This document shows positions 1 to 64,000 of a DNA stretch of 64,000 nucleotides, one piece after another. Within the stretch, counting starts at the first letter, position 1. Each line of letters starts with the position of its first letter. Position numbers and translations under genes: made by a program. The notes below the pieces were generated by a model. It did not search any database. It worked only from the letters and a program-made list of their open reading frames with translations, and was not told the origin of the DNA. Location: NCBI GenBank assembly GCA_963697355.1, contig CAVONV010000023.1:1459780-1523779 (forward strand), written 5' to 3'. Origin of the DNA: an uncultured Acidobacteriota bacterium. Its GTDB lineage: Bacteria; Acidobacteriota; Vicinamibacteria; Marinacidobacterales; DATDRI01.

Positions 1-2
1 TG

Positions 3-1271
3 ATGGCGGCGGAACGGCTCAAGGAGACCATGGCGAGCTCCGTCGAGACCGAGGGCTATTTCCTGGAGCTGGTGGCCCTGTTCGATTCCATTCCCCGTGC
101 CAATCTGTATTCGGTGGCGATCGGGATCGGCGCCTTTGTGATCGTCCGACAGCTCAAGCGGTATGCGCCCAAAGTCCCCGGGGCGTTGGTGGCCCTGGTG
201 TTGCTGACGGTCATCGTCGCGGTGTTCGACCTAGCTCAAAAGGGTGTCGGTGTGCTCGGTGCGATGCCCTCGGGCCCCCCGGCGTTGACCTTGCCCGCTA
301 TCCCTGCGGCTGACTACCTGAGGCTGCTGCCCAGCGCCCTGGCGATCGTGGCCATTCTTCTCTGCGAAGGTCTCCTCGTGGTCCGCAGCTATAGCAGCAA
401 ATACGGATACAGGGTGGACGGCGATCAGATGTTGTTCGCCTACGGCGCGGCCAACCTCGCGGCCGGCTTCACCGGCTCGCTGGTCACCGGCAACAGCCCC
501 TCCCGTTCGGCGGCGATGGATGCTGCGGGCGCGCGCAGCCAGCTACCCAGCCTGATGGCGGCCGTGACGATCGCGGTGGTGATGCTCTTCTTCACCGACG
601 TGCTGGCATTTCTGCCCAATGCGGCCCTGGCCGGGATCGTCGCCAATGCGGTGTTGTCGCTGATCGAGGTCCACGAGCTCCGCGAGCTGTGGCGGATGCG
701 CCGTTCGGACTTTTGGATCGCCGCCGTCTGTCTTCTCAGCGTGCTGGCCCTGGGTCCGCTGCGCGCTGTGCTCATCGCCTTCCTCCTGTCCACCATCGAC
801 GTCATCCGGCGGGCGTCCCGTCCGGAGACGGCGGCGCTCGAGGAAGCGCCCGACGGCAGCCACTTCGTCCCCGTGGCCGCCGGGCAGGCCTCCGGTTCTT
901 CAGGCCTGCTCATCTATCGATTCGGGGCCCCGCTCTACTTTGCCAACGCGACGCTCTTTCTCGACGAGGTCGAGCGTCTTATAGCCCGGGCGCCCACCCC
1001 AGTCCGCTGGTTCGTGCTGGATGCGGAAGCGATGGTCGACGTGGACACTACCGGCGCGGAAGTCCTGCGGCAGGCGATCACCATGCTGGCCCAACGCGAC
1101 GTCACCTTTGCCGTCAGCCGCGCCGATCGGTCCTTCCGCTCATGGCTGGAGAAATACGAGCTGATGGAGCTGATTGACCCGAGCCGTTTCTACCCGACCA
1201 ATCGACACGCCGCGGCGGCATTTCGAGGGGATGCGGAGAGAGCAGTTCCCGAATCTGACCCCGGCGCCTGA
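3..1271 (+). CDS. SulP-family anion permease, C-terminal part with STAS domain (5' end outside window)
   Basis: ORF is open to the window edge. Several hydrophobic TM segments are followed by a STAS-like tail (LLIYRFGAPLYFANA...VLDAEAMVDVDTTGAE). Confidence 0.85.
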   Translation: MAAERLKETMASSVETEGYFLELVALFDSIPRANLYSVAIGIGAFVIVRQLKRYAPKVPGALVALVLLTVIVAVFDLAQKGVGVLGAMPSGPPALTLPAIPAADYLRLLPSALAIVAILLCEGLLVVRSYSSKYGYRVDGDQMLFAYGAANLAAGFTGSLVTGNSPSRSAAMDAAGARSQLPSLMAAVTIAVVMLFFTDVLAFLPNAALAGIVANAVLSLIEVHELRELWRMRRSDFWIAAVCLLSVLALGPLRAVLIAFLLSTIDVIRRASRPETAALEEAPDGSHFVPVAAGQASGSSGLLIYRFGAPLYFANATLFLDEVERLIARAPTPVRWFVLDAEAMVDVDTTGAEVLRQAITMLAQRDVTFAVSRADRSFRSWLEKYELMELIDPSRFYPTNRHAAAAFRGDAERAVPESDPGA

Positions 1272-1361
1272 GCGTGCGCCCACCAGAGAAACGTCAAGGA
1301 ACGCGGATTATCTCAAAGCCGTTCGGTCAGATACGCTTGAAATCATCGGGATTGAACGGCC

Positions 1362-1650
1362 GTGGTCATCGGGGCCATGCTGGTCGTTCCCCTGACGACC
1401 CCGATCATGGGCTGCGCCGCGGGGCTGGTTGCGGGATGGCGGGGGAAGGTGCTGGCGTCGCTCGGGATCGTGGCCGCGTCGGTCGTCACGGCCGTCGGTC
1501 TGGCGTGGATCTTGGCTTCGTGGACCCCGGCAATGGTTCCGTTGGCGGTGAGCTCCCAGGTCTCGTCGCGATCCTCTCCGACGTTGCTCGACAGGGAAAT
1601 CGCGCTGGTCGCCGGAGCTGCCGGCGTGTACGCCACCATTGATGACCGCG
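1362..1650 (+). pseudogene. DUF389-like membrane protein fragment (central ~95 aa only)
   Basis: VVIGAMLVVPLTTPIMG...SSPTLLDREIALVAGAAGVYA resembles the DUF389 core. No N-terminal part lies upstream, and the frame runs into the 3' end of the convergent regulator gene at 1661. Confidence 0.45.
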
Positions 1651-1660
1651 TCTCCGCATC

Positions 1661-2323
1661 TCAGATGTCGACAATGCCGTGCTTGATGGCAAAATGGATG
1701 AGCTCGGCGCTGTTCTCTATGCCGGTCGACTGCATCATTTCGTACTTGTGGAACTCCACCGTGCGGGTCGAGATCCCGAGAAGGGTCGCTATCTCTTTGG
1801 CGGTCTTTCCCTCGGCCACGAGTTGCAGAATCTCACGCTGGCGCGGCGTGAGCGACGCCAACGGGTCTTTTGATGATTTGGGGTCCTTGCGGATCGATTC
1901 GAGGACCTCTCCGGCCAGTACGGGAGTGATGTACGTCTGACCGCCGAGCGCGGCGCGAATCGCTGTCACCAATTCGTTCGGCGCCGAGTGCTTCAAGACG
2001 AATCCCGCCGCCCCTGCTTGGAGCGCGCGCCGGGCGTAAGCCACCTCTCGGTGCATGGTAAGGAAGACGACTTTGACTCGTGGATCGTTCTTCTTCAACT
2101 GCTCGAGCGCGTCGATCCCGTTCAGATGGGGCATAGTAATGTCGGCCACGATCACGTCCGGACGCAGTTTCTTGGCCTCTTCCACCAGCGCTCGACCATC
2201 CTCGACGATACCCAAGAGGTCGAAATCGGGTGTTAGGAGTTGCTTCAGGCCTTCGGCCACCATACGGTGATCGTCGGCCAACAGGACGCGCGGGCGGTTC
2301 ACGAGAACACCATCGAACGGCAC
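1661..2323 (-). CDS. NarL/LuxR-family two-component response regulator (REC + LuxR HTH)
   Basis: Receiver motifs VLLADDH and DVIVADITMP, followed by LTPRQREILQLVAEGKTAKEIATLLGISTRTVEFHK. Start is GTG at 2323 or 2302. Confidence 0.9.
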   Translation of the reverse strand: MPFDGVLVNRPRVLLADDHRMVAEGLKQLLTPDFDLLGIVEDGRALVEEAKKLRPDVIVADITMPHLNGIDALEQLKKNDPRVKVVFLTMHREVAYARRALQAGAAGFVLKHSAPNELVTAIRAALGGQTYITPVLAGEVLESIRKDPKSSKDPLASLTPRQREILQLVAEGKTAKEIATLLGISTRTVEFHKYEMMQSTGIENSAELIHFAIKHGIVDI

Positions 2324-2494
2324 ATAGCGCTCGCGATCTTAGTCCACCGAACGTCTCGCCACAACTTCGCTCGGCAGGATCTCGTCGATGCGTGTGTGCC
2401 GTTCCGCTCCCCGAGATGGTGGTTGCCAGGACGCCGGGAGCTGGCGATGCGCTCACGAATAAATCGGTCGTCCACTATGGGAAAAGGCACAGCC

Positions 2495-4858
2495 TCAGCG
2501 ACGCCGGCCGCCTCGGCTGCGCCCTCCGCGGTAGCTTCCCGCGCCGGAGCGCGTAGCGCCGCTCGATTTCCATGCGCTGTAATCTTGTGTGCGCTGTGCG
2601 CCCTGGGTGCGCGCTGTGCTGTCACGGTTCAACTGGCTGTATGTCGAGCGGTCGACCTGCTGCCCCTGTGCGCGGGCCTGATTCGCTCGCTCGCTCGCCT
2701 GAGCGGCGCGGTCACTCGCACCCTCGGGGGGCTGCACGTTCGACCACCCGTCGCCACCGTGCTTTTGCCACTGGCCATCTTCGCGGCGGTAGACATTCCC
2801 ATCTTTACCGGCGTAGACGTCGCCGCTTTCTCCGCGCGCCGCAAAGCCGCTCTCGCCGCCGCCCCTGCGGCTTACCGCTGCACCCTGGTCTGTCCGGGTG
2901 GCTCGGGTTGTCGTGCCGGTCGCGCGGTTCGATGCGCGCGAGGTCTGCACCCAGTCGTCACCGCGCTGGACGTAGGACGAGCCCCAGCTTCCGTAGACGT
3001 TCGAGCCCTGCCGCGTTTGGGCGTAGGTGCCGGTGCGTGGATTCCACGCCTGAGCCGCCGCGCCCGCGCCGTAGGGACCATAAGCCGCCGCGCCGCGGGC
3101 ATAAGTACCGGTGCGAGGATTGTAGCGCGCTCCGACTCCGGCGCCGCCGTACGGGCCGTACACCGCTGCGCCGCGACCGTAGGTCCCCGTCCAGGGGTTG
3201 TACCACGCGCTAAATCCGTAGGTGTGCATGTACGGATAGTAGGCCGGGTAGTAGCCCCACCCAACGTAAGGCGGGTAGTACCAACCCGTGCCCCACACCG
3301 CGCAGCCCCAGGCGATCATCAGCCCCGTGTAGCCCGCGACGTAGGCAAAGGTCGCCAGGTCGTCGTTGTCGTCATCGTCCTCGACGACCGTCACGTAGGT
3401 GACGTGGTGCGAGGGTGAGCTCGCCGGTATCTGATAGACCTCCTGCGGTATCGTCGTCGTTACCTCCCAAGGGCCCGTTGCGCTTCGTGACATGAACCAC
3501 ACGCCCTGAAAGCACATGTAGTAAAGGTCCCCGAATTTGATGATGTCCTTGTCGGTGTTCACCGCCCGTTCGAGTGACGTCTTCTCGATGGGCTGGAACG
3601 TCGGGTCGCCCTGGTAGACGACTTCGGGAGCCTTCACCTCCTTCACGTTCACGCGCGCTACCTGGGGTACCTGCGCCAGTAGAACCGCTTCGGCAGCCTG
3701 ATCGCTTCCCGGCACCGAGGCGAGAACCCGCGAGCGCTCGTGCTCGAGTGGGATCTGCTTGAAATCCTCGGGGAGCTTCGGGCGTAGCGAACGTCCACGG
3801 GCCTTCGAGCGTCGCGGATGAGAACCATCGGCCCGCCACCAGGTAGTAGAAGGCACCGTTCTCGCCGAGGCGGAAGAGGTCGCTTTCCGTGTTGCTCACC
3901 CACAAGAGGGCCGTCCCCTTCACGGGCTCGTACTTCGGTGGTCCACTCAGAAGGATGAGCTCCGCGGATTCGAAGCTGACGTACACCCTCGGCGTCGTCT
4001 TTCGCCGAGAGGCTCTTGCCCGGCACGTTCGCCTTCACTTCTTTCCAGTTGTCCTCGGCGGGGAGCTTGCCGAAGCTCTCGGGTAGCTTGCCGGCGGGTG
4101 CCCAGGGTCCCTTGACATCCGATGCCTGGAGCCAGTTCGCGTCCCGTCGCAGGTAGAAGGCTTTGGTGGGCGTGTGCTCGAAGACGTCCCAGTTCGTGTT
4201 GACTGCGAACCTCAAATCGACGTCCTTGATGGGGCTCCAGATCGGCTCGCCGTCGAAGCTGACGAGAAGGGCGGGCGTCGTGCTCGAGTAGATCTGCGGT
4301 GGCTCCGCCTTTACGCCTTCGAGGTTCTTGGGCAGGATCTGGCTCTTGTCCACGCCCTCGAGGACGCGGTCGAGGGACAATATCCGATTCTTGCTCGGGC
4401 ATGGCGTTCTGGAGCTCCGTCGTGAGCTCGCGCACCTTGTCCCGAGCGAGCGTCGGGAAGCTTGCTTCGCTGACCGTCAATTCAGAAAAGTTGACGAGGC
4501 GCTCATCCAAAGTGACTTTGGTTTCCGCCTCCACGGCCACCGTGCCGAGATCCGGTTTCGTTGATTCCTTGTAGGTATAAGAGACCGCCGCCCGGAAGAC
4601 CATGTGCTTCTGCCCGTCCCAACTTTCGACCTGTGGCGCGTACATCACAACGGTTCCGCCGCTCGACGTCTCGAACCACCTTGGCCAGGCTCCGGCGGCA
4701 GGCTGTGTCTCCGCGGCCTGTACTTTGCCTTGCTCTTGCGTCGTCGCGACTAAGGCGGGCTCCATCGCACCGGCGAGCGGCATGGCCGGGGAGAGAATCA
4801 GGCTGAGGGCCGTGGGGAGCGCGACCCAGGAGTTGGCGTTGCGATATTGATTCAGCAT
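2495..4858 (-). pseudogene. Secreted ~790-aa protein with Gly/Tyr/Arg-rich C-terminal repeats, interrupted by three +1 frameshifts
   Basis: Four consecutive ORF pieces (3947..4873, 3658..4380, 3372..3986, 2495..3856) each carry protein-like sequence that continues the previous piece. The first piece has a signal peptide (MLNQYRNANSWVALPTALSLILSPAMPLAGA). The C-terminus has tandem NP(W/R)TGTY(G/A)RGAA.YGPYG units. Confidence 0.7.
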
Positions 4859-5021
4859 CTCAGTACTCCTCAAAAAACGCTCAAGGATTAAGGACCCGAG
4901 AACAGTAGGAAGGCGGGATCATCACACGCCGAGTGACCCAATGCGTTCGCTGTGGGTACCTCAGTGCCGGAAACGGGTCTCATAAGACACCCGAAGGTAG
5001 CACGCACAAACCTAAGAATCC

Positions 5022-5108
5022 AGAGCCGATTGAAAAAACCCAGTCATTTTATCCGCCCTACCTCGTAGTTTTGCGGGTACCGCCCGGCATTCGCGATGAC
5101 GGTCTACC
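5022..5108 (+). repeat. Copy C of a conserved non-coding element (core CCTCGTAGTTTTGCGGGTACCGC, hairpin 5072-5087)
   Basis: Aligns by eye with the reverse complements of 7692-7784 and 9839-9934. Confidence 0.5.
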
Positions 5109-5172
5109 TGGCTACCGCGACAGCCTCGGTCGAATCGAGACCGGTAAGTTATTCTTGGTCGGGCCCTAACGC

Positions 5173-6552
5173 TCACTCCAGCAGCTTGAACAGCACGGCG
5201 GCCAAGAATCCCGCCAGCGTGCTCAGCCCAACCGCGCTCGGCTTTCCGTGGGCTGCCGCCTCGGGGATCATCGCGGCGGCGATCATCGTGAGCATGGCGC
5301 CTGCGGCGACGCCCTCGGCAAACACCAGCCATGTCTCGCTTAGCACGCTGGCGAGCTGAAAGCCGAAGCCTGCTCCGACGGCGGTCGTCACCATCAGCGC
5401 TAACCACATGAGGAAGATCCGCCGTGGCGCCCAACCCCCGGCCAGCATATTGGCCGAGCTCGACAGGGCCTCGGGGAAGTTGGACAGGAACAGCCCAGCC
5501 ACCAGCGTGTAGGGGATGACCTGCGCGAATCTCAGGGTCTCGACCGCGGGGTGAGCCTCGAGCATCATGTAGAGCCCGGCGCCAATGACCAGGCTCTCGG
5601 GGATGCCGTCGAGCAGTATGCCCAACCAGACGGCCAGCGGTGAGCCTTGGTGCTCGGCGTGGGCACGGCGGATCGTGAGGGCCGGCACCTCTGCTCCGAG
5701 TCGAAGGGCCCCGGCGGCCGAGTGGGTCCACTCGACAGCCTCGGTCAGCCGCGTGGTCAGGTGCTGCTCGAGCTGGTCCATGCGCTCGCCCGCCAGGTTG
5801 CGACAGGCCTGGTCGAACTCGGGAGACAGGGCCTTGAGGTGGTCGATATCTTCGCTCTTTAGCGTGAGGCATTTCACCTCGGTCTTCGCCTTCACCGTGC
5901 CCAGGGCCGCCAATCTCGGCACGAAGAGTGCCAGCACGCCGATTAGCGTGCCCGGACCGAAGCTTCCCCCGTGTTTGCCGTCGATCTCGACGTCGATCTC
6001 TCCTTCCAGGACGATGTACGCCTCGGCGGGCTGATGGTCGTGGCTCAAGACGACCTCGTCCTGCTGGAAGGTTGCGGGTCTCAAGACGCTTGCGACCGCC
6101 TCGGCCATTTCGCTGGGCAGCGCGTTGAAAGGCCGCACCTCGAGCACTCCCTTCATCAACTTGCGCATCTGGTCGCGGCGACGAGCCGCGATGTGCGCCA
6201 GCGTGGTGGAGGCCTTGCGCACGTAGCCGCCCTTCTGGTTGACTACGCGGTCCAGCGCCACGAAAAGCAACCCCCCGAGCGCGCCGCCAACAACCATGGC
6301 GAAGAAGTTGGCCTGGGCATGGCCGGAGCCCGCAGCATGGCTCGACTCGGTGAGAGCGAGGGCTGTGGGAGCCACGAGCTCCACGCTGAGTGCGGCGATC
6401 AACGCACCGGCCCCAAATGCCGCAAAGGCCGCGATGGTCCGCTGATGGAAACGCACGTGCAAGCCCACGAGCGACCCGAGCGGTAACGATACAGCGCTCA
6501 CCGCGCCCAAGGTCAGCGCCCAGATGACATAAGTGAGCGTCGCGTCTGTCAT
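5173..6552 (-). CDS. ZIP-family metal transporter with a cyclic-nucleotide-binding domain in the central cytoplasmic loop
   Basis: ZIP-like TM segments at both ends (GILLDGIPESLVIGAG; C-terminal MIPEAAAHG). The middle carries a cNMP-binding-like beta-roll (AYIVLEGEIDVEIDG...FGPGTLIGVLAL). The ATG overlaps the upstream OMP stop (ATGA). Confidence 0.8.
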   Translation of the reverse strand: MTDATLTYVIWALTLGAVSAVSLPLGSLVGLHVRFHQRTIAAFAAFGAGALIAALSVELVAPTALALTESSHAAGSGHAQANFFAMVVGGALGGLLFVALDRVVNQKGGYVRKASTTLAHIAARRRDQMRKLMKGVLEVRPFNALPSEMAEAVASVLRPATFQQDEVVLSHDHQPAEAYIVLEGEIDVEIDGKHGGSFGPGTLIGVLALFVPRLAALGTVKAKTEVKCLTLKSEDIDHLKALSPEFDQACRNLAGERMDQLEQHLTTRLTEAVEWTHSAAGALRLGAEVPALTIRRAHAEHQGSPLAVWLGILLDGIPESLVIGAGLYMMLEAHPAVETLRFAQVIPYTLVAGLFLSNFPEALSSSANMLAGGWAPRRIFLMWLALMVTTAVGAGFGFQLASVLSETWLVFAEGVAAGAMLTMIAAAMIPEAAAHGKPSAVGLSTLAGFLAAVLFKLLE

Positions 6553-7496
6553 AAACCTCCACCCCAAATGAACTGGTAGCCGAAGGTCAAAGCATCGAAG
6601 TCCGCGCCTATCGTGGTGAATGCGCCGCGACTGTAAGCGAGTTTTAGCGAGTGGCGGGGGTTGAGCGGTATCGAGATCGTGGTGCCGAACCTAGAGTTTC
6701 GCTGGAAGTCCTGGTTCAGACTTCCATCCACCGTTGTCCGACCGCCAGTATAGAAATTGGCGTTGAAGGAGACCCACAGGCGTGGCTCGAATGTATACAG
6801 AAGGTGGAATTGGCCCAAGCCGATAGGATTCTGTTCTCGCGTTTTCCCGTTGTAGAAGTCCGTGTTGTCGGTGAAGAGCCAGACGCCTGCGTAGAGCTCG
6901 AGGGTCCATTTCCCGATCGCCTTGGATAGACCGAGCTCCGGTTTGAAAGACCAGCGATTTGCCCCAAGATTGATGATTTTCGAGGGGTCGTATTGTCCGA
7001 GCGGTGGAACGATAACCGCGCTGAATCCAATGTTGGTCTTCTGGTGGTAGCGCGCGAACTCCTTTAGACCCATCGCCGGTGCACCAAGAAGATTCATCCC
7101 GAACCGAATGTAGGGATCGCGTAACCCTGTACGATCGACCTTCGTGAACTCTCCAATGTAGAGGCCTTGGACCGTTCCGCTCGTAAGGGGGAGGCTGATA
7201 CCGATATTTGCAGAGCGGCCTAGCACGCTCAACGAGCGAACGTATGAGAAGGCGGCCGTGTTGACGGTCGCCTCGGCGTCCTCCACCGGAAGCGACGGGT
7301 CGAAGTTCAAGTCACCGCCGGAGAGGTTGTACGTGAAAACGAAAATGTTCACACCGACGGGTGAGACCGAGTAGGCGCCGGGCTCGAGCTGTTGGCCGAG
7401 TCCTGGAAGCGGCAGCCCCAGCACCAGAAGGATCCCCCAGAAGGTCTTCCATGGGTTTGAACGAATCGCTGGTCCAACTTCGGATGTCGTCTTCAT
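6549..7496 (-). CDS. Outer-membrane beta-barrel 'transporter' (MetA-pathway/phenol-degradation-like family)
   Basis: Alternating beta-strand pattern. Resembles the PF13557-type family (NRWSFKPELGLSK...LWVSFNANFYTGGRT). Signal-like WKTFWGILLVLGLPLPGLG. Start taken at MKTTSEV; the longer ORF to 7661 looks like non-coding extension. Confidence 0.75.
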   Translation of the reverse strand: MKTTSEVGPAIRSNPWKTFWGILLVLGLPLPGLGQQLEPGAYSVSPVGVNIFVFTYNLSGGDLNFDPSLPVEDAEATVNTAAFSYVRSLSVLGRSANIGISLPLTSGTVQGLYIGEFTKVDRTGLRDPYIRFGMNLLGAPAMGLKEFARYHQKTNIGFSAVIVPPLGQYDPSKIINLGANRWSFKPELGLSKAIGKWTLELYAGVWLFTDNTDFYNGKTREQNPIGLGQFHLLYTFEPRLWVSFNANFYTGGRTTVDGSLNQDFQRNSRFGTTISIPLNPRHSLKLAYSRGAFTTIGADFDALTFGYQFIWGGGL

Positions 7497-7691
7497 CACT
7501 AGAGGCGAAAATAGCATATCTCGGCGACAGAGGGAAAACCGCAGGGCTTTGTGCAAGCGTTTCTTCGTCGCCTTTCGGGCGCTCGTTGGTGCATGCTGCC
7601 GCAAGCAGCGTGAAAAAGGCAACGATGAACGTACACCATTTACTCGACACGACTCACCCAATACGACATGAAACGTCTTCGCAGATCGTGT

Positions 7692-7784
7692 CCGCGAGGG
7701 TATCGCAGCGACGTTGGATACGGAACTCGTAAAACCACGAGGGGGGAGGGAAAAATTTACGTGGATGGTGTCTTAGATCGCAGA
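7692..7784 (-). repeat. Copy A of the conserved non-coding element (hairpin 7726-7741)
   Basis: Aligns over ~90 nt with 9839-9934. Shared blocks are CGGAACTCGTAAAAC(C/T)ACGAGGG, CCGCGAGG(G/A)TATCGCA and AGATCGCAGA. Confidence 0.6.
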
Positions 7785-7800
7785 CAAACCAACGAAATCC

Positions 7801-8105
7801 GGGAATCTAAGCGCACCGGCGAGATTCATCGCGAACCGAATGAGGCGATCGCGCACCCCCAGCCGCTCGACCTTGGTCAACTCTACGATGAAGATACCCT
7901 GAACCGTTCCCGTCGTGACTGGGCAGCGCGTTGAAAGGCCGCACCTCGAGCACTCCCTTCATCAACTTGCGCATCTGGTCGCGTCGACGAGCCGCGATGT
8001 GCGCCAGCGTGGCGGAGGCCTTGCGGACGTAGCCGCCCTTCTGGTGACCGCGCGCTCCAGCGTCACGAAAAGCCAACCCCCCGAGCACACCGCCGACAAG
8101 CATGG
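7801..8105 (-). pseudogene. Mosaic remnant: OMP-paralog fragment (7801-7915) fused to ZIP-gene fragment (7916-8105)
   Basis: 7801-7915 aligns with 7081-7195 at roughly 75% identity by eye. 7921-8045 matches 6115-6239 at 122/125 positions by eye, then diverges. Confidence 0.7.
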
Positions 8106-8117
8106 CTAGGCCTTCAA

Positions 8118-8150
8118 ACCAACGCCGAGCTCATCCACTTCGCCATGCTC
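8118..8150 (+). pseudogene. Short remnant of a LuxR-type regulator 3' end (NAELIHFAM)
   Basis: AACGCCGAGCTCATCCACTTCGCCAT closely matches the reverse complement of 1690-1716 in the intact regulator (..SAELIHFAI..). Confidence 0.35.
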
Positions 8151-8282
8151 ACACCACTGGCTATTGACGGCGAGCGGACCTATTGGAAAACGCTGAAGTG
8201 GATTGACGAATTAGCCAATTTCGCCCACCGCCACCCACGTGGAAGGGCTACCTCGGCTCCTTCGTTCCCCGCCCGGGCGGAA

Positions 8283-8981
8283 TCACTGTCCGATCTTCTG
8301 GTAATCGTAGTTCTCAACGGTCAGCTCGACTTCCTTGTCAGGATACTCCAGCACCAGGCGCGCTGGGTAGGTCGGCCCCGATGTTATGGGCTGAAAGTCT
8401 CCTCTGAAGCGGACCGGCTTTTCCTCATACGATGTCGCGATCTCGACCCCGCGCATCATATAGTTCTTGGGATCGACCGAAACGCTCATCGTGTCTCCAG
8501 CCCGGAGCACGTTCTTGCCATCGATGACCACCTCGCCTCCCGGCTCAGAAGACACGGCGGCGTTTTTCGCAAAGGCCTCCATCTTGTCGGCAGGTATGTG
8601 AGCGTAGGAAGCGACGAGCTGTCCCAGATTCTGCAGGAGCCCGGCGAACTCGTCTTTCTTCTTCTCGACAACTTTCCCTTTGAGCCGTTCGCCCCGGCGG
8701 CCTGGCCGCCCCTGCTTCGGCTGGGGCGGCTCCTCGGGCGCGGCGCCGATGGGCGTCTTTTCGAGCTTGCCATCGAGGTCGTACCTCACCTGTTCGAGCT
8801 TGACGCTCTTCGACTCACCCTTCATCTTGATCTCGGTGCGGCTCTTCCAGGTGTACTCGCGAAGGGCGGCGGCGTTGTCTTTCTGCGCTTTCGCGAACTC
8901 CTCTTTGTGCTGCCCGATGGCCATCGAGCCCACGTTCATCCAGCAGGCGACAAGACACAGTGCATACCACTTCTTCGACAC
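8283..8981 (-). CDS. Secreted hypothetical protein
   Basis: GTG start after GAGGTGAG. Has an N-terminal signal-like segment (MSKKWYALCLVACWMNVGSMA), no overlapping better ORF, and protein-like composition. Confidence 0.7.
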   Translation of the reverse strand: MSKKWYALCLVACWMNVGSMAIGQHKEEFAKAQKDNAAALREYTWKSRTEIKMKGESKSVKLEQVRYDLDGKLEKTPIGAAPEEPPQPKQGRPGRRGERLKGKVVEKKKDEFAGLLQNLGQLVASYAHIPADKMEAFAKNAAVSSEPGGEVVIDGKNVLRAGDTMSVSVDPKNYMMRGVEIATSYEEKPVRFRGDFQPITSGPTYPARLVLEYPDKEVELTVENYDYQKIGQ

Positions 8982-9074
8982 GACTCACCTCAGCTTCCTG
9001 AGAAATGATTCCCGACGGCCAGCCTCCCATGCCAGCCCATTTCGATGGCACACGGGCTTCGGACAGCGGGCGCG

Positions 9075-9755
9075 CTACGACACGGGCCGGGACGAGCGGA
9101 GCGACTCGATATACTCGTTGGCCTTCTTCATTCCTTCATCGATCTTCCCGAACAACGCCTTCCCTTGTTGGTTGAGGCCTTCGGCGTCGGATTTCAGGCT
9201 CGAGATGCCGTCCGCATTCAGGTCGTGCCCGAGATACGTCCACTGGTCTTTCAGGCTCGTCATGAAGGGCTCGTAGGCTTCCCGGGCCACCCGGACCGAG
9301 TCGAGGATACCATCGAACTGGCCACGCGTTTCCGTCAAGCGAGCTTCACTGCGCTTGCGCAAGTCCGGGTTTTCGATCTGCTGAAGGCTGTCGCTCCAGC
9401 CGGTGAAGTAAGCCTCGGCTTCAAGCTTCATTTCCTCCAGCTTTTTCCCGACCTGCTCCCGCTTCTTCTCGGTCTTCTCCATTTCGCTTTCCACGCCTTT
9501 GTAGGCCTTGCGGACATCCTCGACGTCGTCTGCGAAGATGGCGTTGTAAGTGTCGAGCGTCTTCCCGAGTTGCTCCCGAGCGGAAACCGTCTCTTTGACC
9601 AGTTCCTCGGCCTTCTTTATAAGGTTGTCCGTCTGCTTCAGCCCTTCAGGATCCGAGCCGAAGATCTGCGCTTCGGCGGTTCGCGGCGTCAGAGCCGTCG
9701 CTAAACAGAGCGCCAGCCCGAATGAGCCGGCACCCCATATTCGTAAACATCCCAT
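9075..9755 (-). CDS. DUF2959-family periplasmic coiled-coil protein
   Basis: Signal peptide, then a helical sequence matching my recollection of DUF2959 (..ENPDLRKRSEARLTETRGQFDGILDSVRVAREAYEPFMTSLKDQWTYLGHDLNA..). Confidence 0.7.
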   Translation of the reverse strand: MGCLRIWGAGSFGLALCLATALTPRTAEAQIFGSDPEGLKQTDNLIKKAEELVKETVSAREQLGKTLDTYNAIFADDVEDVRKAYKGVESEMEKTEKKREQVGKKLEEMKLEAEAYFTGWSDSLQQIENPDLRKRSEARLTETRGQFDGILDSVRVAREAYEPFMTSLKDQWTYLGHDLNADGISSLKSDAEGLNQQGKALFGKIDEGMKKANEYIESLRSSRPVS

Positions 9756-9838
9756 TTCTCACGTCCTTTCTTGGCGCGCTGAGGACCCGGTGACCTCTGC
9801 CGAACACGAAGCCGGCCGGCCTCTCCGGGAACTCACAG

Positions 9839-9934
9839 CCGCGAGGATATCGCAAAGGAGATGGGGTGCGGAACTCGTAAAACTACGAGGGAGGAACGGG
9901 AATATCTACTGGGATGGAGCCTGAGATCGCAGAT
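9839..9934 (-). repeat. Copy B of the conserved non-coding element (hairpin 9874-9889)
   Basis: See copy A. Lies between a degraded LuxR-type gene end and the DUF2959 gene start. Confidence 0.6.
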
Positions 9935-10250
9935 TATGTCGTTCTGGATGGCGAAATGGACGAGCTTGGAGCTGTTTACCTATCGCGTCCTTGGATGATG
10001 CCGTCGGGAATACCAGGTTCCGCAATCTGCACCGTCGCCCTGCGGACCATCACACTACGACGATCAGGACGCAAGTTCAGCGCGTTTTCCTGCGTACCGG
10101 CAACTTCTTCAGCTCGATGACGAGCCGTAGGGCTTCGTTGACGGCGTCTTGGTTGTTGGCAAACACCTCGGCCACGTCCGGATCGAGTAGAACTAGATTC
10201 GTACCTTGCCTCGAAGTGGGTCCAGCGCGGGAGTCAACCCATGAGCGCGG
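9925..10250 (-). pseudogene. Degraded LuxR/NarL-type response-regulator remnant
   Basis: 9921-9976 aligns with 1659-1713 (3' end of the intact regulator) at roughly 75% identity by eye, translating NSSKLVHFAIQNDII. Upstream part has stops and only faint receiver-like similarity. Confidence 0.35.
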
Positions 10251-10376
10251 TCACGAACCGCCGGTCGTCTCTCGGGCGAACGAGCGCACGTCGTCCCCGG
10301 CTTCGCATCACTCGCCGCAAGTGCGGATAGGCGCTCTAAACTTCGTACTCGAGTGTCTGGATTCCCATCGACGGGA

Positions 10377-11432
10377 TTACCGATTCCGGAGGTCCCGATA
10401 GTACTTCTCGATCGCAGTCTGGGTCGCCTGGAGATATTCCTCGATATTGGCGCGCGCCGCCTCCTCCGCCTTCCCCTTGAGCATCTTGCCGAACGTCCCG
10501 CCGACCCCGTCCGTACGCTCGCGAATGAACGTCAGCAGATAGAACGCATCTTCGGCACTCTTCTGGTCCCTCGCCAGGGTCGTGAGCTCGAGCCCCGTCA
10601 CGAAGTAGTGGGAGAAAAAGATCTGCTTCGAAGCGATGACGACCGACGCGTTGTCCCCTTCTTCGAGTGGATAGATCGTGACGTGACTGACACGAATCAC
10701 CGGTTTCGCGCCGAAGTCGTACTCGCCCCAGTAGAGGAAATCCTCCGCGCCGGCGAGGGTCGAGCTCGGGTAATCCAGAAGGTAGCGCTGAAGCTCGGGC
10801 CGATACTCGATGATGTAGGGCGAGTTCCGTAGCAGAATCTCGAACTCTTCGGCGATGAAACTGGGCTTTGCCTTGTCGCGGTAGACTCCGAGGCTCGCGG
10901 CGCCCCCCTTGCGATAGGCGTCGGTATACTCGAAGGCGCGCTGCCGCAGGAGGTCCTGGGCCTTGGCCGCGGCACCCGGGGATTTCCAGTCGATTTCGCG
11001 CTGGAGCTGCTCGAGACCCGGTTGACCGAGCTTCATGTCGCAGTCGTTGACGGTGCACTTCTCGAGATTCTTCAAGTCCTCCTCGGGAATGCGCATGTCG
11101 GCGAAGTCTTCCCGCCGCGGCGGATTGGCGAGCTTCTTGATTTGTGAGGCGGCTGTGTCGAATGTTTCGATGTTACGAAACATCCGGAGAAAGAAGCGGG
11201 TGGTTGCTCGGATCCGGGCGACGCCCACGATGGCGACTTCTCTGCTGTCCTCGATGTCGAGCACCTTGGTGATGACTTTGCCCTCCTCCATCGCCCGGAG
11301 CTCGGCGTCGGATAGGCCGACATGGGTCCGGAGAAGGTTGTGAGGCTCTCCCTGGCGTACCTGGGCGTGCGCGAGCCCCACGGTCAGTGCGGATACGAGC
11401 AAAGAAATGCGGGTGAAGTTCTTGCGATTCAT
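10377..11432 (-). CDS. Secreted hypothetical protein (~350 aa)
   Basis: ATG follows GAGGTGGG. Signal peptide MNRKNFTRISLLVSALTVGLAHA. Long clean ORF. Confidence 0.75.
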   Translation of the reverse strand: MNRKNFTRISLLVSALTVGLAHAQVRQGEPHNLLRTHVGLSDAELRAMEEGKVITKVLDIEDSREVAIVGVARIRATTRFFLRMFRNIETFDTAASQIKKLANPPRREDFADMRIPEEDLKNLEKCTVNDCDMKLGQPGLEQLQREIDWKSPGAAAKAQDLLRQRAFEYTDAYRKGGAASLGVYRDKAKPSFIAEEFEILLRNSPYIIEYRPELQRYLLDYPSSTLAGAEDFLYWGEYDFGAKPVIRVSHVTIYPLEEGDNASVVIASKQIFFSHYFVTGLELTTLARDQKSAEDAFYLLTFIRERTDGVGGTFGKMLKGKAEEAARANIEEYLQATQTAIEKYYRDLRNR

Positions 11433-11552
11433 TTCTTGACCCACCTCAATGGTCGTGAAAGAGAGAACATGCGAGCTCGAGAGCGTGAGAATTCAAGATG
11501 TCGAGTATCCATTGGCATCCAACCCGGCTAGGGTCGCGCCGGGCCGAGCCCC

Positions 11553-11602
11553 TTGAAGAAAAGGCCCCGCGCCGTCAAAAGCGGAATACCGACGCGGGGC
11601 TC
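11553..11602 (-). terminator. Rho-independent terminator after 11614..12102
   Basis: GCCCCGCG (11564-11571) pairs with CGCGGGGC (11593-11600), followed on the minus strand by CTTTTCTTC. Confidence 0.7.
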
Positions 11603-11613
11603 ACGGACTCTCG

Positions 11614-12102
11614 CTACTTCACGAGCGGAATTTCCGCCGCGAGATCGAGCCGGACGAGCGCTCGGATCTTGTTCTCCATCTGGAGATAGCGTACCGCTTT
11701 CATAGCGGGAAGGACGCCGTTCAGCCTTTCGAGGTACTTCGTTTTCAGCGCGAGCTCGGCTTCCTCGACCGCGAGGGCCTCGGTCATGAGCGTCTTCGCC
11801 TTCTCGTCGGTCAACGTGTTGGCGTTGTACTCCGTAGCGTAGGCTTGAATCGTCTGGACCAGCCTCTGATTGATCGCTTCGAGCTCCTTCTGGTACTCCT
11901 CGTAGATGGGCCAAAACTTGGGAGCCTCGGACTCGGTGAGTCCCAGGTTCTCCGCAATCAGCAGCTTCTTGTCCGCCTTGAGCTTGTCCCGGAGGATGTC
12001 CATGTTGCTCGCGGGCTGCTCCTGAGCCCAAAGAGCCGACGACGCCAGCAGAGCCAGTACGAGTGAAGTCCAATAACGATAACCCTTGTTTTGTCTTTGC
12101 AT
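11614..12102 (-). CDS. Periplasmic all-helical hypothetical protein
   Basis: Signal peptide (YWTSLVLALLASSALWA) followed by helical, charged sequence. Clean 162-aa ORF. Confidence 0.75.
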   Translation of the reverse strand: MQRQNKGYRYWTSLVLALLASSALWAQEQPASNMDILRDKLKADKKLLIAENLGLTESEAPKFWPIYEEYQKELEAINQRLVQTIQAYATEYNANTLTDEKAKTLMTEALAVEEAELALKTKYLERLNGVLPAMKAVRYLQMENKIRALVRLDLAAEIPLVK

Positions 12103-12425
12103 CTTCTTTTCTCTCCCTATGTGCCGAGCGTCCGACTGTCTTCGCGAATCTGCTACTCAAAGCCGGAGCACGACTCGATCGTCATGTGACGGTAGCACGC
12201 GCACGCCTGCGAAAGCAAAAGATCTTATCACCAAGCTGCCTTGGATTTTGGTCTTATCGAAGAGACCATCGAGGTGCACCATACCCGACGAGAGATGGCT
12301 TCAGTAAAGAATACGAGGAGAGAGAGAGGATTCTACGGGTCGGAGTACCCGACACCGCGATGATTCCGTGCGGGCCGGCACGAGCGGAGGGAGTCGCCGG
12401 GCTCGTCGGCCAGACCGGTTGATGT

Positions 12426-12560
12426 CAGACAAAGGGATTGAGGATGCCAGGCCGCAGTCGTCGAAGTCTCGCACGTTTCTGGTGACGAGAGTCAGTTGAT
12501 GGTGTTGAGCTGTGGCAGCGATGAGCATGTCCGCCTGAGAGCGCGGATACGTATCAACGA
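12426..12560 (-). pseudogene. VapC (PIN-domain toxin) C-terminal fragment
   Basis: RSQADMLIAATAQHHQLTLVTRNVRDFDDCGL is a typical VapC C-terminus. No PIN N-terminal half or antitoxin is present. Confidence 0.55.
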
Positions 12561-12845
12561 GGAACATCGTCGAGGGCCTCAGCAAAAACGTTGTGTCGGT
12601 CCGTCCTTGGTGGCGGCTCAATGGTGTACAATTCTTCCGCACGAAGTCGGCGTTCCCTTGGATCCAAGGGCTTCATGAACGAAGGCCATGTGATTGCGCC
12701 GTGAGCCACAGTACACCCCGGGGCACAGACCAATGATGGGAGCCGCCATCAGCTCAGTCTGCCATGCACGGCCTCAATTTGACAGGACCCCACTAGCCGT
12801 TTTTAGGTTGTTTGAGAAAAGGAGTATTCTTAGATAGAGAGGTCA

Positions 12846-13058
12846 ATGATGCGAAGCAATACAAGGAACAAGCTGCCTCAGCTTGTCATCCGAGAGGGAA
12901 AGCCGGTCGCGGTCATTTTGGACATCGACGAGTACCAGGAAATGCTGGAACGGCTGGAAGATGCTGAAGACATAAAGATGTTGAATGAGATGCGGAAAAA
13001 GCCGTTGAAATTCAGGAAGCTAGATGATTTCCTGGAGGAGCACGGGCCCGGTGCATGA
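12846..13058 (+). CDS. Type II antitoxin (Phd/YefM-RelB-like)
   Basis: 70 aa (KLPQLVIREGKPVAVILDIDEYQEMLERLEDAEDIK). Overlaps the toxin start by 8 nt. Confidence 0.8.
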   Translation: MMRSNTRNKLPQLVIREGKPVAVILDIDEYQEMLERLEDAEDIKMLNEMRKKPLKFRKLDDFLEEHGPGA

Positions 13059-13305
13059 GGTCTACCTCGAGGCAACGGCGGAACGAGACCTCAAGGGTCT
13101 GAGAACGAAAGACTTTCAGCGAATCATTCATAAAATCCGCGGTCTCGCAGAGAATCCAAGGCCTCCTGGCTGCCGCAAAATCACGGGGTCCGAAAGCGAT
13201 TGGCGGATCCGTATCGGCGACTACAGAGTCATTTACGAAATAGATGACAACGCTGAAATGGTGCGAGTCATGCGTGTCAGACACCGTCGAGAAGCCTATC
13301 GTTAG
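13051..13305 (+). CDS. relE: RelE/ParE-family type II toxin
   Basis: WRIRIGDYRVIYEIDDNAEMVRVMRVRHRREAY is the hallmark RelE/StbE C-terminus. GTG start overlaps the antitoxin stop. Confidence 0.85.
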   Translation: MHEVYLEATAERDLKGLRTKDFQRIIHKIRGLAENPRPPGCRKITGSESDWRIRIGDYRVIYEIDDNAEMVRVMRVRHRREAYR

Positions 13306-13399
13306 ACCTAGTTCCACTGACACTCACTTACAAAAGACTGCGGCGGCAAGGGCGTAGCGGATTCCGGAGTCGACGAGAAGAGCTATTAATCTGCGCTTC

Positions 13400-13709
13400 T
13401 TGTGTACAGGTGGGGTTGCGCTCGAGGAACCTCCAGGCCAGCCGTATTCACAGACCTCCACCCCTCACCATGACGAGCGGCCCACCCTTGCGACATCCCC
13501 TCTTCCTGCAGGGGACGCCGGAAACGCGGGCGAGCTCCGGGACGAGTCTTGCCGAGATGGAGCGCGCCCACATCCTCACCGTTCTAAAAGAATGCGGCTG
13601 GAAGCTTTCGGGTAAGGGCAATGCCGCCGACAGGCTCGGTCTCAAGCGCTCCACCCTCCAATTTCGTATGACCAAGCTCGGGATCCACCGTCCCGTTCAT
13701 GGGGCTTAG
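13400..13709 (+). pseudogene. C-terminal remnant of a sigma-54-dependent (FhlA/NtrC-type) activator
   Basis: Fis-type HTH LAEMERAHILTVLKECGWKLSGKGNAADRLGLKRSTLQFRMTKLGI. A GN.GELR-like trace sits in another frame just upstream. No AAA+ domain. Confidence 0.55.
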
Positions 13710-13770
13710 ACGACTCTCGCTTCGATCTCGCCCCGAATCCTTTCGAATTTGGAGCTGTGCGATATATACT

Positions 13771-13860
13771 TAGGCTGACGGTAGCCTAGGGGTGGCCTCG
13801 ACGGCCTGAGATCACACCCTTGAACCTGATCCGGCTAGGACCGGCGTAGGAAAGGCAAGA
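13771..13860 (+). promoter_or_regulatory. TPP (THI-box) riboswitch
   Basis: CCTAGGGGTGGCCTCGACGGCCTGAGATCACACCCTTGAACCTGATCCGGCTAGGACCGGCGTAGGAAAGG contains the conserved GGGGUG, CUGAGA, ACCUGAUC and GCGUAGGAA blocks and their helices, ~90 nt upstream of the receptor ATG. Confidence 0.85.
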
Positions 13861-13949
13861 AGATCTCTAGCACATCAAAAGAAAAACGGCACTCCAACGG
13901 AACCGTCTCGATCATCCGCGCAAAAGGGTGCGGAAGAGGAGACGCGTCC

Positions 13950-16322
13950 ATGAGAAAGACAACGAAAAATCACCGTCTGACGAGGGCGATGATGGTGGCG
14001 GTGTGCGTTGCAGCCATTGGCCTTTTGGCCACGGTCTCGTTTGCGTCCATCGAGATCGCAGCATCGACAGAAAATGACATCGGCGTGTCCGGTGTCGTCC
14101 ATGACGCCGACGGGCGGCCGCTCGTCGGTGCCTCGGTTCTACTCGGAGGCGTCGAAGTTGTCACCGATGATGAGGGCCGCTGGTCACTCGACGTCAGCGC
14201 CGGCGTCCACGTACTCGAGGTGTCGCTCGAGGGCTTTGTCACGATTCATCGGGAACTGCCTGTGACGGCCGAGCTCGGCTTGATTGATGTCACGCTCGTT
14301 CCTCCGCTTCACCTGACCGAAAACGTGGTGGTTCGAGCGGTCCGTGCTGAGGAGCGGAGCCCTGTGACCAAGACGGACATCGACCGAGAGCTGATCGAGG
14401 CGGTGAACCGCGGACAGGAAATGCCTTTCCTCCTCGGTCCCACGCCGTCCGCGAACTACAACTCCGACTCCGGAATTGCCGCCGGATATTCGTACTTCAA
14501 CCTCCGTGGCATCGGTCAAACACGCCTCAATATCACTCTAGATGGCGTTCCTTTACAAGATCCGGAGGACCAAGCACTCTACTTTTCCAACTTCGGTGAC
14601 TTTGCCAGCATCGTGGACTCGACCCAAATCCAGCGGGGGATCGGTACCTCGAGCTACGGATCGGCTTCCTACGGCGGGTCGGTGAACTTCGCCAGCGTCA
14701 GCCCTTCGGATCGACCGGGCTTTCAGGCGCAGCTCGGTGCAGGATCGTGGGGAACGGGTAGGGGAACTATCGCCTTCGATTCCGGGCCGACCGTTGGCGA
14801 CATTGCTTTCTACGGACGCTTCTCGGCGCAAACGACCGATGGTTTTCGTGACCGGTCGGGCGTCGAACAACGCACCTTTTACTTCGGAGCCTCGCGCCAA
14901 GACGCGCGCTCGTTCTTCAAGCTCTTCGGATTCATCGGGCGCGAAGAAACTCAGCTCGCCTACTTGGCCACAGACCAAGCGACGCTTCTGGAAGATCTTC
15001 AGTTCAATCCTCTTCCGCCGGGAGAAGAGGATGACTTCGGCCAAGACTTCATCCAACTGCAGTACACCCGTCTCATCGGTGAGTCCACGACGCTCATGGT
15101 CCAGGGCTACTACAACGGCGCCCAAGGCTGGTTTCGCATCCAGGACCCTACCACTGAAGATCTGCAAGAGTTTGCCCTCGACGGTCACTTCGTAGGCCTC
15201 ATTCTCGGCGCCACTCATCAGGCGGGACGTCTCGATCTCAACTGGGGAGCGCATGTGAACGACTTCACACGTGACCACTCGATGGAGATTGTCGGCGGTT
15301 CCCCTCAGTACCTCAATACGGGACTCAAGAACGAAGCGAGTACGTTTCTAAAGGCCAGCTATGACGTCGGTCGTGCCCAGCTCTGGGCGGACGCCCAGGT
15401 TCGCTACGCCCGTTTCGAGTACCAGGGAGATCAAAACCTTGGCGCGGTGGATTGGACCTTTTTCAATCCTAAGGCGGGGGTCCATTATGACCTGTCGCCG
15501 ATGTTCGGAGTGTATGCGTTCATCGGGCGGATGTCGCGCGAGCCGGCACGGAGCGACATGCTCCATGGGGAGGACAACGCAAGCGTACCCTACGACCTTC
15601 GCGCCGTGGTGCCTGAAAAGGTGGTCGATATCGAGGCCGGAATCGAGGTACAGCGCGGAGCGATGCGGCTGAGCGCCGGTTTCTATGCCATGGAATTCCG
15701 TGACGAAATAGCCCTCAGCGGTGAGCTATCCGATATCGGTTTGCCCGTTCGCCGGAATGTCCCACGCAGCTACCGGAGAGGACTGGAACTCGAGCTGGAC
15801 TGGGCGCCCGATCCGAAATGGCGGGTTTTGGGAAGCGCCAACTTCAGTCGTAACCGGATCGACGAGTGGACGCAGTTCTATGATGTCTACGCGCCGAGCG
15901 GGGATTGGATCGATAGCGTTGCCATCGTTCACCGCGACGTGCCGCCACTTCTCACTCCCGAGGTACTCCTCAACGGTGTCGTTGACTGGACACCGCGTCC
16001 CGAGATCGGTCTTGGCTTGGGTGCCCGCTGGGTGGCTGAGTCACAACTCGACAACACCGGCAATCCGGATTTTACGACACCGTCTTGGTTCAACCTCGAC
16101 GCCTCGTTGACGTTTTCTCTCGCACCCTGGGTGAAGGTCGGCGAGCCGAAGATCCGCGTGCAGGCCACGAACCTACTCGACAGTGAGCGCATTTGGCCTA
16201 GCGGTTACAGCTATCTGTTCTTCCAGCGGATGCCCGGAAAACAGGAAAGGCTGGACGGCATCTCTTACTATTACCCGCTCGCTACGCGCAGTGTTTACGT
16301 GACGCTGGACGTTTCGCTCTAA
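13950..16322 (+). CDS. TonB-dependent receptor (CarboxypepD_reg N-domain + plug + barrel)
   Basis: Signal peptide; VSGVVHDADGRPLVGASVLLGG; plug motifs (FNLRGIGQTRLNITLDGVPLQDPE); long beta-barrel. Confidence 0.9.
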   Translation: MRKTTKNHRLTRAMMVAVCVAAIGLLATVSFASIEIAASTENDIGVSGVVHDADGRPLVGASVLLGGVEVVTDDEGRWSLDVSAGVHVLEVSLEGFVTIHRELPVTAELGLIDVTLVPPLHLTENVVVRAVRAEERSPVTKTDIDRELIEAVNRGQEMPFLLGPTPSANYNSDSGIAAGYSYFNLRGIGQTRLNITLDGVPLQDPEDQALYFSNFGDFASIVDSTQIQRGIGTSSYGSASYGGSVNFASVSPSDRPGFQAQLGAGSWGTGRGTIAFDSGPTVGDIAFYGRFSAQTTDGFRDRSGVEQRTFYFGASRQDARSFFKLFGFIGREETQLAYLATDQATLLEDLQFNPLPPGEEDDFGQDFIQLQYTRLIGESTTLMVQGYYNGAQGWFRIQDPTTEDLQEFALDGHFVGLILGATHQAGRLDLNWGAHVNDFTRDHSMEIVGGSPQYLNTGLKNEASTFLKASYDVGRAQLWADAQVRYARFEYQGDQNLGAVDWTFFNPKAGVHYDLSPMFGVYAFIGRMSREPARSDMLHGEDNASVPYDLRAVVPEKVVDIEAGIEVQRGAMRLSAGFYAMEFRDEIALSGELSDIGLPVRRNVPRSYRRGLELELDWAPDPKWRVLGSANFSRNRIDEWTQFYDVYAPSGDWIDSVAIVHRDVPPLLTPEVLLNGVVDWTPRPEIGLGLGARWVAESQLDNTGNPDFTTPSWFNLDASLTFSLAPWVKVGEPKIRVQATNLLDSERIWPSGYSYLFFQRMPGKQERLDGISYYYPLATRSVYVTLDVSL

Positions 16323-16335
16323 ATGGCGTAGTCCT

Positions 16336-16908
16336 GTGGATCTAAACACTCTCTTCGAAGTCCTTGCGGTTGTCTTCAGTCTGGCGTACGTCGTACTGGC
16401 GGTATACCAGAACGCTTTGTGCTGGCCTGCGGGACTGGTCGGGGCCGGTCTCACGTTTGTTGTTTTCCTCGACGCGCGCCTCTACGGTGCGATGGCGCTT
16501 CAGGGCGTCTACATGGCGCTCATGGTTTACGGCTGGTATGAGTGGCGACAAGGCGGAGAGGAAGGCGGTAAACTCGCGGTGACCCGGACACCGACGCGAT
16601 GGCGGCTCATTCTGGGTTTTGCCGGCACCGTCTTCGCCGTGACTCTGGGTCTGTTTCTGACGTACCGAACCGACGCCGCACTGCCTTTTTGGGACGGAGG
16701 GACCACTTCTTTCAGCCTCGTTGCCCAGTTCATGACGACGCGGAAGTGGCTCGAGAATTGGCTCCTGTGGATCGTGGTGGATGCGGTCTACGTGGGTATG
16801 CTCGTTTCGCAGCAACTCTATTTGATGGCTGCTCTCTATGTTGCCTACCTCGTTCTTGCCGTGATGGGATGGATCAAATGGCGGCGGTCACTCAGGGCGC
16901 GGGAGTAG
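16336..16908 (+). CDS. PnuC-family transporter (probable thiamine-type PnuT given the riboswitch)
   Basis: Seven hydrophobic segments. PnuC-like WPAGLVGAGLTFVVF and YGWYEW motifs. Begins 14 nt after the receptor stop. Confidence 0.8.
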   Translation: MDLNTLFEVLAVVFSLAYVVLAVYQNALCWPAGLVGAGLTFVVFLDARLYGAMALQGVYMALMVYGWYEWRQGGEEGGKLAVTRTPTRWRLILGFAGTVFAVTLGLFLTYRTDAALPFWDGGTTSFSLVAQFMTTRKWLENWLLWIVVDAVYVGMLVSQQLYLMAALYVAYLVLAVMGWIKWRRSLRARE

Positions 16909-16942
16909 CGTAGCGCAAAGACAAATCGCGCGCCGGCTGCGA

Positions 16943-16998
16943 GCACCCAAGCACTCGAGCAGAGGTAATCCGAATTCTCGAGTTCTTGAGTTCTGATC
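16943..16998. repeat. Octamer-array locus 1 (…CACTCGAG…GAATTCTCGAGTTCTTGAGTTCTG)
   Basis: Direct reading. Lies between the PnuC stop and the kinase ATG. Confidence 0.8.
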
Positions 16999-17000
16999 TA

Positions 17001-17555
17001 ATGAGTCGCAAAAATACACCCCGACGCATTGTCCTGATTGGTCCGGAGTCCACCGGCAAAACCTGGCTTGCCGGCAAGCTTGCGGCGCGATACAAGGTCC
17101 CCTCATCGCCCGAGTACGCGCGAGAGTACGTGGAGGCTGGGTCGGGGCCGCTCAGCTACTCGGACGTCGACGCCATTGGCCGTGGTCAAAAGGCAGGGGA
17201 AGATACCGTGCTCGCCCAGGCGGTTGAACGTGGCTTGACGCTGGTTGTCCTCGACACGGACCTCGTGAGCACGATGGTCTACGCTCGCCACTACTACGGC
17301 GCTTGCCCTGAATGGATCGAGCAGGAAGCACCCGAACGTCTCGGAGACCTCTACCTCCTTCACCACATCGACGTCGAGTGGAAGGCCGACGGCCACCAAC
17401 GTGAGGAACCGGAAAGACGCGAGGAGCTTTTCGACCTCTTCCGGTCGACGCTGCGGGAGCTCGGCGCTCGGGTGAAAGATGTCGAGGGATCATGGGAGGC
17501 GCGAAAGTGCAGTGCCATCGAAAGTGTCGACTATTTGCTTGCTGCAGGCCCTTGA
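17001..17555 (+). CDS. NadR-like AAA-family ATPase / small-molecule kinase domain protein
   Basis: P-loop IVLIGPESTGKTWLA. Overall resemblance to the ribosylnicotinamide-kinase domain of NadR. Confidence 0.75.
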   Translation: MSRKNTPRRIVLIGPESTGKTWLAGKLAARYKVPSSPEYAREYVEAGSGPLSYSDVDAIGRGQKAGEDTVLAQAVERGLTLVVLDTDLVSTMVYARHYYGACPEWIEQEAPERLGDLYLLHHIDVEWKADGHQREEPERREELFDLFRSTLRELGARVKDVEGSWEARKCSAIESVDYLLAAGP

Positions 17556-17618
17556 GTAGCGGTGATCACAGAGGAGACCCGAGGCATCAGTCGTTAGTCG
17601 GGTCAACCTGGCTCCGAA

Positions 17619-18008
17619 TCAAGGGAGGCGGGTGAATCCTGACCAAAGGTCGAAGTCTTCATCGCAACTCAAGATTCGTTCGATACCATGGCGCTCCATA
17701 GTCGCAATGTGGAGGCAATCCCGCCCAGATAATCGTTTCTGCATCTCTGCGACGGTACGCGCTCGGGAGACGTCTTCCTTTGTGATCGGATAAACATATT
17801 GGACCAGGCTGTCCAAGAACGCGAAGCAGTCTGCAATTGCACTTCTTCGATCGATGGCGATGTAGCGGTGGATAACCTCTTGATAGACCTCGGCGCTTGT
17901 AACGAAAGTCTCCTCTGCGTTTGATCGTATGAACGACGCCAACTTCTCGCGATTTGGGTGAGGTTGTCCCACTAGGTACATGGGGACATTGGAGTCAACG
18001 AAGATCAC
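17619..18008 (-). CDS. vapC: VapC PIN-domain toxin
   Basis: IFVDSNVPMY at the N-terminus, conserved acidic residues, 129 aa. Overlaps the antitoxin by 14 nt. Confidence 0.85.
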   Translation of the reverse strand: MIFVDSNVPMYLVGQPHPNREKLASFIRSNAEETFVTSAEVYQEVIHRYIAIDRRSAIADCFAFLDSLVQYVYPITKEDVSRARTVAEMQKRLSGRDCLHIATMERHGIERILSCDEDFDLWSGFTRLP

Positions 18009-18243
18009 GACCGTGCTCGATATCGCTCAGCATTTCCTCAATGGGGGCCGTGGGGTAGCTGCAGCGCAGGGCCTTCTCCAAGGCGTCCAGTTTCCCCTCC
18101 TGAGTCGGACCAAGCTGACTTTTCTGGGCACGCCTTAGGGCGCGACGTGCCCACTCGCTCAGAGTCATCCCTTCTCGCTCAGCACATCGCCGAAGCTGCT
18201 CGGCCTCGTCATCGGGAACGATAATCTGAAGGCGCTTACTCAT
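17995..18243 (-). CDS. vapB: Ribbon-helix-helix (CopG/VapB-type) antitoxin
   Basis: MSKRLQIIVPDDEAEQLRRCAEREGMTLSEWARRALR is a typical RHH N-terminus. Confidence 0.75.
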   Translation of the reverse strand: MSKRLQIIVPDDEAEQLRRCAEREGMTLSEWARRALRRAQKSQLGPTQEGKLDALEKALRCSYPTAPIEEMLSDIEHGRDLR

Positions 18244-18321
18244 ACGTATGAGTATACTACAAATAGTGACTAAGGTCATCACTGTTCGGTCGAAGCGTGG
18301 AAAGACTCGGGAGAAGCCGAG

Positions 18322-18372
18322 CTCAAACAAAAAGGAGCTCACCTGCCCGGAGGGAATGGGGCAGGTGAGCTC
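18322..18372 (-). terminator. Rho-independent terminator after the ABC ATPase gene
   Basis: GGAGCTCACCTGCCC (18334-18348) pairs with GGGCAGGTGAGCTC (18359-18372). Minus-strand tail is CTTTTTGTTTG. Confidence 0.6.
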
Positions 18373-18396
18373 TGCTGCCCGCGGTGCGGCCAGTGA

Positions 18397-19098
18397 CTAG
18401 GCGACTTTTACTTTCTCCTCGACGATGCGTCCGTCAAAGAGATTGACCGTGCGGTCGGCGTACTCCGCATATCGAGGGTCGTGCGTGACCATGCAGATCG
18501 TGGCTCCACTCTTGTGTAGTTCGTTGAGCAGTTCCATCACGGCTTCACCGTTGGTCGAGTCCAGGTTGCCCGTCGGCTCATCGGCAAGAAGAATGGAAGG
18601 CTCGCCGCAAACCGCCCGGGCGACGGCCACACGTTGTTGTTGACCCCCGGAGAGCTGAGATGGGTAGTGCTTCATCCGATGTGCCATACCTACTTTCTCG
18701 AGCGCCGCTTGGACTTTCTCTTTGCGTTCCGAGGTGGGCATTCCTCGGTAGGTGAGAGGCAGCTCGACGTTCTCGTAGACCGTCAAGTCACCGATCAAGT
18801 TGAAGGCCTGGAAGATGAAACCGACTTCACGGTTGCGGATCCGAGCACGCTCCGATGTCTTCAGTTCGGCCACCGAACGATCGTTGAGCCAGTAGTTGCC
18901 GTCCGTCGGTGAGTCCAGTAGACCCAAGATCGATAGCAACGTGGACTTACCGCATCCGGATGGCCCCGAGATAGCAATGTACTCACCCCTTTTGACCGTG
19001 AAGTGAATGTCCGACAGTGCATGGGTCTCCACCTCATCGGTGTAGAAAACCTTCTTGAGTCCTTCCATCTTCAACAGTGCATCAGCCGCTTCGGTCAT
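18397..19098 (-). CDS. ABC transporter ATP-binding protein (MacB/LolD/FtsE-type)
   Basis: Walker A GPSGCGKST, signature LSGGQQQRVAVARA, Walker B ILLADEPTGNLD. Confidence 0.9.
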   Translation of the reverse strand: MTEAADALLKMEGLKKVFYTDEVETHALSDIHFTVKRGEYIAISGPSGCGKSTLLSILGLLDSPTDGNYWLNDRSVAELKTSERARIRNREVGFIFQAFNLIGDLTVYENVELPLTYRGMPTSERKEKVQAALEKVGMAHRMKHYPSQLSGGQQQRVAVARAVCGEPSILLADEPTGNLDSTNGEAVMELLNELHKSGATICMVTHDPRYAEYADRTVNLFDGRIVEEKVKVA

Positions 19099-19117
19099 TG
19101 TTGTTAACCCTCCCTAA

Positions 19118-19174
19118 TCTTGATTCTTCCATTCTTGAGTCTTGAGTACTCGAGTACTCGAGTGCTCGAGTACT
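19118..19174. repeat. Octamer-array locus 2 (…TTCTTGAGTCTTGAGTACTCGAGTACTCGAGTGCTCGAGTACT)
   Basis: Direct reading. Fills the gap between the adaptor stop (19180) and the ATPase RBS/start (19098). Confidence 0.85.
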
Positions 19175-19179
19175 ATCTT

Positions 19180-20433
19180 TCAATTCAATCGAATCCTGTC
19201 GTACGCATCCCATGCAGAAGTGTCCGACAAAATAACTTGGTCTCCCTCGAGGAGCCCTTCGACAATTTCAATCGTGTTGACGGAGCTCTTTCCGAGGCGT
19301 ACTTGTATTCGGCTCGCCGTCTCACCATCCTCGGTGAGTCTGAAGAGACCGATGGTGCTTTCCGCTTGTCCATAAGCGGGTCGTCCCACGTGGAGGACGT
19401 CGTCGAGACGCTCGATCTCGATCGTCCCATCCACACTCAAGTCCGGTCGTGCGCCTCTCGGAAGCTCACTGATGAGTGCGACGTCCACGGTGACCGTGCC
19501 TTCCAAAACAGCGGGGTCGACCCGAATGACCTTGCCTTCGATGACACCATTCCGAGTGTCGATACTGGCCTTCTGGCCGACTTCGATGTCCTTGGCTTGG
19601 GTCTCGGCGATTCGAAGCTCCGCTTTGAGCTTATCGGGCCGTGCGACCTTGGCGAGGACGGTTCCTGGAGTGACTTCCTGACCGACTTCGACAGGAACCT
19701 GTTGCAAGACTCCATCGATCCCCGAGCGGACGTCGAGGGCTTGCATTTGATTGAGGCGCAACTGGTAAAGGGCTCGAAACTGATCCACCGATGCCTTCTT
19801 GGCGGCAAGTTGGGCGTCCACCGATTCCGAGGCGATCTCGAGGCGCTTTTGTTCGAGCTCGTTCCTTGTGGCGAGCTCTTGAGCTCGCAATTTGGACCGT
19901 TTCAATATGAGCTCACCAATGAGATTCTCTTGTTGCAGTCTTTCGTCAGCCTGTGCTTGCAGGCGGGCTTGGTCATATTGTGATTTGATTTGCGCCGCCG
20001 AGGCCCGCTGGTCGAGGAGCTGGCTTTCGAGACGGATCTCGAGATCCGTGTACTCGGACTCGACCGCTCTCAACTGGAACTCAGCCTCTTGGGCCGCTTG
20101 TTCTACTTCGGGATTGCTCATTTCGATGATGACGGAATCCGACTTGACGATGGTCCCAGGTAGAATCACGACTTGCTCGACTCGGCCGGCCGTGCGCGAC
20201 GCGATCCATCGAATCTCCTCCGGTTCCAACGTCCCTGGGCCCCGTACCTGACGGAGCATGGAGCCGCGTTTGACGGTATCCATCCACACCGTTGCTCGTT
20301 TGACCGATGGAGCGGCCGGTTCGAGCCGGGATAAGGCAAAGGTGACGCCGGCGATCCCCAGTAGACCGATAACGGCGTAAATCGTTCGACGAATTCTCTT
20401 CTGTCTGGCTACGCCTTCGCGTGGTTTGTCCAT
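19180..20433 (-). CDS. Efflux periplasmic adaptor (HlyD/MacA family)
   Basis: N-terminal TM anchor, long coiled-coil (..EYTDLEIRLESQLLDQRASAAQIKSQYDQARLQAQ..), beta-barrel C-terminal domains. Confidence 0.85.
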   Translation of the reverse strand: MDKPREGVARQKRIRRTIYAVIGLLGIAGVTFALSRLEPAAPSVKRATVWMDTVKRGSMLRQVRGPGTLEPEEIRWIASRTAGRVEQVVILPGTIVKSDSVIIEMSNPEVEQAAQEAEFQLRAVESEYTDLEIRLESQLLDQRASAAQIKSQYDQARLQAQADERLQQENLIGELILKRSKLRAQELATRNELEQKRLEIASESVDAQLAAKKASVDQFRALYQLRLNQMQALDVRSGIDGVLQQVPVEVGQEVTPGTVLAKVARPDKLKAELRIAETQAKDIEVGQKASIDTRNGVIEGKVIRVDPAVLEGTVTVDVALISELPRGARPDLSVDGTIEIERLDDVLHVGRPAYGQAESTIGLFRLTEDGETASRIQVRLGKSSVNTIEIVEGLLEGDQVILSDTSAWDAYDRIRLN

Positions 20434-20876
20434 TTCAACTCCTCCACCATGTGTATATGCGCAAATGACGTGCCATTTGTTCCCTAAAAAGTTGAACTCG
20501 TTGAGTGACCACTACATACATAGACGTAACGGGAGTCCATAAGGTTTGCGGAAATAGATATTTGTCCCGGATCGGGAAGGTCCTTCCCGAAATCGGACAG
20601 CCGAACCTGTTGGTTCGCGAGGCGGGACAGGCTAGTTTGGTGTCAATCCCATCGAGGCTCTAGCGAGCGCACGGGCAAGGATTCGCCTTTTGTCCTCAAA
20701 ATATACGTTGATTTTGCTAAATCAGTTAACAATGCGGCTCGGTTTTGTTCGCTAGTTCGTATTTGTTCGGCACCGCAAATGGCGGACATCACTTCATGAA
20801 TGGGTGTAACATCCCGTTAAAGCTATGTTAACATTGCATTAATATGTGGAGCATGCCTGTCGGGAGGAGGTTCACC

Positions 20877-21365
20877 ATGGCGAGGACGAAAAGGGGCACG
20901 GTGTTGGCGATGCTCGCTGGTCTGACGATTTTGGCGTTCTCGGCCACGGGGACTATCTATGCGGACGAGAAACTCAATCGGAGCATCTACGTGCCCGTCG
21001 AATTCAACTTGAGCGACGAGTTCTCTCTCGCCGTTCTTCTGAAGGACGACGAGGCGCTTCGCTCCTTGCCGGGTCAACAGGTCTTCCAATTCACTTTCTA
21101 CCCTTCGCTCCATCGCCTCGTGCCCGAAACTCAAGAATTCCTCATCAAAGCCTTTCGTGAGGATGGGTCCTCCGTCGATGTCGGGCTGGTCGTGACTCCG
21201 AGCGCCGTCTATATCGGTGAACGATGTATCCAACTCGATATTGAACGCATGCTGAAACTGATGAAAAAACGCGTCGACTATCGATACGAGCCGGTCAAGC
21301 TGAAGATTGCTTGCAGAAATACGGCTGCGGAGAGGAAAGCTGTCGGCGATACCACAAATCCCTAG
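20877..21365 (+). CDS. Secreted hypothetical protein
   Basis: ATG follows GGGAGGAGG. Signal peptide MARTKRGTVLAMLAGLTILAFSATGTIYA. Confidence 0.6.
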   Translation: MARTKRGTVLAMLAGLTILAFSATGTIYADEKLNRSIYVPVEFNLSDEFSLAVLLKDDEALRSLPGQQVFQFTFYPSLHRLVPETQEFLIKAFREDGSSVDVGLVVTPSAVYIGERCIQLDIERMLKLMKKRVDYRYEPVKLKIACRNTAAERKAVGDTTNP

Positions 21366-21423
21366 TCGACAAGCTCAACGGATTTACGAAACACCTCAGT
21401 CGGATACCGCCCCAAAATCCGAC

Positions 21424-24096
21424 TCATTCCATTCTGAGCGCCGTGACGGGGTCCACCTTTGCGGCGCGTGCCGCCGGGATGAAACTGGCAACGATCCCCA
21501 CGACGGCGAGTACCAGCGCCACGGCAACGAATGTCGCGACGTGGGTCGGTGAGGTCTCGTAGAGGAGGCTTTGTAGGAAGCGGGTGAGGCCCAAAGCTCC
21601 AAGGACCCCAAGAGCGGTTCCCACGGCGATGAGAACGAGAGCGTGTCCCAAAATCAGTTGGACCATGTTCCTCGGCCGAGCTCCCATAGCCATCCTCATG
21701 CCGATCTCACGGCTTCGGCGGGTCACAGAATAAGAGATGATGCCATAGATGCCCATGGCAGCAACCAGAAGGGCGATGGTGGCAAACAGACTCAGCAACT
21801 GGGTGCTGAAACGCGTGCCCGCCATGGCCTCGGCCAGGTTCTCATCGAGGGGGGCGGCGGTAGGTACAGGGAGCGTGCTGTCCACGTCCCAAATGGCCTG
21901 GCGTACGGCCGAGGTCATCATCTCGGGTGCTATCTCTGTCTTGATGACCAGCGTCATTTGCGGCCACGGCAGTTGCTCGTGAAAGAAATAGAACATGGGC
22001 GGCGGCTCGGACTCGATTCTCAAATCTCTTATGTCACCTACGACGCCAATCACTTCCACGACGAGTCGCCCAGGACTATTCCACTGCAGACGTTCACCGA
22101 TGGGATCTCGATCCGGCCATAGTTTTCGAGCCAAGTCTGCGCTAATGACGGCAACGAACCGCCTTTCGTCGGCGCTCAGGTTATCGATGCGATCGCGCTC
22201 ATCGAATACGCGTCCTTGAATGAGTGGGATACCCATTGTTTGAAAGTAACCCCGGGTGACCGAGCGCCACTTTATCTGAACGAAATCGTCATCGTCCTGT
22301 ACGCCTTCTGGAGCCACTTGGTTGGAGGGATTGGGTCCTCGGAACGGGTCAATCATGGTTGCTCCGACGGATCGAACGCCAGGAGTCGCCTCGATGTTCT
22401 CCTCCACGTTTCGATAGAAGGCCGCTGCTTCCCGTGACATTTCAGGATACTCGTTGGCCGGGAGCGAAACGGATGCCGTAAGAATGTTCTCCGGGTCGAA
22501 GCCAATGTCGACACCACTCAACTGACGGAAGCTGTTGATGAGCAGCCCCGCCCCGATGAGCAGCATGACTGCGACCGCCACCTCTCCCACGATCAATATG
22601 TCCCTCAGCCTACGAGCGCCGCCCGTCGTGTCCTGATGACCCTCGCGGAGCGAATCGAAGAGATTGCCTCTCGTCACCTGCATGGCAGGTGCAAGCCCGG
22701 AGAGCACACCGGCGGCGAGAGACACCAGTACGGTAAAAACGAGTACGTTAGCGTTGAGAGTGATCTCATCTATCCGCGGAAGGGCATCGGGATTCCAGGT
22801 CCGGACTACCGGAATGGCCCAGTAGGCGAGAAGGAGTCCGGCGGCAGCACCTAGGAACGAATAGAGGACTGACTCTGCGAGGAGTTGGCGAAGTATCCGT
22901 AATCGACCGGCACCTAGGGCGGCCCGAAGCCCAATCTCTCTTTGGCGAGTCGTGGCTTGCGCAATAAGAAGATTCGACACGTTGGCACAAGCGAGAAGCA
23001 GCATCAATCCCACAGCTATTTGTAGTACTAAAGCTGCTTGGCGGACTCGAGGACTGATGATCCACTCGGGGAAGGATAAGAGCGCGACCCCCCAATCCTC
23101 GTTGCTATCGGGGTACTCTTGACCCAACCGTTTGGCAATCGTGCTCAAGTCGGCCCTTGCGTGCTCCAGGGTGACGCCGGGCGCGAGCCGTCCGAACACC
23201 TCGCGACGGTGATCGCCTCGGCTGAAGTTGGGATCCGGAGCAAAGGGGACCCAGACATCTCTCGGTAGCATGAACTGGAAGTCCGCCGGCATGACTCCAA
23301 TCGCGGTCCAGTTTTCACCGTTCAAATGGAACGTCCGACCAACGATGTTGGGATCGGCGCCGAAGCGACGTTCCCAGAGTCCATGACTCATGACGAAGAC
23401 ACGGGCCTCGCTTCCTGGAGCGTCCTCATCCGCTGCAAACGTCCGTCCCAGAAGCGGAGGAGTACCGATGACCTTGAAAAGCGAGCCGGTACAGGCCATG
23501 CCGGTGAATCGTTCGGGCTCGCCCTCTCCGGTGAGCGTGAGCTCGGGAAGCGGGAAGGAGACAGCGGCGAGATCGGTGAAGGAGCTACTTTGTTCACGGA
23601 AATCGAGATAGTTGGGGTCCGATGTGGAGAACCGTTCACCTTGGGGAGTCGTTTCCCAAATGCGAACGAGGCTATCAGGATCCGGGAAGGGAAGAGGCTC
23701 TAGAACCACGGCATTAACGACGCTGAATACGACGGAGTTGGCGGCGATACCGATCCCCAGCGTCAAAACGACGAGAAGCGCCCACGCCGGCGAATGACGT
23801 ATCAGACGCGACGCAAAGAGGAAATCTTGGCCCATTTCTTCCAGCCCATCGCGCCATCTCATTTTTCTGTCCCTTTCTTTGGCGATCTTGCGGCATCGCT
23901 TGTTGACCGCACGCATGTCGCCAAACCGCGCGCGTGCCGCCGCCCTGGCCGCTTCTCGGTCCATTCCCCGTCCAACCAATTCTCGAGTCCGCATCTCGAC
24001 GTGGAAATCGAGCTCGTTCGTGACCTCATCCGAAATGCTTCGCTTCCAAAGCCGCGAGCGCAAATGGTTCTTGAAGTGACTCATGTCGATTGTCAC
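21424..24096 (-). CDS. ADOP-family duplicated FtsX/MacB-like permease with N-terminal permease-prefix domain
   Basis: ~890 aa with two MacB_PCD/FtsX modules. The N-terminal LWKRSISDEVTNELDFHVEMRTRELVGRGMDREAARAAARARFGD is typical of acidobacterial orphan permeases. Confidence 0.9.
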   Translation of the reverse strand: MTIDMSHFKNHLRSRLWKRSISDEVTNELDFHVEMRTRELVGRGMDREAARAAARARFGDMRAVNKRCRKIAKERDRKMRWRDGLEEMGQDFLFASRLIRHSPAWALLVVLTLGIGIAANSVVFSVVNAVVLEPLPFPDPDSLVRIWETTPQGERFSTSDPNYLDFREQSSSFTDLAAVSFPLPELTLTGEGEPERFTGMACTGSLFKVIGTPPLLGRTFAADEDAPGSEARVFVMSHGLWERRFGADPNIVGRTFHLNGENWTAIGVMPADFQFMLPRDVWVPFAPDPNFSRGDHRREVFGRLAPGVTLEHARADLSTIAKRLGQEYPDSNEDWGVALLSFPEWIISPRVRQAALVLQIAVGLMLLLACANVSNLLIAQATTRQREIGLRAALGAGRLRILRQLLAESVLYSFLGAAAGLLLAYWAIPVVRTWNPDALPRIDEITLNANVLVFTVLVSLAAGVLSGLAPAMQVTRGNLFDSLREGHQDTTGGARRLRDILIVGEVAVAVMLLIGAGLLINSFRQLSGVDIGFDPENILTASVSLPANEYPEMSREAAAFYRNVEENIEATPGVRSVGATMIDPFRGPNPSNQVAPEGVQDDDDFVQIKWRSVTRGYFQTMGIPLIQGRVFDERDRIDNLSADERRFVAVISADLARKLWPDRDPIGERLQWNSPGRLVVEVIGVVGDIRDLRIESEPPPMFYFFHEQLPWPQMTLVIKTEIAPEMMTSAVRQAIWDVDSTLPVPTAAPLDENLAEAMAGTRFSTQLLSLFATIALLVAAMGIYGIISYSVTRRSREIGMRMAMGARPRNMVQLILGHALVLIAVGTALGVLGALGLTRFLQSLLYETSPTHVATFVAVALVLAVVGIVASFIPAARAAKVDPVTALRME

Positions 24097-24108
24097 TTTG
24101 TCCGTTCG

Positions 24109-24420
24109 TTAGGCCGGGAGTAGCACCTTCGAAATGGCCGTGCTAAACGCCGACCATTTGTCCACTTCGATGTGGAGCTGCTCCCGTCCCTTTCTCGTCA
24201 ATCGGTAAAATTTGGCCTTTCGGTTGAGCTCGGAGATATCCCACTCCGCCTCAATCCAACCACGTTTCTCCATACGGTAAAGTGCCGGATAGAGCGAGCC
24301 CTCTTCCACTTGGACGACCTCGTTGGTGGTCTCCTCAATCCAACGGGCGATACCGTAGCCATGGAGCCGTCCACGGCTCAACGCTTTGAGAGCCAGCGCG
24401 TCCAGCGTTCCGTGCAGCAT
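24109..24420 (-). CDS. PadR-family transcriptional regulator
   Basis: LHGTLDALALKALSRGRLHGYGIARWIEE...GSLYPALYRMEKRGWIEAEW. Start is uncertain: in-frame ATG at 24420, TTG at 24474, or ATG at 24442 with a +1 shift. Confidence 0.85.
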   Translation of the reverse strand: MLHGTLDALALKALSRGRLHGYGIARWIEETTNEVVQVEEGSLYPALYRMEKRGWIEAEWDISELNRKAKFYRLTRKGREQLHIEVDKWSAFSTAISKVLLPA

Positions 24421-24453
24421 TTCGGGTCGAACGTTTCGCCATCGGGTTTCTCC

Positions 24454-24474
24454 TTGCCTAGATAATCTAGGCAA
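24454..24474. promoter_or_regulatory. Perfect 21-bp palindrome TTGCCTAGAT-A-ATCTAGGCAA (candidate PadR operator)
   Basis: Direct reading. Sits immediately 5' of the AAGGAG RBS of the PadR-ADOP operon. Confidence 0.4.
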
Positions 24475-24647
24475 TCCTACTCGTTCATACGCTCGACGGT
24501 CAAGAAAGGTTCCCGGGAACGGAAAAAGGTGTGCCGCGATGAGGAAAAAAAGGGACCTGATAGGTGAGAAGCCGCAAATGAACCGTAATTCGGGGACCGT
24601 CTTCGATGAATCAGGGATTCACCCGAAACCATGAAGATGCCGAATCT

Positions 24648-24968
24648 TCATGTCTGGATCTTTCGTCTGAAGACGTAGACCGGCTTTTGAACAGGGTCCG
24701 TTGCTTCTATCGACATGGTGTGGTCGTGCTCAACCGTTTCATGAGGAACGATGTGGACGTCTTTTCTGATCTTGCGGATCTCTTCTTCACCGACCGGTTC
24801 TTCATCCATGGAAAGGACATTAGCGACGGAGTGGCCCACATAGATGGCGACTCGTCCCATTTCCGTCGATAGGTTTTGGGTGAGGGATCGGACCAGCCAC
24901 CATTCGGCGGCTATCAGCAATATCACGAGGCCGCCAAGGATTAAGAAGAGCCGGACACGTAAGGACAT
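24648..24968 (-). CDS. Small membrane-anchored protein resembling the N-terminus of a sensor histidine kinase
   Basis: MSLRVRLFLILGGLVILLIAAEWWLVRSL TM anchor followed by ~75 aa. No HAMP or kinase part. May be a gene fragment. Confidence 0.4.
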   Translation of the reverse strand: MSLRVRLFLILGGLVILLIAAEWWLVRSLTQNLSTEMGRVAIYVGHSVANVLSMDEEPVGEEEIRKIRKDVHIVPHETVEHDHTMSIEATDPVQKPVYVFRRKIQT

Positions 24969-25179
24969 GCGGAAACCTCCATCCCGGATTTTAGCAATCC
25001 CTGTGCCAGACAGCAGCTTTTACGTAAAGCTAGTTGTTGGACGAGATTAGGGTCGGAGCTCTGAAGTGGCTGAGGAATCGAGTTCCCCATTTCGGGACTA
25101 ATGCCTCTTGAATTCCTGCTCGAATCACGAACTCTGGAATCTTAAGCTCTGTCCCCACGATAACCGACGCTCTACTAAT

Positions 25180-25224
25180 GAATTCTCGAGTCTCGAGTCT
25201 TGAGTTCTTGAGTACTTGAGTACC
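25180..25224. repeat. Octamer-array locus 3 (GAATTCTCGAGTCTCGAGTCTTGAGTTCTTGAGTACTTGAGTAC)
   Basis: Direct reading. Confidence 0.85.
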
Positions 25225-25276
25225 CGCCTCCGCCGCCAGAATCCTCAACCGGCGGCTACGGCGAGGAGTACTTCGA

Positions 25277-26548
25277 CTATGCCCTTATCTTTCTAAACAC
25301 CTTCCTACAGAAGTCCTCTTCGAACTGCTCGTTGCTCTCGTAGGCGAAGCCAAAAGTGGATCGCCAGAGCTCGGCCTTCTCCATACAAAGGTACATGAAG
25401 ACCTTGCCATGCCACGGTGTGAGAGCCTCGAAGGCGGCGGAGAACATTTCCTGCTTGATCGGTTCAGGATAGGACAGCTTACCCTTGGCACCGGGCACCA
25501 AATCCATCTGCAGCATCTTGGTGGGACGCGCTCGACGACGTATGGCTTGGATGACGGGCTTGATGAATGTGACCGACCCGAACGAAACAAAGGCGACCTC
25601 GTTCGGTTGAAACTGCCGAAGAAGCTCTCCGGTAACCTCGAGGTAGTCCCGTTTCCAGTTTTCATAGAAGACGAGCGGATGAAAATGAAAGGCCACTTTG
25701 ATTCCACGATCCGCCACCCGGCGAGCCGCAGATAGTCGTTCATCCAAGGACGCCGTGAAGTGCTCCTCGTTCTCGATGATCGTGGGACTGTTCAGAGACC
25801 AACTGGGGACTATGTTCGGCGGGATGTCTCTTTCGAGCAAGTAAGCCACGTTCTTCGACTTGGTCTTGAGCTCCAACAAGACGTTGGGACGCTCTTCGGC
25901 AAAATCACGAAGTGCATCCAGCAGTCCGTGCCGGTTTCCCCACATCATCGCATCGGACGATTGACCGGTGCCCAAGTGGATCAACCGTTTCGAATCGAGC
26001 TCGATGCTCTTCAGCTTCTCTTTGAGACCCGCGTCTATGACGACGCTGTCGTCATAGAAGGTCTGAATCGTGCAGTAGCTGCACCCAAAACCGCAGTTTT
26101 CCACGGCATCGATGGTTCTCAAATTGCAGCAGACGGTCTCTTCGGACGCCACAGGGCACATCCCGACGACGTTTTTTTTGAAGATCTCGTCCTTGACATG
26201 CAGGTGATGGGACTCTGGTTTTGGGAGTCCGCCAAAGGGGTAGGTTTTCTCGGCACCGCGAAGAGACTGTAGCCAGTCGTCCAAACGCCGGAGCAGTGTT
26301 TTCTTTGCAGCCCGGCCCCGGCCTTCGATGGTATCCTCTTCCCGTTCCCACCATGACATCAGAGAACGCTCGCCCCACATCTCGAGGTCGAGAGCGGCTT
26401 CTGAGACGAGCCTCAACTCCTGGAACGTGAATCGGTACCTGCGCGCCCGGTCGAGAAAGAACTCCTGCTGGTCCGGGCCGAGACGATTGAGTAAGGTCCG
26501 CTCTCGGTGGACCGCCAGTTTTTCTTCGTAGCTCTTCTGGGTTGCCAT
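25277..26548 (-). CDS. Spore-photoproduct-lyase-like radical SAM protein (COG1533-type)
   Basis: CGFGCSYC (CxxxCxxC) cluster motif. Overall resemblance to the SplB-like family. Start at MATQKSY; the upstream 147 codons of the ORF look non-coding. Confidence 0.75.
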   Translation of the reverse strand: MATQKSYEEKLAVHRERTLLNRLGPDQQEFFLDRARRYRFTFQELRLVSEAALDLEMWGERSLMSWWEREEDTIEGRGRAAKKTLLRRLDDWLQSLRGAEKTYPFGGLPKPESHHLHVKDEIFKKNVVGMCPVASEETVCCNLRTIDAVENCGFGCSYCTIQTFYDDSVVIDAGLKEKLKSIELDSKRLIHLGTGQSSDAMMWGNRHGLLDALRDFAEERPNVLLELKTKSKNVAYLLERDIPPNIVPSWSLNSPTIIENEEHFTASLDERLSAARRVADRGIKVAFHFHPLVFYENWKRDYLEVTGELLRQFQPNEVAFVSFGSVTFIKPVIQAIRRRARPTKMLQMDLVPGAKGKLSYPEPIKQEMFSAAFEALTPWHGKVFMYLCMEKAELWRSTFGFAYESNEQFEEDFCRKVFRKIRA

Positions 26549-26822
26549 ATCTGGTCCTACGTGCCCCGATTCATAGCTACGGTCACGAAACGACCGAGAA
26601 CGCCGATCCATCCCGTCTGGCTGTGTTGCTCGTCGGTCATATATCCAGATATTATTCACTCCTCCAGCCTTCGCCAAGGCTACGGCTAGGCCTCGCCGAA
26701 GCGCGAGCGGAGGCTGGCGCGCCTTGCCAGCCGGGCGCCTCGACGTTCTCGGTTCGTGACCGTAATTGTGAACCAGGGCACTAAGTGAAAGTATAGCCCA
26801 ACCTTGGGAAGGCGGCGGATGA

Positions 26823-27086
26823 TGCGGGTGCGAAATCTTACAGTCCTTCAACGACATGAGGCGGCGTCTCACGACACTGCAGGGAGGGCTCATCCGCTCC
26901 GAAAGGCTTGCGTCGATGGGGAAACTGGCTGCCGGCGTAGCGCACCAGATCAACAACCCTCGCATCGTCGAGCAACACGGTGGGGTCATCGAGGTGGAAA
27001 GCGAAGTGGGGAAGGGGGCTCGGTTCCGAGTCGTTCTCCCGCTGAGTGGGAAGCAGTTCGACGAAGAGGTGTCTAGTGATGGGTAA
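26823..27086 (+). pseudogene. Histidine-kinase remnant: HAMP tail + HisKA H-box joined directly to the extreme C-terminus of HATPase_c
   Basis: EILQSFNDMRRRL / LIRSERLASMGKLAAGVAHQINNP is followed directly by RIVEQHGGVIEVESEVGKGARFRVVLPL. The N, G1 and F boxes are missing. The stop overlaps the regulator ATG (ATGGGTAA). Confidence 0.6.
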
Positions 27087-27840
27087 GCGCATCTTGGTGG
27101 TCGACGACGAAAAAGTCGTTCTCGGCGCGGTTAACGAGGCTCTCAAAAAGACGGACTATCGAATCGAAACGGCGGAAAGTGCCGAGGCGGCCTTGAACCA
27201 ACTCAACGACGTCCGGTACGACGTGGTGATTACAGATCTGATGATGCCGGGTATCGATGGCCTGGAGCTCATGGAGATCTTGCGCAAGAAGGGGACCGAC
27301 ACGCGGGTCATCGTTATCACGGGATACCCTTCCGTCGATTCGGCGCTCGAAGCCAAACGCCTTGGGGCATTCGAGTATGTTACCAAACCGTTTACCCGTC
27401 AGGAGCTTCTCAGCGTCGTCGTTCGCGCCCTGCGCCATGGAGAGGAGGCCGCGACACGAGGCGATTCGCCGCCGATGACCTCCACGGGAAAGATCTACAT
27501 GATTCCCGGCCATGCTTGGGTGCAGTTGGAGCCCGATCGAACAGCACGGATTGGGATGGCACCCTCATTTGCGTCGACGGTAGGTGAGGTAGAGGACATC
27601 GAGCTGCCTGCCGAAGACCAACTCTTGGAGCAAGGCCGGATGTGTGTCGTCGTGCGTGCGGCGGACGGGGTAGAGCACTATTTGCAGTCGCCCTTGAGCG
27701 GAAGAGTTCTCGAGATCAATCGGATGGCCGGCGATGAGCCGGAGTTGGTCGTGAGAGATCCGGTGGATAGTGGGTGGCTGATCCGTTTGGAGCCGCAAGC
27801 GGTGGAGAAAGAGCTACCGAATCTGGTGGAAAAAGAATAG
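27079..27840 (+). CDS. Response regulator: REC domain fused to a GcvH-like (lipoyl-fold) domain lacking the lipoyl lysine
   Basis: RILVVDDE...DVVITDLMMPGIDG...KPF, then HAWVQLEPDRTARIGM...CVVVRAADGVEHYLQSPLSGRVLEIN...EPELVVRDPVDSGWLIRLEP (GcvH pattern with R in place of the ESVK lysine). Confidence 0.8.
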   Translation: MGKRILVVDDEKVVLGAVNEALKKTDYRIETAESAEAALNQLNDVRYDVVITDLMMPGIDGLELMEILRKKGTDTRVIVITGYPSVDSALEAKRLGAFEYVTKPFTRQELLSVVVRALRHGEEAATRGDSPPMTSTGKIYMIPGHAWVQLEPDRTARIGMAPSFASTVGEVEDIELPAEDQLLEQGRMCVVVRAADGVEHYLQSPLSGRVLEINRMAGDEPELVVRDPVDSGWLIRLEPQAVEKELPNLVEKE

Positions 27841-27960
27841 AAGGATCGATTGTCGCGTGCCCCAGCCCGAAGCACCAAAACGCAGGTCTGTGGCACCGGG
27901 TTTTCAATGGGAGCCAATCGGGCGGGGGAACGGGCTCGGAAACCGGCACGGGAGAAATCG

Positions 27961-28947
27961 CTAAGTAGGTTTTCTTGCTTCTAGGAGGCAGTCCATCATC
28001 TCGCCTCGGCGTAGGAGGCGTACGTTCTCGAAACCTGCTTCCATGAGAGCATCTTCCATCTCAGCCAGTGTAAACGTGTCACCGCCCTCTGTTGCCACCA
28101 GCATGTTCAAGGCGAACAAGGCTCCTTGGGGAGGGTAAGTCCGATCTTCATCCATGATGTGATCTCGGATCAAGACAACGCCACCAGGTTCGATAGCGCG
28201 GTGGATCTTGCGATAGAGATCGAGGTTTTGCTCTGGACTGTTCTGGTGGATGATGGCGGAGAGAAAAGCCAAATCACAGCCAGAAGGAAGCTCGTCTCGA
28301 TAGAAACTTCCTCCGACGAGCGTCACGCGATCGAGAAGCCCTTCCTCGACAAGGCGCTCCCGAGCCATGGCTACCACTTCGGGAAGGTCGAAAAGGGTTG
28401 CGCGGAGATCGGGGTAGTTTTCGAGAAAGGCGATGGTGTAGGTCCCGGAGCCACCACCGATGTCCAAAAGGTGGCGGAATCGACCGGCGTCGTAGGCGCT
28501 GGCGATTCCCTTGGAAAGCCGACGGCCGACGACGTGCATGCCACCGATGAAACTCTTCAGTACGTCGCCACCCATCTCAGCGGCGCGCTTGGACTCCGGA
28601 TTGTGGCCTCGGCGGACGGTCTCAGTGAGTTGACTCCAGTTGTCCCAGGTGTGGTTCATGTGAAGCACGATGGGTCGAATGGACTCAGGATGCCGAGATG
28701 ACAAGGGCGCTGCCAGTGGTGTCGTTTCGTATTCACCGTCGTTCTTACTCAGCAGACCGAAAGTGACGAGGACATCTAGAACCCTGGTCGTCGCTCGGGG
28801 ATCCGTGCTGAGAGCCCGTGCGAGGTCTTCAGCCGTCTTAGGGTTCTCACCGAGCTCGGCAAATACGTCGAGCTCGACCGCCGTGAGGATGACGCGGCTC
28901 GTTTGAAAGCTCCTCATCACGATGTGTAGCTCTTCTGGATTCATCAT
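27961..28947 (-). CDS. Class I SAM-dependent O-methyltransferase (dimerisation domain + Methyltransf_2 type)
   Basis: N-terminal winged-helix dimerisation region. SAM motif LLDIGGGSGTYTIAFLENYPDLRATLFDLPEV. Confidence 0.85.
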   Translation of the reverse strand: MMNPEELHIVMRSFQTSRVILTAVELDVFAELGENPKTAEDLARALSTDPRATTRVLDVLVTFGLLSKNDGEYETTPLAAPLSSRHPESIRPIVLHMNHTWDNWSQLTETVRRGHNPESKRAAEMGGDVLKSFIGGMHVVGRRLSKGIASAYDAGRFRHLLDIGGGSGTYTIAFLENYPDLRATLFDLPEVVAMARERLVEEGLLDRVTLVGGSFYRDELPSGCDLAFLSAIIHQNSPEQNLDLYRKIHRAIEPGGVVLIRDHIMDEDRTYPPQGALFALNMLVATEGGDTFTLAEMEDALMEAGFENVRLLRRGEMMDCLLEARKPT

Positions 28948-29429
28948 CGTCGACCACTCCGAATTTTGTTGGTTGGGTCGCCTTCTTCAACCATCTTGGT
29001 GAGGATTTGCTTTTCGCGGTCGCCGGGAACCTGGCCGCTCATACTTGCGCGAAGGACGATATCCCCACTGGAGTTGGTCCAGATGGCCGTGGCGTGAGCC
29101 CGGTTCTTCTCATCGATGGTGTCGATGGTGACCTTGCATGTCACCGTGTCTCCGATGGTGACGGGCCGGAGGAAACTAAAGTCGATTCCCGATGCCAGCC
29201 AGCCTATCTGTCCGCCGACTTCACAAACCATGCTACCTACGAGGAGCCCGTGACAAATGAGCTCGTGAAAGCCCTTCGCCGCCGCAAACCTCTGGTCGTA
29301 GTGAACCGGATTGTAGTCTCGAGTAATGGCGCCAAAGGCGTCCACGGCGGCCGCATCGATGGTGCGCGAGAGCTCGAACTCCATTCCAGCTGCGAGCCCC
29401 TCGATCGCCTCTTGTCTCCACTGTGACAT
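28944..29429 (-). CDS. MaoC-like (R)-specific enoyl-CoA hydratase / hot-dog dehydratase
   Basis: FGAITRDYNPVHYDQRFAAAKGFHELICHGLL motif. ATGA overlap with the methyltransferase start. Confidence 0.85.
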   Translation of the reverse strand: MSQWRQEAIEGLAAGMEFELSRTIDAAAVDAFGAITRDYNPVHYDQRFAAAKGFHELICHGLLVGSMVCEVGGQIGWLASGIDFSFLRPVTIGDTVTCKVTIDTIDEKNRAHATAIWTNSSGDIVLRASMSGQVPGDREKQILTKMVEEGDPTNKIRSGRR

Positions 29430-29478
29430 ATTGATTCACAAGCTCCTATGTGGTTGTACGTCAGCCAAATCCGCTTCT

Positions 29479-29513
29479 GAAGAACTCGAGAACTCGAGAA
29501 CTCAAGAACTCAG
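29479..29513. repeat. Octamer-array locus 4, reverse orientation (GAAGAACTCGAGAACTCGAGAACTCAAGAACTCAG)
   Basis: Direct reading. Confidence 0.85.
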
Positions 29514-29515
29514 TA

Positions 29516-29580
29516 AAGAAAGGGGACAGGTCCCTTTTTCTCCAGAAGAAAGAGCGAAAAAAGGGACCTGTCCCTTTTCT
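29516..29580 (-). terminator. Long stem-loop terminator after the M29 aminopeptidase gene
   Basis: Arm AGAAAGGGGACAGGTCCCTTTTT (29517-29539) pairs with AAAAAGGGACCTGTCCCTTTTCT (29558-29580) at 22/23 positions. U-rich in both directions. Confidence 0.7.
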
Positions 29581-29585
29581 TGCGC

Positions 29586-30554
29586 CTAGAGCCTGAGCTC
29601 TCCCTCCTCGACGATGACGACACCGTCGACGGTGATGTTGGGATTCCACATGAGGAGATCGTAATGGCATGCGGCTTTGACGGTTCCTCCCAACGTGATA
29701 CTGGTACCGATTCCAATATGGAGCGTTTTCAAGACACCCTCGTCGTCCAGCATACATCCCGTCAGTCGCGAATAGGGATTGAGCCCGAGCCCGATCTCAG
29801 CGATGTTGTAAACCATAGGGTCGTCTAGCGATCTCAAGTTGTCCTCCAACAGCCTTGCCTGCCGTCCTCCTTCGATGGATTGGATCATGCCCTTCTCGAC
29901 GCGGACGTTGATCTCATCCTGCAAAACACCGATGTCGATGTAAGGGATGCTCGCGTCGATGACGAGTCGACCTTCAGCGGAGCCTTCCAAGGGTGACACA
30001 TTGGCTTCCACGTTGGGGACGGGGGAGAACTGGCCCGACTGGACCAGGCAAGTCAGGGCGTTTCCTTGGCGTCCTTCGATGTTGACGTCGAGGTCCGTAC
30101 CCTTTCTTGTCGTCAGGTGGAGGTGTTTGCCTTCTTCGAAGGCCTGTGCCAAGGCCTTGCAGGTTGGCGCGATGCTCTCGAAGTCGGCTTCGATCCCCCC
30201 GTGGATGAGCATGTCGTCGCGGAACTGTGTCAGCATGAGCCCTCGGGCGCCGGCCTGGGCCGCTTCCTTGACGGCGTGGGTGTGAGTGATGGACTTGCTG
30301 ACGGGGGCAAAGAAAGCGCCCGCCTTTTTCATGGCTTCGGCAACAGCTTTTGGCGGTTCCTGGCCGTCTCTTTTTCGAGGGACGAGATAGGTCAAGATGG
30401 GCTCGGCGCCGATCTCGAACGCCGCGGTAGCGATGGCCTTTCCGATCTTTTCCATGTTGTAGTCGGCGATGATCAAAACTTCTTCTTCAGGCTGAACTGA
30501 AGCGCACACCTCCAAGATCTTCTTGGCCCCCCAAACCATCTGTATCTCGTACAT
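29586..30554 (-). CDS. M29-family (AmpS/PepS-like) aminopeptidase
   Basis: 322 aa. Resembles thermophilic metalloaminopeptidases (..HIGIGTSITLGGTVKAACHYDLLMWNP..). Good RBS GGAGGA. Confidence 0.75.
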   Translation of the reverse strand: MYEIQMVWGAKKILEVCASVQPEEEVLIIADYNMEKIGKAIATAAFEIGAEPILTYLVPRKRDGQEPPKAVAEAMKKAGAFFAPVSKSITHTHAVKEAAQAGARGLMLTQFRDDMLIHGGIEADFESIAPTCKALAQAFEEGKHLHLTTRKGTDLDVNIEGRQGNALTCLVQSGQFSPVPNVEANVSPLEGSAEGRLVIDASIPYIDIGVLQDEINVRVEKGMIQSIEGGRQARLLEDNLRSLDDPMVYNIAEIGLGLNPYSRLTGCMLDDEGVLKTLHIGIGTSITLGGTVKAACHYDLLMWNPNITVDGVVIVEEGELRL

Positions 30555-30716
30555 GCCGATCCTCCTCGTTGGAGGGGAGATTATATCAATCTAGGACGCA
30601 ATCGCTCACCAACGTCCCATTCGGAGCAGCAGTCGAGCCCGCCGTAGCCGTCGGCTGGAAGTCGAATCCGGAAGGGGAAGGCGGCTAGTCGACCGGTCCA
30701 GCATTCAGCCATCAGA

Positions 30717-31925
30717 TCACTTTCGGGCGAAGTGTTTGTCGAAAAAATGGTCGAAGGCGATGGCGGTGAATCCGTCCCCCGTGCAGTTGGTCGCGGTTCG
30801 AAACATGTCGGGCAAACCACCCGAAAGAGCGAGCCAAGTCATGACGAAGTTGGATTTCATAGGCTCTTGGAAACCGAGGATCGAGGCAAACAACGTGGCC
30901 GTCCACAGAGCGGTTCCCATCCCCACAGGAAGACCCGGTGCCGCGATGGTGAAGAGCACGAGGGCCGGTGCCACCATGAGTAGGGTTACCCATGAGATGG
31001 GTAGGCCGAAGACATAGGAGATGACGAAAGGCGCGTAGGCCACATACATGAGGGCGCTGGCGTTCATGTTCGCAATGGCTCCAAAAGGAACCACGAAATC
31101 GGCCACTTCGTCTCTCACACCGTAACGCTTGGTGTTGGCCAGATTCACGGGAAGCGTAGCAAGGGAGGAGCAAGTTCCAGCGGCGAAGATGGCCGTTGGA
31201 ATGTAGTACTCGGTGAGGACCTTGCGAACGGGCTGGCGAGCGATATAGCCGATGATGACGACGATATAGAAAAGGAACCAGACGAAACAAAGAGCCGCAG
31301 TATAAATCGTCATCGCGAAGTAGTGCCCCATTCCCATGCGAGCACCGAATTTCACCCCTAGGCTGATCCCGAAGAGGAGCACTAGAGGCACCATGACGTA
31401 GCCCATTTTGTCTCCAAGGCCAGCAATACCTTTCTCGATTCTCGAAAGGCCACGGTAGAGGGGATCGACCCAGGCAGCTACGGTTCCCAACACGATAGAA
31501 GCCAAGATGGCGATGAGGGGCAGCGAAGCGCTGGATTGTCCTTTGAACGAGCCGAGCATACCGATGGCCTCTGTCCAGGCTCCGGATTCTCCTGTTGAGA
31601 ACGGGATTCGAAAAAGGACAGAGGAGATCGCAAGGCCGAGCATGCCTGCCACCGAGGAGCTCACGACGTACCAGAGTATGACGGAGGTGGCGAACTTACC
31701 CGCGAGCCCGCGCCGAACGAGAGTCGCGATGGAGGGACTCAAGGCCGCGAAGATCAACAAGGGCACGAAAGCGACGACGGCTCGAATCAACCAAGTGGTC
31801 AGGGTGGCGACGGGTCGGAGGAGATCCGGCAGCAAGCCACCGAGGCTGATGCCGGTAACCAGCGCCAAAAAAGTCCAAACGTAAGTTGGAATGGACTGAA
31901 ATCGACCCCCCATTGCTCCTGCCAT
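30717..31925 (-). CDS. Dicarboxylate/amino-acid:cation symporter (DAACS) family transporter
   Basis: ~8 TM plus re-entrant loops. C-terminal TATNCTGDGFTAIAFD motif. Confidence 0.8.
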   Translation of the reverse strand: MAGAMGGRFQSIPTYVWTFLALVTGISLGGLLPDLLRPVATLTTWLIRAVVAFVPLLIFAALSPSIATLVRRGLAGKFATSVILWYVVSSSVAGMLGLAISSVLFRIPFSTGESGAWTEAIGMLGSFKGQSSASLPLIAILASIVLGTVAAWVDPLYRGLSRIEKGIAGLGDKMGYVMVPLVLLFGISLGVKFGARMGMGHYFAMTIYTAALCFVWFLFYIVVIIGYIARQPVRKVLTEYYIPTAIFAAGTCSSLATLPVNLANTKRYGVRDEVADFVVPFGAIANMNASALMYVAYAPFVISYVFGLPISWVTLLMVAPALVLFTIAAPGLPVGMGTALWTATLFASILGFQEPMKSNFVMTWLALSGGLPDMFRTATNCTGDGFTAIAFDHFFDKHFARK

Positions 31926-31952
31926 GGCCCGCCCGTCCGGCGCTTTCCGGAC

Positions 31953-33182
31953 CTACGATTTCGTCTCCAAGTCCGAGACGATGATGGTGCCTACCATGTC
32001 ACCCATGCAGTTGAGAGTCGTGTTTCCCATGTCGAGAAATCGATAGATGCCGCTCACGATGACTGCGATCTCGAGGGGAAGGTTGAAGGCTTGAACGAAT
32101 ATGAGGGCCACGACGAGTCCGCCACCGGGAATGCCGCCGGAACCCGTCGTAAGGAGAAGGCCCACCAACACAATGGTGGCCTGAGAGGCCAATCCGAACT
32201 CCATTCCGGCCGCTTGCGCTGTGAACAACAAGACACCCGCCAGCATGATCGCTGTGCCGTCTTTGTTGAGTTGGGCGCCCAAGGGCAGTGTAAAAGAGTA
32301 GATACTCGAAGGCAGCTTGACGCGCTCTTCTGCGACCTTCAACGAAACCACCAGGCTTGCCAGACTGCTACATGTTGCCGCCGTAGTGGCATAGAGGGGA
32401 GCCGTTTGCTTGAGGAACTCGATTGGTGAGCGTCGGGTAAAGACATACAGGACGATCATGTAGATGACCGCCATGACCGCCTGGGTGCCCCAGACACCTC
32501 CGATGAAAATCGCCAAGGGGCCGAAGATAACCGCGCCGTATTGACCCACGGTGGAAGCGGCGAGAGCCCCGATCCCGAGGGGTCCCAAGTACATGATGAT
32601 CTCGACGAGCTTCCTCAAAAGCTCGGCGAGGAGATCGAAAACTCCCTGCAACGCTTGTCGTTTTTCTTGGGGTAGCGCCAGTGCCGTCACACCCAAGAAC
32701 ATGGCAAACACAACGACTTGGGTCAGGTTCCCCTCGCTGAAGGCAGCGAAGACATTCTCCGGAACGAGATCCAATAAAACGTTCGCAATGGAAGGAACCT
32801 CTCCGAAGCTCTCTTCGACTTCACCTGTCAACTGCATCCCGACACCGGGCCGGATCCAGTTCATGACTAAGAGGCCCAGGGTGAGAGCGACCGTTGTAGT
32901 GAAAGCGTAGTAAAGGGTGATGCGCCCGCCCACGCGGCCCAGGGCGCCGATATCGGGCAAGTTAGTCAGTCCGGCAAGGAGATTGAAAAAAACGAGGGGA
33001 ATCGCCGCCATCATGAGAAGACGGATGAACAGGTCACCCAAAGGCTGAACGACTCGAGCTCGTTCTCCAAAAATGAGACCGGCCAGAATGCCAACGATCA
33101 TGAAAATCAGGATTCTCAGTCCAAGTGATAGCCGGCCATAGCGATGGTAGAGGTCGATCAAAGGGCGAGCGGGATTACTCAC
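31953..33182 (-). CDS. Dicarboxylate/amino-acid:cation symporter (GltP-like)
   Basis: SSLASLVVSLKV, GAQLNKDGTAIM and NCMGDMVGTIIV motifs. GTG start at 33182 after GGGAG; the longer ORF to 33278 is unlikely. Confidence 0.85.
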   Translation of the reverse strand: MSNPARPLIDLYHRYGRLSLGLRILIFMIVGILAGLIFGERARVVQPLGDLFIRLLMMAAIPLVFFNLLAGLTNLPDIGALGRVGGRITLYYAFTTTVALTLGLLVMNWIRPGVGMQLTGEVEESFGEVPSIANVLLDLVPENVFAAFSEGNLTQVVVFAMFLGVTALALPQEKRQALQGVFDLLAELLRKLVEIIMYLGPLGIGALAASTVGQYGAVIFGPLAIFIGGVWGTQAVMAVIYMIVLYVFTRRSPIEFLKQTAPLYATTAATCSSLASLVVSLKVAEERVKLPSSIYSFTLPLGAQLNKDGTAIMLAGVLLFTAQAAGMEFGLASQATIVLVGLLLTTGSGGIPGGGLVVALIFVQAFNLPLEIAVIVSGIYRFLDMGNTTLNCMGDMVGTIIVSDLETKS

Positions 33183-33370
33183 AATGATGGCTCCCAGGGG
33201 GAGAGAATTGATGCTGAAGACGGCTTGATGGGCGACGCACGGCGACGTGAGCATACGTTCTGAAGTCGTGGAGATCAAACGGCCAGCAAACGAGGAAAGG
33301 CGGACCCGAACTCGGTTTCACGTCGGGAGCTCTCGCACTATACTTGACCGCCCCGGTCTGCATTTGGGCC

Positions 33371-34972
33371 ATGAGGAGGAAGTCAATGTTCTTGTTTGGT
33401 TCCAAACATCTCGCCGCCGTGTCACTGGTCTTGTGGGTCGTCCTTCCGAGCGGCCTGTCGGCAGCAGGTGATGTCGGAACGCGTGAAGATCGCGCTGCCC
33501 TTTTCGACTATCTGCTGACCAAGACCATGGAGCGGGAGTCCTTTTCTCCGATCAAGATTCAGAACTTGGGTTTGGATGTGAGAACGGAAATGCTCCGTTT
33601 CAAGGAAGAACTCATCGCGGCCGATAGCGACGAGGAGCTCTTTTACGCTCTGGTGAAGATCAGCAATGCGCGCAAGGACCGACATCTGAGTGTCGATCTC
33701 GTTGAGGGGGGGATAACACTCGCCGGCACCACCGAGACACCGTTCCATGCTCCCGTACGCTTTTTCGCCGATTACTCGAAGCCTGATCGTACCTTCATAT
33801 TTCTAGGTGATTACGCCAAAAACATCGCCGAGATCACGGGTGACAAGGTGCCGGAGGTCGGTGACAAGCTGGTGGCTATCAACGACCAGCCTATCGATGA
33901 TTATGTCAAGGATATTAAGCCCTACCATCGATACTCGACGGTGAACGGCCTCTGGTGGAAGCTCGCGTTGTGGATTCCTCAGAAGAGCCATATCTTTCCA
34001 CCCCAGTTCTACCGGGAGAACGTCACCTTCTCTTTGGAGAACAAGAAGGGCGACCGGTACTCGCTGGAGCTGCCCTACCTCGCGCCCGATACCATCGACT
34101 GGTCCGGGCACGGCGAGCGAGAATACCCGGGCTTCAGCTTGGCGTACTCGACCGAGACCTACGATCTCTTCCTGTCGGCGGAAGACAAACCGGTCCTCAT
34201 CATTGCCTGGCACGCGTTCCGAGCCCACCTCGTCGAGGACATGGATCGGCTCATGGACTACGCGGTCGAGCATCAATTGCTGGATCACGCCATTATCTGG
34301 GACGGTACGAGAAGCGGAGGCGGGTCCAAAGGAGCCTACGCCGTCCAGCGTCTCTCGCCCAAGCCGTTCAAGACAACCTTTGGGAACTTGCGGTTGAGCG
34401 ACGTGACACCGATGTTCATCGAACGGAAGCGTGGAGAGTTCAAGGAGAAGAAGCTTCTGGACTCCGGAGTCAGTGAGACCATTGACGACGGTACCTGGTT
34501 GATGGACTGGCTAGAAGACGATGTCACCAAGGGAATCCGTGACGGCCAGGCCTACTCCAACAACGTTCCTTTCAAACTGGCCCACCTTCCCAAGTACTCG
34601 GATGGAATCATTCGGCCGGCGGATGTGCATTTTCGTGGTCCTATGGTTTGTCTCTTGGGGCCCCACGGCGGATCTCACCTGGACCAATTCGTTTCCATCA
34701 TCGTTGATAACGGCTTGGCACACACCATGGGTATGCCGGTAGGAGGATACAGCAACACCTGGGAATGGGAGGAGGTGCTGACGTTCCCCATCAGCAAGAA
34801 GCCCATCGTTCAATATATGTGGTCCATCGGCCATACGATTCGTCCCAACGGGGAAATCCTGGAAGGCAATCCGGCCCAAGTGGATGAGTACATTCCGCTG
34901 ACCAAAGACAACTATGAGAGCTATTATGCATCGCTCGTGACAAAAGCTCTGAAGCACTTCGGGATCGAGTGA
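33371..34972 (+). CDS. Secreted S41 (tail-specific protease)-like family protein
   Basis: Signal peptide. IIWDGTRSGGG resembles the DxRxNxGG motif, and a later LLGPHGGSHLDQF...GMPVGG resembles the Ser-site region. Assignment is tentative. Confidence 0.55.
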   Translation: MRRKSMFLFGSKHLAAVSLVLWVVLPSGLSAAGDVGTREDRAALFDYLLTKTMERESFSPIKIQNLGLDVRTEMLRFKEELIAADSDEELFYALVKISNARKDRHLSVDLVEGGITLAGTTETPFHAPVRFFADYSKPDRTFIFLGDYAKNIAEITGDKVPEVGDKLVAINDQPIDDYVKDIKPYHRYSTVNGLWWKLALWIPQKSHIFPPQFYRENVTFSLENKKGDRYSLELPYLAPDTIDWSGHGEREYPGFSLAYSTETYDLFLSAEDKPVLIIAWHAFRAHLVEDMDRLMDYAVEHQLLDHAIIWDGTRSGGGSKGAYAVQRLSPKPFKTTFGNLRLSDVTPMFIERKRGEFKEKKLLDSGVSETIDDGTWLMDWLEDDVTKGIRDGQAYSNNVPFKLAHLPKYSDGIIRPADVHFRGPMVCLLGPHGGSHLDQFVSIIVDNGLAHTMGMPVGGYSNTWEWEEVLTFPISKKPIVQYMWSIGHTIRPNGEILEGNPAQVDEYIPLTKDNYESYYASLVTKALKHFGIE

Positions 34973-35024
34973 GCCATCTGCTTAGCTGTTCCCCTAGAAA
35001 TCAATATCGAGGAGGTCACACTTC

Positions 35025-36245
35025 ATGGTCGGAGGTCAGGAAAAGGGCGAGCGAAGAGAATCGCAAATCGCCGAGGCCCGACAGCTCTTCCCTGGCGCTG
35101 AGCGCTGGACCTACATGGACGTTTCTGCCCGAGGTATTCTCTCCACCAAAGTACGCGCTGCCGTCGATGACTACCTTTACGAACGACTGGACAACGGTGG
35201 CAACAAGAAGTGGATGCTGGACAAAATCGAGCAGGTTCGAGAGCGATATGCGCAACTCATCAACGCTCACCCGGTCGAGATTGCATATACCAAGAATGTG
35301 TCCGACGGTCTCAACATGGTCGCCGGAGGCCTTCCGTGGGAAGAGGGTGACAACGTGGTCGTATGTCCGGAGCTCGAGCATCCGAACAACGTCTACCTTT
35401 GGTACAACCTCCAAAAGCGAAAAAGTGTCGAGGTGCGCGCCATCAAGCCCCGAAATGGTTTCATCCCGAGTGAGGAGATGTTGGCTGCGATCGATAAGAG
35501 GACGCGATTGCTCACGGTTCCATCCGTCACCTTTTCTCCAGGTTATGTCACCGACTTGAAACACCTGTCCGAGAGTTGTCGTCGGAATGGAGTTTTCTTT
35601 CTTGTCGACGCGGCGCAGTCCGTGGGCGTTCAGCACACCGACGTCACCGAGCTCGGGGTCGATGGCCTGACCGTAGCCACTCAGAAGGGTCTTCTGGCTT
35701 TTTACGGGATGGGTTTCCTTTACTGTCAGAGAGAATGGGCCGAACGTCTCTGGCCCGTCTCCCTCGCACGATTCGGCGTCGACTTGGGGGATGCCCATGA
35801 AACCGCATTGGGAGGCGATCAGCTGAAGTTGAACCCCGGCGCTCGTCGCTTCGATTTGGGTAACTACAACTACATTGCCGCCGTTTCTGCAGGTGCATCG
35901 ATGAAGATGTTGCTCGAGCTCGGTACGCGTCATATTGAAGCGCATGTGAGGAGACTTTCCCATTTGCTCGCGAAAGGGTTGTTCGAGCTCGGGTTGCCGG
36001 TCTGTGGTGGTCCTCCCGGAGACCGTCTCGGCCACATCGTCACCGTCGGCAGCCCGGGGGCCGGTGGGCACGACACCGCCAACGACGCTCGGATGAACAG
36101 CTTGCACGAACATCTCAGCGACAATGGTGTCAAGCTCTCCATCAGGCGCGGCGTGCTCCGCTTCTCCTTGCACCTCTACAACAACGAGGAGGACGTTGGG
36201 CGGGTCGTTGAGCTTGCCCGTGAATGGCAGGAGAGGCAGAAATGA
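35025..36245 (+). CDS. Class V aminotransferase-fold PLP enzyme (cysteine-desulfurase/epimerase-like)
   Basis: YMDVSARG..., FFLVDAAQSVG, and LTVATQKGL (PLP lysine context). Confidence 0.85.
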   Translation: MVGGQEKGERRESQIAEARQLFPGAERWTYMDVSARGILSTKVRAAVDDYLYERLDNGGNKKWMLDKIEQVRERYAQLINAHPVEIAYTKNVSDGLNMVAGGLPWEEGDNVVVCPELEHPNNVYLWYNLQKRKSVEVRAIKPRNGFIPSEEMLAAIDKRTRLLTVPSVTFSPGYVTDLKHLSESCRRNGVFFLVDAAQSVGVQHTDVTELGVDGLTVATQKGLLAFYGMGFLYCQREWAERLWPVSLARFGVDLGDAHETALGGDQLKLNPGARRFDLGNYNYIAAVSAGASMKMLLELGTRHIEAHVRRLSHLLAKGLFELGLPVCGGPPGDRLGHIVTVGSPGAGGHDTANDARMNSLHEHLSDNGVKLSIRRGVLRFSLHLYNNEEDVGRVVELAREWQERQK

Positions 36246-36312
36246 AGCGGTGCGCCGTTTCTTGGAGATTTTGGCGCCGAAAAGTTACTTGAACCGTGGA
36301 TGGTCCGGAAGG

Positions 36313-36837
36313 TTACCCACCCGAGAACGCTTCTTGAGCTGAACTCCAAAGCTCGACGTACTTCGCTCGGACGCTGGCATCCAGGGAGTTGGACAGCTCG
36401 CGAGGCAACTTCAAGAGGACGACCAAGTCTTGTACATCGGCGAGGTCCCGTAAGCGATGCGAAGCAGTGAGACCCGAGGCAAGCTTGAGCTCGATAAGTT
36501 GTTCGAGCTTAACGACGCGTAAGCCTTCGATTTCCACAGAGCTGAAAGCGGGCTCCGGGAAAACCACAGGCTTCGGCTTACCGTCTCCCGGATACTCCCC
36601 GGTGGTGATGATCTCGATGGGGACTTTCGATTCTGCGTCTCGATAGCTCTTCTGTGCGTCAGGAAACGAAGGAACATAGCCGAGACCGACGCACTTTTGT
36701 TTGAACTGTTCCAGCCCGGCCTTGCTGAGAAGGACGTCCACGTCCTGCGTGACTCGGTTGTACCCGTGGATATTGAGGGCCATGCCTCCAATGATGGCAT
36801 AGTCGATACCTTCTCGATCGAGACGCTGCGCCATCAC
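36313..36837 (-). CDS. Small stand-alone nucleotidyltransferase-fold protein
   Basis: IIGGMALNIHGYNRVTQDVDVLL matches the GG..(n)..D.D minimal NTase motif. 174 aa. No partner gene adjacent. Confidence 0.65.
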   Translation of the reverse strand: MMAQRLDREGIDYAIIGGMALNIHGYNRVTQDVDVLLSKAGLEQFKQKCVGLGYVPSFPDAQKSYRDAESKVPIEIITTGEYPGDGKPKPVVFPEPAFSSVEIEGLRVVKLEQLIELKLASGLTASHRLRDLADVQDLVVLLKLPRELSNSLDASVRAKYVELWSSAQEAFSGG

Positions 36838-36850
36838 AAGATTATCATGT

Positions 36851-36913
36851 CGTATAGTTACAAGTGTATAGTGACGTATGATTACAAGTCAAACAAGATG
36901 TGTTGTTACAAGT
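36851..36913. promoter_or_regulatory. Three TTACAAGT direct repeats at exact 24-nt spacing in an AT-rich leader
   Basis: TTACAAGT at 36858, 36882 and 36906. The first two are extended to CGTAT(A/G)(G/A)TTACAAGT. Located 21 nt upstream of the NTase start. Confidence 0.4.
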
Positions 36914-37012
36914 GAATTATGCTGAAAAGGATCGGGTGTTTTCGGCGCCCACGGATTCTTACCGGCCGGGTCGTGTGCGTCGGGTGGGCTCTAATTTTCC
37001 TGATCGCGTTTA

Positions 37013-37190
37013 GTGTCCCCTTCGGGGATGGTCGAAACCCCTCGCCTTTAGGCGAAGGGAAGATTGTCGCCGTCCCCGAAGGGGACAAGACACCCCCGAC
37101 TGAAGTCGGGGGGTTGAGAATGAAGCGGGCGCATTTGAGACGACTTCCAGTCGACGCGCCCGCACAATCCCCCGGCTTAAGCCGGGGGTT
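37013..37190. repeat. Cluster of six consecutive GC-rich stem-loops
   Basis: TCCCC-TTCG-GGGGA; CCCCTCGCC-TTTA-GGCGAAGGG; GTCCCC-GAA-GGGGAC; CCCCCGAC-TGAA-GTCGGGGG; GCGGGCGC..CGACT-TCC-AGTCG..GCGCCCGC; CCCCCGGCTTAAGCCGGGGG. Confidence 0.6.
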
Positions 37191-40023
37191 GATTGAATTC
37201 GGGCCGTTTGTTGCGGGGAGCGCCCAGCTTCACCTTTTCGGCACCGCCTAAATAGATTCCGTTGAAGAAGAGCTTGAACGTGCCGTGCGGCTGGGCACGG
37301 AAGAGCACTTCAGGGCCGTACAAGAACAAACGACCCTCTCCAACCTCTGCGGCGGCGACGGCAACACCGCCGTAGAGGCGGTCTTGTCCCCAGGCCCAGC
37401 CGCTTCGAAGCGGCTTGTCGCTGTCGAACCAGGCGACGGGCGTTACCCCCTTCTTGTCGGCTTCGGGATGCAGTCGAAATACGGGACTGTTGTTGAAGAA
37501 GATGTCGACCCGATCCTTCATTCCGTAGGCGAGGGGGTGCGTATTGTCAACACGAACCTGAAGCACGGATCCGGGGAGGTAGTACTGTTCATTCGGTAGC
37601 GGATTGTCTTCCCCGTCGACCATGTGATTTCCCATGGGAAGACCGGCCAAGGGTCCCAAATTACTTGAGCTGCCGATGGCGAGGATGGTGCCACCTGCTT
37701 CGAGAAACTCGACGAGTTTGGGAACGGTCTCGTCTGTGGTGATCCTTCCAAGCCAACCTCTGTACTCGGGCGGAATCGATTTCGGAGCCGGTTGAGATCC
37801 TCTTCCAGAACCGGCACGCGGAGCCATGTTGACCTTGCCCGGTGGAATCGCGTCCGTCACGAAGACGAGGACATCGAACTTGCTGTTCAGGTTGCCGGCG
37901 TCGAGGTTCTGCGGATAGACCACCTCGAAGGGGAACTCGAACTGCTCGAAAAGCCATCGCGTCCAACCGGACGGCATGGACCCGCCGTAGTGGTCCCACA
38001 GGCCGATCGCGACGGTGTTCAGCTGAAGAGCAGTGCTCGAAGGAGTGGCGTCGACACCGTCGAAGCTGAGACCCAGTTCAAATGCCATTTTCTCGAGCGT
38101 CTCGCCGGTCGAGGGTTTGGCTTCGATGTAAATCGTTCCGACCGGATAGGTCTTACCGTTGACCGCGATCGGGTCCGTGAGCCAATAGACTTCGTGATCG
38201 CTGGCCAAGAACCGGTTGGTGGCGATGACCGCGTCATTTGCGTCGTGGCTCAGTAGAAATCCGGCCGCACCACGGCTCTCAGTGATCCTTCCGGGTAAAG
38301 GCTTAGCGGGACCTTCGATCTTCTCAAAGGGTCCGTCGAACCCTTCTAGAATGCGGTCGAACTCCACTCCCATCTGAAAGGCGAGTGTCTAGCCGGCGTT
38401 GTCATACGGAGGGACCGGGGGGCCGCCCTCGTAGAGAAAGTCATTGGGGTGGTCTTGGGGCTCGAACATGTCCATGACCTGCGGCCGAAAGGCTTGCGCT
38501 GCTTGGACCACATACGAGCCAGCCGGATAGTTCCTACCACCCACGTGGAACTCTCCGGTGGCCTGATGAACCGTGACGCCGTTCTTGATGAGGGTGTTGA
38601 TGAACTTGGTGGCGGTGGGGAAGTCCGGTTGATCGGCCGGTAGGATGAATCCTCTGGGGTCGCGGTTCTCGGGCTTGCGAAATCCCTCGAAGTATTTGGT
38701 CGCTATACCGGGGCCGCCGCGTCGAAACGTGGGACGAAGCTCTTCGACAGCATCTGGATCTTTCGCGGCCTCACGGGTGACCTCGTAAACCGTTCGAGGC
38801 CAAATGGTCCAGTGGTCTCGACTTCCGCGCTCGATGTTGTTTCGGCCCATGATGTAGCGATTGAACAGGACGACTTCCCTCTGGCGGGAGGCGTAGTCCA
38901 TCACCGCTCGGTTCAGTGTGATGGAGTAGTCGATGGCGTCACGAAAATGCCACTCCGTGGGCTCGTGCGGAAATGGAATGTCTACGCTCGCTAGCTGCCG
39001 GTCGGGCCAAAAGCCGAGCTCCATGGGAGTCGGGTTGCCTTTGATCTCTGTCAGCAGTCCGATTTGGTTGTGAAAATAGCCCGTTGTTCGGATGTTCCCG
39101 TTGTACCAAATCGAGTAGGTTGCACGGGAGCGCATTCCGCTGCCGGGCTTTCCTTCCGCCACCAATCGGCTGTGCATGGCGGTGCCAAAAGCCTCTAGGC
39201 CGAGCACCAAAAGGGGGTCGCAGTTGTAGTTGGGAGGATCCCGAAAAGGTGGAACGAACACGATGATATCGCTTGGCCCCGTCTGGTGGTGGTTGTACAT
39301 GACTTGGGGGAACCACTCTCGGTACATGACGCGGTTCATGTTCACGGTTTCCGGTTGCGTTGACATGTAACCGTCCCGATTGTTGTCGTGACCAATGTAC
39401 TTCTGGTAGAGCCGCGGTATGTCACCACTGTCTCGTTTCTTTGGGTCCGGCTCGCGCATGTACCAGCTCGATACCAGCTCCATGCCGTCCGGATTAGCGT
39501 GTACCGCGAGGAGGATAACGTCGTCGAGGAAGCGCATCGTTTCCGGATCATCGAGACTCACCATCTGATAGACCCACTCCATGAGCTGGTGTGACCCCAC
39601 GACCTCGCTGGCGTGCAACCCGCCGTCGACCCACACGACGGCTTTGCCTTCCTGGGCCAATCGTTTGGCTTCGGCGTCCGTCAGACCTTCCGCCAAGGCT
39701 AGTCTGGCCGATATCTCCTTGTATCGCTCCAGTTTCTTGTAATTGTCCGGAGACGTGATGACGGCCATGTACTGTGGTCGGCCCTCGGCGGTCTTGCCGA
39801 TCTCTTCCAGGTGCATGCGAGGGGACTCGCGGTCGAGCTTCTTCCAGTAATCCACGAGTTGCGAATAGGTAATGAGGTGGTAGTCATCACCGATATTGAA
39901 ACCGAACTGTTCTTGCGGCGTCGTGACCTGGGGTGCAGCCAATGTTGGAACACTGGTCATGGCAAGCAAGACAATCAAGCCTACGAGGATACGAACTTGT
40001 TTCGAACTCGAACCATTCGTCAT
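37177..40023 (-). pseudogene. M14-family zinc carboxypeptidase (~948 aa) split by a single in-frame TAG at 38389-38391
   Basis: ORFs 38389..40065 and 37177..38373 are in the same frame, separated only by TAG plus 5 codons (..PPYDNAG*TLAFQMGVEFDRILEG..). The N-terminal part has M14 motifs (HANPDG, GHDNNRDG). Confidence 0.8.
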
Positions 40024-40232
40024 GGCAACTCTCCATCCGTCATCAACCCCGCCGAGCAGGGACAAGTCAAAGACAAGTCAAGTTGGTTGAACGCATCGCG
40101 CTCGGTTGCTCGGCTCTGTCTTGACGGTCTGACTTCTCGTCGGGGAGTATACAATATACTCTCGTGTTGGTGCCCGTCCTTGATGAGTTGTCGGGTATGC
40201 ACAAGCGGCAGTCTTGGGTGAATGCCCACTTG

Positions 40233-40248
40233 TTTGATCTAGATCAAA
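40233..40248. promoter_or_regulatory. Perfect FNR/CRP-family box TTGAT-CTAG-ATCAA
   Basis: TTTGATCTAGATCAAA is a 16-bp palindrome ~95 nt upstream of the DUF438 ATG. Confidence 0.55.
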
Positions 40249-40342
40249 GCCAAACGGCTGTTGTCTCTGTATTTTGTCGTCTCAGGCCATCTTGCTCCTA
40301 AGGTGTGGTGCGGTTGGTGAACAGATCCAGCGGAGAAACCAA

Positions 40343-41578
40343 ATGAGTGAACTCATTGATAATGCGCAGAAGAAGAAAGATCTCCTTAAACACATGATCT
40401 TACAGCTCCATGAAGGCCGTGCACCGGAGGCCGTCCGAAAGCAGCTAGCCCGCGTCATGGGTGAGGTGCCTTATCAGCTTGTCGTCGAGGTCGAGCAGGA
40501 GTTGATGGCAGAGGGACTACCGACTCCGGAAGTGCTGAAGTTGTGCGATGTACATACGGAGGCCTTGAGAGGACAAATCAGTCATGCCGTTGCCAAAGAA
40601 GCGCCGCCTGGCCATCCCGTGCATACGCTCAAAGAAGAAAACCGCGCGTTGCAGTGGGAGCTCGATTCATTGAAGAAGGTTTTTGCATCGATTGCAGAGC
40701 TCGATGAAACAGAGGACGCGAGCGAGCTCATGGCGCAAGTGCGGGTGAGATTCAATGCCCTGACCGATGTGGAAAAACACTACTTGCGCAAGGAAAACCT
40801 GCTCTTTCCGTTCCTCGAGAAACATGGGATCACGGGACCGTCGACGGTCATGTGGGGAAAGCATGACGAGACCCGCGAGTTGATCAATGCTGCCATTGAA
40901 GCGCTAGAGCAGGTGGCAACGATCCAAGCCGGTGAAGCTAGCTCGGTTGTCGAGCTGGTCCTCCAGCCCGTGGTCAAAGCCATTGAGGAAATGATCTTCA
41001 AAGAAGAGGAGGTCCTGTTCCCGATGAGCATGGATACCCTCGGTGAAGCGGAATGGGTGAGCGTCGATCGACAAAGCTTGGATTACGGTTTTTGTCTGTA
41101 CGATCCGACCGACGAGTGGAAGCCCGCGGCGGGCTCCCTGGAACACGAATCTACGGTCGAAGATAAGAAGATCAAGCTTCCCTCCGGCCAGGTAACTCCC
41201 GCCGAGCTCAACGCCATCCTGAATTCCATACCGTTCGATTTGACCTTCGTGGACAAAGACGATCGGGTTCGTTATTTCACGCAAGGGCGGGAACGCATCT
41301 TCGCACGGAGTCGTGCGATTTTGGGTCGAAAAGTGCAGTTGTGTCATCCACCCTCCAGCGTACATATCGTCGAGAATATCCTCGAAGATTTTCACGCCGG
41401 CCGAGAGAACCACGCTCCCTTTTGGATCGAGATGAAAGGCCGCTTCATCCACATCGAGTACTTCGCTTTGAGAGACAATGATGGCGAGTACCTCGGGACT
41501 CTCGAAGTCAGTCAAGACCTCACTGAAAAGCGAGCCCTCGAGGGAGAGCAACGGCTTTTGGCCTACAGCAAAGAGTGA
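40343..41578 (+). CDS. DUF438 / hemerythrin-like / PAS domain protein
   Basis: N-terminal KKDLLKHMILQLHEG...VVEVEQELMAEGL (DUF438-like), central H-rich helical region, C-terminal PAS-like FVDKDDRVRYFTQG...HIEYFALRD. Confidence 0.75.
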   Translation: MSELIDNAQKKKDLLKHMILQLHEGRAPEAVRKQLARVMGEVPYQLVVEVEQELMAEGLPTPEVLKLCDVHTEALRGQISHAVAKEAPPGHPVHTLKEENRALQWELDSLKKVFASIAELDETEDASELMAQVRVRFNALTDVEKHYLRKENLLFPFLEKHGITGPSTVMWGKHDETRELINAAIEALEQVATIQAGEASSVVELVLQPVVKAIEEMIFKEEEVLFPMSMDTLGEAEWVSVDRQSLDYGFCLYDPTDEWKPAAGSLEHESTVEDKKIKLPSGQVTPAELNAILNSIPFDLTFVDKDDRVRYFTQGRERIFARSRAILGRKVQLCHPPSSVHIVENILEDFHAGRENHAPFWIEMKGRFIHIEYFALRDNDGEYLGTLEVSQDLTEKRALEGEQRLLAYSKE

Positions 41579-41583
41579 CCGAA

Positions 41584-42101
41584 TGTCTTCCGGACCTATC
41601 GACATCACGCCTGAGACACGGGTTGGGGCCCTGCTCGATGCCTATCCCGAGCTAGAAGAGAAGCTCGTGGCCATGGCGCCGGCCTTCGCTAAGCTGAGGA
41701 ATCCCGTGCTTCGGAAGACCGTTGCCAAAGTCACGACTCTCCGCCAAGCGGCAAAGGTCGGTAAGATATCGCTAGGGGCTCTCATCAATACGCTCCGTGA
41801 AGAAGTCGGACAATCCGGCGGTACATTTGCAGACGACTCGAATTCCGCGGGAGAGCCTCCTACCTGGTTCGACGAACGAAGGGTCACGGAGACATTGGAT
41901 GGCCGGCCCTTGATCGAGGCGGGAGAGCGGCCTCTGGACAACGTCATGTCAACGCTGGACCGGCTTCAGAGTGAGGACATCCTGGAGCTTACGACTCCCT
42001 TCGAGCCTGCCCCTTTGATAGACCTTGCCAAACAAAAGGGCCACCGAGTCTGGTGCCGCGAAGAGAGCCCGGAAGTATTCAGGACCTACTTTCAGAAGTA
42101 G
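41584..42101 (+). CDS. DUF1858 (ScdA_N-like) + DUF2249-like domain protein
   Basis: ITPETRVGALLDAYPELEEKLVAMAPAFAKLRNPVLRKTVAKVTTLRQAA is the DUF1858 pattern. Begins 6 nt after the previous stop. Confidence 0.7.
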
Positions 42102-42142
42102 GAACCGCCATTGACGTGCGGCGAACAAACCGATAACGTCGC

Positions 42143-42198
42143 CTCGACTGCTCGACTGCTCGACTGCTCGACTGCTCGACTGCTCGACTGCTCGACTG
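42143..42198. repeat. Seven perfect tandem copies of CTCGACTG
   Basis: Direct reading. Lies between convergent stops at 42101 and 42208. Confidence 0.9.
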
Positions 42199-42207
42199 AC
42201 TAGGTAA

Positions 42208-44034
42208 CTACATTCCCAACAAACGTGGAAGGAATCGCGTCAATGACGGGATGTAAGTGACCAGAAACACACCCACCGCACGGATAGCCAAGAAAGGAAG
42301 GGCCGCCCGGTACACTTCGGGCAGAGGTCGTTTGAATCGGTAAGAGGCGAGGAAGAGGTTCATCCCTACCGGGGGAGTGAGGTAGCCGAGCTCCATATTG
42401 GTGAGGAAGATGATTCCTAGGTGAAAAGGATCGACGCCATAATGCAGTCCCAAAGGTGCGATCAAAGGAACGACGACCACTATGGCCGAGTAGATATCCA
42501 TCAAGCAGCCGACGATGAGAAGAAAGACGTTAAGTAGCAAGAGGAAAAACAATGGTGATTGGACGAATGATTGCACCCATTCGACAGCGAGGTAGGGAAT
42601 TTCGGCGATGACGAGATAGTTCGTCAAGCCGAGCGCTACGCCCAGGATGGTCAAGACACCCCCAATCAAGACAGCGGCGTTAGCGAGGACGCGAAGGAGA
42701 TCGCGTCGGATCGTCAGGTCTTTGTGGACGAAGAATTCGAGAACGAAAGCATAGAGCACGGTCACCGCTGAAGCTTCCACGAGGGTGGCCAAACCACCGA
42801 GGATGCTCCCCAGTAGGACGACGGGAATGGCGACTTCCCACTTGGCCTGCCATAAGGCGTCCAGCGCTCTTCTGCCTTCAAACGCCACTCGGGATACTTT
42901 CGTGCGTCGGCTGTGGAGTATCACGAAGGTGGCAACGAGCAAGATCTCCAGCATGCCCGGCAGCCAGCCGGCAACGAATAGGCCACGGATCTCGACTTCG
43001 GCCACCAGTCCGTAAAGAATGACAGCCAAAGAAGGCGGGAAGAGCAAACCCAGCGATCCGGCAGATGTGAGAAGTCCGGTACTGAATTTGTGGGAGTGTT
43101 TTTCCTCGAGCAGCATGGGGTAGAGCAGGCCACCCATTGCGAGGATGGTAACGCCACTACCACCGGTAAAACTCGTGAAGAAGGCGCAAACGACGACTGC
43201 TACCACAGCTACGCCCCCGGGCATCCATCCAAAAAGTGCACGAAAGAGCCCCACAAGCCTGTTGGGTGTGCCGCCCTCGGCCAGAATGAAGCCGGCCAGA
43301 GTGAACAGCGGTATCGTGGGCAGTATGGGTTTCAAGGCAAGGCTATAAGCTTCGAGGGGAATGGCAGAAACGGGGTCATAGATGTTCCAGAGCAGGATGG
43401 CGGCAATGCCACCGAGCCCCACGAATATTGGAGCACCTAGAGCAGTTGCCAAGAGCATGACGGCTAGAAGAGGTATCAGAATACCGCTTCCGGGCAACTC
43501 CTCGGCCCAACTCAAGATAAGGGGAAACAACACGAAGCCGGCGGCAAGGCCACGGCCCCACCAGGAAGAGACCCTCCACAATATGCGGAGGCCGATGGCC
43601 GCAAATCCGATGGGCATGATGGTCTGAGCCACCCATACGGGAAGCCCCAGCGCTAAGATGCGTCCACCTTCTCTCTCCACGGTGACGAGCTCGAAGCTGC
43701 CCAGGGCTAGCACGGTACATACAGCGAAACTGACCCCGGCCGTCAGAATCTCGGCCGCTTGTCTCCATCGACCTTGCAGCAATGTCGATCCGGTGGTCAA
43801 CGAAAGGAGCTCTCCACGTCGTGCCGCAATGGCGGCTCCAAGAAACGCCACCCAGAGTGCGAGATGCTGCACCCAGATCGAAGAACCGGGAATGCCGCTC
43901 GGGTAGAACTTGCGAACGACGATCTCCAGTAGAGGCAAGGTCGCCATTAGGAGGAGGGCAATTACAGAGAGGCTATCTTCGAACGCGTTGAGTTTTCTTG
44001 GCGGTGTTGGCGCCTGATTATCTTGAAGTTGCAT
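42208..44034 (-). CDS. TRAP transporter fused small/large permease (DctQ-DctM)
   Basis: 608 aa, ~16 TM. N-terminal DctQ-like four helices, then DctM-like repeats. Confidence 0.9.
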   Translation of the reverse strand: MQLQDNQAPTPPRKLNAFEDSLSVIALLLMATLPLLEIVVRKFYPSGIPGSSIWVQHLALWVAFLGAAIAARRGELLSLTTGSTLLQGRWRQAAEILTAGVSFAVCTVLALGSFELVTVEREGGRILALGLPVWVAQTIMPIGFAAIGLRILWRVSSWWGRGLAAGFVLFPLILSWAEELPGSGILIPLLAVMLLATALGAPIFVGLGGIAAILLWNIYDPVSAIPLEAYSLALKPILPTIPLFTLAGFILAEGGTPNRLVGLFRALFGWMPGGVAVVAVVVCAFFTSFTGGSGVTILAMGGLLYPMLLEEKHSHKFSTGLLTSAGSLGLLFPPSLAVILYGLVAEVEIRGLFVAGWLPGMLEILLVATFVILHSRRTKVSRVAFEGRRALDALWQAKWEVAIPVVLLGSILGGLATLVEASAVTVLYAFVLEFFVHKDLTIRRDLLRVLANAAVLIGGVLTILGVALGLTNYLVIAEIPYLAVEWVQSFVQSPLFFLLLLNVFLLIVGCLMDIYSAIVVVVPLIAPLGLHYGVDPFHLGIIFLTNMELGYLTPPVGMNLFLASYRFKRPLPEVYRAALPFLAIRAVGVFLVTYIPSLTRFLPRLLGM

Positions 44035-44058
44035 CTCGGCCGACCACCCGTTTGGCTC

Positions 44059-45078
44059 TTATTGCGAAGAACGGCTGGATGTCGCCCTGAACTCGTCTCG
44101 AAGCCTCACGACCTCGTCGAAGATCTCGGGTGGCACCAAATTGCCGCGAACTCGAGGGTAGGCCTTCTCGGCCGTCTTTTGCCACTCAGCACGAGCGGAG
44201 TCATTCAAGGACAATACTTGGAGCCCGCGGCTCTTCATTGCCTGCAATGAGCGCATTTCGTGTTGCCGAATGTCTTGCTTGAGCTCTTCACCGACGTCCT
44301 TGGCCGTTCGCATCACCATGTCCTTTTGCTCGGATGAAAGCTGCTTCCATGCACGCTCATGCATGACAAGAGCGCCTTGGAGCGGCGCCCACTTGAGGTC
44401 TGTCATGTGTTTGGCCTGCCGGTAGAACTGCGAGGCTTCAGCCAACATGATAGGCATATAGGCGGCATCGATGAGACCAGTCTGTAAACCAGTGAGCATG
44501 TCCACCATGGAGATAGGAACCGGATTGAATCCGGCCCATTTGAATATGTCGACGGTTCTCGTTTCGGAAATCGAGCCTGCCAGTTTCATCTGCTTGAGCT
44601 CGGCCGGCGTCCGCATGGGCTGATTGGAAAAGAAATAAACCCATCCGGCGTCGGACCAGGCCAGAACGATGAATCCGTTTTCGGCCAGATTTTCTTCCAG
44701 AATCGGATTGATCTTCTGGCGGACGTAATCCCACTCCGCGTAGCTTTCGAACATCATGGGTAGCATGACAGCGTAGGCTCGGGAGTCGATCTCGGCCAGT
44801 CCGGCGTTCGAAATGGCGGCGACCTGAAGCTGACCGATACGCATCTTGCGGATCATCTCGGATTCGTCGCCCACGGTGCCGCCAGGGTAGATTCGGAGGG
44901 TGACGTCACCGCCGGAAGCTTCTTTCCACTCCGAGCCCATCCGGCGCAGAATTTTGTCCCACGCCGACCCCTGAGGAACGAGCGTGCCCAATCTGAGGAT
45001 GACTTTCGCTTGAAGAGGCAGAGCCAGACTCAAAAAGAGAAGAATCGATAGCAGGGCGGCAGCCGTTTTCTTGTTCAA
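44059..45078 (-). CDS. dctP: TRAP transporter substrate-binding protein (DctP family)
   Basis: Signal peptide, then DctP-like fold. TTG start follows GAAGGAG and overlaps the TatT stop (TTGA). Confidence 0.85.
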   Translation of the reverse strand: MNKKTAAALLSILLFLSLALPLQAKVILRLGTLVPQGSAWDKILRRMGSEWKEASGGDVTLRIYPGGTVGDESEMIRKMRIGQLQVAAISNAGLAEIDSRAYAVMLPMMFESYAEWDYVRQKINPILEENLAENGFIVLAWSDAGWVYFFSNQPMRTPAELKQMKLAGSISETRTVDIFKWAGFNPVPISMVDMLTGLQTGLIDAAYMPIMLAEASQFYRQAKHMTDLKWAPLQGALVMHERAWKQLSSEQKDMVMRTAKDVGEELKQDIRQHEMRSLQAMKSRGLQVLSLNDSARAEWQKTAEKAYPRVRGNLVPPEIFDEVVRLRDEFRATSSRSSQ

Positions 45079-46022
45079 GGTATTTCTCCTTCTAAGAAAA
45101 GCTCGTCGATACGGCCTTGCAGCCAACGAGCGCGCCGCTGAGCAAGGATATTGAGAAGGCGATTCGAGGGGTGGCTATCGACGTCGAAGCTGAGGATCTT
45201 GTCCAAGAGCTCGAGGAATTCTTTTCGATTCTGGTCGCGGACCGAAACACCTTCGGCCCAGCTCAGATAAACCGATAGACGGTTTCCACTGGAAAGCTCG
45301 ATAGCCCTCTCGTAGTGTCGTCGCATCTGGTCCCGCGAACCGCCCACCCGACCGGCTTCGTAGCTCAACAGGAACCCATGGATCGCACCTTCATCGTAGT
45401 CCTCGTCGAGCTCCAAGGCTCGTTGAAGTAGCGCGCCCACAACGGCTATGTCCGCCGTCGCCTCTGGGTTGTCCTTGGAAGCACTGATGGCCGCACCCAG
45501 TGCCACCGCCGTCCAGACCGCAAGCGGCACATCGTCCAGGCCAAGCTCTTTCGCTGCCTGTTCAGGCTCTCGTGGAAGTAGTGCGCGGAACCCAGGGTGG
45601 GCGACTTCGAGGCCCCGGAGACCGTAGTTGTAACCTCGCAGGTATAGTCGCGCGGATCGCCGCCGGATTTCTTCGGCCCGGTCATAATCCTCATCCTCGA
45701 TTTGATCGGCCTCGGGTTCGACGAAACCATTGGCATAGAGTGAAAACAGCGCCGCTGCCGAAGTCAGGAGACCTCGGTGCTCCGGATTGGAAGCGAGCAG
45801 CGTCTCCAGGGTCTTCATATTGAAAGGAAGTGCCGCCGCAATGAGCTCCGGATCCTCGTCGGACAGGTAGACCTGCTCCCCCTCGCCAAATACGTCCGCC
45901 ATGGTATTGACGGCCGTTTTTTTCAATGAACAGGAAGCTCCGGCCATGAGTAACCCAAGCGTGACGATCGGGAGAAAAGGATTCCGTTTCTTGCCGAACG
46001 CGAAAGCGCTATCCATTCCCAT
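45075..46022 (-). CDS. TatT-type TPR lipoprotein associated with the TRAP transporter
   Basis: Lipobox-like LLMAGASC. All-helical TPR-like body as I recall for the TRAP-associated TatT component. Start at 46022 or 46040. Confidence 0.7.
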   Translation of the reverse strand: MGMDSAFAFGKKRNPFLPIVTLGLLMAGASCSLKKTAVNTMADVFGEGEQVYLSDEDPELIAAALPFNMKTLETLLASNPEHRGLLTSAAALFSLYANGFVEPEADQIEDEDYDRAEEIRRRSARLYLRGYNYGLRGLEVAHPGFRALLPREPEQAAKELGLDDVPLAVWTAVALGAAISASKDNPEATADIAVVGALLQRALELDEDYDEGAIHGFLLSYEAGRVGGSRDQMRRHYERAIELSSGNRLSVYLSWAEGVSVRDQNRKEFLELLDKILSFDVDSHPSNRLLNILAQRRARWLQGRIDELFLEGEIP

Positions 46023-46217
46023 ATTTTGTTGTCGGTGCATCGGAACTTGTAATTCTAACGTACACCAAAGATCAAAGCCAGTGGCGTTGTCTCGTGAAAA
46101 GGCAAGATCAAAACATTTCCCGCGTTGGCCCGCATGTTGTACACTTGAAACGCTCATCCCTCAAATTCCTGTTCCGTAGTCTCATCACTCGGTTCAGTCG
46201 CGTAGAGGAGTGGTACC

Positions 46218-46985
46218 ATGGACGAATCTAATTCCTTTCAGCCGTCGGCGCCGTCGGACGGAACGCCTCCAGCTCCACCGGGTCCTCCCGCTAACCCACC
46301 TCAACCTGGGTCCAGTGTGGACTTTGGACGCTCACTGAGTTTCTTCTTTCAGGACCCGGATTGGGTAAAGAAAATTCTGCTGGGATCTTTGTTCTCCTTG
46401 CTGGCGATATTCATCGTCGGCTCTTTCTTCGTTGCCGGCTATATGGTGCGACTCATCCGCCGCTCAGCTCGCGGAGAAGCCTATCCACTGCCAGAGTGGG
46501 ACGATTTGGGAGGCATCTTCGTGGATGGTGCCATGGCCGTTGGAGCCTATTTCGTTTACGTGATGCCGATCATCCTCCTCTATGTTGTTGGGGCGCTGGG
46601 TCTCGGCATTGGTTTGGGCGGTGATGATCCTTCGATCGCCGTGAGCGTCTTATTGGCGGTTCTAGTCCTCTTCTTTGCCCTGTTGATGCTCTGTGTTGTC
46701 TTCTACTTCCCTGCAGCCTTGATCCGGCTCGCGCTCACGGGCAACTTTGGGGCGGCTTTTGAGGTCCGACCGAATTGGGAGTTCATCCGACGAAACATCG
46801 GCAACTACTTGCTCGCCTTTCTCATCGTCTTCTTGGCGAATCTCATCTCTCAGTTTGGAATTCTCCTGTTTTGCATAGGGATCATTCCGGCGAGCTTTTG
46901 GGCGACGTCGGTAAGCGCCTTCGCTTTGGGAGAAGTTGCCCTGCGCGACCGCTCTGGGCAGCTGCCGACCGCGCCTGCGCCTTGA
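46218..46985 (+). CDS. DUF4013-family integral membrane protein
   Basis: Pro-rich N-terminus, then FFQDPDWVKKILLGSLFSLLAIFIVGSFFVAGYMVRLIR typical of DUF4013. Confidence 0.7.
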   Translation: MDESNSFQPSAPSDGTPPAPPGPPANPPQPGSSVDFGRSLSFFFQDPDWVKKILLGSLFSLLAIFIVGSFFVAGYMVRLIRRSARGEAYPLPEWDDLGGIFVDGAMAVGAYFVYVMPIILLYVVGALGLGIGLGGDDPSIAVSVLLAVLVLFFALLMLCVVFYFPAALIRLALTGNFGAAFEVRPNWEFIRRNIGNYLLAFLIVFLANLISQFGILLFCIGIIPASFWATSVSAFALGEVALRDRSGQLPTAPAP

Positions 46986-46992
46986 GGCAAAC

Positions 46993-47865
46993 ATGTGGAA
47001 ACCGAGATTCCGTTTTACCACGCATGGGTTGTTGTTGATATTTGTCGCGGCTTGCGCCTCGACCGGAGGGCCTCGGCTACCGGAAGATGAGAGGCCGGCG
47101 ATCCGCCAGACGCACGAACTGCTGAACAGTGTGCTTTGGACACAAACTGCGGCCGAGTTCAAAATCTTGGCTAAGCAGAGCTACCTGAGGGCGCAAGAAG
47201 CTCTAGAGAAAGCATTGAAGGATCCCTCTTGGACGGCCGCGCTCGAGCAGGAGGGTCGATTCGACATGCGCCCGCCGGCGGTGATTCTCGATGTCGATGA
47301 GACCGTTTTGGACAACTCGCCCTATGAGGCGCGACTCATCCTACGTGGAGCCGTGTTTAGCACGGATACTTGGCATCAGTGGTGCGAAGAAGCCCGCGCG
47401 CCGGCGATACCGGGAGCACTCGAGTTCACCCGCTACGCCGCCGGCAAAGGGGTGACGGTCTTCTACGTGACCAACCGGCGCCACGAAGTGGAAGAAGCTA
47501 CCCGGACAAACCTCGAGATGTTGGGTTTTCCTCTCGACACGAAGCGCGACACACTTCTTACGCGAGGGGAAAGGCCGGAATGGGACAAGTCTGATAAGAC
47601 GCCGCGCCGGAAGGAAGTCGCCTCAGGGTACCGAGTGCTGCTTCTCGTCGGCGACAACATGGGAGACTTCGTACCCATCGGGCAAGCCTCCGTCGAGGAA
47701 AGAGCAAGATGGATCGATGAGTACTCGGATTACTGGGGGACACGCTGGATTATGCTTCCGAACCCACAATACGGCTCCTGGGAAGGAGCTTTACTGGGCT
47801 TCGAGTCTGGACTTGCGGATGAAGAGAAGCTTCGCATCAAGCATGAGAAGCTGGTGACGAAGTAG
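46993..47865 (+). CDS. Lipoprotein e(P4)-type class C acid phosphatase / 5'-nucleotidase (HAD)
   Basis: Lipobox FVAAC. DVDETVLDN and GDNMGDF HAD motifs. Confidence 0.85.
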   Translation: MWKPRFRFTTHGLLLIFVAACASTGGPRLPEDERPAIRQTHELLNSVLWTQTAAEFKILAKQSYLRAQEALEKALKDPSWTAALEQEGRFDMRPPAVILDVDETVLDNSPYEARLILRGAVFSTDTWHQWCEEARAPAIPGALEFTRYAAGKGVTVFYVTNRRHEVEEATRTNLEMLGFPLDTKRDTLLTRGERPEWDKSDKTPRRKEVASGYRVLLLVGDNMGDFVPIGQASVEERARWIDEYSDYWGTRWIMLPNPQYGSWEGALLGFESGLADEEKLRIKHEKLVTK

Positions 47866-47959
47866 ATGTCCAGTCAAACCAGAGATTTTGGCTGTCCATT
47901 CCCTTCCTTGCTAATATAGAACGTCAGCGCAACATTATTGGATCGGAGGATATCGGCAC

Positions 47960-48175
47960 ATGATGGTCTGCCCTTGCGAAGAAATTTCTGACGAACAAGT
48001 TCGAGAGCTCGTGCGGAACGGAGCGACGCGGATGGAGCAGATCGTGTCCGCATGTGCCGCCGGTGCCTATTGTGGGGCCTGTATTCCCGCTATCCTGCAG
48101 ATCCTCCGCCACGAGAAGCATTTGATGCAGCGTTCGGAAAAAAGAAGCCGTCCTACCAAGCAGCCGGCTTATTGA
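47960..48175 (+). CDS. bfd: Bfd-like [2Fe-2S]-binding domain protein
   Basis: MVCPCEEISDEQV...ACAAGAYCGAC carries the four-Cys BFD pattern. 71 aa. Confidence 0.75.
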   Translation: MMVCPCEEISDEQVRELVRNGATRMEQIVSACAAGAYCGACIPAILQILRHEKHLMQRSEKRSRPTKQPAY

Positions 48176-49269
48176 TCGGCTGTAGCAGCCTCGATGATTT
48201 TCAAAGCCAACTCGAGCCGGTCTCCGGCGTTTTGAACGTTGCACATGATGGCAACGGCCAGCTTACTCTCCGGTTGCCTCAGGAGAAAGGTGCTGCCTCC
48301 CGTGGCTCCGCCCCCGTGATTGATCCATCTCCGGCCTTGGTCGTCTTTGTAGATCGACCACCCAAGCCCGTAGTTCGTCTCATTGCCGTCGGCCAGTTTG
48401 AAGGGCGTGTACATCTCCTCCAACGTCTCGGGTTGGAGGAGCTTGCCCGTGTTCAAGGCAATATGGAAGCGCGCCAAATCTTCCGCGGTAGAAATGATGC
48501 CACCACCAGCCCACTTGATGCTGAGGTCGGCAAACGGGGCGTTCTCGACCGCTCCATTGGGACCCGCCTTGACATATTGCCGCGCCCGGTGGGGCACGAT
48601 CTCACCTTGATGCTCGAGACGTGTCACGGTCATACCCGCCGGTCCCCAGACGTGTTCCTTCATATAGGCCTCGAATGTGAGTCCCGAGGCCGCCTCCACG
48701 ACGCCGGCCAAGAGGTTGTAGGCATAGCTCGAGTAACTGTATAGAGTTCCCGGCGTGAAAAGCAGCGGGTCGTCTTTGAAGATTTCGATGGCTTCTTCCA
48801 CCGAATAGAAGTGGTCTTTCATATCCATCTCCCCGGGTTTGTAGTGGCGGACACCCGAGGTATGAGACATGACGTTTCGGACCGCGATCTCGAGAGGTTT
48901 TTGGGGAAAGTAGGATACGTATTTCTGAATGGGGTCGTCGATGTCGACACGCCCCTGCTCGACAAGCTGCATGACGGCCGTGGCCGCCATCGGTTTGGAT
49001 ATGGAGGCAATGCGGTAGACGGTATTCGCTTGCGCAGGGACTTGGTTCTCTACATCAGCGAGCCCGAAACCCTTGGCCCAAACCAACTCGTCGTTCATCA
49101 CCAGTGCCACGGAAATGGCTGGTGTCCCGAACTCCTCCTTGGCTTCCAAAACGATTTGCTCCACTTTGGCGAACGAATCCTTGTCTTTGGCTTGGGCAAC
49201 ACTTGTCAGCAGAAATACGAACAGCAAGGTGAGTGACATCGTCAGTAGCGAACCACCCTTAATTCTCAT
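48169..49269 (-). CDS. Secreted serine hydrolase (class C beta-lactamase / transpeptidase-like)
   Basis: Signal peptide. SxxK motif in YRIASISKPMAA. Y.N-like YSSYAYNLL. Confidence 0.85.
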   Translation of the reverse strand: MRIKGGSLLTMSLTLLFVFLLTSVAQAKDKDSFAKVEQIVLEAKEEFGTPAISVALVMNDELVWAKGFGLADVENQVPAQANTVYRIASISKPMAATAVMQLVEQGRVDIDDPIQKYVSYFPQKPLEIAVRNVMSHTSGVRHYKPGEMDMKDHFYSVEEAIEIFKDDPLLFTPGTLYSYSSYAYNLLAGVVEAASGLTFEAYMKEHVWGPAGMTVTRLEHQGEIVPHRARQYVKAGPNGAVENAPFADLSIKWAGGGIISTAEDLARFHIALNTGKLLQPETLEEMYTPFKLADGNETNYGLGWSIYKDDQGRRWINHGGGATGGSTFLLRQPESKLAVAIMCNVQNAGDRLELALKIIEAATADQ

Positions 49270-50362
49270 TCGTCACCTCTTTCCAGACTCGCATGAAGTT
49301 ACCACCCATCACTTTTCCCACTTCCTCATCGCTATAGCCGTGGTCGAGCAGCGCTTCGGCAATGGCTAGAAAATTGGCTTCTTCTCCGAAGCCTTCCGTG
49401 TAGCTACTCATTCCTCGTAGGTCGCTGCCGATGGAGGCGTGATCGACGCCCACGAGCTGCTTGACGTGGTCGATGTGCTCGACCAAATCCGCCATCTTGG
49501 GGAGGGTGTCGCCACTTGGCCAAATGCCGATGAGACCCCCTTTCGCTGAGATAGCCCTAATCTCGCCGTCCGTCAGATGCCGGTCGCCTTCCTCGAGAGC
49601 GTTGCACTCCGTGTGGCTGAACAGCACGGGATGTGTCGATATGGCGAGTGTATCCATAATGGTCTGGGTGTTGGCGTGGGCCAGATCGATCAAGATTCCG
49701 AGCCGATTGCATGCCTTGACGGCTTCTTCGCCGAACTCCGTCAAGCCGCCGGGAGAGTAAGGGTAAGTTTGGATGTGCCCGAGTGCGTTGGCACGAAAGT
49801 GAACGGGCTGTAGGAGACGGAGGCCCTTGTCATAGAGCTTTTCCAGATTGTCGATACGGGCTTCCAGTCCGTCGCCGCCTTCGAGTGCAGGTAGCAATGT
49901 GAGCTTTCCCTGCTTTCTGGCTTCGAGAACCGCCGAGGGGCTGGCGGCGAGCGCCGCGTCGCCATCTTCGATGTTTTTCATGATGCGGTCGAACCGGTCA
50001 AGGGTGAAGGCGAAAGGCTCGCCGGGCTTCGGACGATGTCCGTCTTTACGGCCGATACGGTTGCCGCCTTCGATCCTCGTTCCGTCGCGCTCGATGTAAT
50101 TGCCGGTGTAGATAGCGTCGGTGCTGACGCAGCAGACGACGACATCGATGAGCGAGCGTTGGTAGCGTGCGATCTCCTCCAGATCGATCTTTGGTACGTT
50201 GGCACGGTGAAAACGACTCGGATGTGAATGCGTATCGGCAAAAACAAACTGTTCGTGTATCTTCTCGATCCTCTTGGAGACATCCGTCCTCGCAGCCCAC
50301 CCGACAACAGATATGACGGCAAGGGTGACGAAAAAAGGAATCAACGCTCTTTTCGATGACAT
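49259..50362 (-). CDS. Membrane dipeptidase (peptidase M19)
   Basis: FADTHSHP, DLAHAN and FSHT metal-ligand contexts. N-terminal anchor. Confidence 0.8.
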   Translation of the reverse strand: MSSKRALIPFFVTLAVISVVGWAARTDVSKRIEKIHEQFVFADTHSHPSRFHRANVPKIDLEEIARYQRSLIDVVVCCVSTDAIYTGNYIERDGTRIEGGNRIGRKDGHRPKPGEPFAFTLDRFDRIMKNIEDGDAALAASPSAVLEARKQGKLTLLPALEGGDGLEARIDNLEKLYDKGLRLLQPVHFRANALGHIQTYPYSPGGLTEFGEEAVKACNRLGILIDLAHANTQTIMDTLAISTHPVLFSHTECNALEEGDRHLTDGEIRAISAKGGLIGIWPSGDTLPKMADLVEHIDHVKQLVGVDHASIGSDLRGMSSYTEGFGEEANFLAIAEALLDHGYSDEEVGKVMGGNFMRVWKEVTNEN

Positions 50363-50377
50363 TTGACTGTCTCCTCC

Positions 50378-50433
50378 TTGTTCTTGAATTCTCGAGTTCT
50401 TGAGTTCTTGAGTTCTTGAGTTCTTGAGTTCTA
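50378..50433. repeat. Octamer-array locus 6 (TTGAATTCTCGAGTTCTT(GAGTTCTT)x3 GAGTTCTAG)
   Basis: Direct reading. The last unit contains the CapA stop codon (50431-50433). Confidence 0.9.
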
Positions 50434-51798
50434 GTTTGTGGCCTTCGCCCCCAAGCTCACCACTCCGATCCCGTCCCGGAAAGTGATTTCCGTCCCGAAT
50501 GGCTTGGACAATCGCTGCAAATCTCCAATGATCTTTTCCGCCAATTCGCCGGTCGCAAGCATCGGGCGGCCACGAACCGTGGAGGGTTTGCCGTATCCGA
50601 GCGTGATGGGATGAAGCTCGACGGCGGAAAGCTCACCGTCTCTGAACTTCGGCATGGCGATGACGGACTCCCAGATCTCCGGTGTCGCGGGGAATCCACT
50701 GCGGTCGTTGTCATAGCGGGCGGCGTTGAAGTCGGACCCGTGGGTATTGGGGCCCAAACCGTATCGCTCATAATTCTCATGGGGCAAACGAAGGACGGTC
50801 TCGTTTTGAAACATGAAATCGCCCAGGCTGTAGAAGACGGGTTTCCCTTTGTAGATCTCGATGCCGCGCAGGACGTGAGGTCCGTGGCCGAGTACGACAT
50901 CTGCGCCTGCGTCGACCATCGCCTTTGAGAACTCCACGAGGAAATCAGCAGGGATGTCTCGGCTGCCTTTGCTTTCGTGCCCGTGGACGGCCACGATGGT
51001 GTAGTCGGCAAGACCGGCAGCGTTTCTTACGACGGCCGTAATCTCTTCGACATCTTCGCCATTGGCCTTCATTCGCACCTCGGGTTTGTCCCCGACAACG
51101 AAACGATTGCGGAGGACGGTAAGCTCATCGCCGGATTCGGGGACTCTTTGTCCCAGTCCCTTCAACATGTCACGAAGGGTCTCGAGTTGCTCCCGGGTGA
51201 CCACATAGGTCGTGTCGTAGCGTAGAGGATTCAAACCGGGTCTCGCCGGTATGTCACCTCGGGACTTGCCGGCTCGGGCGTGATCGGGAAACGTCGAAGC
51301 GACGGAGATCAAGGCGACCCTTCCTTCGGCGGCCTCCAGGAACTTGGCTTCTCGGGCTTGCATGAGGCTATCGCCGGTTCCGGCCGCAACGATACCAGCT
51401 TCCCGAACGTGCCGCATGGTCAACTGCATGGCCGGGACCCCGTAGTCCCCCGTGTGGTTGTTCGCGAGTGAACCGATGTCGAAGCCCGCCCACGCCAGTT
51501 CTTTCGCAAGCTCTGGCTCGGCACGCATGTACGTGCCGCCACTCTCGTTCATCGGATAGGACTCGTAGTCGTGGAACAACATCTCGATGTTGGTGAAGGC
51601 GACGTCTGCCGTTCGAATGAGCTTGATCATCTCGAGGAATTCGGTTTCCTCATAGACGGATAGCTTTCGGGTAATGATCGAATCACCCGTAAGCGCCATC
51701 GTGAGTGTGTCGTCGGATGCGGTCGATTGGGCGTAACTTGGGAAGCTCGCGAACAAGGCTCCAACGACCAGCAGGACAACAAGGCTCGGTGTTCTCAT
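50431..51798 (-). CDS. CapA-family (PGA_cap metallophosphatase-like) protein
   Basis: Signal peptide MRTPSLVVLLVVGALFASFPSYA after GGAGG. LTGDSI...NHTGDYG...VAVHGHE motifs. Confidence 0.8.
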   Translation of the reverse strand: MRTPSLVVLLVVGALFASFPSYAQSTASDDTLTMALTGDSIITRKLSVYEETEFLEMIKLIRTADVAFTNIEMLFHDYESYPMNESGGTYMRAEPELAKELAWAGFDIGSLANNHTGDYGVPAMQLTMRHVREAGIVAAGTGDSLMQAREAKFLEAAEGRVALISVASTFPDHARAGKSRGDIPARPGLNPLRYDTTYVVTREQLETLRDMLKGLGQRVPESGDELTVLRNRFVVGDKPEVRMKANGEDVEEITAVVRNAAGLADYTIVAVHGHESKGSRDIPADFLVEFSKAMVDAGADVVLGHGPHVLRGIEIYKGKPVFYSLGDFMFQNETVLRLPHENYERYGLGPNTHGSDFNAARYDNDRSGFPATPEIWESVIAMPKFRDGELSAVELHPITLGYGKPSTVRGRPMLATGELAEKIIGDLQRLSKPFGTEITFRDGIGVVSLGAKATN

Positions 51799-52031
51799 GG
51801 TTACCTCCGCGTCAATCTGAGACAGCATTCAGTGTCGTCACGAGACTCGAGGAAATACTATATCCGGTGAGCGGGTTCGCTGCAAATTGATAACAGAGAT
51901 GGGTTTAGCCAGCAGATTGCAATGTCCCGAGACTGTTGCCTCCGTCTCTGGCTGGACGAGAGGTTTGCCTATGCCAAGTACCTGGACGTCTTGAAGGACG
52001 CGGTCTGAATCCTCAAAAACTGACCCCAAAT

Positions 52032-54176
52032 CTATTTCTGCGGAGTCGACGGATTTTTCAGTTGTCCCATGAGGGTCTTGATCTGCTCTTGATTGGGGTC
52101 GAGCTCTAAAGAGCGTTCGAGGTAATGAATGGCTTTATCGGAATTGCCTTGTTGTGCGTAAGACACGGCCAGGGCGTTGAAGAGTGACGTATCCGGCGGG
52201 CGCAGGATGAGCGCTGCTTCGTAGAGCTCGGCGGCACGTTGGAAGTTCTTCACCTCGAAGTGGGCGTCACCCAAAGTCAAAAGGACCGGCACGCTCTCTC
52301 TATTCTGGGCGTAGGCGGGTTCGAGTAGTTTGATCGCTTCTACAGGACGTTTTTCGTCGAGCTGGTAGCGCGCCAAAACGACGCGAGGTGTCGTCAGATT
52401 GGGGTTGTCGTCGAGAGCCTCTTGATACAGTTCTCTAGCCTTGGCTGAATCGCCCAACTGAAGGTACTGCTCTGCCAAGGCGGCCTTGACGAGACCGACA
52501 TCTTCACCGTTGATACTCTCCCGCATCACCCACGGACGCGGGATCTCGGTTCGAGGGGTAACGTCGACGTCGGCCGTCGTGGTCTCGAGGGTCGTCCCGG
52601 AAGGATCGAGCAGCTCGGCGACCAGGCGGTAGTGACCTCCTGTGATTTCAACAAGGGGCATGCGTTCCACGATGGGTCTCCCCTCGTACTTCACCAAAGG
52701 TGATTGCTGTTGAGCGATCGTTCGAGGCGGGTCTTCCTGGTTCACGAGACGAAGTCGGAGTTGATGCTCCGGGCTCGCGTTGTCGATGGGAACAAAGGCT
52801 GTTAAGGCTTCTCCGATCACGAAGGCCCGCTTGGCATTGGGCTCGAGTCTGAGCGACCCGAACTGGTACGTCCGATAGGCGTTGGTTGCTTCCGAGTCCG
52901 ACATCTCACCGGTTCCGTAGAGGAGGATCGGTGCCCCGAGAAAAGGCGCCTCGGTTCGAGCCGGGACATGAAGCTCGGTCTCGAAAATGGTGTACTCGCT
53001 CCGTGCTTGATTCTTCAGCACGACGCGGAAGCGAAAGTCACCTTCTGCCAGTGGAAACATGTCCCGATAGGAAAACGGTCGACTGTAGACACCTTGGAAC
53101 TGGGACTCGGTAAGCCTTATGAAGGGCTCTTTTGTGAACTGGTAGATGGGCTTGTCTTCTTCGGGTGTCGTGACCTCACCCCTCAACTCGAAGCGGGTGT
53201 AATAGACGCCTGCGTCGGGATCCTTTGCGAGTGTCATATGTTGGGGCTCGATCTCGACACTGTAATGAACAAAGCTCGTTCCTCCGGGACCGGCGATGAC
53301 ATTGGCCACAGCGAAGTTCGGTACGTAATTGAAGATGTACTCGCTCTCCACGAGGCCACGGGCTTCGTCGGCCGCATCGAGATAGCTGATGTCCACCTTT
53401 TTGAAAGGGGACTCGTAGATGTCCGAGAGGAGAAGTTGGAAGTCGAGACTCGAAACGTCGGATTGGTGGAGCCCGGCAAAGGGCCCCTGATCGGCGCGCA
53501 TCGTAATGGTTGCGTGTGCCAGTTCGGGAGAGATCTGCTGGAGAAGGTCGTAAGCATCCCTTCGGGAGTTCTCCGGGTCGAGCGGTTGCGAAGGCATAAG
53601 GTCTTCGGGCTGATCGAGGACATGGTTGAAGAGTCGATAAGCACCCGCGTTGTTGTCTCTGAAGAATAGGAGGTAGAGCGGTGGCAGACTCTTCTCCTTG
53701 TTAGCCTGGTAAAACCACACTTCGGTGGGGTAGAGCCATCCCACGCTCAAGAACGTCTCGCGGTCGTCCGGTTCTCCAAGGATGATGGCCATCTTGCCCC
53801 GGTCGGTCATCCAACCCGGCACGGAGGACTCGCGGCCAAGGTACGTGTTGGCGTACTCGAGACGACGGTAGTGCTCCTCTTTGAACTCGTTCACGGGTGT
53901 CAGAGAATCGGGATCTCGCCGACGCCAAAAGGCCTGAATGAATGCCTCCCACTCCTCCACCGACTGAAGGTTGAGGAAAGCATCCTGCTCACGAGGCGTG
54001 ATGATATATGTGACTTCTTTTTCTAACCAGTCTCTGTATTTTTCCGGCATCCGCTCGAGCCGTTCATCCTTGGCCGCGCTGGTTGTCGCTGCGACAAGAC
54101 AAGACGCCACGAATAGAGCCACCAAGACTGTTTTACTACCCACGTTGATCGACCCTTGTTGTAACCCCATGAGCAT
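52032..54176 (-). CDS. GWxTD-domain protein with C-terminal TPR repeats
   Basis: FWRRRDP...VPGWMTDRGKMAIILGEPD matches the GWxTD domain. The last ~200 aa are TPR-like. Confidence 0.85.
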   Translation of the reverse strand: MLMGLQQGSINVGSKTVLVALFVASCLVAATTSAAKDERLERMPEKYRDWLEKEVTYIITPREQDAFLNLQSVEEWEAFIQAFWRRRDPDSLTPVNEFKEEHYRRLEYANTYLGRESSVPGWMTDRGKMAIILGEPDDRETFLSVGWLYPTEVWFYQANKEKSLPPLYLLFFRDNNAGAYRLFNHVLDQPEDLMPSQPLDPENSRRDAYDLLQQISPELAHATITMRADQGPFAGLHQSDVSSLDFQLLLSDIYESPFKKVDISYLDAADEARGLVESEYIFNYVPNFAVANVIAGPGGTSFVHYSVEIEPQHMTLAKDPDAGVYYTRFELRGEVTTPEEDKPIYQFTKEPFIRLTESQFQGVYSRPFSYRDMFPLAEGDFRFRVVLKNQARSEYTIFETELHVPARTEAPFLGAPILLYGTGEMSDSEATNAYRTYQFGSLRLEPNAKRAFVIGEALTAFVPIDNASPEHQLRLRLVNQEDPPRTIAQQQSPLVKYEGRPIVERMPLVEITGGHYRLVAELLDPSGTTLETTTADVDVTPRTEIPRPWVMRESINGEDVGLVKAALAEQYLQLGDSAKARELYQEALDDNPNLTTPRVVLARYQLDEKRPVEAIKLLEPAYAQNRESVPVLLTLGDAHFEVKNFQRAAELYEAALILRPPDTSLFNALAVSYAQQGNSDKAIHYLERSLELDPNQEQIKTLMGQLKNPSTPQK

Positions 54177-54280
54177 GTTCGTCTCCCTTTACAAACTCGT
54201 TGTATGCGATTTTACCACAACCAAGGAAAGTCAATGAATGGAACTATTTCCGGAGTGCGGTTCGCCGGTCTCATGTCTGC

Positions 54281-54335
54281 AATTCTTGAATTCCTGATTT
54301 CTTGAATTCTCGATTTCTTGAGTTCTTGAGTTCTT
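54281..54335. repeat. Octamer-array locus 7 (..GATTTCTTGAATTCTCGATTTCTTGAGTTCTTGAGTTCTT)
   Basis: Direct reading. Confidence 0.85.
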
Positions 54336-54337
54336 TC

Positions 54338-54799
54338 CTAAAACCTATAGAGACCCCAAAACATTAACTTGAGCATGATGCGGGAGCTCACATCGTAGCC
54401 TCCTTCGGCGCTCCAGAAGATCTCGTCTCCGTAGCTGATGCCGTCTTCTTCTTTCTTCGTGCGGAATTTGGTGCCGATGAGGCCGGTGATGTAAGCAGGA
54501 CGGGGCCAGAACGAATGGGGCAGCTCGCCTTTGACCTCGAAATCATACTGTCCTTCTCCGACGGGTATGATCTCGGCATCGTTGACGAACTCTCCAGTGG
54601 GGAACTTGACGCGTCCCCCGATGGTCGCGACGAGGGGACCACTGAGGATGTTGTAGCGCGCTCCGACGCGAACGTCACCGATGCCGTTGGACTGCCGATC
54701 GTCGGCCAGATCATTGAAAGCAATGCCAAAGAAGGGCAGATGGGCGTTGACTTCCAGCCTCTCTGTAAGTCCGTGCTCGAAGTCGAAGAAGAAACCCAT
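54338..54799 (-). pseudogene. C-terminal ~150 aa of an outer-membrane beta-barrel (N-terminal half missing)
   Basis: GFFFDFEHGLTERLEVNAHLPF...IMLKLMFWGLYRF has a barrel strand pattern and a terminal aromatic residue. The upstream part of the ORF is antisense to the DUF3179 remnant. Confidence 0.55.
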
Positions 54800-54829
54800 C
54801 GTGCGATTGTGGCCTCGCAGTCGATTTGC

Positions 54830-55444
54830 GGAGCGCTCCAAGGAACGACTCCTAAGTTGTTGCCCGTGGCGCAGATGAGCTGGCAGGCTTGGAAGGCACT
54901 CTACCTCGAGACGACCGTCGTCAGTCAGAATACGGGTTTCGACCGCAACTACGATCGGTATCCTTATGGTGACTACGGCGAAGTCAACACTAACGATCTC
55001 CTCTTTCCTCAAAGCACCGTCGATACCCGGCTTCCCATGAAGGATACGGTCCTTGGCATTAGAAACGAGGGGGCACCACGCGCTTGCTCCATGAGTTTGT
55101 TGAGCCGAGGGGACGGCAGAAGGGTCATCAATGACGACGTCAATGGGCTGCCCGTCGTCGTGGTTTACGACCGGGGGTCAGAAATGCTGTTGGCTTTCTC
55201 CCGCAAACCCAGCGATCCCACCATGGCGGAAGAGATGACGCTCAGCTTCGAGCTCGTCGACGAGGGGACGTTCCCCTTCAAACTGCGAGACCAAGAGACG
55301 GGCAGTCGTTGGAACTTGAAGGGCGAGGCTATCGAGGGAACTTTAGCCGGCGCCGAGCTCCAGCCTCTATTGGATTCCTTTGTTGCTTTTTGGTTTGCGT
55401 GGGCAGCTTTTAGTAGTGGAAGTGAGATTTTCGAAGCACAGTAA
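54830..55444 (+). pseudogene. C-terminal half of a DUF3179-family protein (N-terminal half missing)
   Basis: WQAWKALYLETTVVSQNTGFDRNYDRYPYGDY...DTRLPMKDTVLGI matches the distal DUF3179 pattern. The proximal HE..ND / CPLC region is absent. Confidence 0.55.
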
Positions 55445-55445
55445 G

Positions 55446-55485
55446 GAATTCAAGAAATCGGGAAATCAAGAAATTGAGAATTCGG
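55446..55485. repeat. Octamer-array locus 8, reverse orientation (GAATTCAAGAAATCGGGAAATCAAGAAATTGAGAATTC)
   Basis: Direct reading. Confidence 0.8.
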
Positions 55486-55623
55486 AAGGCGCAGCTTAAC
55501 TCACTGAAACCACCGATGCAGGGTCCATCATCGACGGCACTTGTCGCCCCGTGGGTATGGATAGCATACAATTCGCGACTCAACTCTTCTAATACTGACA
55601 AATAAATAGTAGGGACAGCCGAC

Positions 55624-57896
55624 TCACTGAGGAGCGATTTGTCCCGTTTCCCTGAGAATCCTGTAGAGTTCGTCTCCCTTCGCGAGATAAAAGTCGTAAT
55701 TCGTTTTATCTCCGCGCTTCGCGTAGATTTCCATCAGAATCTGATAGCCCTGAAGTGTGTATCGGTCCCGAGGTTCTATCCGGACTCCCTTCTTACAGAG
55801 CTCTATCGCCTCATCGAGATTCTCGTTTCGGGCGAGGTTATACTTGGCAATCATGAAATACCCCATATTGAATCGAGGGTTCGCCTGAACGGTGCTCCGA
55901 TAATATTGGATAGCCTCTTCATGGTTGCCAAGTTCTCTCAAATCGTTGGCCAGATTGTATGAGGATCGATAGTCGTCGGGATAGTTCTCCAGTTCTTTCT
56001 TGTAATAAACGATGGCGGCTCTCACATCGCTTTTGGCTTCTTCGATGAGCGCCAAGGTGAAATAAGAGCCCTTTGACCTCGGATTGATATGGAGCGCCCG
56101 CCCGATGTAGGACTCCGCTGCGGGGTAATCCTTCCGCATGGCGTGAATCTCTCCAAGCTTGCTCAAGGCTGAAGAGCTCTCTTCGATGCGGATGGATTCC
56201 TCTAGAAACTTGACGGCATTGTCGTAATCCTTTTTGTAAAAGTAGGCGAATCCCAGCATCTCCAAAAGATTGTGGTCCTCCGGATAGACCGCGAGAAACG
56301 CTCCCGCTTCTTCTATGGCCTGATCGAGCTCACCGAGATTGAGAAGAGCGGCGACGACTTCGAACTTGGCGAAATTGTCATCGGGCTTGAGTCTAAGCAC
56401 ATGGCGTTGGCTCCCGAGTGCCTCTGCGTGCATCCCCTTCGCATAATAGCACTGCCCCATGAGCGTGTGGGCGCGAGCCATGTCGGGCTCTTCGGTGATG
56501 ATGGCTTTCAACATGTCCATCGCCTCGTCATACCGTCTTCTATTTGACGAGCTCGGTGGCTTTATCAATGGCGTTGAGGACAGCGAGCTTGTCTTTGGGA
56601 TCCGGCAGATCATCTTCCCCGTCAACAGCAGCTGAGTCAGTGACGTATCCCAAAGCCTCCAACCTCTGTCTGTCTTCTTCATCGAGGAGGTTCGCGGCTG
56701 GAGAAAGGCCGTCAACGGACTTACTCGCAATGAAGCTCTTTAACTCCTCGTCTAGCTCGCGCCTTTCAGCAGAATGCGTCTCGGCAAGGTTTTTCTCCTT
56801 CTCTCTCGTCTTCATCCAGATTATAGAGCTCCTCGTCCGGTGCCCATATGTACTTCCAGTCTTCTCGATACAGGGCTCGCAGCTCGGACCAACCGTAGTG
56901 GAGCCTCGGGTAGAATGTTTCCGTGTAAGCCGTGCCCCCTTCTTTAGGCTCATCTCCGAACATGCGACCTAAAAGTGACTCTCCCTGATACGAGTCCGGT
57001 ATGGGAATCGCAAGAGCATCGAGAATGGTCGGCGCCAGATCGACGAGCTCCACGAGACCCCGGACTCTGCCTACAGGGAATCGGAAAGGGGCCCGTATCA
57101 CCAAAGGAACCCACACAGTGGATTCATAAATGAAGTAGCCGTGTCCCTGCTCACCGTGTTGTCCCAGGCCTTCTCCATGGTCCGAGGTCACAATGAGCAG
57201 GGTTTTGTCGAAAAGCCCCTGCTCCTCGAGGAAGTTGACGAAATTTCCCACCGCATGATTGACATACTCCACCTCCCCCCGATAGGGCTCGTCCGGGTAC
57301 CTGTCGAAGGGGGGCGGCGGAACATAGGGACTGTGCGGCTCGAAGAGATGAATCCAAGTGAAGAATCGGGGGCTCTTGTTTGTCCGCAGCCACGTCTTGG
57401 CCTCTTCCAGTACTTCCTCCGCGGGCTTCTCGTTCTCTAGTAACATGCTCCCGTACGTCGTTCGATCGAAGTCATCCGAGTACATGTCGAAACCCTGATT
57501 GATCCCCCACTTCGAATGGAGGACGAAGGCGGATATGAACGCGGAAGTCGCGAACCCCCTTTCCTGCAGGACCTCGCTGGCCAACCTCAACGTGCCAGGC
57601 ACCATGAAACCGCCGTTGTCGTTGACTCGGTGGTGAAGAGGGTATGTTCCAGAAAGAATCGTGACATGGGAAGGCAGAGTCAACGGAACCTGGGCTATAC
57701 ATCTCTCGAACAAAACGCCCTCTTCCGCCAGGCGATCGAGATGAGGCGTACTCGCCCTTCCGGCTCCATAAGCACTGACAAAATCGGCTCTCAGCGTGTC
57801 GATAGTGATGAGTATGACGTTGAGATCCTCGAGGCCGCTCTTGGACCGGTCATCATTCCGCTCCCCGCTAAAGCTGAAGAAGAGGTATAGGATCAA
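55624..57896 (-). pseudogene. Sulfatase-like hydrolase fused to C-terminal TPR repeats, interrupted by two +1 frameshifts; start codon unclear
   Basis: Pieces 56766..57896 (ITIDTLRADF, TLPSH, SDHGE), 56540..56953 and 55624..56730 (TPR) continue one another (..LYNLDEDREKEKNLA.., ..KATELV/NRRRYDEAMDML..). The TM segment KKKLWAPLGGCLGLALILYLFF lacks an upstream start. Confidence 0.7.
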
Positions 57897-58017
57897 AGCA
57901 AGCCCGAGGCATCCACCCAGAGGTGCCCAAAGCTTCTTCTTCGGTGAAGGCTCGATGCTTCCAATTTGATTCTTTCTTACGTTCTTGCACCGCCGGCTAC
58001 CTCAGGGTGACAGTAAA

Positions 58018-59061
58018 TCATTTCGTGAGCTCCGGTACGTTGATGGAAATGCAATGTAAAGACCCGTTCTTTTGGATGATTGTGGATGCATCGATTTGTA
58101 CGATCCGCCGGTCCGGTAGCAAGTCGGTGTAGATTTCGAGAGCCTTCTCATCCAACTCGGGGCTGACATCGGGGTAGGCGGGTATGAGAAGCGTATCATT
58201 GGCGAAAATAACATTGGTGTAAGTCCGCCACTTTCCGTCTGCGTGGCTGGGCATGGGGATACGGTTCACCTTCATCGGCCCGGCTCGGGTTTGAGCTTTT
58301 GACAATTGCGCCGCCGCCTCGTCGAGAAGGCGAGCGTTGACGGGGTCCTCTTTCGCATCCAATGCGCCCACGACGGCGGTGTCGCGTGCCACGAGTGTCA
58401 TGAATATGTCGATGTGTTGGGTGGGCTCGCCGGACAGCGGCTCGAATACCATCCAATGCTCGGCCCCGTAGTAGCGCCGCAAAAGACCGCCAATCTCTTC
58501 CTGGCTGACACCATCCCTCATGTTGAACGCAATGACCTGTGTGGTGGTGAAAAGCCACCCTTCACCGTTCGCGAGCAAGTTGCCGCCGTTCAGTCGGAGG
58601 GGGACATCGGCGACGGGGAGCTTGAAGTACCCGGCCAGATAGCGAGGGATCCAGTCATCGGGCATATGGTCCCTACGGATGTAGAGAGCGTCTAGAGCCA
58701 TGAACTGCCCGTCGGGCAGCCGAATGAAAGACGGGCCGAAATCGCGGATCCACATGCCGACCACGGGAACTTCGGCTAGATGAAGGTTTTTGGCTGAAAC
58801 CCCGGCTTTGTCGAGGTGCTGGATGACGTCTGTATATTGAACATGATCCCCCACCACGCCGACGATCGGTATCTTGCCGTCCAGTGCCGTTACGATATCG
58901 ACGAGCGTCTTAGGATGGTGCTGAATGAGCTCACCAAAGCCCAGGACCAGCGCTTCGCACGGTTCGAACTCCGGATAGAGCCCAAGGATCTCGTTCTGCG
59001 ATTGAGCCTGCGAGGTAGCATTGATGAACGACAGGACGATGAGTAGTGACGAAAGCCGCAT
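58018..59061 (-). CDS. Agmatine deiminase / PAD_porph-family protein, secreted
   Basis: Signal peptide MRLSSLLIVLSFINATSQA. WIRDFGP, GGNLL and C-terminal GSLHCIS catalytic Cys context. Confidence 0.8.
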   Translation of the reverse strand: MRLSSLLIVLSFINATSQAQSQNEILGLYPEFEPCEALVLGFGELIQHHPKTLVDIVTALDGKIPIVGVVGDHVQYTDVIQHLDKAGVSAKNLHLAEVPVVGMWIRDFGPSFIRLPDGQFMALDALYIRRDHMPDDWIPRYLAGYFKLPVADVPLRLNGGNLLANGEGWLFTTTQVIAFNMRDGVSQEEIGGLLRRYYGAEHWMVFEPLSGEPTQHIDIFMTLVARDTAVVGALDAKEDPVNARLLDEAAAQLSKAQTRAGPMKVNRIPMPSHADGKWRTYTNVIFANDTLLIPAYPDVSPELDEKALEIYTDLLPDRRIVQIDASTIIQKNGSLHCISINVPELTK

Positions 59062-59080
59062 GGTGGATTGATTGTACCAG

Positions 59081-59128
59081 AATAGAGAACTCAAGTACTC
59101 GAGCACTCAAGCACTCAAGTACTCAAGC
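59081..59128. repeat. Octamer-array locus 9, reverse orientation (AATAGAGAACTCAAGTACTCGAGCACTCAAGCACTCAAGTACTCAAGC)
   Basis: Direct reading. Confidence 0.85.
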
Positions 59129-59212
59129 ATGGAGAGGGCCCTCAAATGACCATAGGATCGTGGTTCTCTTTGGAGTCGACCGAACTACCTTGGTAGATCT
59201 TATTCCGGATCC

Positions 59213-59283
59213 GAATTCTCGAGTACTTGGGTACTGAGTTCTCTATTCTTGAGTGCTCGAGTTCTGAGTTCTTGAGTTCTAGT
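59213..59283. repeat. Octamer-array locus 10 (GAATTCTCGAGTACTTGGGTACTGAGTTCTCTATTCTTGAGTGCTCGAGTTCTGAGTTCTTGAGTTCTAG)
   Basis: Direct reading. Inverted relative to locus 9. Confidence 0.85.
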
Positions 59284-59295
59284 GCTGTCGCTTCC

Positions 59296-59338
59296 CCAAT
59301 AAAAATTGGGCCGCCGCACTTGGTTAGTGCGGCGGCCC
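59296..59338 (-). terminator. Rho-independent terminator after the TonB-dependent receptor
   Basis: GGGCCGCCGCAC (59308-59319) pairs with GTGCGGCGGCCC (59327-59338). Minus-strand tail is AATTTTTATT. Confidence 0.75.
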
Positions 59339-59372
59339 CGTCGTATCTAGGCTTTCTTAAACGAACCTAGAA

Positions 59373-62300
59373 CTAGAAACGGAATCGGAGGCTGAGCTGG
59401 AAGCCCCGGGGATTCTGAAGACTCCGCAACTCTGAGTAGTTCGAACCGTACACTCGGTTGGCGCCGCTGTAGGTCATCTGATGGTGACCGCTCCAGTTGA
59501 AGGCGTTGAAGAACTTCCCTAGCACCTCGAACTCGCGGCTGGCGCCCAAGGTGAAGGTCTTTCCGAGGTTGAGGCTCAAGTTGTGGATCACGGGAGCACG
59601 AGCCTGCCCGTCGCAGTACGAGCCGTTATCGGGAAGGTTGGTCAGCTCGCAACCCGTGCCGCGGTCCTCGCCGACGAGGCGGTACGATGTGGCCAATGGA
59701 TTGGCCTGGGTGCTGCCGTCGGCCAGCGTAATGCGGGAAGGCCCGTAAAGGGGATCCGCTCCGGGATTGTCGATGAGCGCACCCGACCAGGGACCGGCCA
59801 TTCCGCTATAGGTGCCCGAAATCCGGATGCCATACTTTGCGCGGTAGGTGAGGCCGGTGCGGATCGAGAAACGACGCCAGGTGGGGACGTAGGACAGGTC
59901 GTTCGAGCTTCTGAGCGTGTTGTGCTCGTTGTTGCCGCGCGGCATGTAGATCCCCCTGTTGTTAGGAAACTTCTCCGGTGAGATGAACAGGGCGGGATCC
60001 GTGGGATTCCAGTCGCCGGCCATATGCTGCCACTGCCAGTTGAAGCCGAACATCATTTGTAGCGTTCGGCCGAGCCGCTGCGTCCCGGTGATCTCGAGAG
60101 CACTGTAAACCAGCTTACTCCAGGTGTTGTTGGTCTCCTGGTTGATGATGCCCCGGTTGGGATCGATCAATCCGAAGCCGATGAAGGGCTGTCCCGGACC
60201 GTCCGGATAAATCCCGTTCACATCGGTCAGCGCATAGGTCTTGGTGTAGCGCCGGTGAATGAACGCGGCGTCCATGGCGAACTGCTTCGGAAACTGCTTG
60301 CGGAATCCCAAGATGTACTCATCGATGAACGGTTGAGTCAAGTCGGGATTGAACTCGACGGAAGGATCGAGCTGACCGCTGGATCTCGGGTTGATGACCT
60401 CGAGATCCCAAATGCCGTCACCCTCGTAGTCATACTGTTCGATGAGCGTGCTCCGTCCGCCGGAGCCCCCGGAAGAGCCGGTGTAGCTGGTGACGTTGTC
60501 CCGGCCCATGACCGCCTCGTGGACGCGGCCGGCGAAGCCTCGGATTACGTTGCGAGCATCATCAGTCAGCAGATACGAGAAGCCCGCCCGCGGCCCGAAG
60601 ACCGTGGTCTTCATGCGGTCGAAGTCCTCGACGTTGTCGTGCCGCTTGACGAAGTCGAGTCGGATTCCCAGGTTCAACGTCAACCGCGGATTCGGTTTCC
60701 AGGAGTCCTGGAAGTAGAGTCCGAGGTCGCGGTCCCGGGCCCCGATGGTCTGTATTTCGGCCACGTCCCGGCGCCAGCGGTAGAAAGGAACGGCGCCCTG
60801 TGAGGGGTCGCTCTCGCTTCCCGAGAGCATACGGAACTGGTATTCCGACCAGCCGCCTCCCGCCTGGTTGGCATATTGGGTGATAGAGTCATACTTGTTG
60901 TTGGGTGCGAAGAAGACGCCGGTCTGGAACTCGTGTGAGCCACCCCAGCCTTCTCTGTAGTGAGTCAGGTCGTAGCGGAACAGGGTCATCCCCGTGGGGC
61001 TGCGGGTTCCCGCGCTATCGTCGTTTCCGGCGACGAGAATCCCCGTGCCGACCAGCTCCCCGCCGGACCGCGTGTAGTTTTCATACACACCTTGGTAAGG
61101 CCCGGTCAAAGGTGTCTTCGAGAAGTCGGTATCCGCGGTCTTGTCGTTGTAGTTGAATGTGAACTGGCTGGTGGTGTCGGTGCCCCACACCGAGGTAAGT
61201 TTGGCGCCATACAGGCTCCCTCCCGTCTTTGCGAACCATACGGGCTCCCAGAGAAACTCCCGGTTGGACCCGTTGGTCTGGTTGTCGCGCTGATAGTAGA
61301 AGGTTCCTTCATGGTTGGGACCGAACGAGCCCGAGATCTTGACGTACGGCTGGAAGTTCTCGACCTGCTGGTTGAAGGGTGTGAACTGACCGACCTGACC
61401 GTAGGAGTTACCGCTGGTGTCGATGAGCGGCATTCCGGATAGGGTCTCGAGGCGGGTGATCTCCGCCAAGTTGCGGCTGATACCGCTCTCGATCCGGGAC
61501 ACCCGGAAAGAGCCGAAGAACCAGGCCCTGTCTTGAACGATGGGTCCGCCCACCGAACCGTCGAACTGTTTGACCGCCGCGATGGAAGGCGTGCCGGCAA
61601 GGCCCGCACCGGAGGGTGAGTTGTCGGAGTTCCAGCCTTCGTTCTGGTAGTTGAAGCCGGCTGAACCGCTGAAGCTGTTGCCGCCGCTCTTCGTCACCAC
61701 GTTGATGACGAGACCGGTGCCAAGAGGCGATGCCGCATCCACACCACCCGTTTTCACTTGAACGTCGGCAACCATCTCGTTGTCCATGCCGACGTAGGTG
61801 ACCTGGGAGTCGCGGTAGGAGGAGGCGTTCATGCCCTCGAGCTGGATGACGTGAGCAAAGTGCTCGGTGGCGTGGCCGAAGTACACCATGCGGCCGCTGC
61901 CGTCATCGAAGGGTCGGGCGTTTACGCCGGGGGTCAGCTCGAGGAAGTCGCTCCAGTTGTTCCGCGCCTGGATGGGCATTTCCTTCTGGAACTCACCTTC
62001 GATGTTGAGCACGTTCGAAGGCTTGGAGATCTCGAGCATGGGAGTTTCAGCCGTTACCGTGATGGTCTCCTGCACCGAGCTGATCTTGAGCGTGGCGTCG
62101 ACGTTGTAGTTTGCACCGGCGCGGAGAACGATGCCTTCCTGCCGATACGAAGCGAAGCCTGGCATTTCGAACGTCAAGGCGAACGTGCCCGGCGGCAGGT
62201 TGAGGATACGGTACTGGCCCGTACCATCCGTTATGGCGACGCTGGGAGCCATCAAGACTGCCGACTCGGCCGTAACGGTCACACCCGGTAGGACAGCACC

Positions 62301-62408
62301 GGACTCGTCTCTGGCGTAGCCACGGAGACTGCCGTCACCGGTTTGAGCGTAGACCCCAGTAGACACAACGAGTGCTAGGGCTACAAGGATAGGAGTGACG
62401 ATGCGCAT
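59373..62408 (-). CDS. Large TonB-dependent receptor-like outer-membrane protein with CarboxypepD_reg N-domain
   Basis: Signal peptide; GSLRGYARDESGAVLPGVTVTAES; 1011 aa barrel ending ..FQLSLRFRF. Confidence 0.9.
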   Translation of the reverse strand: MRIVTPILVALALVVSTGVYAQTGDGSLRGYARDESGAVLPGVTVTAESAVLMAPSVAITDGTGQYRILNLPPGTFALTFEMPGFASYRQEGIVLRAGANYNVDATLKISSVQETITVTAETPMLEISKPSNVLNIEGEFQKEMPIQARNNWSDFLELTPGVNARPFDDGSGRMVYFGHATEHFAHVIQLEGMNASSYRDSQVTYVGMDNEMVADVQVKTGGVDAASPLGTGLVINVVTKSGGNSFSGSAGFNYQNEGWNSDNSPSGAGLAGTPSIAAVKQFDGSVGGPIVQDRAWFFGSFRVSRIESGISRNLAEITRLETLSGMPLIDTSGNSYGQVGQFTPFNQQVENFQPYVKISGSFGPNHEGTFYYQRDNQTNGSNREFLWEPVWFAKTGGSLYGAKLTSVWGTDTTSQFTFNYNDKTADTDFSKTPLTGPYQGVYENYTRSGGELVGTGILVAGNDDSAGTRSPTGMTLFRYDLTHYREGWGGSHEFQTGVFFAPNNKYDSITQYANQAGGGWSEYQFRMLSGSESDPSQGAVPFYRWRRDVAEIQTIGARDRDLGLYFQDSWKPNPRLTLNLGIRLDFVKRHDNVEDFDRMKTTVFGPRAGFSYLLTDDARNVIRGFAGRVHEAVMGRDNVTSYTGSSGGSGGRSTLIEQYDYEGDGIWDLEVINPRSSGQLDPSVEFNPDLTQPFIDEYILGFRKQFPKQFAMDAAFIHRRYTKTYALTDVNGIYPDGPGQPFIGFGLIDPNRGIINQETNNTWSKLVYSALEITGTQRLGRTLQMMFGFNWQWQHMAGDWNPTDPALFISPEKFPNNRGIYMPRGNNEHNTLRSSNDLSYVPTWRRFSIRTGLTYRAKYGIRISGTYSGMAGPWSGALIDNPGADPLYGPSRITLADGSTQANPLATSYRLVGEDRGTGCELTNLPDNGSYCDGQARAPVIHNLSLNLGKTFTLGASREFEVLGKFFNAFNWSGHHQMTYSGANRVYGSNYSELRSLQNPRGFQLSLRFRF

Positions 62409-62944
62409 TCATTACCTCCTTAGATTACTGTTGGTGAAGACGGTCGTGTTTCGAGCAACGGATTGCGGGTTTCGATACAGCAAAGTCTATGGCTGATCTC
62501 CGTTTCGACACGACTGTCACTTGATGGATATTGAGGTCCGTCAGCATATCAAGACGGCCCTCATGCATGCATCCCTCAATTCATTTGCAGTATTTGTACC
62601 AAATGGGTATGGAGATATGTATTAGGGTAGATGGCCTATAAACATAGGAAATAATGGTACATATGCTTTATTTTTGAGTGGCATGACACATCTCTTCGGG
62701 AGGAATCGATCCAAAATAACGTACGTTGGATCCAATCGAATGGATGTGTGGGTTCATTTACCCAGGGAAGGGTGGAAAATGCGCTACTTCTTGGGGTAAT
62801 TCAGTTTCACATGTTTGGATCTCACTTGACTAACGGTAAGTCAGTCCCATAATTCGAGAGATTGCTTGGAACAGAGCTGAAATAGCGGCATGCGGGGATG
62901 GCTCACTGCTCGACTGCGGCAGGCGGGGCGCTCGCGGGATATCA

Positions 62945-63010
<66 letters not shown>

Positions 63011-63013
63011 CCC

Positions 63014-64000
63014 TCATTCAATGTTCACCAAGCCCACTTTCTCGAGGATGGTCTCGAATCTCGGATTCGACCGGAGATGGTACCAGCTCGTCTTCCAAGG
63101 AAGTGTCGGGCTCATACCCCGAGATTGCACGAAGATGACATGGGGGTCACGCGCTTCAACGGCTCTTTCCAGCCAAGTCAATGCCTCGTCCGTTCTGCCG
63201 GCTTCTGCGTAGAGGCCGGCGATCTCTGCAGCAGAGACGTATTTGTTTTTCGAAAGCGCTGCCATTTCCTCCGCCGCCAGTTGCATGGTTCCCCGATATC
63301 CGGCTTCGAGATAGACGCGGGACAGCCGCTCGGCAAGAGCCGATTCTCCTCTGAGAGTCAGGGCTTTTTCGTATTCTTCCATCCACTCATCGAACATCCC
63401 TGTCTCGGCATAGACACCGGCGAGCACCGTGTGCGCGGTGGGCTCGTTCGGTTCCATTTCGATCGTCTTCAGCAAGTGTTCTATGGCGCGGTCGTGGCGA
63501 CCCTGGTCTCGTAGTACGGCCCCGTAGACCGCATTGATGTTGATAGAAAGTGGGGCGAGCTCACGGGCGCGGTTGATTTGGGCCACCTCATCATCGAGTC
63601 GACGCATGGCAGCCATGCAAATCGAACACCAGAGGTGTGCCCTGTGGTTGCTCGGGTTGACCTCGATAGCCTGTTGGAACTGTCTTTCCGCTTCCTGAAG
63701 ATCCCAGTCATAGAACATTTTGATGAGGGCCAAGCTGTTGTGGGCTTCGGACATGGTTTTGTCCAGCTCCAAAGCCTTCGTAGCGGCCGCTCTTGCCTGG
63801 GTCATGGTCTCTCTGGAGTCCGCGTAGTTGAAGACTGTTTGCAGAACGAACGACTCGGCCAAGCCGGCATGAGCCATGGCGAGGTTGGGATCGAGTCGGA
63901 TGGCCTGCTCGAAGTACTCGGCCGCCTTCTTGAGTCCTGCGTGTGTCCTCTTGTCACAAAAATACCGGCCTCGAGAAAACAAATCGTAGGCTTCAACGTT
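63014..64000 (-). CDS. TPR-repeat protein, C-terminal part (5' end outside window)
   Basis: ORF is open to the window edge. Repeated TPR-like A..Y/F..A helices (..AAEYFEQAIRLDPNLAMAHAGLAESF..). Confidence 0.75.
   Translation of the reverse strand, partial: NVEAYDLFSRGRYFCDKRTHAGLKKAAEYFEQAIRLDPNLAMAHAGLAESFVLQTVFNYADSRETMTQARAAATKALELDKTMSEAHNSLALIKMFYDWDLQEAERQFQQAIEVNPSNHRAHLWCSICMAAMRRLDDEVAQINRARELAPLSININAVYGAVLRDQGRHDRAIEHLLKTIEMEPNEPTAHTVLAGVYAETGMFDEWMEEYEKALTLRGESALAERLSRVYLEAGYRGTMQLAAEEMAALSKNKYVSAAEIAGLYAEAGRTDEALTWLERAVEARDPHVIFVQSRGMSPTLPWKTSWYHLRSNPRFETILEKVGLVNIE

Follow-up and report, generated by a model that had tools for sequence, protein, structure and literature searches.

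We found that the 64-kb window (the whole 64,000-nucleotide stretch of DNA that was analysed, from an uncultured soil bacterium) carries 11-13 short tandem arrays, all located between genes, whose family unit is the octamer GAGTNCTY, or RAGNACTC when read on the other strand. Of the intergenic spacers that exceed 50 nt within 16.9-64 kb, about one third are occupied by arrays, which lie there beside ordinary metabolic genes. Array copy number changes by whole units much more quickly than substitutions build up in the flanks, and their presence varies as well, with arrays appearing and vanishing among close relatives. On balance we lean towards reading them as genome-wide intergenic microsatellites resembling the STRR arrays of cyanobacteria, which would be driven by slippage, be of little use to the host and serve mobile elements as landing pads.

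Tandem Repeats Finder returned period-8 arrays at all nine loci listed in an earlier note on this DNA, and the excess of probe matches and the open reading frame context likewise bore out its claim of nine intergenic period-8 loci. A lag-autocorrelation scan of the window gave strong periodicity at lag 8 in six regions and at lag 7 in one, with no strongly periodic region at lags 4-6 or 9-12. The two-unit probe (GAGTTCTT)2, allowed at most 3 mismatches, produced 25 matches against 0.53 expected and a maximum of 3 in 100 shuffles. A degenerate three-unit profile recovered the identical loci, with ~0.4 matches in block shuffles. Every array lies outside reading frames, as the note had argued from the period. 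Its locus list was sound for the nine loci it named; it overlooked arrays at 42143-42198 and 62947-63007 and a candidate at 11487-11510, and three of its loci amount to two inverted pairs. Most arrays are polar: read on the A-rich strand, a series of uniform RAGNACTC units leads into a GAGAATTC or AAGAATG edge. The edge motif occurs where it had been described, with exact GAATTCTCGAG at 16972, 25180, 50386 and 59213, exact GAATTCTCGAT at 54304, and the reverse form GAGAATTC terminating the array at 55446-55485. The common unit and the polar edge uphold the view that the arrays are copies of one element family. The accompanying claim that they are not independent slippage products did not stand, given whole-unit changes between strains (below); a common family and slippage both hold.

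The individual loci differ in build and setting. A degenerate, weak three-unit candidate lies at 11487..11510 on the minus strand (GGATACTC GACATCTT GAATTCTC; profile score 16/21). The locus listed as 16943-16998 is an inverted pair, in which A-type units at 16940-16964 form the left arm (three units read on the minus strand, CTCTGCTC GAGTGCTT GGGTGCTC) and T-type units at 16972-16995 form the right arm (plus strand, GAATTCTC GAGTTCTT GAGTTCTG), which stops 5 nt short of the ATG (17001) of an AAA_28 gene. The array at 19118..19175 (plus strand, units GAGTACTC and GAGTGCTC) does sit inside an operon, filling the 81-nt gap between the stop of an HlyD-type adaptor gene at 19180 and the start of an ABC ATPase gene at 19098, both on the minus strand. 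The array at 25180..25224 (plus strand) opens with GAATTCTCGAG downstream of the stop of an SPL-like gene (25277, minus strand), and the four-unit array at 29479..29513 (minus strand) is preceded by two terminator-like hairpins and followed by a MaoC-like gene. A perfect (CTCGACTG)7 array occupies 42143..42198 on the plus strand; its unit equals GACTGCTC in shifted register and is one mismatch from the family unit GAGTGCTC. The 6.6-unit array at 50378..50433 (plus strand) lies between the CapA stop and the ribosome-binding site of an M19 dipeptidase gene, and the CapA stop codon itself (TAG, 50431-50433, minus strand) is formed by the end of the final unit both here and in two relatives, in agreement with the earlier note. 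Two arrays are degenerate: 54281..54335 (plus strand; units GAATTCTT, GATTTCTT and GAGTTCTT) lies in a divergent intergenic region, and 55446..55485 (minus strand; GATTTCYY units, bordered on either side by GAATTC) in a convergent one. The loci at 59081-59128 and 59213-59283 form the second inverted pair, around an 84-nt core (59129..59212). Its minus-strand arm lies immediately upstream of a PAD_porph gene, and its plus-strand arm follows the terminator hairpin of a gene for a TonB-type outer-membrane protein. A perfect heptamer array, (GAAAGTA)8.7, occupies 62947..63007 on the plus strand.

We compared these loci with independent assemblies (ENA ERZ25039600, ENA ERZ25039514 and the Logan assembly of run ERR11523668). 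In strains 90-99.6% identical to the window, most arrays were kept in position and most differed in copy number or unit make-up. The copy-number polymorphism that the earlier note had proposed looking for was found: the array matching 29479-29513 has 14 units in strain L183 (98.5-99.6% identical) and 4 in the window. In the same strain the 25180 array has a changed unit make-up (68 nt versus 66 nt, flanks 99.6% identical). The segment holding the 50378 array is shorter in L184 (48 nt) and L185 (55 nt) than in the window (71 nt); for the segment containing the 42143 array, the lengths are 70 nt (window), 66 nt (L184) and 211 nt (L185, with ~25 units versus 7 in the window). At 59081, one unit is missing in L184, while in L185 (~90% identity) all units are replaced by GAGTTCTC and the array is 8 nt shorter. 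Whole-unit differences appeared in most array comparisons at 99.2-99.6% flank identity; the degenerate arrays at 54281 and 55446 are both identical in L184, as slippage predicts. In L178, which is 94% identical, the 19118 array has about one unit fewer and includes a GAGTCCTC unit, and the entire 16940-16995 pair is absent, its flanking genes lying 3 nt apart. Relative to L178, the pair resembles a ~90-nt insertion, with the ends of the two neighbouring genes replaced as well. No array was found downstream of CapA in any of 16 relatives at 60-75% protein identity, and these relatives had only 15 period-7 to period-9 arrays in 792 kb.

A scan of a genome collection, which samples the taxonomic spread of the arrays and does not measure its total, placed GAGTNCTY arrays among the matches listed in intergenic DNA of Chthoniobacterales, Acidobacteriota, Vicinamibacteria and Pseudomonadales MAGs. 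The MAGs among these matches carry many arrays per genome, with the AAGAATG or GAGAATTC edge seen in the window.

The L183 array matching 29479-29513 is interrupted in register by a group II intron of ~2.0 kb (Rfam RF02005, 50.7 bits; RF00029, 41.1 bits) with an RVT_1 open reading frame, RVT_1 being the only Pfam match of the reverse transcriptase in this intron lineage. Of the 14 intron copies whose upstream flank was long enough, 13 had a best upstream periodicity of 7 or 8. The motif UCAAGR, present at most unit junctions, pairs with the intron EBS1 (UCUUGA), and the exons keep the array register. Across the lineage, all 60 of 60 IBS1-EBS1 cells were paired, five of six pairs showed compensatory change, and covariation reached 0.82 versus at most 0.17 for slid controls. 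Each intron sub-lineage has its own unit on both sides, matching its EBS1. Six marine copies have an almost uniform 2.5 units upstream and 1-1.5 downstream, with differing sequence beyond the array, and upstream units exceeded downstream units in the intron copies examined. Judged by this complementarity and covariation, the arrays qualify as putative homing sites for the L183 intron lineage. Perfect sites, CTCRAGAACTC, which match the EBS1 UCUUGA, number 11 within window arrays, and a twelfth match lies outside them at 27714. The reverse transcriptase has 7,792 homologues, and its lineage is 82-98% identical over thousands of metagenome proteins, some of them source-named to several phyla, and this near-identity fits recent horizontal spread. 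No group II intron was found in the 64-kb window, occupation being seen in the 99% identical strain at the 29479-29513 equivalent, and none was found in ~100 array loci of other genomes; the landing-pad role would therefore be limited to a small minority of arrays.

In the microsatellite reading that we favour, the arrays would lengthen and shorten in 8-nt steps through replication slippage and unequal recombination. Their variability and the lack of an orientation rule suggest that they have no specific job for the host, which may tolerate them because spacers between genes can be AU-rich and largely unstructured at little cost. They would offer mobile elements safe landing pads, a role seen in relatives and presumed for the window, with the intron reading the array unit through EBS1 and sitting in register within the array. 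Slippage alone fails to explain how the unit and its polar edge spread to new loci and to distant phyla, so a dispersal step is missing. The common unit and polarity across phyla would be accounted for if the group II intron lineage seeded the arrays, by co-copying a few 5'-exon units that slippage then expands and by leaving an array behind upon intron loss; on this model intron mobility would yield the arrays as a by-product and carry them, along with the intron, across phyla. The EBS1-matched unit of every sub-lineage, the excess of upstream units, the 14 units of the intron-bearing L183 array against 4 in the intron-free window, and the apparent recent spread of the reverse transcriptase are all consistent with seeding. 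We nevertheless consider it unlikely, as arrays vastly outnumber introns (0 among the 11-13 window arrays, 0 in the ~100 other loci), both array orientations are present, and the variant units AAGTACTC, AAGCACTC and CAGTCGAG mismatch EBS1. The uniform flanks of the six marine copies, which seeding would produce, are equally explained by a 20-nt homing site, and exon co-copying by such an intron is an assumption. We hold similarly low expectations for the proposal that arrays and intron lineage form one self-sustaining system, in which exon units are carried along, expanded by slippage and re-offered as homing sites. If true, it would explain one 8-nt word in unrelated phyla, and short-unit intergenic arrays, perhaps including those of the STRR type, would be retroelement footprints.

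We also weighed whether the arrays are cis-acting host elements, that is protein-binding sites, terminator or stability hairpins, or translation-tuning spacers whose copy number does the tuning. Arrays lie tight against stops, and some adjoin ribosome-binding sites or the extended -10-like motif TGGTACAAT; such arrays could affect neighbouring expression. The retention of array positions at 90-99% identity argues in the same direction, and a unit common to distant phyla could mean a common binding protein. Strong hairpins do arise, from inverted pairs and from palindromic-unit arrays (z -5.1; z -2.3 and -2.8): the 59081-59283 pair folds at -81.5 kcal/mol (z -5.1), and its arm 59081..59128 scores as a terminator-like hairpin. 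The 16940-16995 pair folds as a hairpin at -19.4 kcal/mol (z -1.3). RNA-level roles are strand-specific, however, and both orientations occur, with the mRNA strand A-rich at 19118, 25180, 50378 and 59213 and T-rich at 29479 and 59081; orientation is thus independent of flanking transcription, as had been claimed. No common RNA fold was found across the arrays, A-rich reads being unstructured (the 50378..50433 array as mRNA has z +1.3) and T-rich reads weakly structured, and Rfam gave zero matches on the arrays. A scan of 49000-63500 placed no promoter-like site on them. The 8-bp period cannot hold sites on one face of B-DNA, which has a helical repeat of ~10.5 bp. Copy number and unit make-up vary freely between near-identical strains, the 16940-16995 pair is inserted between genes separated by only 3 nt in L178, and moderately related genomes are without arrays at equivalent sites. 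Taken with these points, a host cis-acting role appears improbable.

Four-helix-bundle genes raise a further possibility. At the position of the 84-nt core at 59129-59212, L184 has a 120-aa four-helix-bundle (PF05635) gene between duplicated segments composed of the array and TTCGGATCCGGAG, and L185 has a 5'-truncated remnant of such a gene. No four-helix-bundle gene was found in the window itself, and the core is a leftover of the cassette present in the relatives. A second four-helix-bundle gene in L185 is flanked by (CTACTTT)n, the reverse complement of the GAAAGTA unit at 62947-63007. Such cassettes are thus array-flanked in relatives, in one case by an inverted pair, and in the microsatellite reading cassette loss would leave a pair of this kind as a long hairpin, as at 59081-59283. 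Alternatively, the arrays may be terminal inverted repeats or leftovers of small MITE-, REPIN- or IVS-type cassettes moved by a transposase, single arrays being half-elements. The two inverted pairs in the window, the array flanks of both four-helix-bundle genes in relatives and the insertion-like 16940-16995 pair would suit such an origin, and the intervening sequences of 23S rRNA that encode the four-helix-bundle family are flanked by inverted repeats. Chthoniobacterales MAGs contain many MITE-like copies, in both orientations, of a composite of (AAGAACTC)n, a conserved core of ~45 nt and (GAGTTCTY)n. Against this, most window arrays are single, with no partner nearby, cores have no common sequence between genomes, and a four-helix-bundle gene in an unrelated genome is flanked by short degenerate inverted repeats only. 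Neither a conserved core nor a recognisable target-site duplication was found in the window, and the ~40 window ORFs scanned included no transposase and no RAYT-type (Y1 HUH) gene. We find this origin quite unlikely. Practically no credence attaches to the arrays being assembly or sequencing artefacts, which the earlier note had named as an outcome that would undo its claim: homopolymer lengths differ from assembly to assembly, a hint of long-read error, and one Logan contig breaks off inside an array, but arrays recur at identical positions in all three independent assemblies, including the Logan assembly of a public run, and are therefore not assembly artefacts, differences between assemblies are mostly whole units (up to ~18), and the octamer family is present in many unrelated public genomes.

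Among known systems, by analogy the nearest counterparts of the octamer arrays are cyanobacterial STRR and the Xanthomonas heptamer arrays, so the STRR comparison drawn in the earlier note was apt. Dispersed short-unit tandem arrays of these kinds have been known for decades; to our knowledge the origin and function of both are unexplained, and we know of no established function for STRR arrays. As in STRR, a short genome-specific word stands head-to-tail in tandem at many intergenic sites, including operon spacers, in both orientations. In contrast to the STRR heptamers, the repeat length is 8 nt at all nine listed loci and also at 42143, and a 7-nt period, built from another word, occurs only at 62947-63007. 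Nor is the host a cyanobacterium, its gene content being Acidobacteriota-like (CarboxypepD_reg TonB receptors, GWxTD, MacB) and its nearest named homologues, at 64% identity, lying in Acidobacteriota and Calditrichota MAGs. The octamer unit also differs from STRR in recurring across phyla. The Xanthomonas GGGAATC and Nostoc GGGGAYT heptamer arrays are ~90% intergenic with no strand preference, lie near gene ends, sometimes as inverted-repeat pairs, and keep their gene neighbours in related species while length and sequence vary widely; their G-rich units form G-quadruplexes (Rehm et al. 2015, PMC4692102). The octamer arrays are alike in being intergenic, strand-indifferent, near gene ends and sometimes inverted pairs, and in holding their place in close relatives while length and sequence vary. 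They differ in period (8 versus 7) and in sequence, since GAGTNCTY contains no G run.

REP, BIME and REPIN elements are similarly abundant intergenic repeats, often in inverted hairpin-forming pairs, and REP elements sometimes serve mobile elements as insertion sites. Each REP, however, consists of one imperfect palindrome, 20-40 nt long and with a conserved head, in contrast to tandem octamers, and inverted pairs occur at only 2 of ~11 window loci. Contingency-locus SSRs share the rapid whole-unit change by slippage that we observed between close strains. Those repeats, with units usually of 1-7 nt, interrupt coding sequences or separate the -35 and -10 elements of a few surface or restriction genes, whereas the arrays lie outside frames, several of them in stop-to-RBS spacers or convergent gaps, and, with no promoter-like site on them in the scanned 49000-63500, do not fit an on/off switch. 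Class C group II introns target sites after terminators and in attC sites. The L183 intron lineage, with RVT_1 only, is likened to them by target habit: it prefers a repeated, harmless intergenic motif over a unique homing site, but what its covarying 6-nt EBS1 reads is a tandem array of 7- or 8-nt units rather than a stem-loop. A 2015 review (PMC4424553) recognises only three kinds of target specificity among bacterial group II introns, and tandem-repeat homing would therefore be a fourth.

The literature searched contained no report of the octamer family or of its intron link, in keeping with the earlier note's view that the family is undescribed. New here are an octamer family with an identical word and polar edge in Acidobacteriota, Verrucomicrobiota (Chthoniobacterales), Vicinamibacteria and Pseudomonadales MAGs among the matches listed, and comparative evidence, from strains 90-99.6% identical, that places the arrays among the fastest-changing sites of the genome, gained and lost between relatives. 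New as well is a concrete molecular partner for the arrays: in a very widespread group II intron lineage, EBS1 tracks the local array unit, and the intron sits in register within arrays of period 7 or 8. The question of array purpose thereby becomes testable through intron-mobility assays and co-occurrence surveys, and the arrays are usable as strain-typing markers in uncultured lineages. We did not find a link to group II introns or four-helix-bundle genes described for STRR; one intron-flanking heptamer, RAACAGT, is close to the STRR3 unit, which we take to be CAACAGT.

The octamer arrays (unit GAGTNCTY, or RAGNACTC on the other strand) constitute a single intergenic family that changes by whole units far faster than the sequence flanking it. 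The family is gained and lost among close relatives and reappears in other phyla; in relatives it also borders small gene cassettes and holds an in-register group II intron. A lag-autocorrelation scan of the window returned strong periodicity at lag 8 in six regions and at lag 7 in one, with no strongly periodic region at lags 4-6 or 9-12. All nine period-8 loci listed in the earlier note were reported by Tandem Repeats Finder. Allowing at most 3 mismatches, (GAGTTCTT)2, a probe of two units, matched the window 25 times against 0.53 expected, and a degenerate three-unit profile recovered the same loci, while block shuffles gave ~0.4 matches. Exact copies of GAATTCTCGAG, the edge motif, stand at 16972, 25180, 50386 and 59213. 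Every array on the nine-locus list is real, but the list overlooked two inverted pairs and two arrays. What had been entered as a single array at 16943-16998 is an inverted pair, and the arrays at 59081-59128 and 59213-59283 form another around an 84-nt core. The missing arrays are seven perfect copies of CTCGACTG, (CTCGACTG)7, at 42143-42198, a unit that differs by a single mismatch from GAGTGCTC when read in another register, and a perfect heptamer array, (GAAAGTA)8.7, at 62947-63007. On a rough ORF map, an array occupies ~10 of the ~28 intergenic gaps of at least 50 nt between 16.9 and 64 kb. Positions 1-16900 hold no clear array, only a weak candidate at 11487-11510; G+C there is 59-65% in most 2-kb windows, compared with ~52-60% elsewhere in the window.

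DNA of close relatives was obtained from ENA assemblies ERZ25039600 (L178, L183 and L184, 93-99.6% identical to the window) and ERZ25039514 (L185, 86-92% identical), and from the Logan assembly of run ERR11523668 (L186). Since most arrays keep identical positions across these assemblies, they are not artefacts of assembly, a possibility that the earlier note had raised. The arrays were the most variable portions of the alignments. At 29479, 4 units in the window correspond to 14 in L183. The segment at 50378 measures 71 nt in the window, 48 nt in L184 and 55 nt in L185, and that at 42143 measures 70, 66 and 211 nt, respectively. The segment at 25180 is 66 nt in the window and 68 nt in L183, the flanks being 99.6% identical and the units differently composed. 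The 59081 array (61 nt in the window) is one unit shorter in L184 and has every unit replaced by GAGTTCTC in L185, and the 19118 array, full in the window, lacks about one unit in L178. In L184 the two most degenerate arrays (54281 and 55446) are unchanged, as slippage predicts. The pair at 16940-16995 is missing altogether from L178, where the PnuC-like and AAA_28 genes lie 3 nt apart (TGA GCA GTG); in the window this distance is 92 nt and the gene ends are replaced. A more distant set of 80 loci with 58-75% CapA identity (792 kb in total) contained only 15 arrays of period 7-9, built from related but different words (GAGTTCAA, GAGGTTCT, GAGGTCTT, CAGGAAC and AGAACCT), and none of the 16 best-matching loci inspected from this set had an array downstream of CapA. 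The L185 region matching 42143-42198 (18307-18393) holds ~25 units, including CAGTCAAG and CAGTTGAG variants, at ~91% identity between L185 and the window. Single-base homopolymer differences from L184 at 55480-55520 (GGT-GG versus GGTGGG; CTG-CG versus CTGCCG) suggest long-read assembly error, and the same caveat attaches to small array length differences that are not whole units.

Species-representative genomes were scanned for three tandem GAGTDCTY units, yielding at least 97 stretches. Among the matches listed, genomes with many arrays were two Chthoniobacterales MAGs and one Acidobacteriota MAG; two Vicinamibacteria MAGs and four Pseudomonadales MAGs were also array-rich, an unclassified MAG carried arrays of up to 28 units, and Paenibacillus and Xanthomonas had isolated long arrays. 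Most arrays share a polarity in which, on the A-rich strand, homogeneous RAGAACTC units lead into AAGAATG or GAGAATTC. An IMG/VR contig classed as viral (L179, IMGVR_UViG_3300001533_002010) carries three AAGAACNC arrays, at 587-639, 1678-1744 and 12700-12790, each with a AAGAATGAAGAATTGAGAATGAAGA edge. In the Chthoniobacterales MAGs, (AAGAACTC)n and (GAGTTCTY)n enclose a conserved core of ~45 nt, AAGAATGGTGCGATGCGAAA..GGCGCGAGAC..TTGTTCTTCTT, which occurs in either orientation (L025, L026, L040, L051, L062, L070, L019 and L039). This composite element, together with a second octamer family, CGCCGAYA, at the same loci, indicates that arrays of period 7-8 are a property of these genomes, and GAGTNCTY is one recurrent family among several of this kind. 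In the Acidobacteriota MAG MFD03804.bin.2.150 (L011, L042, L071 and L043) the arrays are followed by a conserved AGAATG and hairpin element (..CAGGAGGACGGC..GCCGTCGTCTTCCGGATT), which on the other strand looks like a terminator hairpin with the T-rich array after it. Short ORFs (MKQEDG...) right after the arrays of this MAG were discarded as genes, being the hairpin element instead.

The alignment of L183 to the window breaks exactly at the array at 29477-29512, where L183 carries an insertion of ~2.0 kb bordered by nine array units on one side and five on the other. The insertion matches the Rfam model group-II-D1D4-6 (50.7 bits) and a domain V-VI model (41.1 bits), and encodes a 441-aa reverse transcriptase (RT) with an RVT_1 domain, the only Pfam domain on record for it or its homologues. 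At E <= 1e-50 there were 7,792 homologous database proteins, the best 120 of which are 82-98% identical, and some homologues are assigned by their sources to several different phyla; a search for the RT in viral contigs gave no matches. We collected 18 more intron copies from unrelated metagenomes, in five RT sequence groups, and 14 copies including L183 had sufficient upstream flank. The best periodicity across the upstream 32 nt was 7 or 8 in 13 of these 14. The unit at the intron varies by sub-lineage: period 8 with AAGAACTC in L183, AAGWATTC in L197 and L198, GGAATRAT in the marine introns L187-L193 (six with differing outer flanks) and GGAGTRAT in L196; period 7 with CAGTRAA in L199-L202; and a GCAGGAA-like unit without a clear period in L203 and L204. 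In L202 (1-2171) two introns stand in tandem with an 18-nt (CAGTRAA) array as their sole separator.

A column block in intron domain I covaries with the last six exon bases (UCUUGA, UCCAUU, UACUGU and UCCUGC). In a ten-sequence alignment all 60 of 60 cells were paired, with compensatory change in five of the six pairs and a covariation score of 0.82, against at most 0.17 in slid controls; the covarying block and exon bases form a standard IBS1-EBS1 contact. If the intron is taken to end with CTACTCGAAA, putting the 3' splice site near the end of the Rfam domain V-VI match, the array runs on in register from one exon to the other in every sub-lineage. An end after AAAAY was rejected, as it leaves the joined exons out of register, and the 6-nt scar that it implies was found in none of the arrays. 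The window arrays match the L183-type EBS1 perfectly at 11 sites of the form CTCRAGAACTC, and the exact junction form ACTCRAGGACYC is present in intron-free arrays of several genomes; neither the window nor ~100 array loci from other genomes contain an intron copy. The bacterial group II intron targets described in a 2015 review are only homing sites, terminators and attC sites (PMC4424553), and homing into tandem 7-8-nt arrays was unreported in the literature searched. The pairing of intron and array is the most novel element here, its basis lying in relatives and unrelated metagenome contigs and not in the window itself.

We lean towards a reading in which the arrays would change length by slippage and give the host nothing specific. 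As AU-rich spacers do no harm between genes, the arrays would be retained, and mobile elements may exploit them as safe insertion sites. This reading is weakest on dispersal, as slippage cannot move the shared word and edge to new loci or phyla. The introns themselves might seed arrays by carrying exon units along when copied. The uniform 2.5-unit upstream flanks of the marine intron copies favor seeding, and the 14 units of L183 against the 4 of the window point the same way. Against this, empty arrays are in large excess, arrays lie in both orientations and variant units mismatch EBS1, and we regard seeding as unlikely.

Selection for a binding site, a reading that we likewise regard as unlikely, might also explain dispersal. 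No one role at the RNA or promoter level accounts for all arrays. Folded as RNA, A-rich reads lack structure (z +1.3), arrays of palindromic units and T-rich reads show weak to moderate structure (z -1.2 to -2.8), and the inverted pair 59081-59283 folds at -81.5 kcal/mol (z -5.1). Unit self-complementarity was therefore set aside as a general basis, folding being confined to palindromic-unit arrays and inverted pairs. One array is terminator-like by score, no promoter-like sites fell on arrays in the stretch scanned (49000-63500), and Rfam matched only a TPP riboswitch in the window, with nothing on the arrays. TTGAGT fails as a -35 box, its spacing being 12 or 20 nt and not 17. LexA binds GTTC-N7-GTTC and CIRCE is AGCACTC-N9-GAGTGCT; these, as well as TRAP-like and cold-shock-protein binding, were dropped for mismatched spacing or symmetry.

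Mobility of a cassette or MITE-like element is a third route for dispersal, and we consider it quite unlikely.

In L184, a 120-aa PF05635 gene (23S rRNA intervening-sequence protein, four-helix bundle) lies between arms matching the 59081-59283 pair and is bordered by duplicated segments of array plus TTCGGATCCGGAG. The interior of this pair is a 5'-truncated PF05635 remnant in L185 and only the 84-nt core in the window. L185 carries a second PF05635 gene, with an octamer array upstream of it and, downstream at 2640-2690, (CTACTTT)n repeats, whose unit is the reverse complement of that in the heptamer array at 62947-63007 in the window. Inverted copies of the GAAAGTA unit bracket this second gene. 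In an unrelated low-GC genome, a homologue is surrounded by nothing more than short, degenerate inverted repeats, which contradicts a general rule and indicates that the link between cassette and array is local.

Our literature search covered the unit, octa- and heptanucleotide SSRs, STRR, introns in repeats and IVS proteins; the intron review and a paper on Xanthomonas and Nostoc heptamers were the only useful results. The latter describes intergenic, strand-neutral, position-conserved and length-variable arrays (PMC4692102). The octamer arrays behave like these and like STRR but differ in period, word and host, and so lie outside both families. The STRR analogy drawn previously thus holds for behavior and not for membership. 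Nor do the octamer arrays belong to REP elements, G-quadruplex repeats or contingency loci.

The gene context had been described correctly: the 19118-19174 array fills an 81-nt gap separating two minus-strand genes, one for an HlyD-type adaptor and one for an ABC ATPase, and the 50378-50433 array supplies the CapA stop codon and extends to the M19 dipeptidase ribosome-binding site. Likewise, array orientation is independent of transcription, the T-rich strand being unrelated to gene direction. The window (G+C ~57%), part of a 1.59-Mb contig, encodes CarboxypepD_reg-type TonB receptors, a GWxTD/TPR protein and MacB-type transporters, a repertoire we take to be typical of Acidobacteriota. Among named homologues of the dipeptidase, the closest (64% identity) belong to Acidobacteriota and Calditrichota MAGs. 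A Fic-domain gene between the GWxTD and CapA genes of L185 (7098-8258) is absent from the window and L184. Set against L185 2698-4574, the ORF at 54515-55444 of the window, called DUF3179, looks like a chimera produced by deletion. Part of a MetA-pathway outer-membrane gene aligns with window 54347-54815, the 3' portion of DUF3179 aligns with 54815-55443, and both of these divergent genes lack their 5' portions. The TPP riboswitch (13778-13869, plus strand; RF00059, 62.7 bits) precedes a TonB-dependent receptor (13950-16322), a PnuC-like transporter (16336-16908) and an AAA_28 kinase-like gene (17001-17555), which together probably form a thiamine-uptake operon; the 16940-16995 pair sits between the last two genes of this putative operon. 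On the minus strand, a PIN-domain and ribbon-helix-helix gene pair at 17619-18342 is a likely toxin-antitoxin module.
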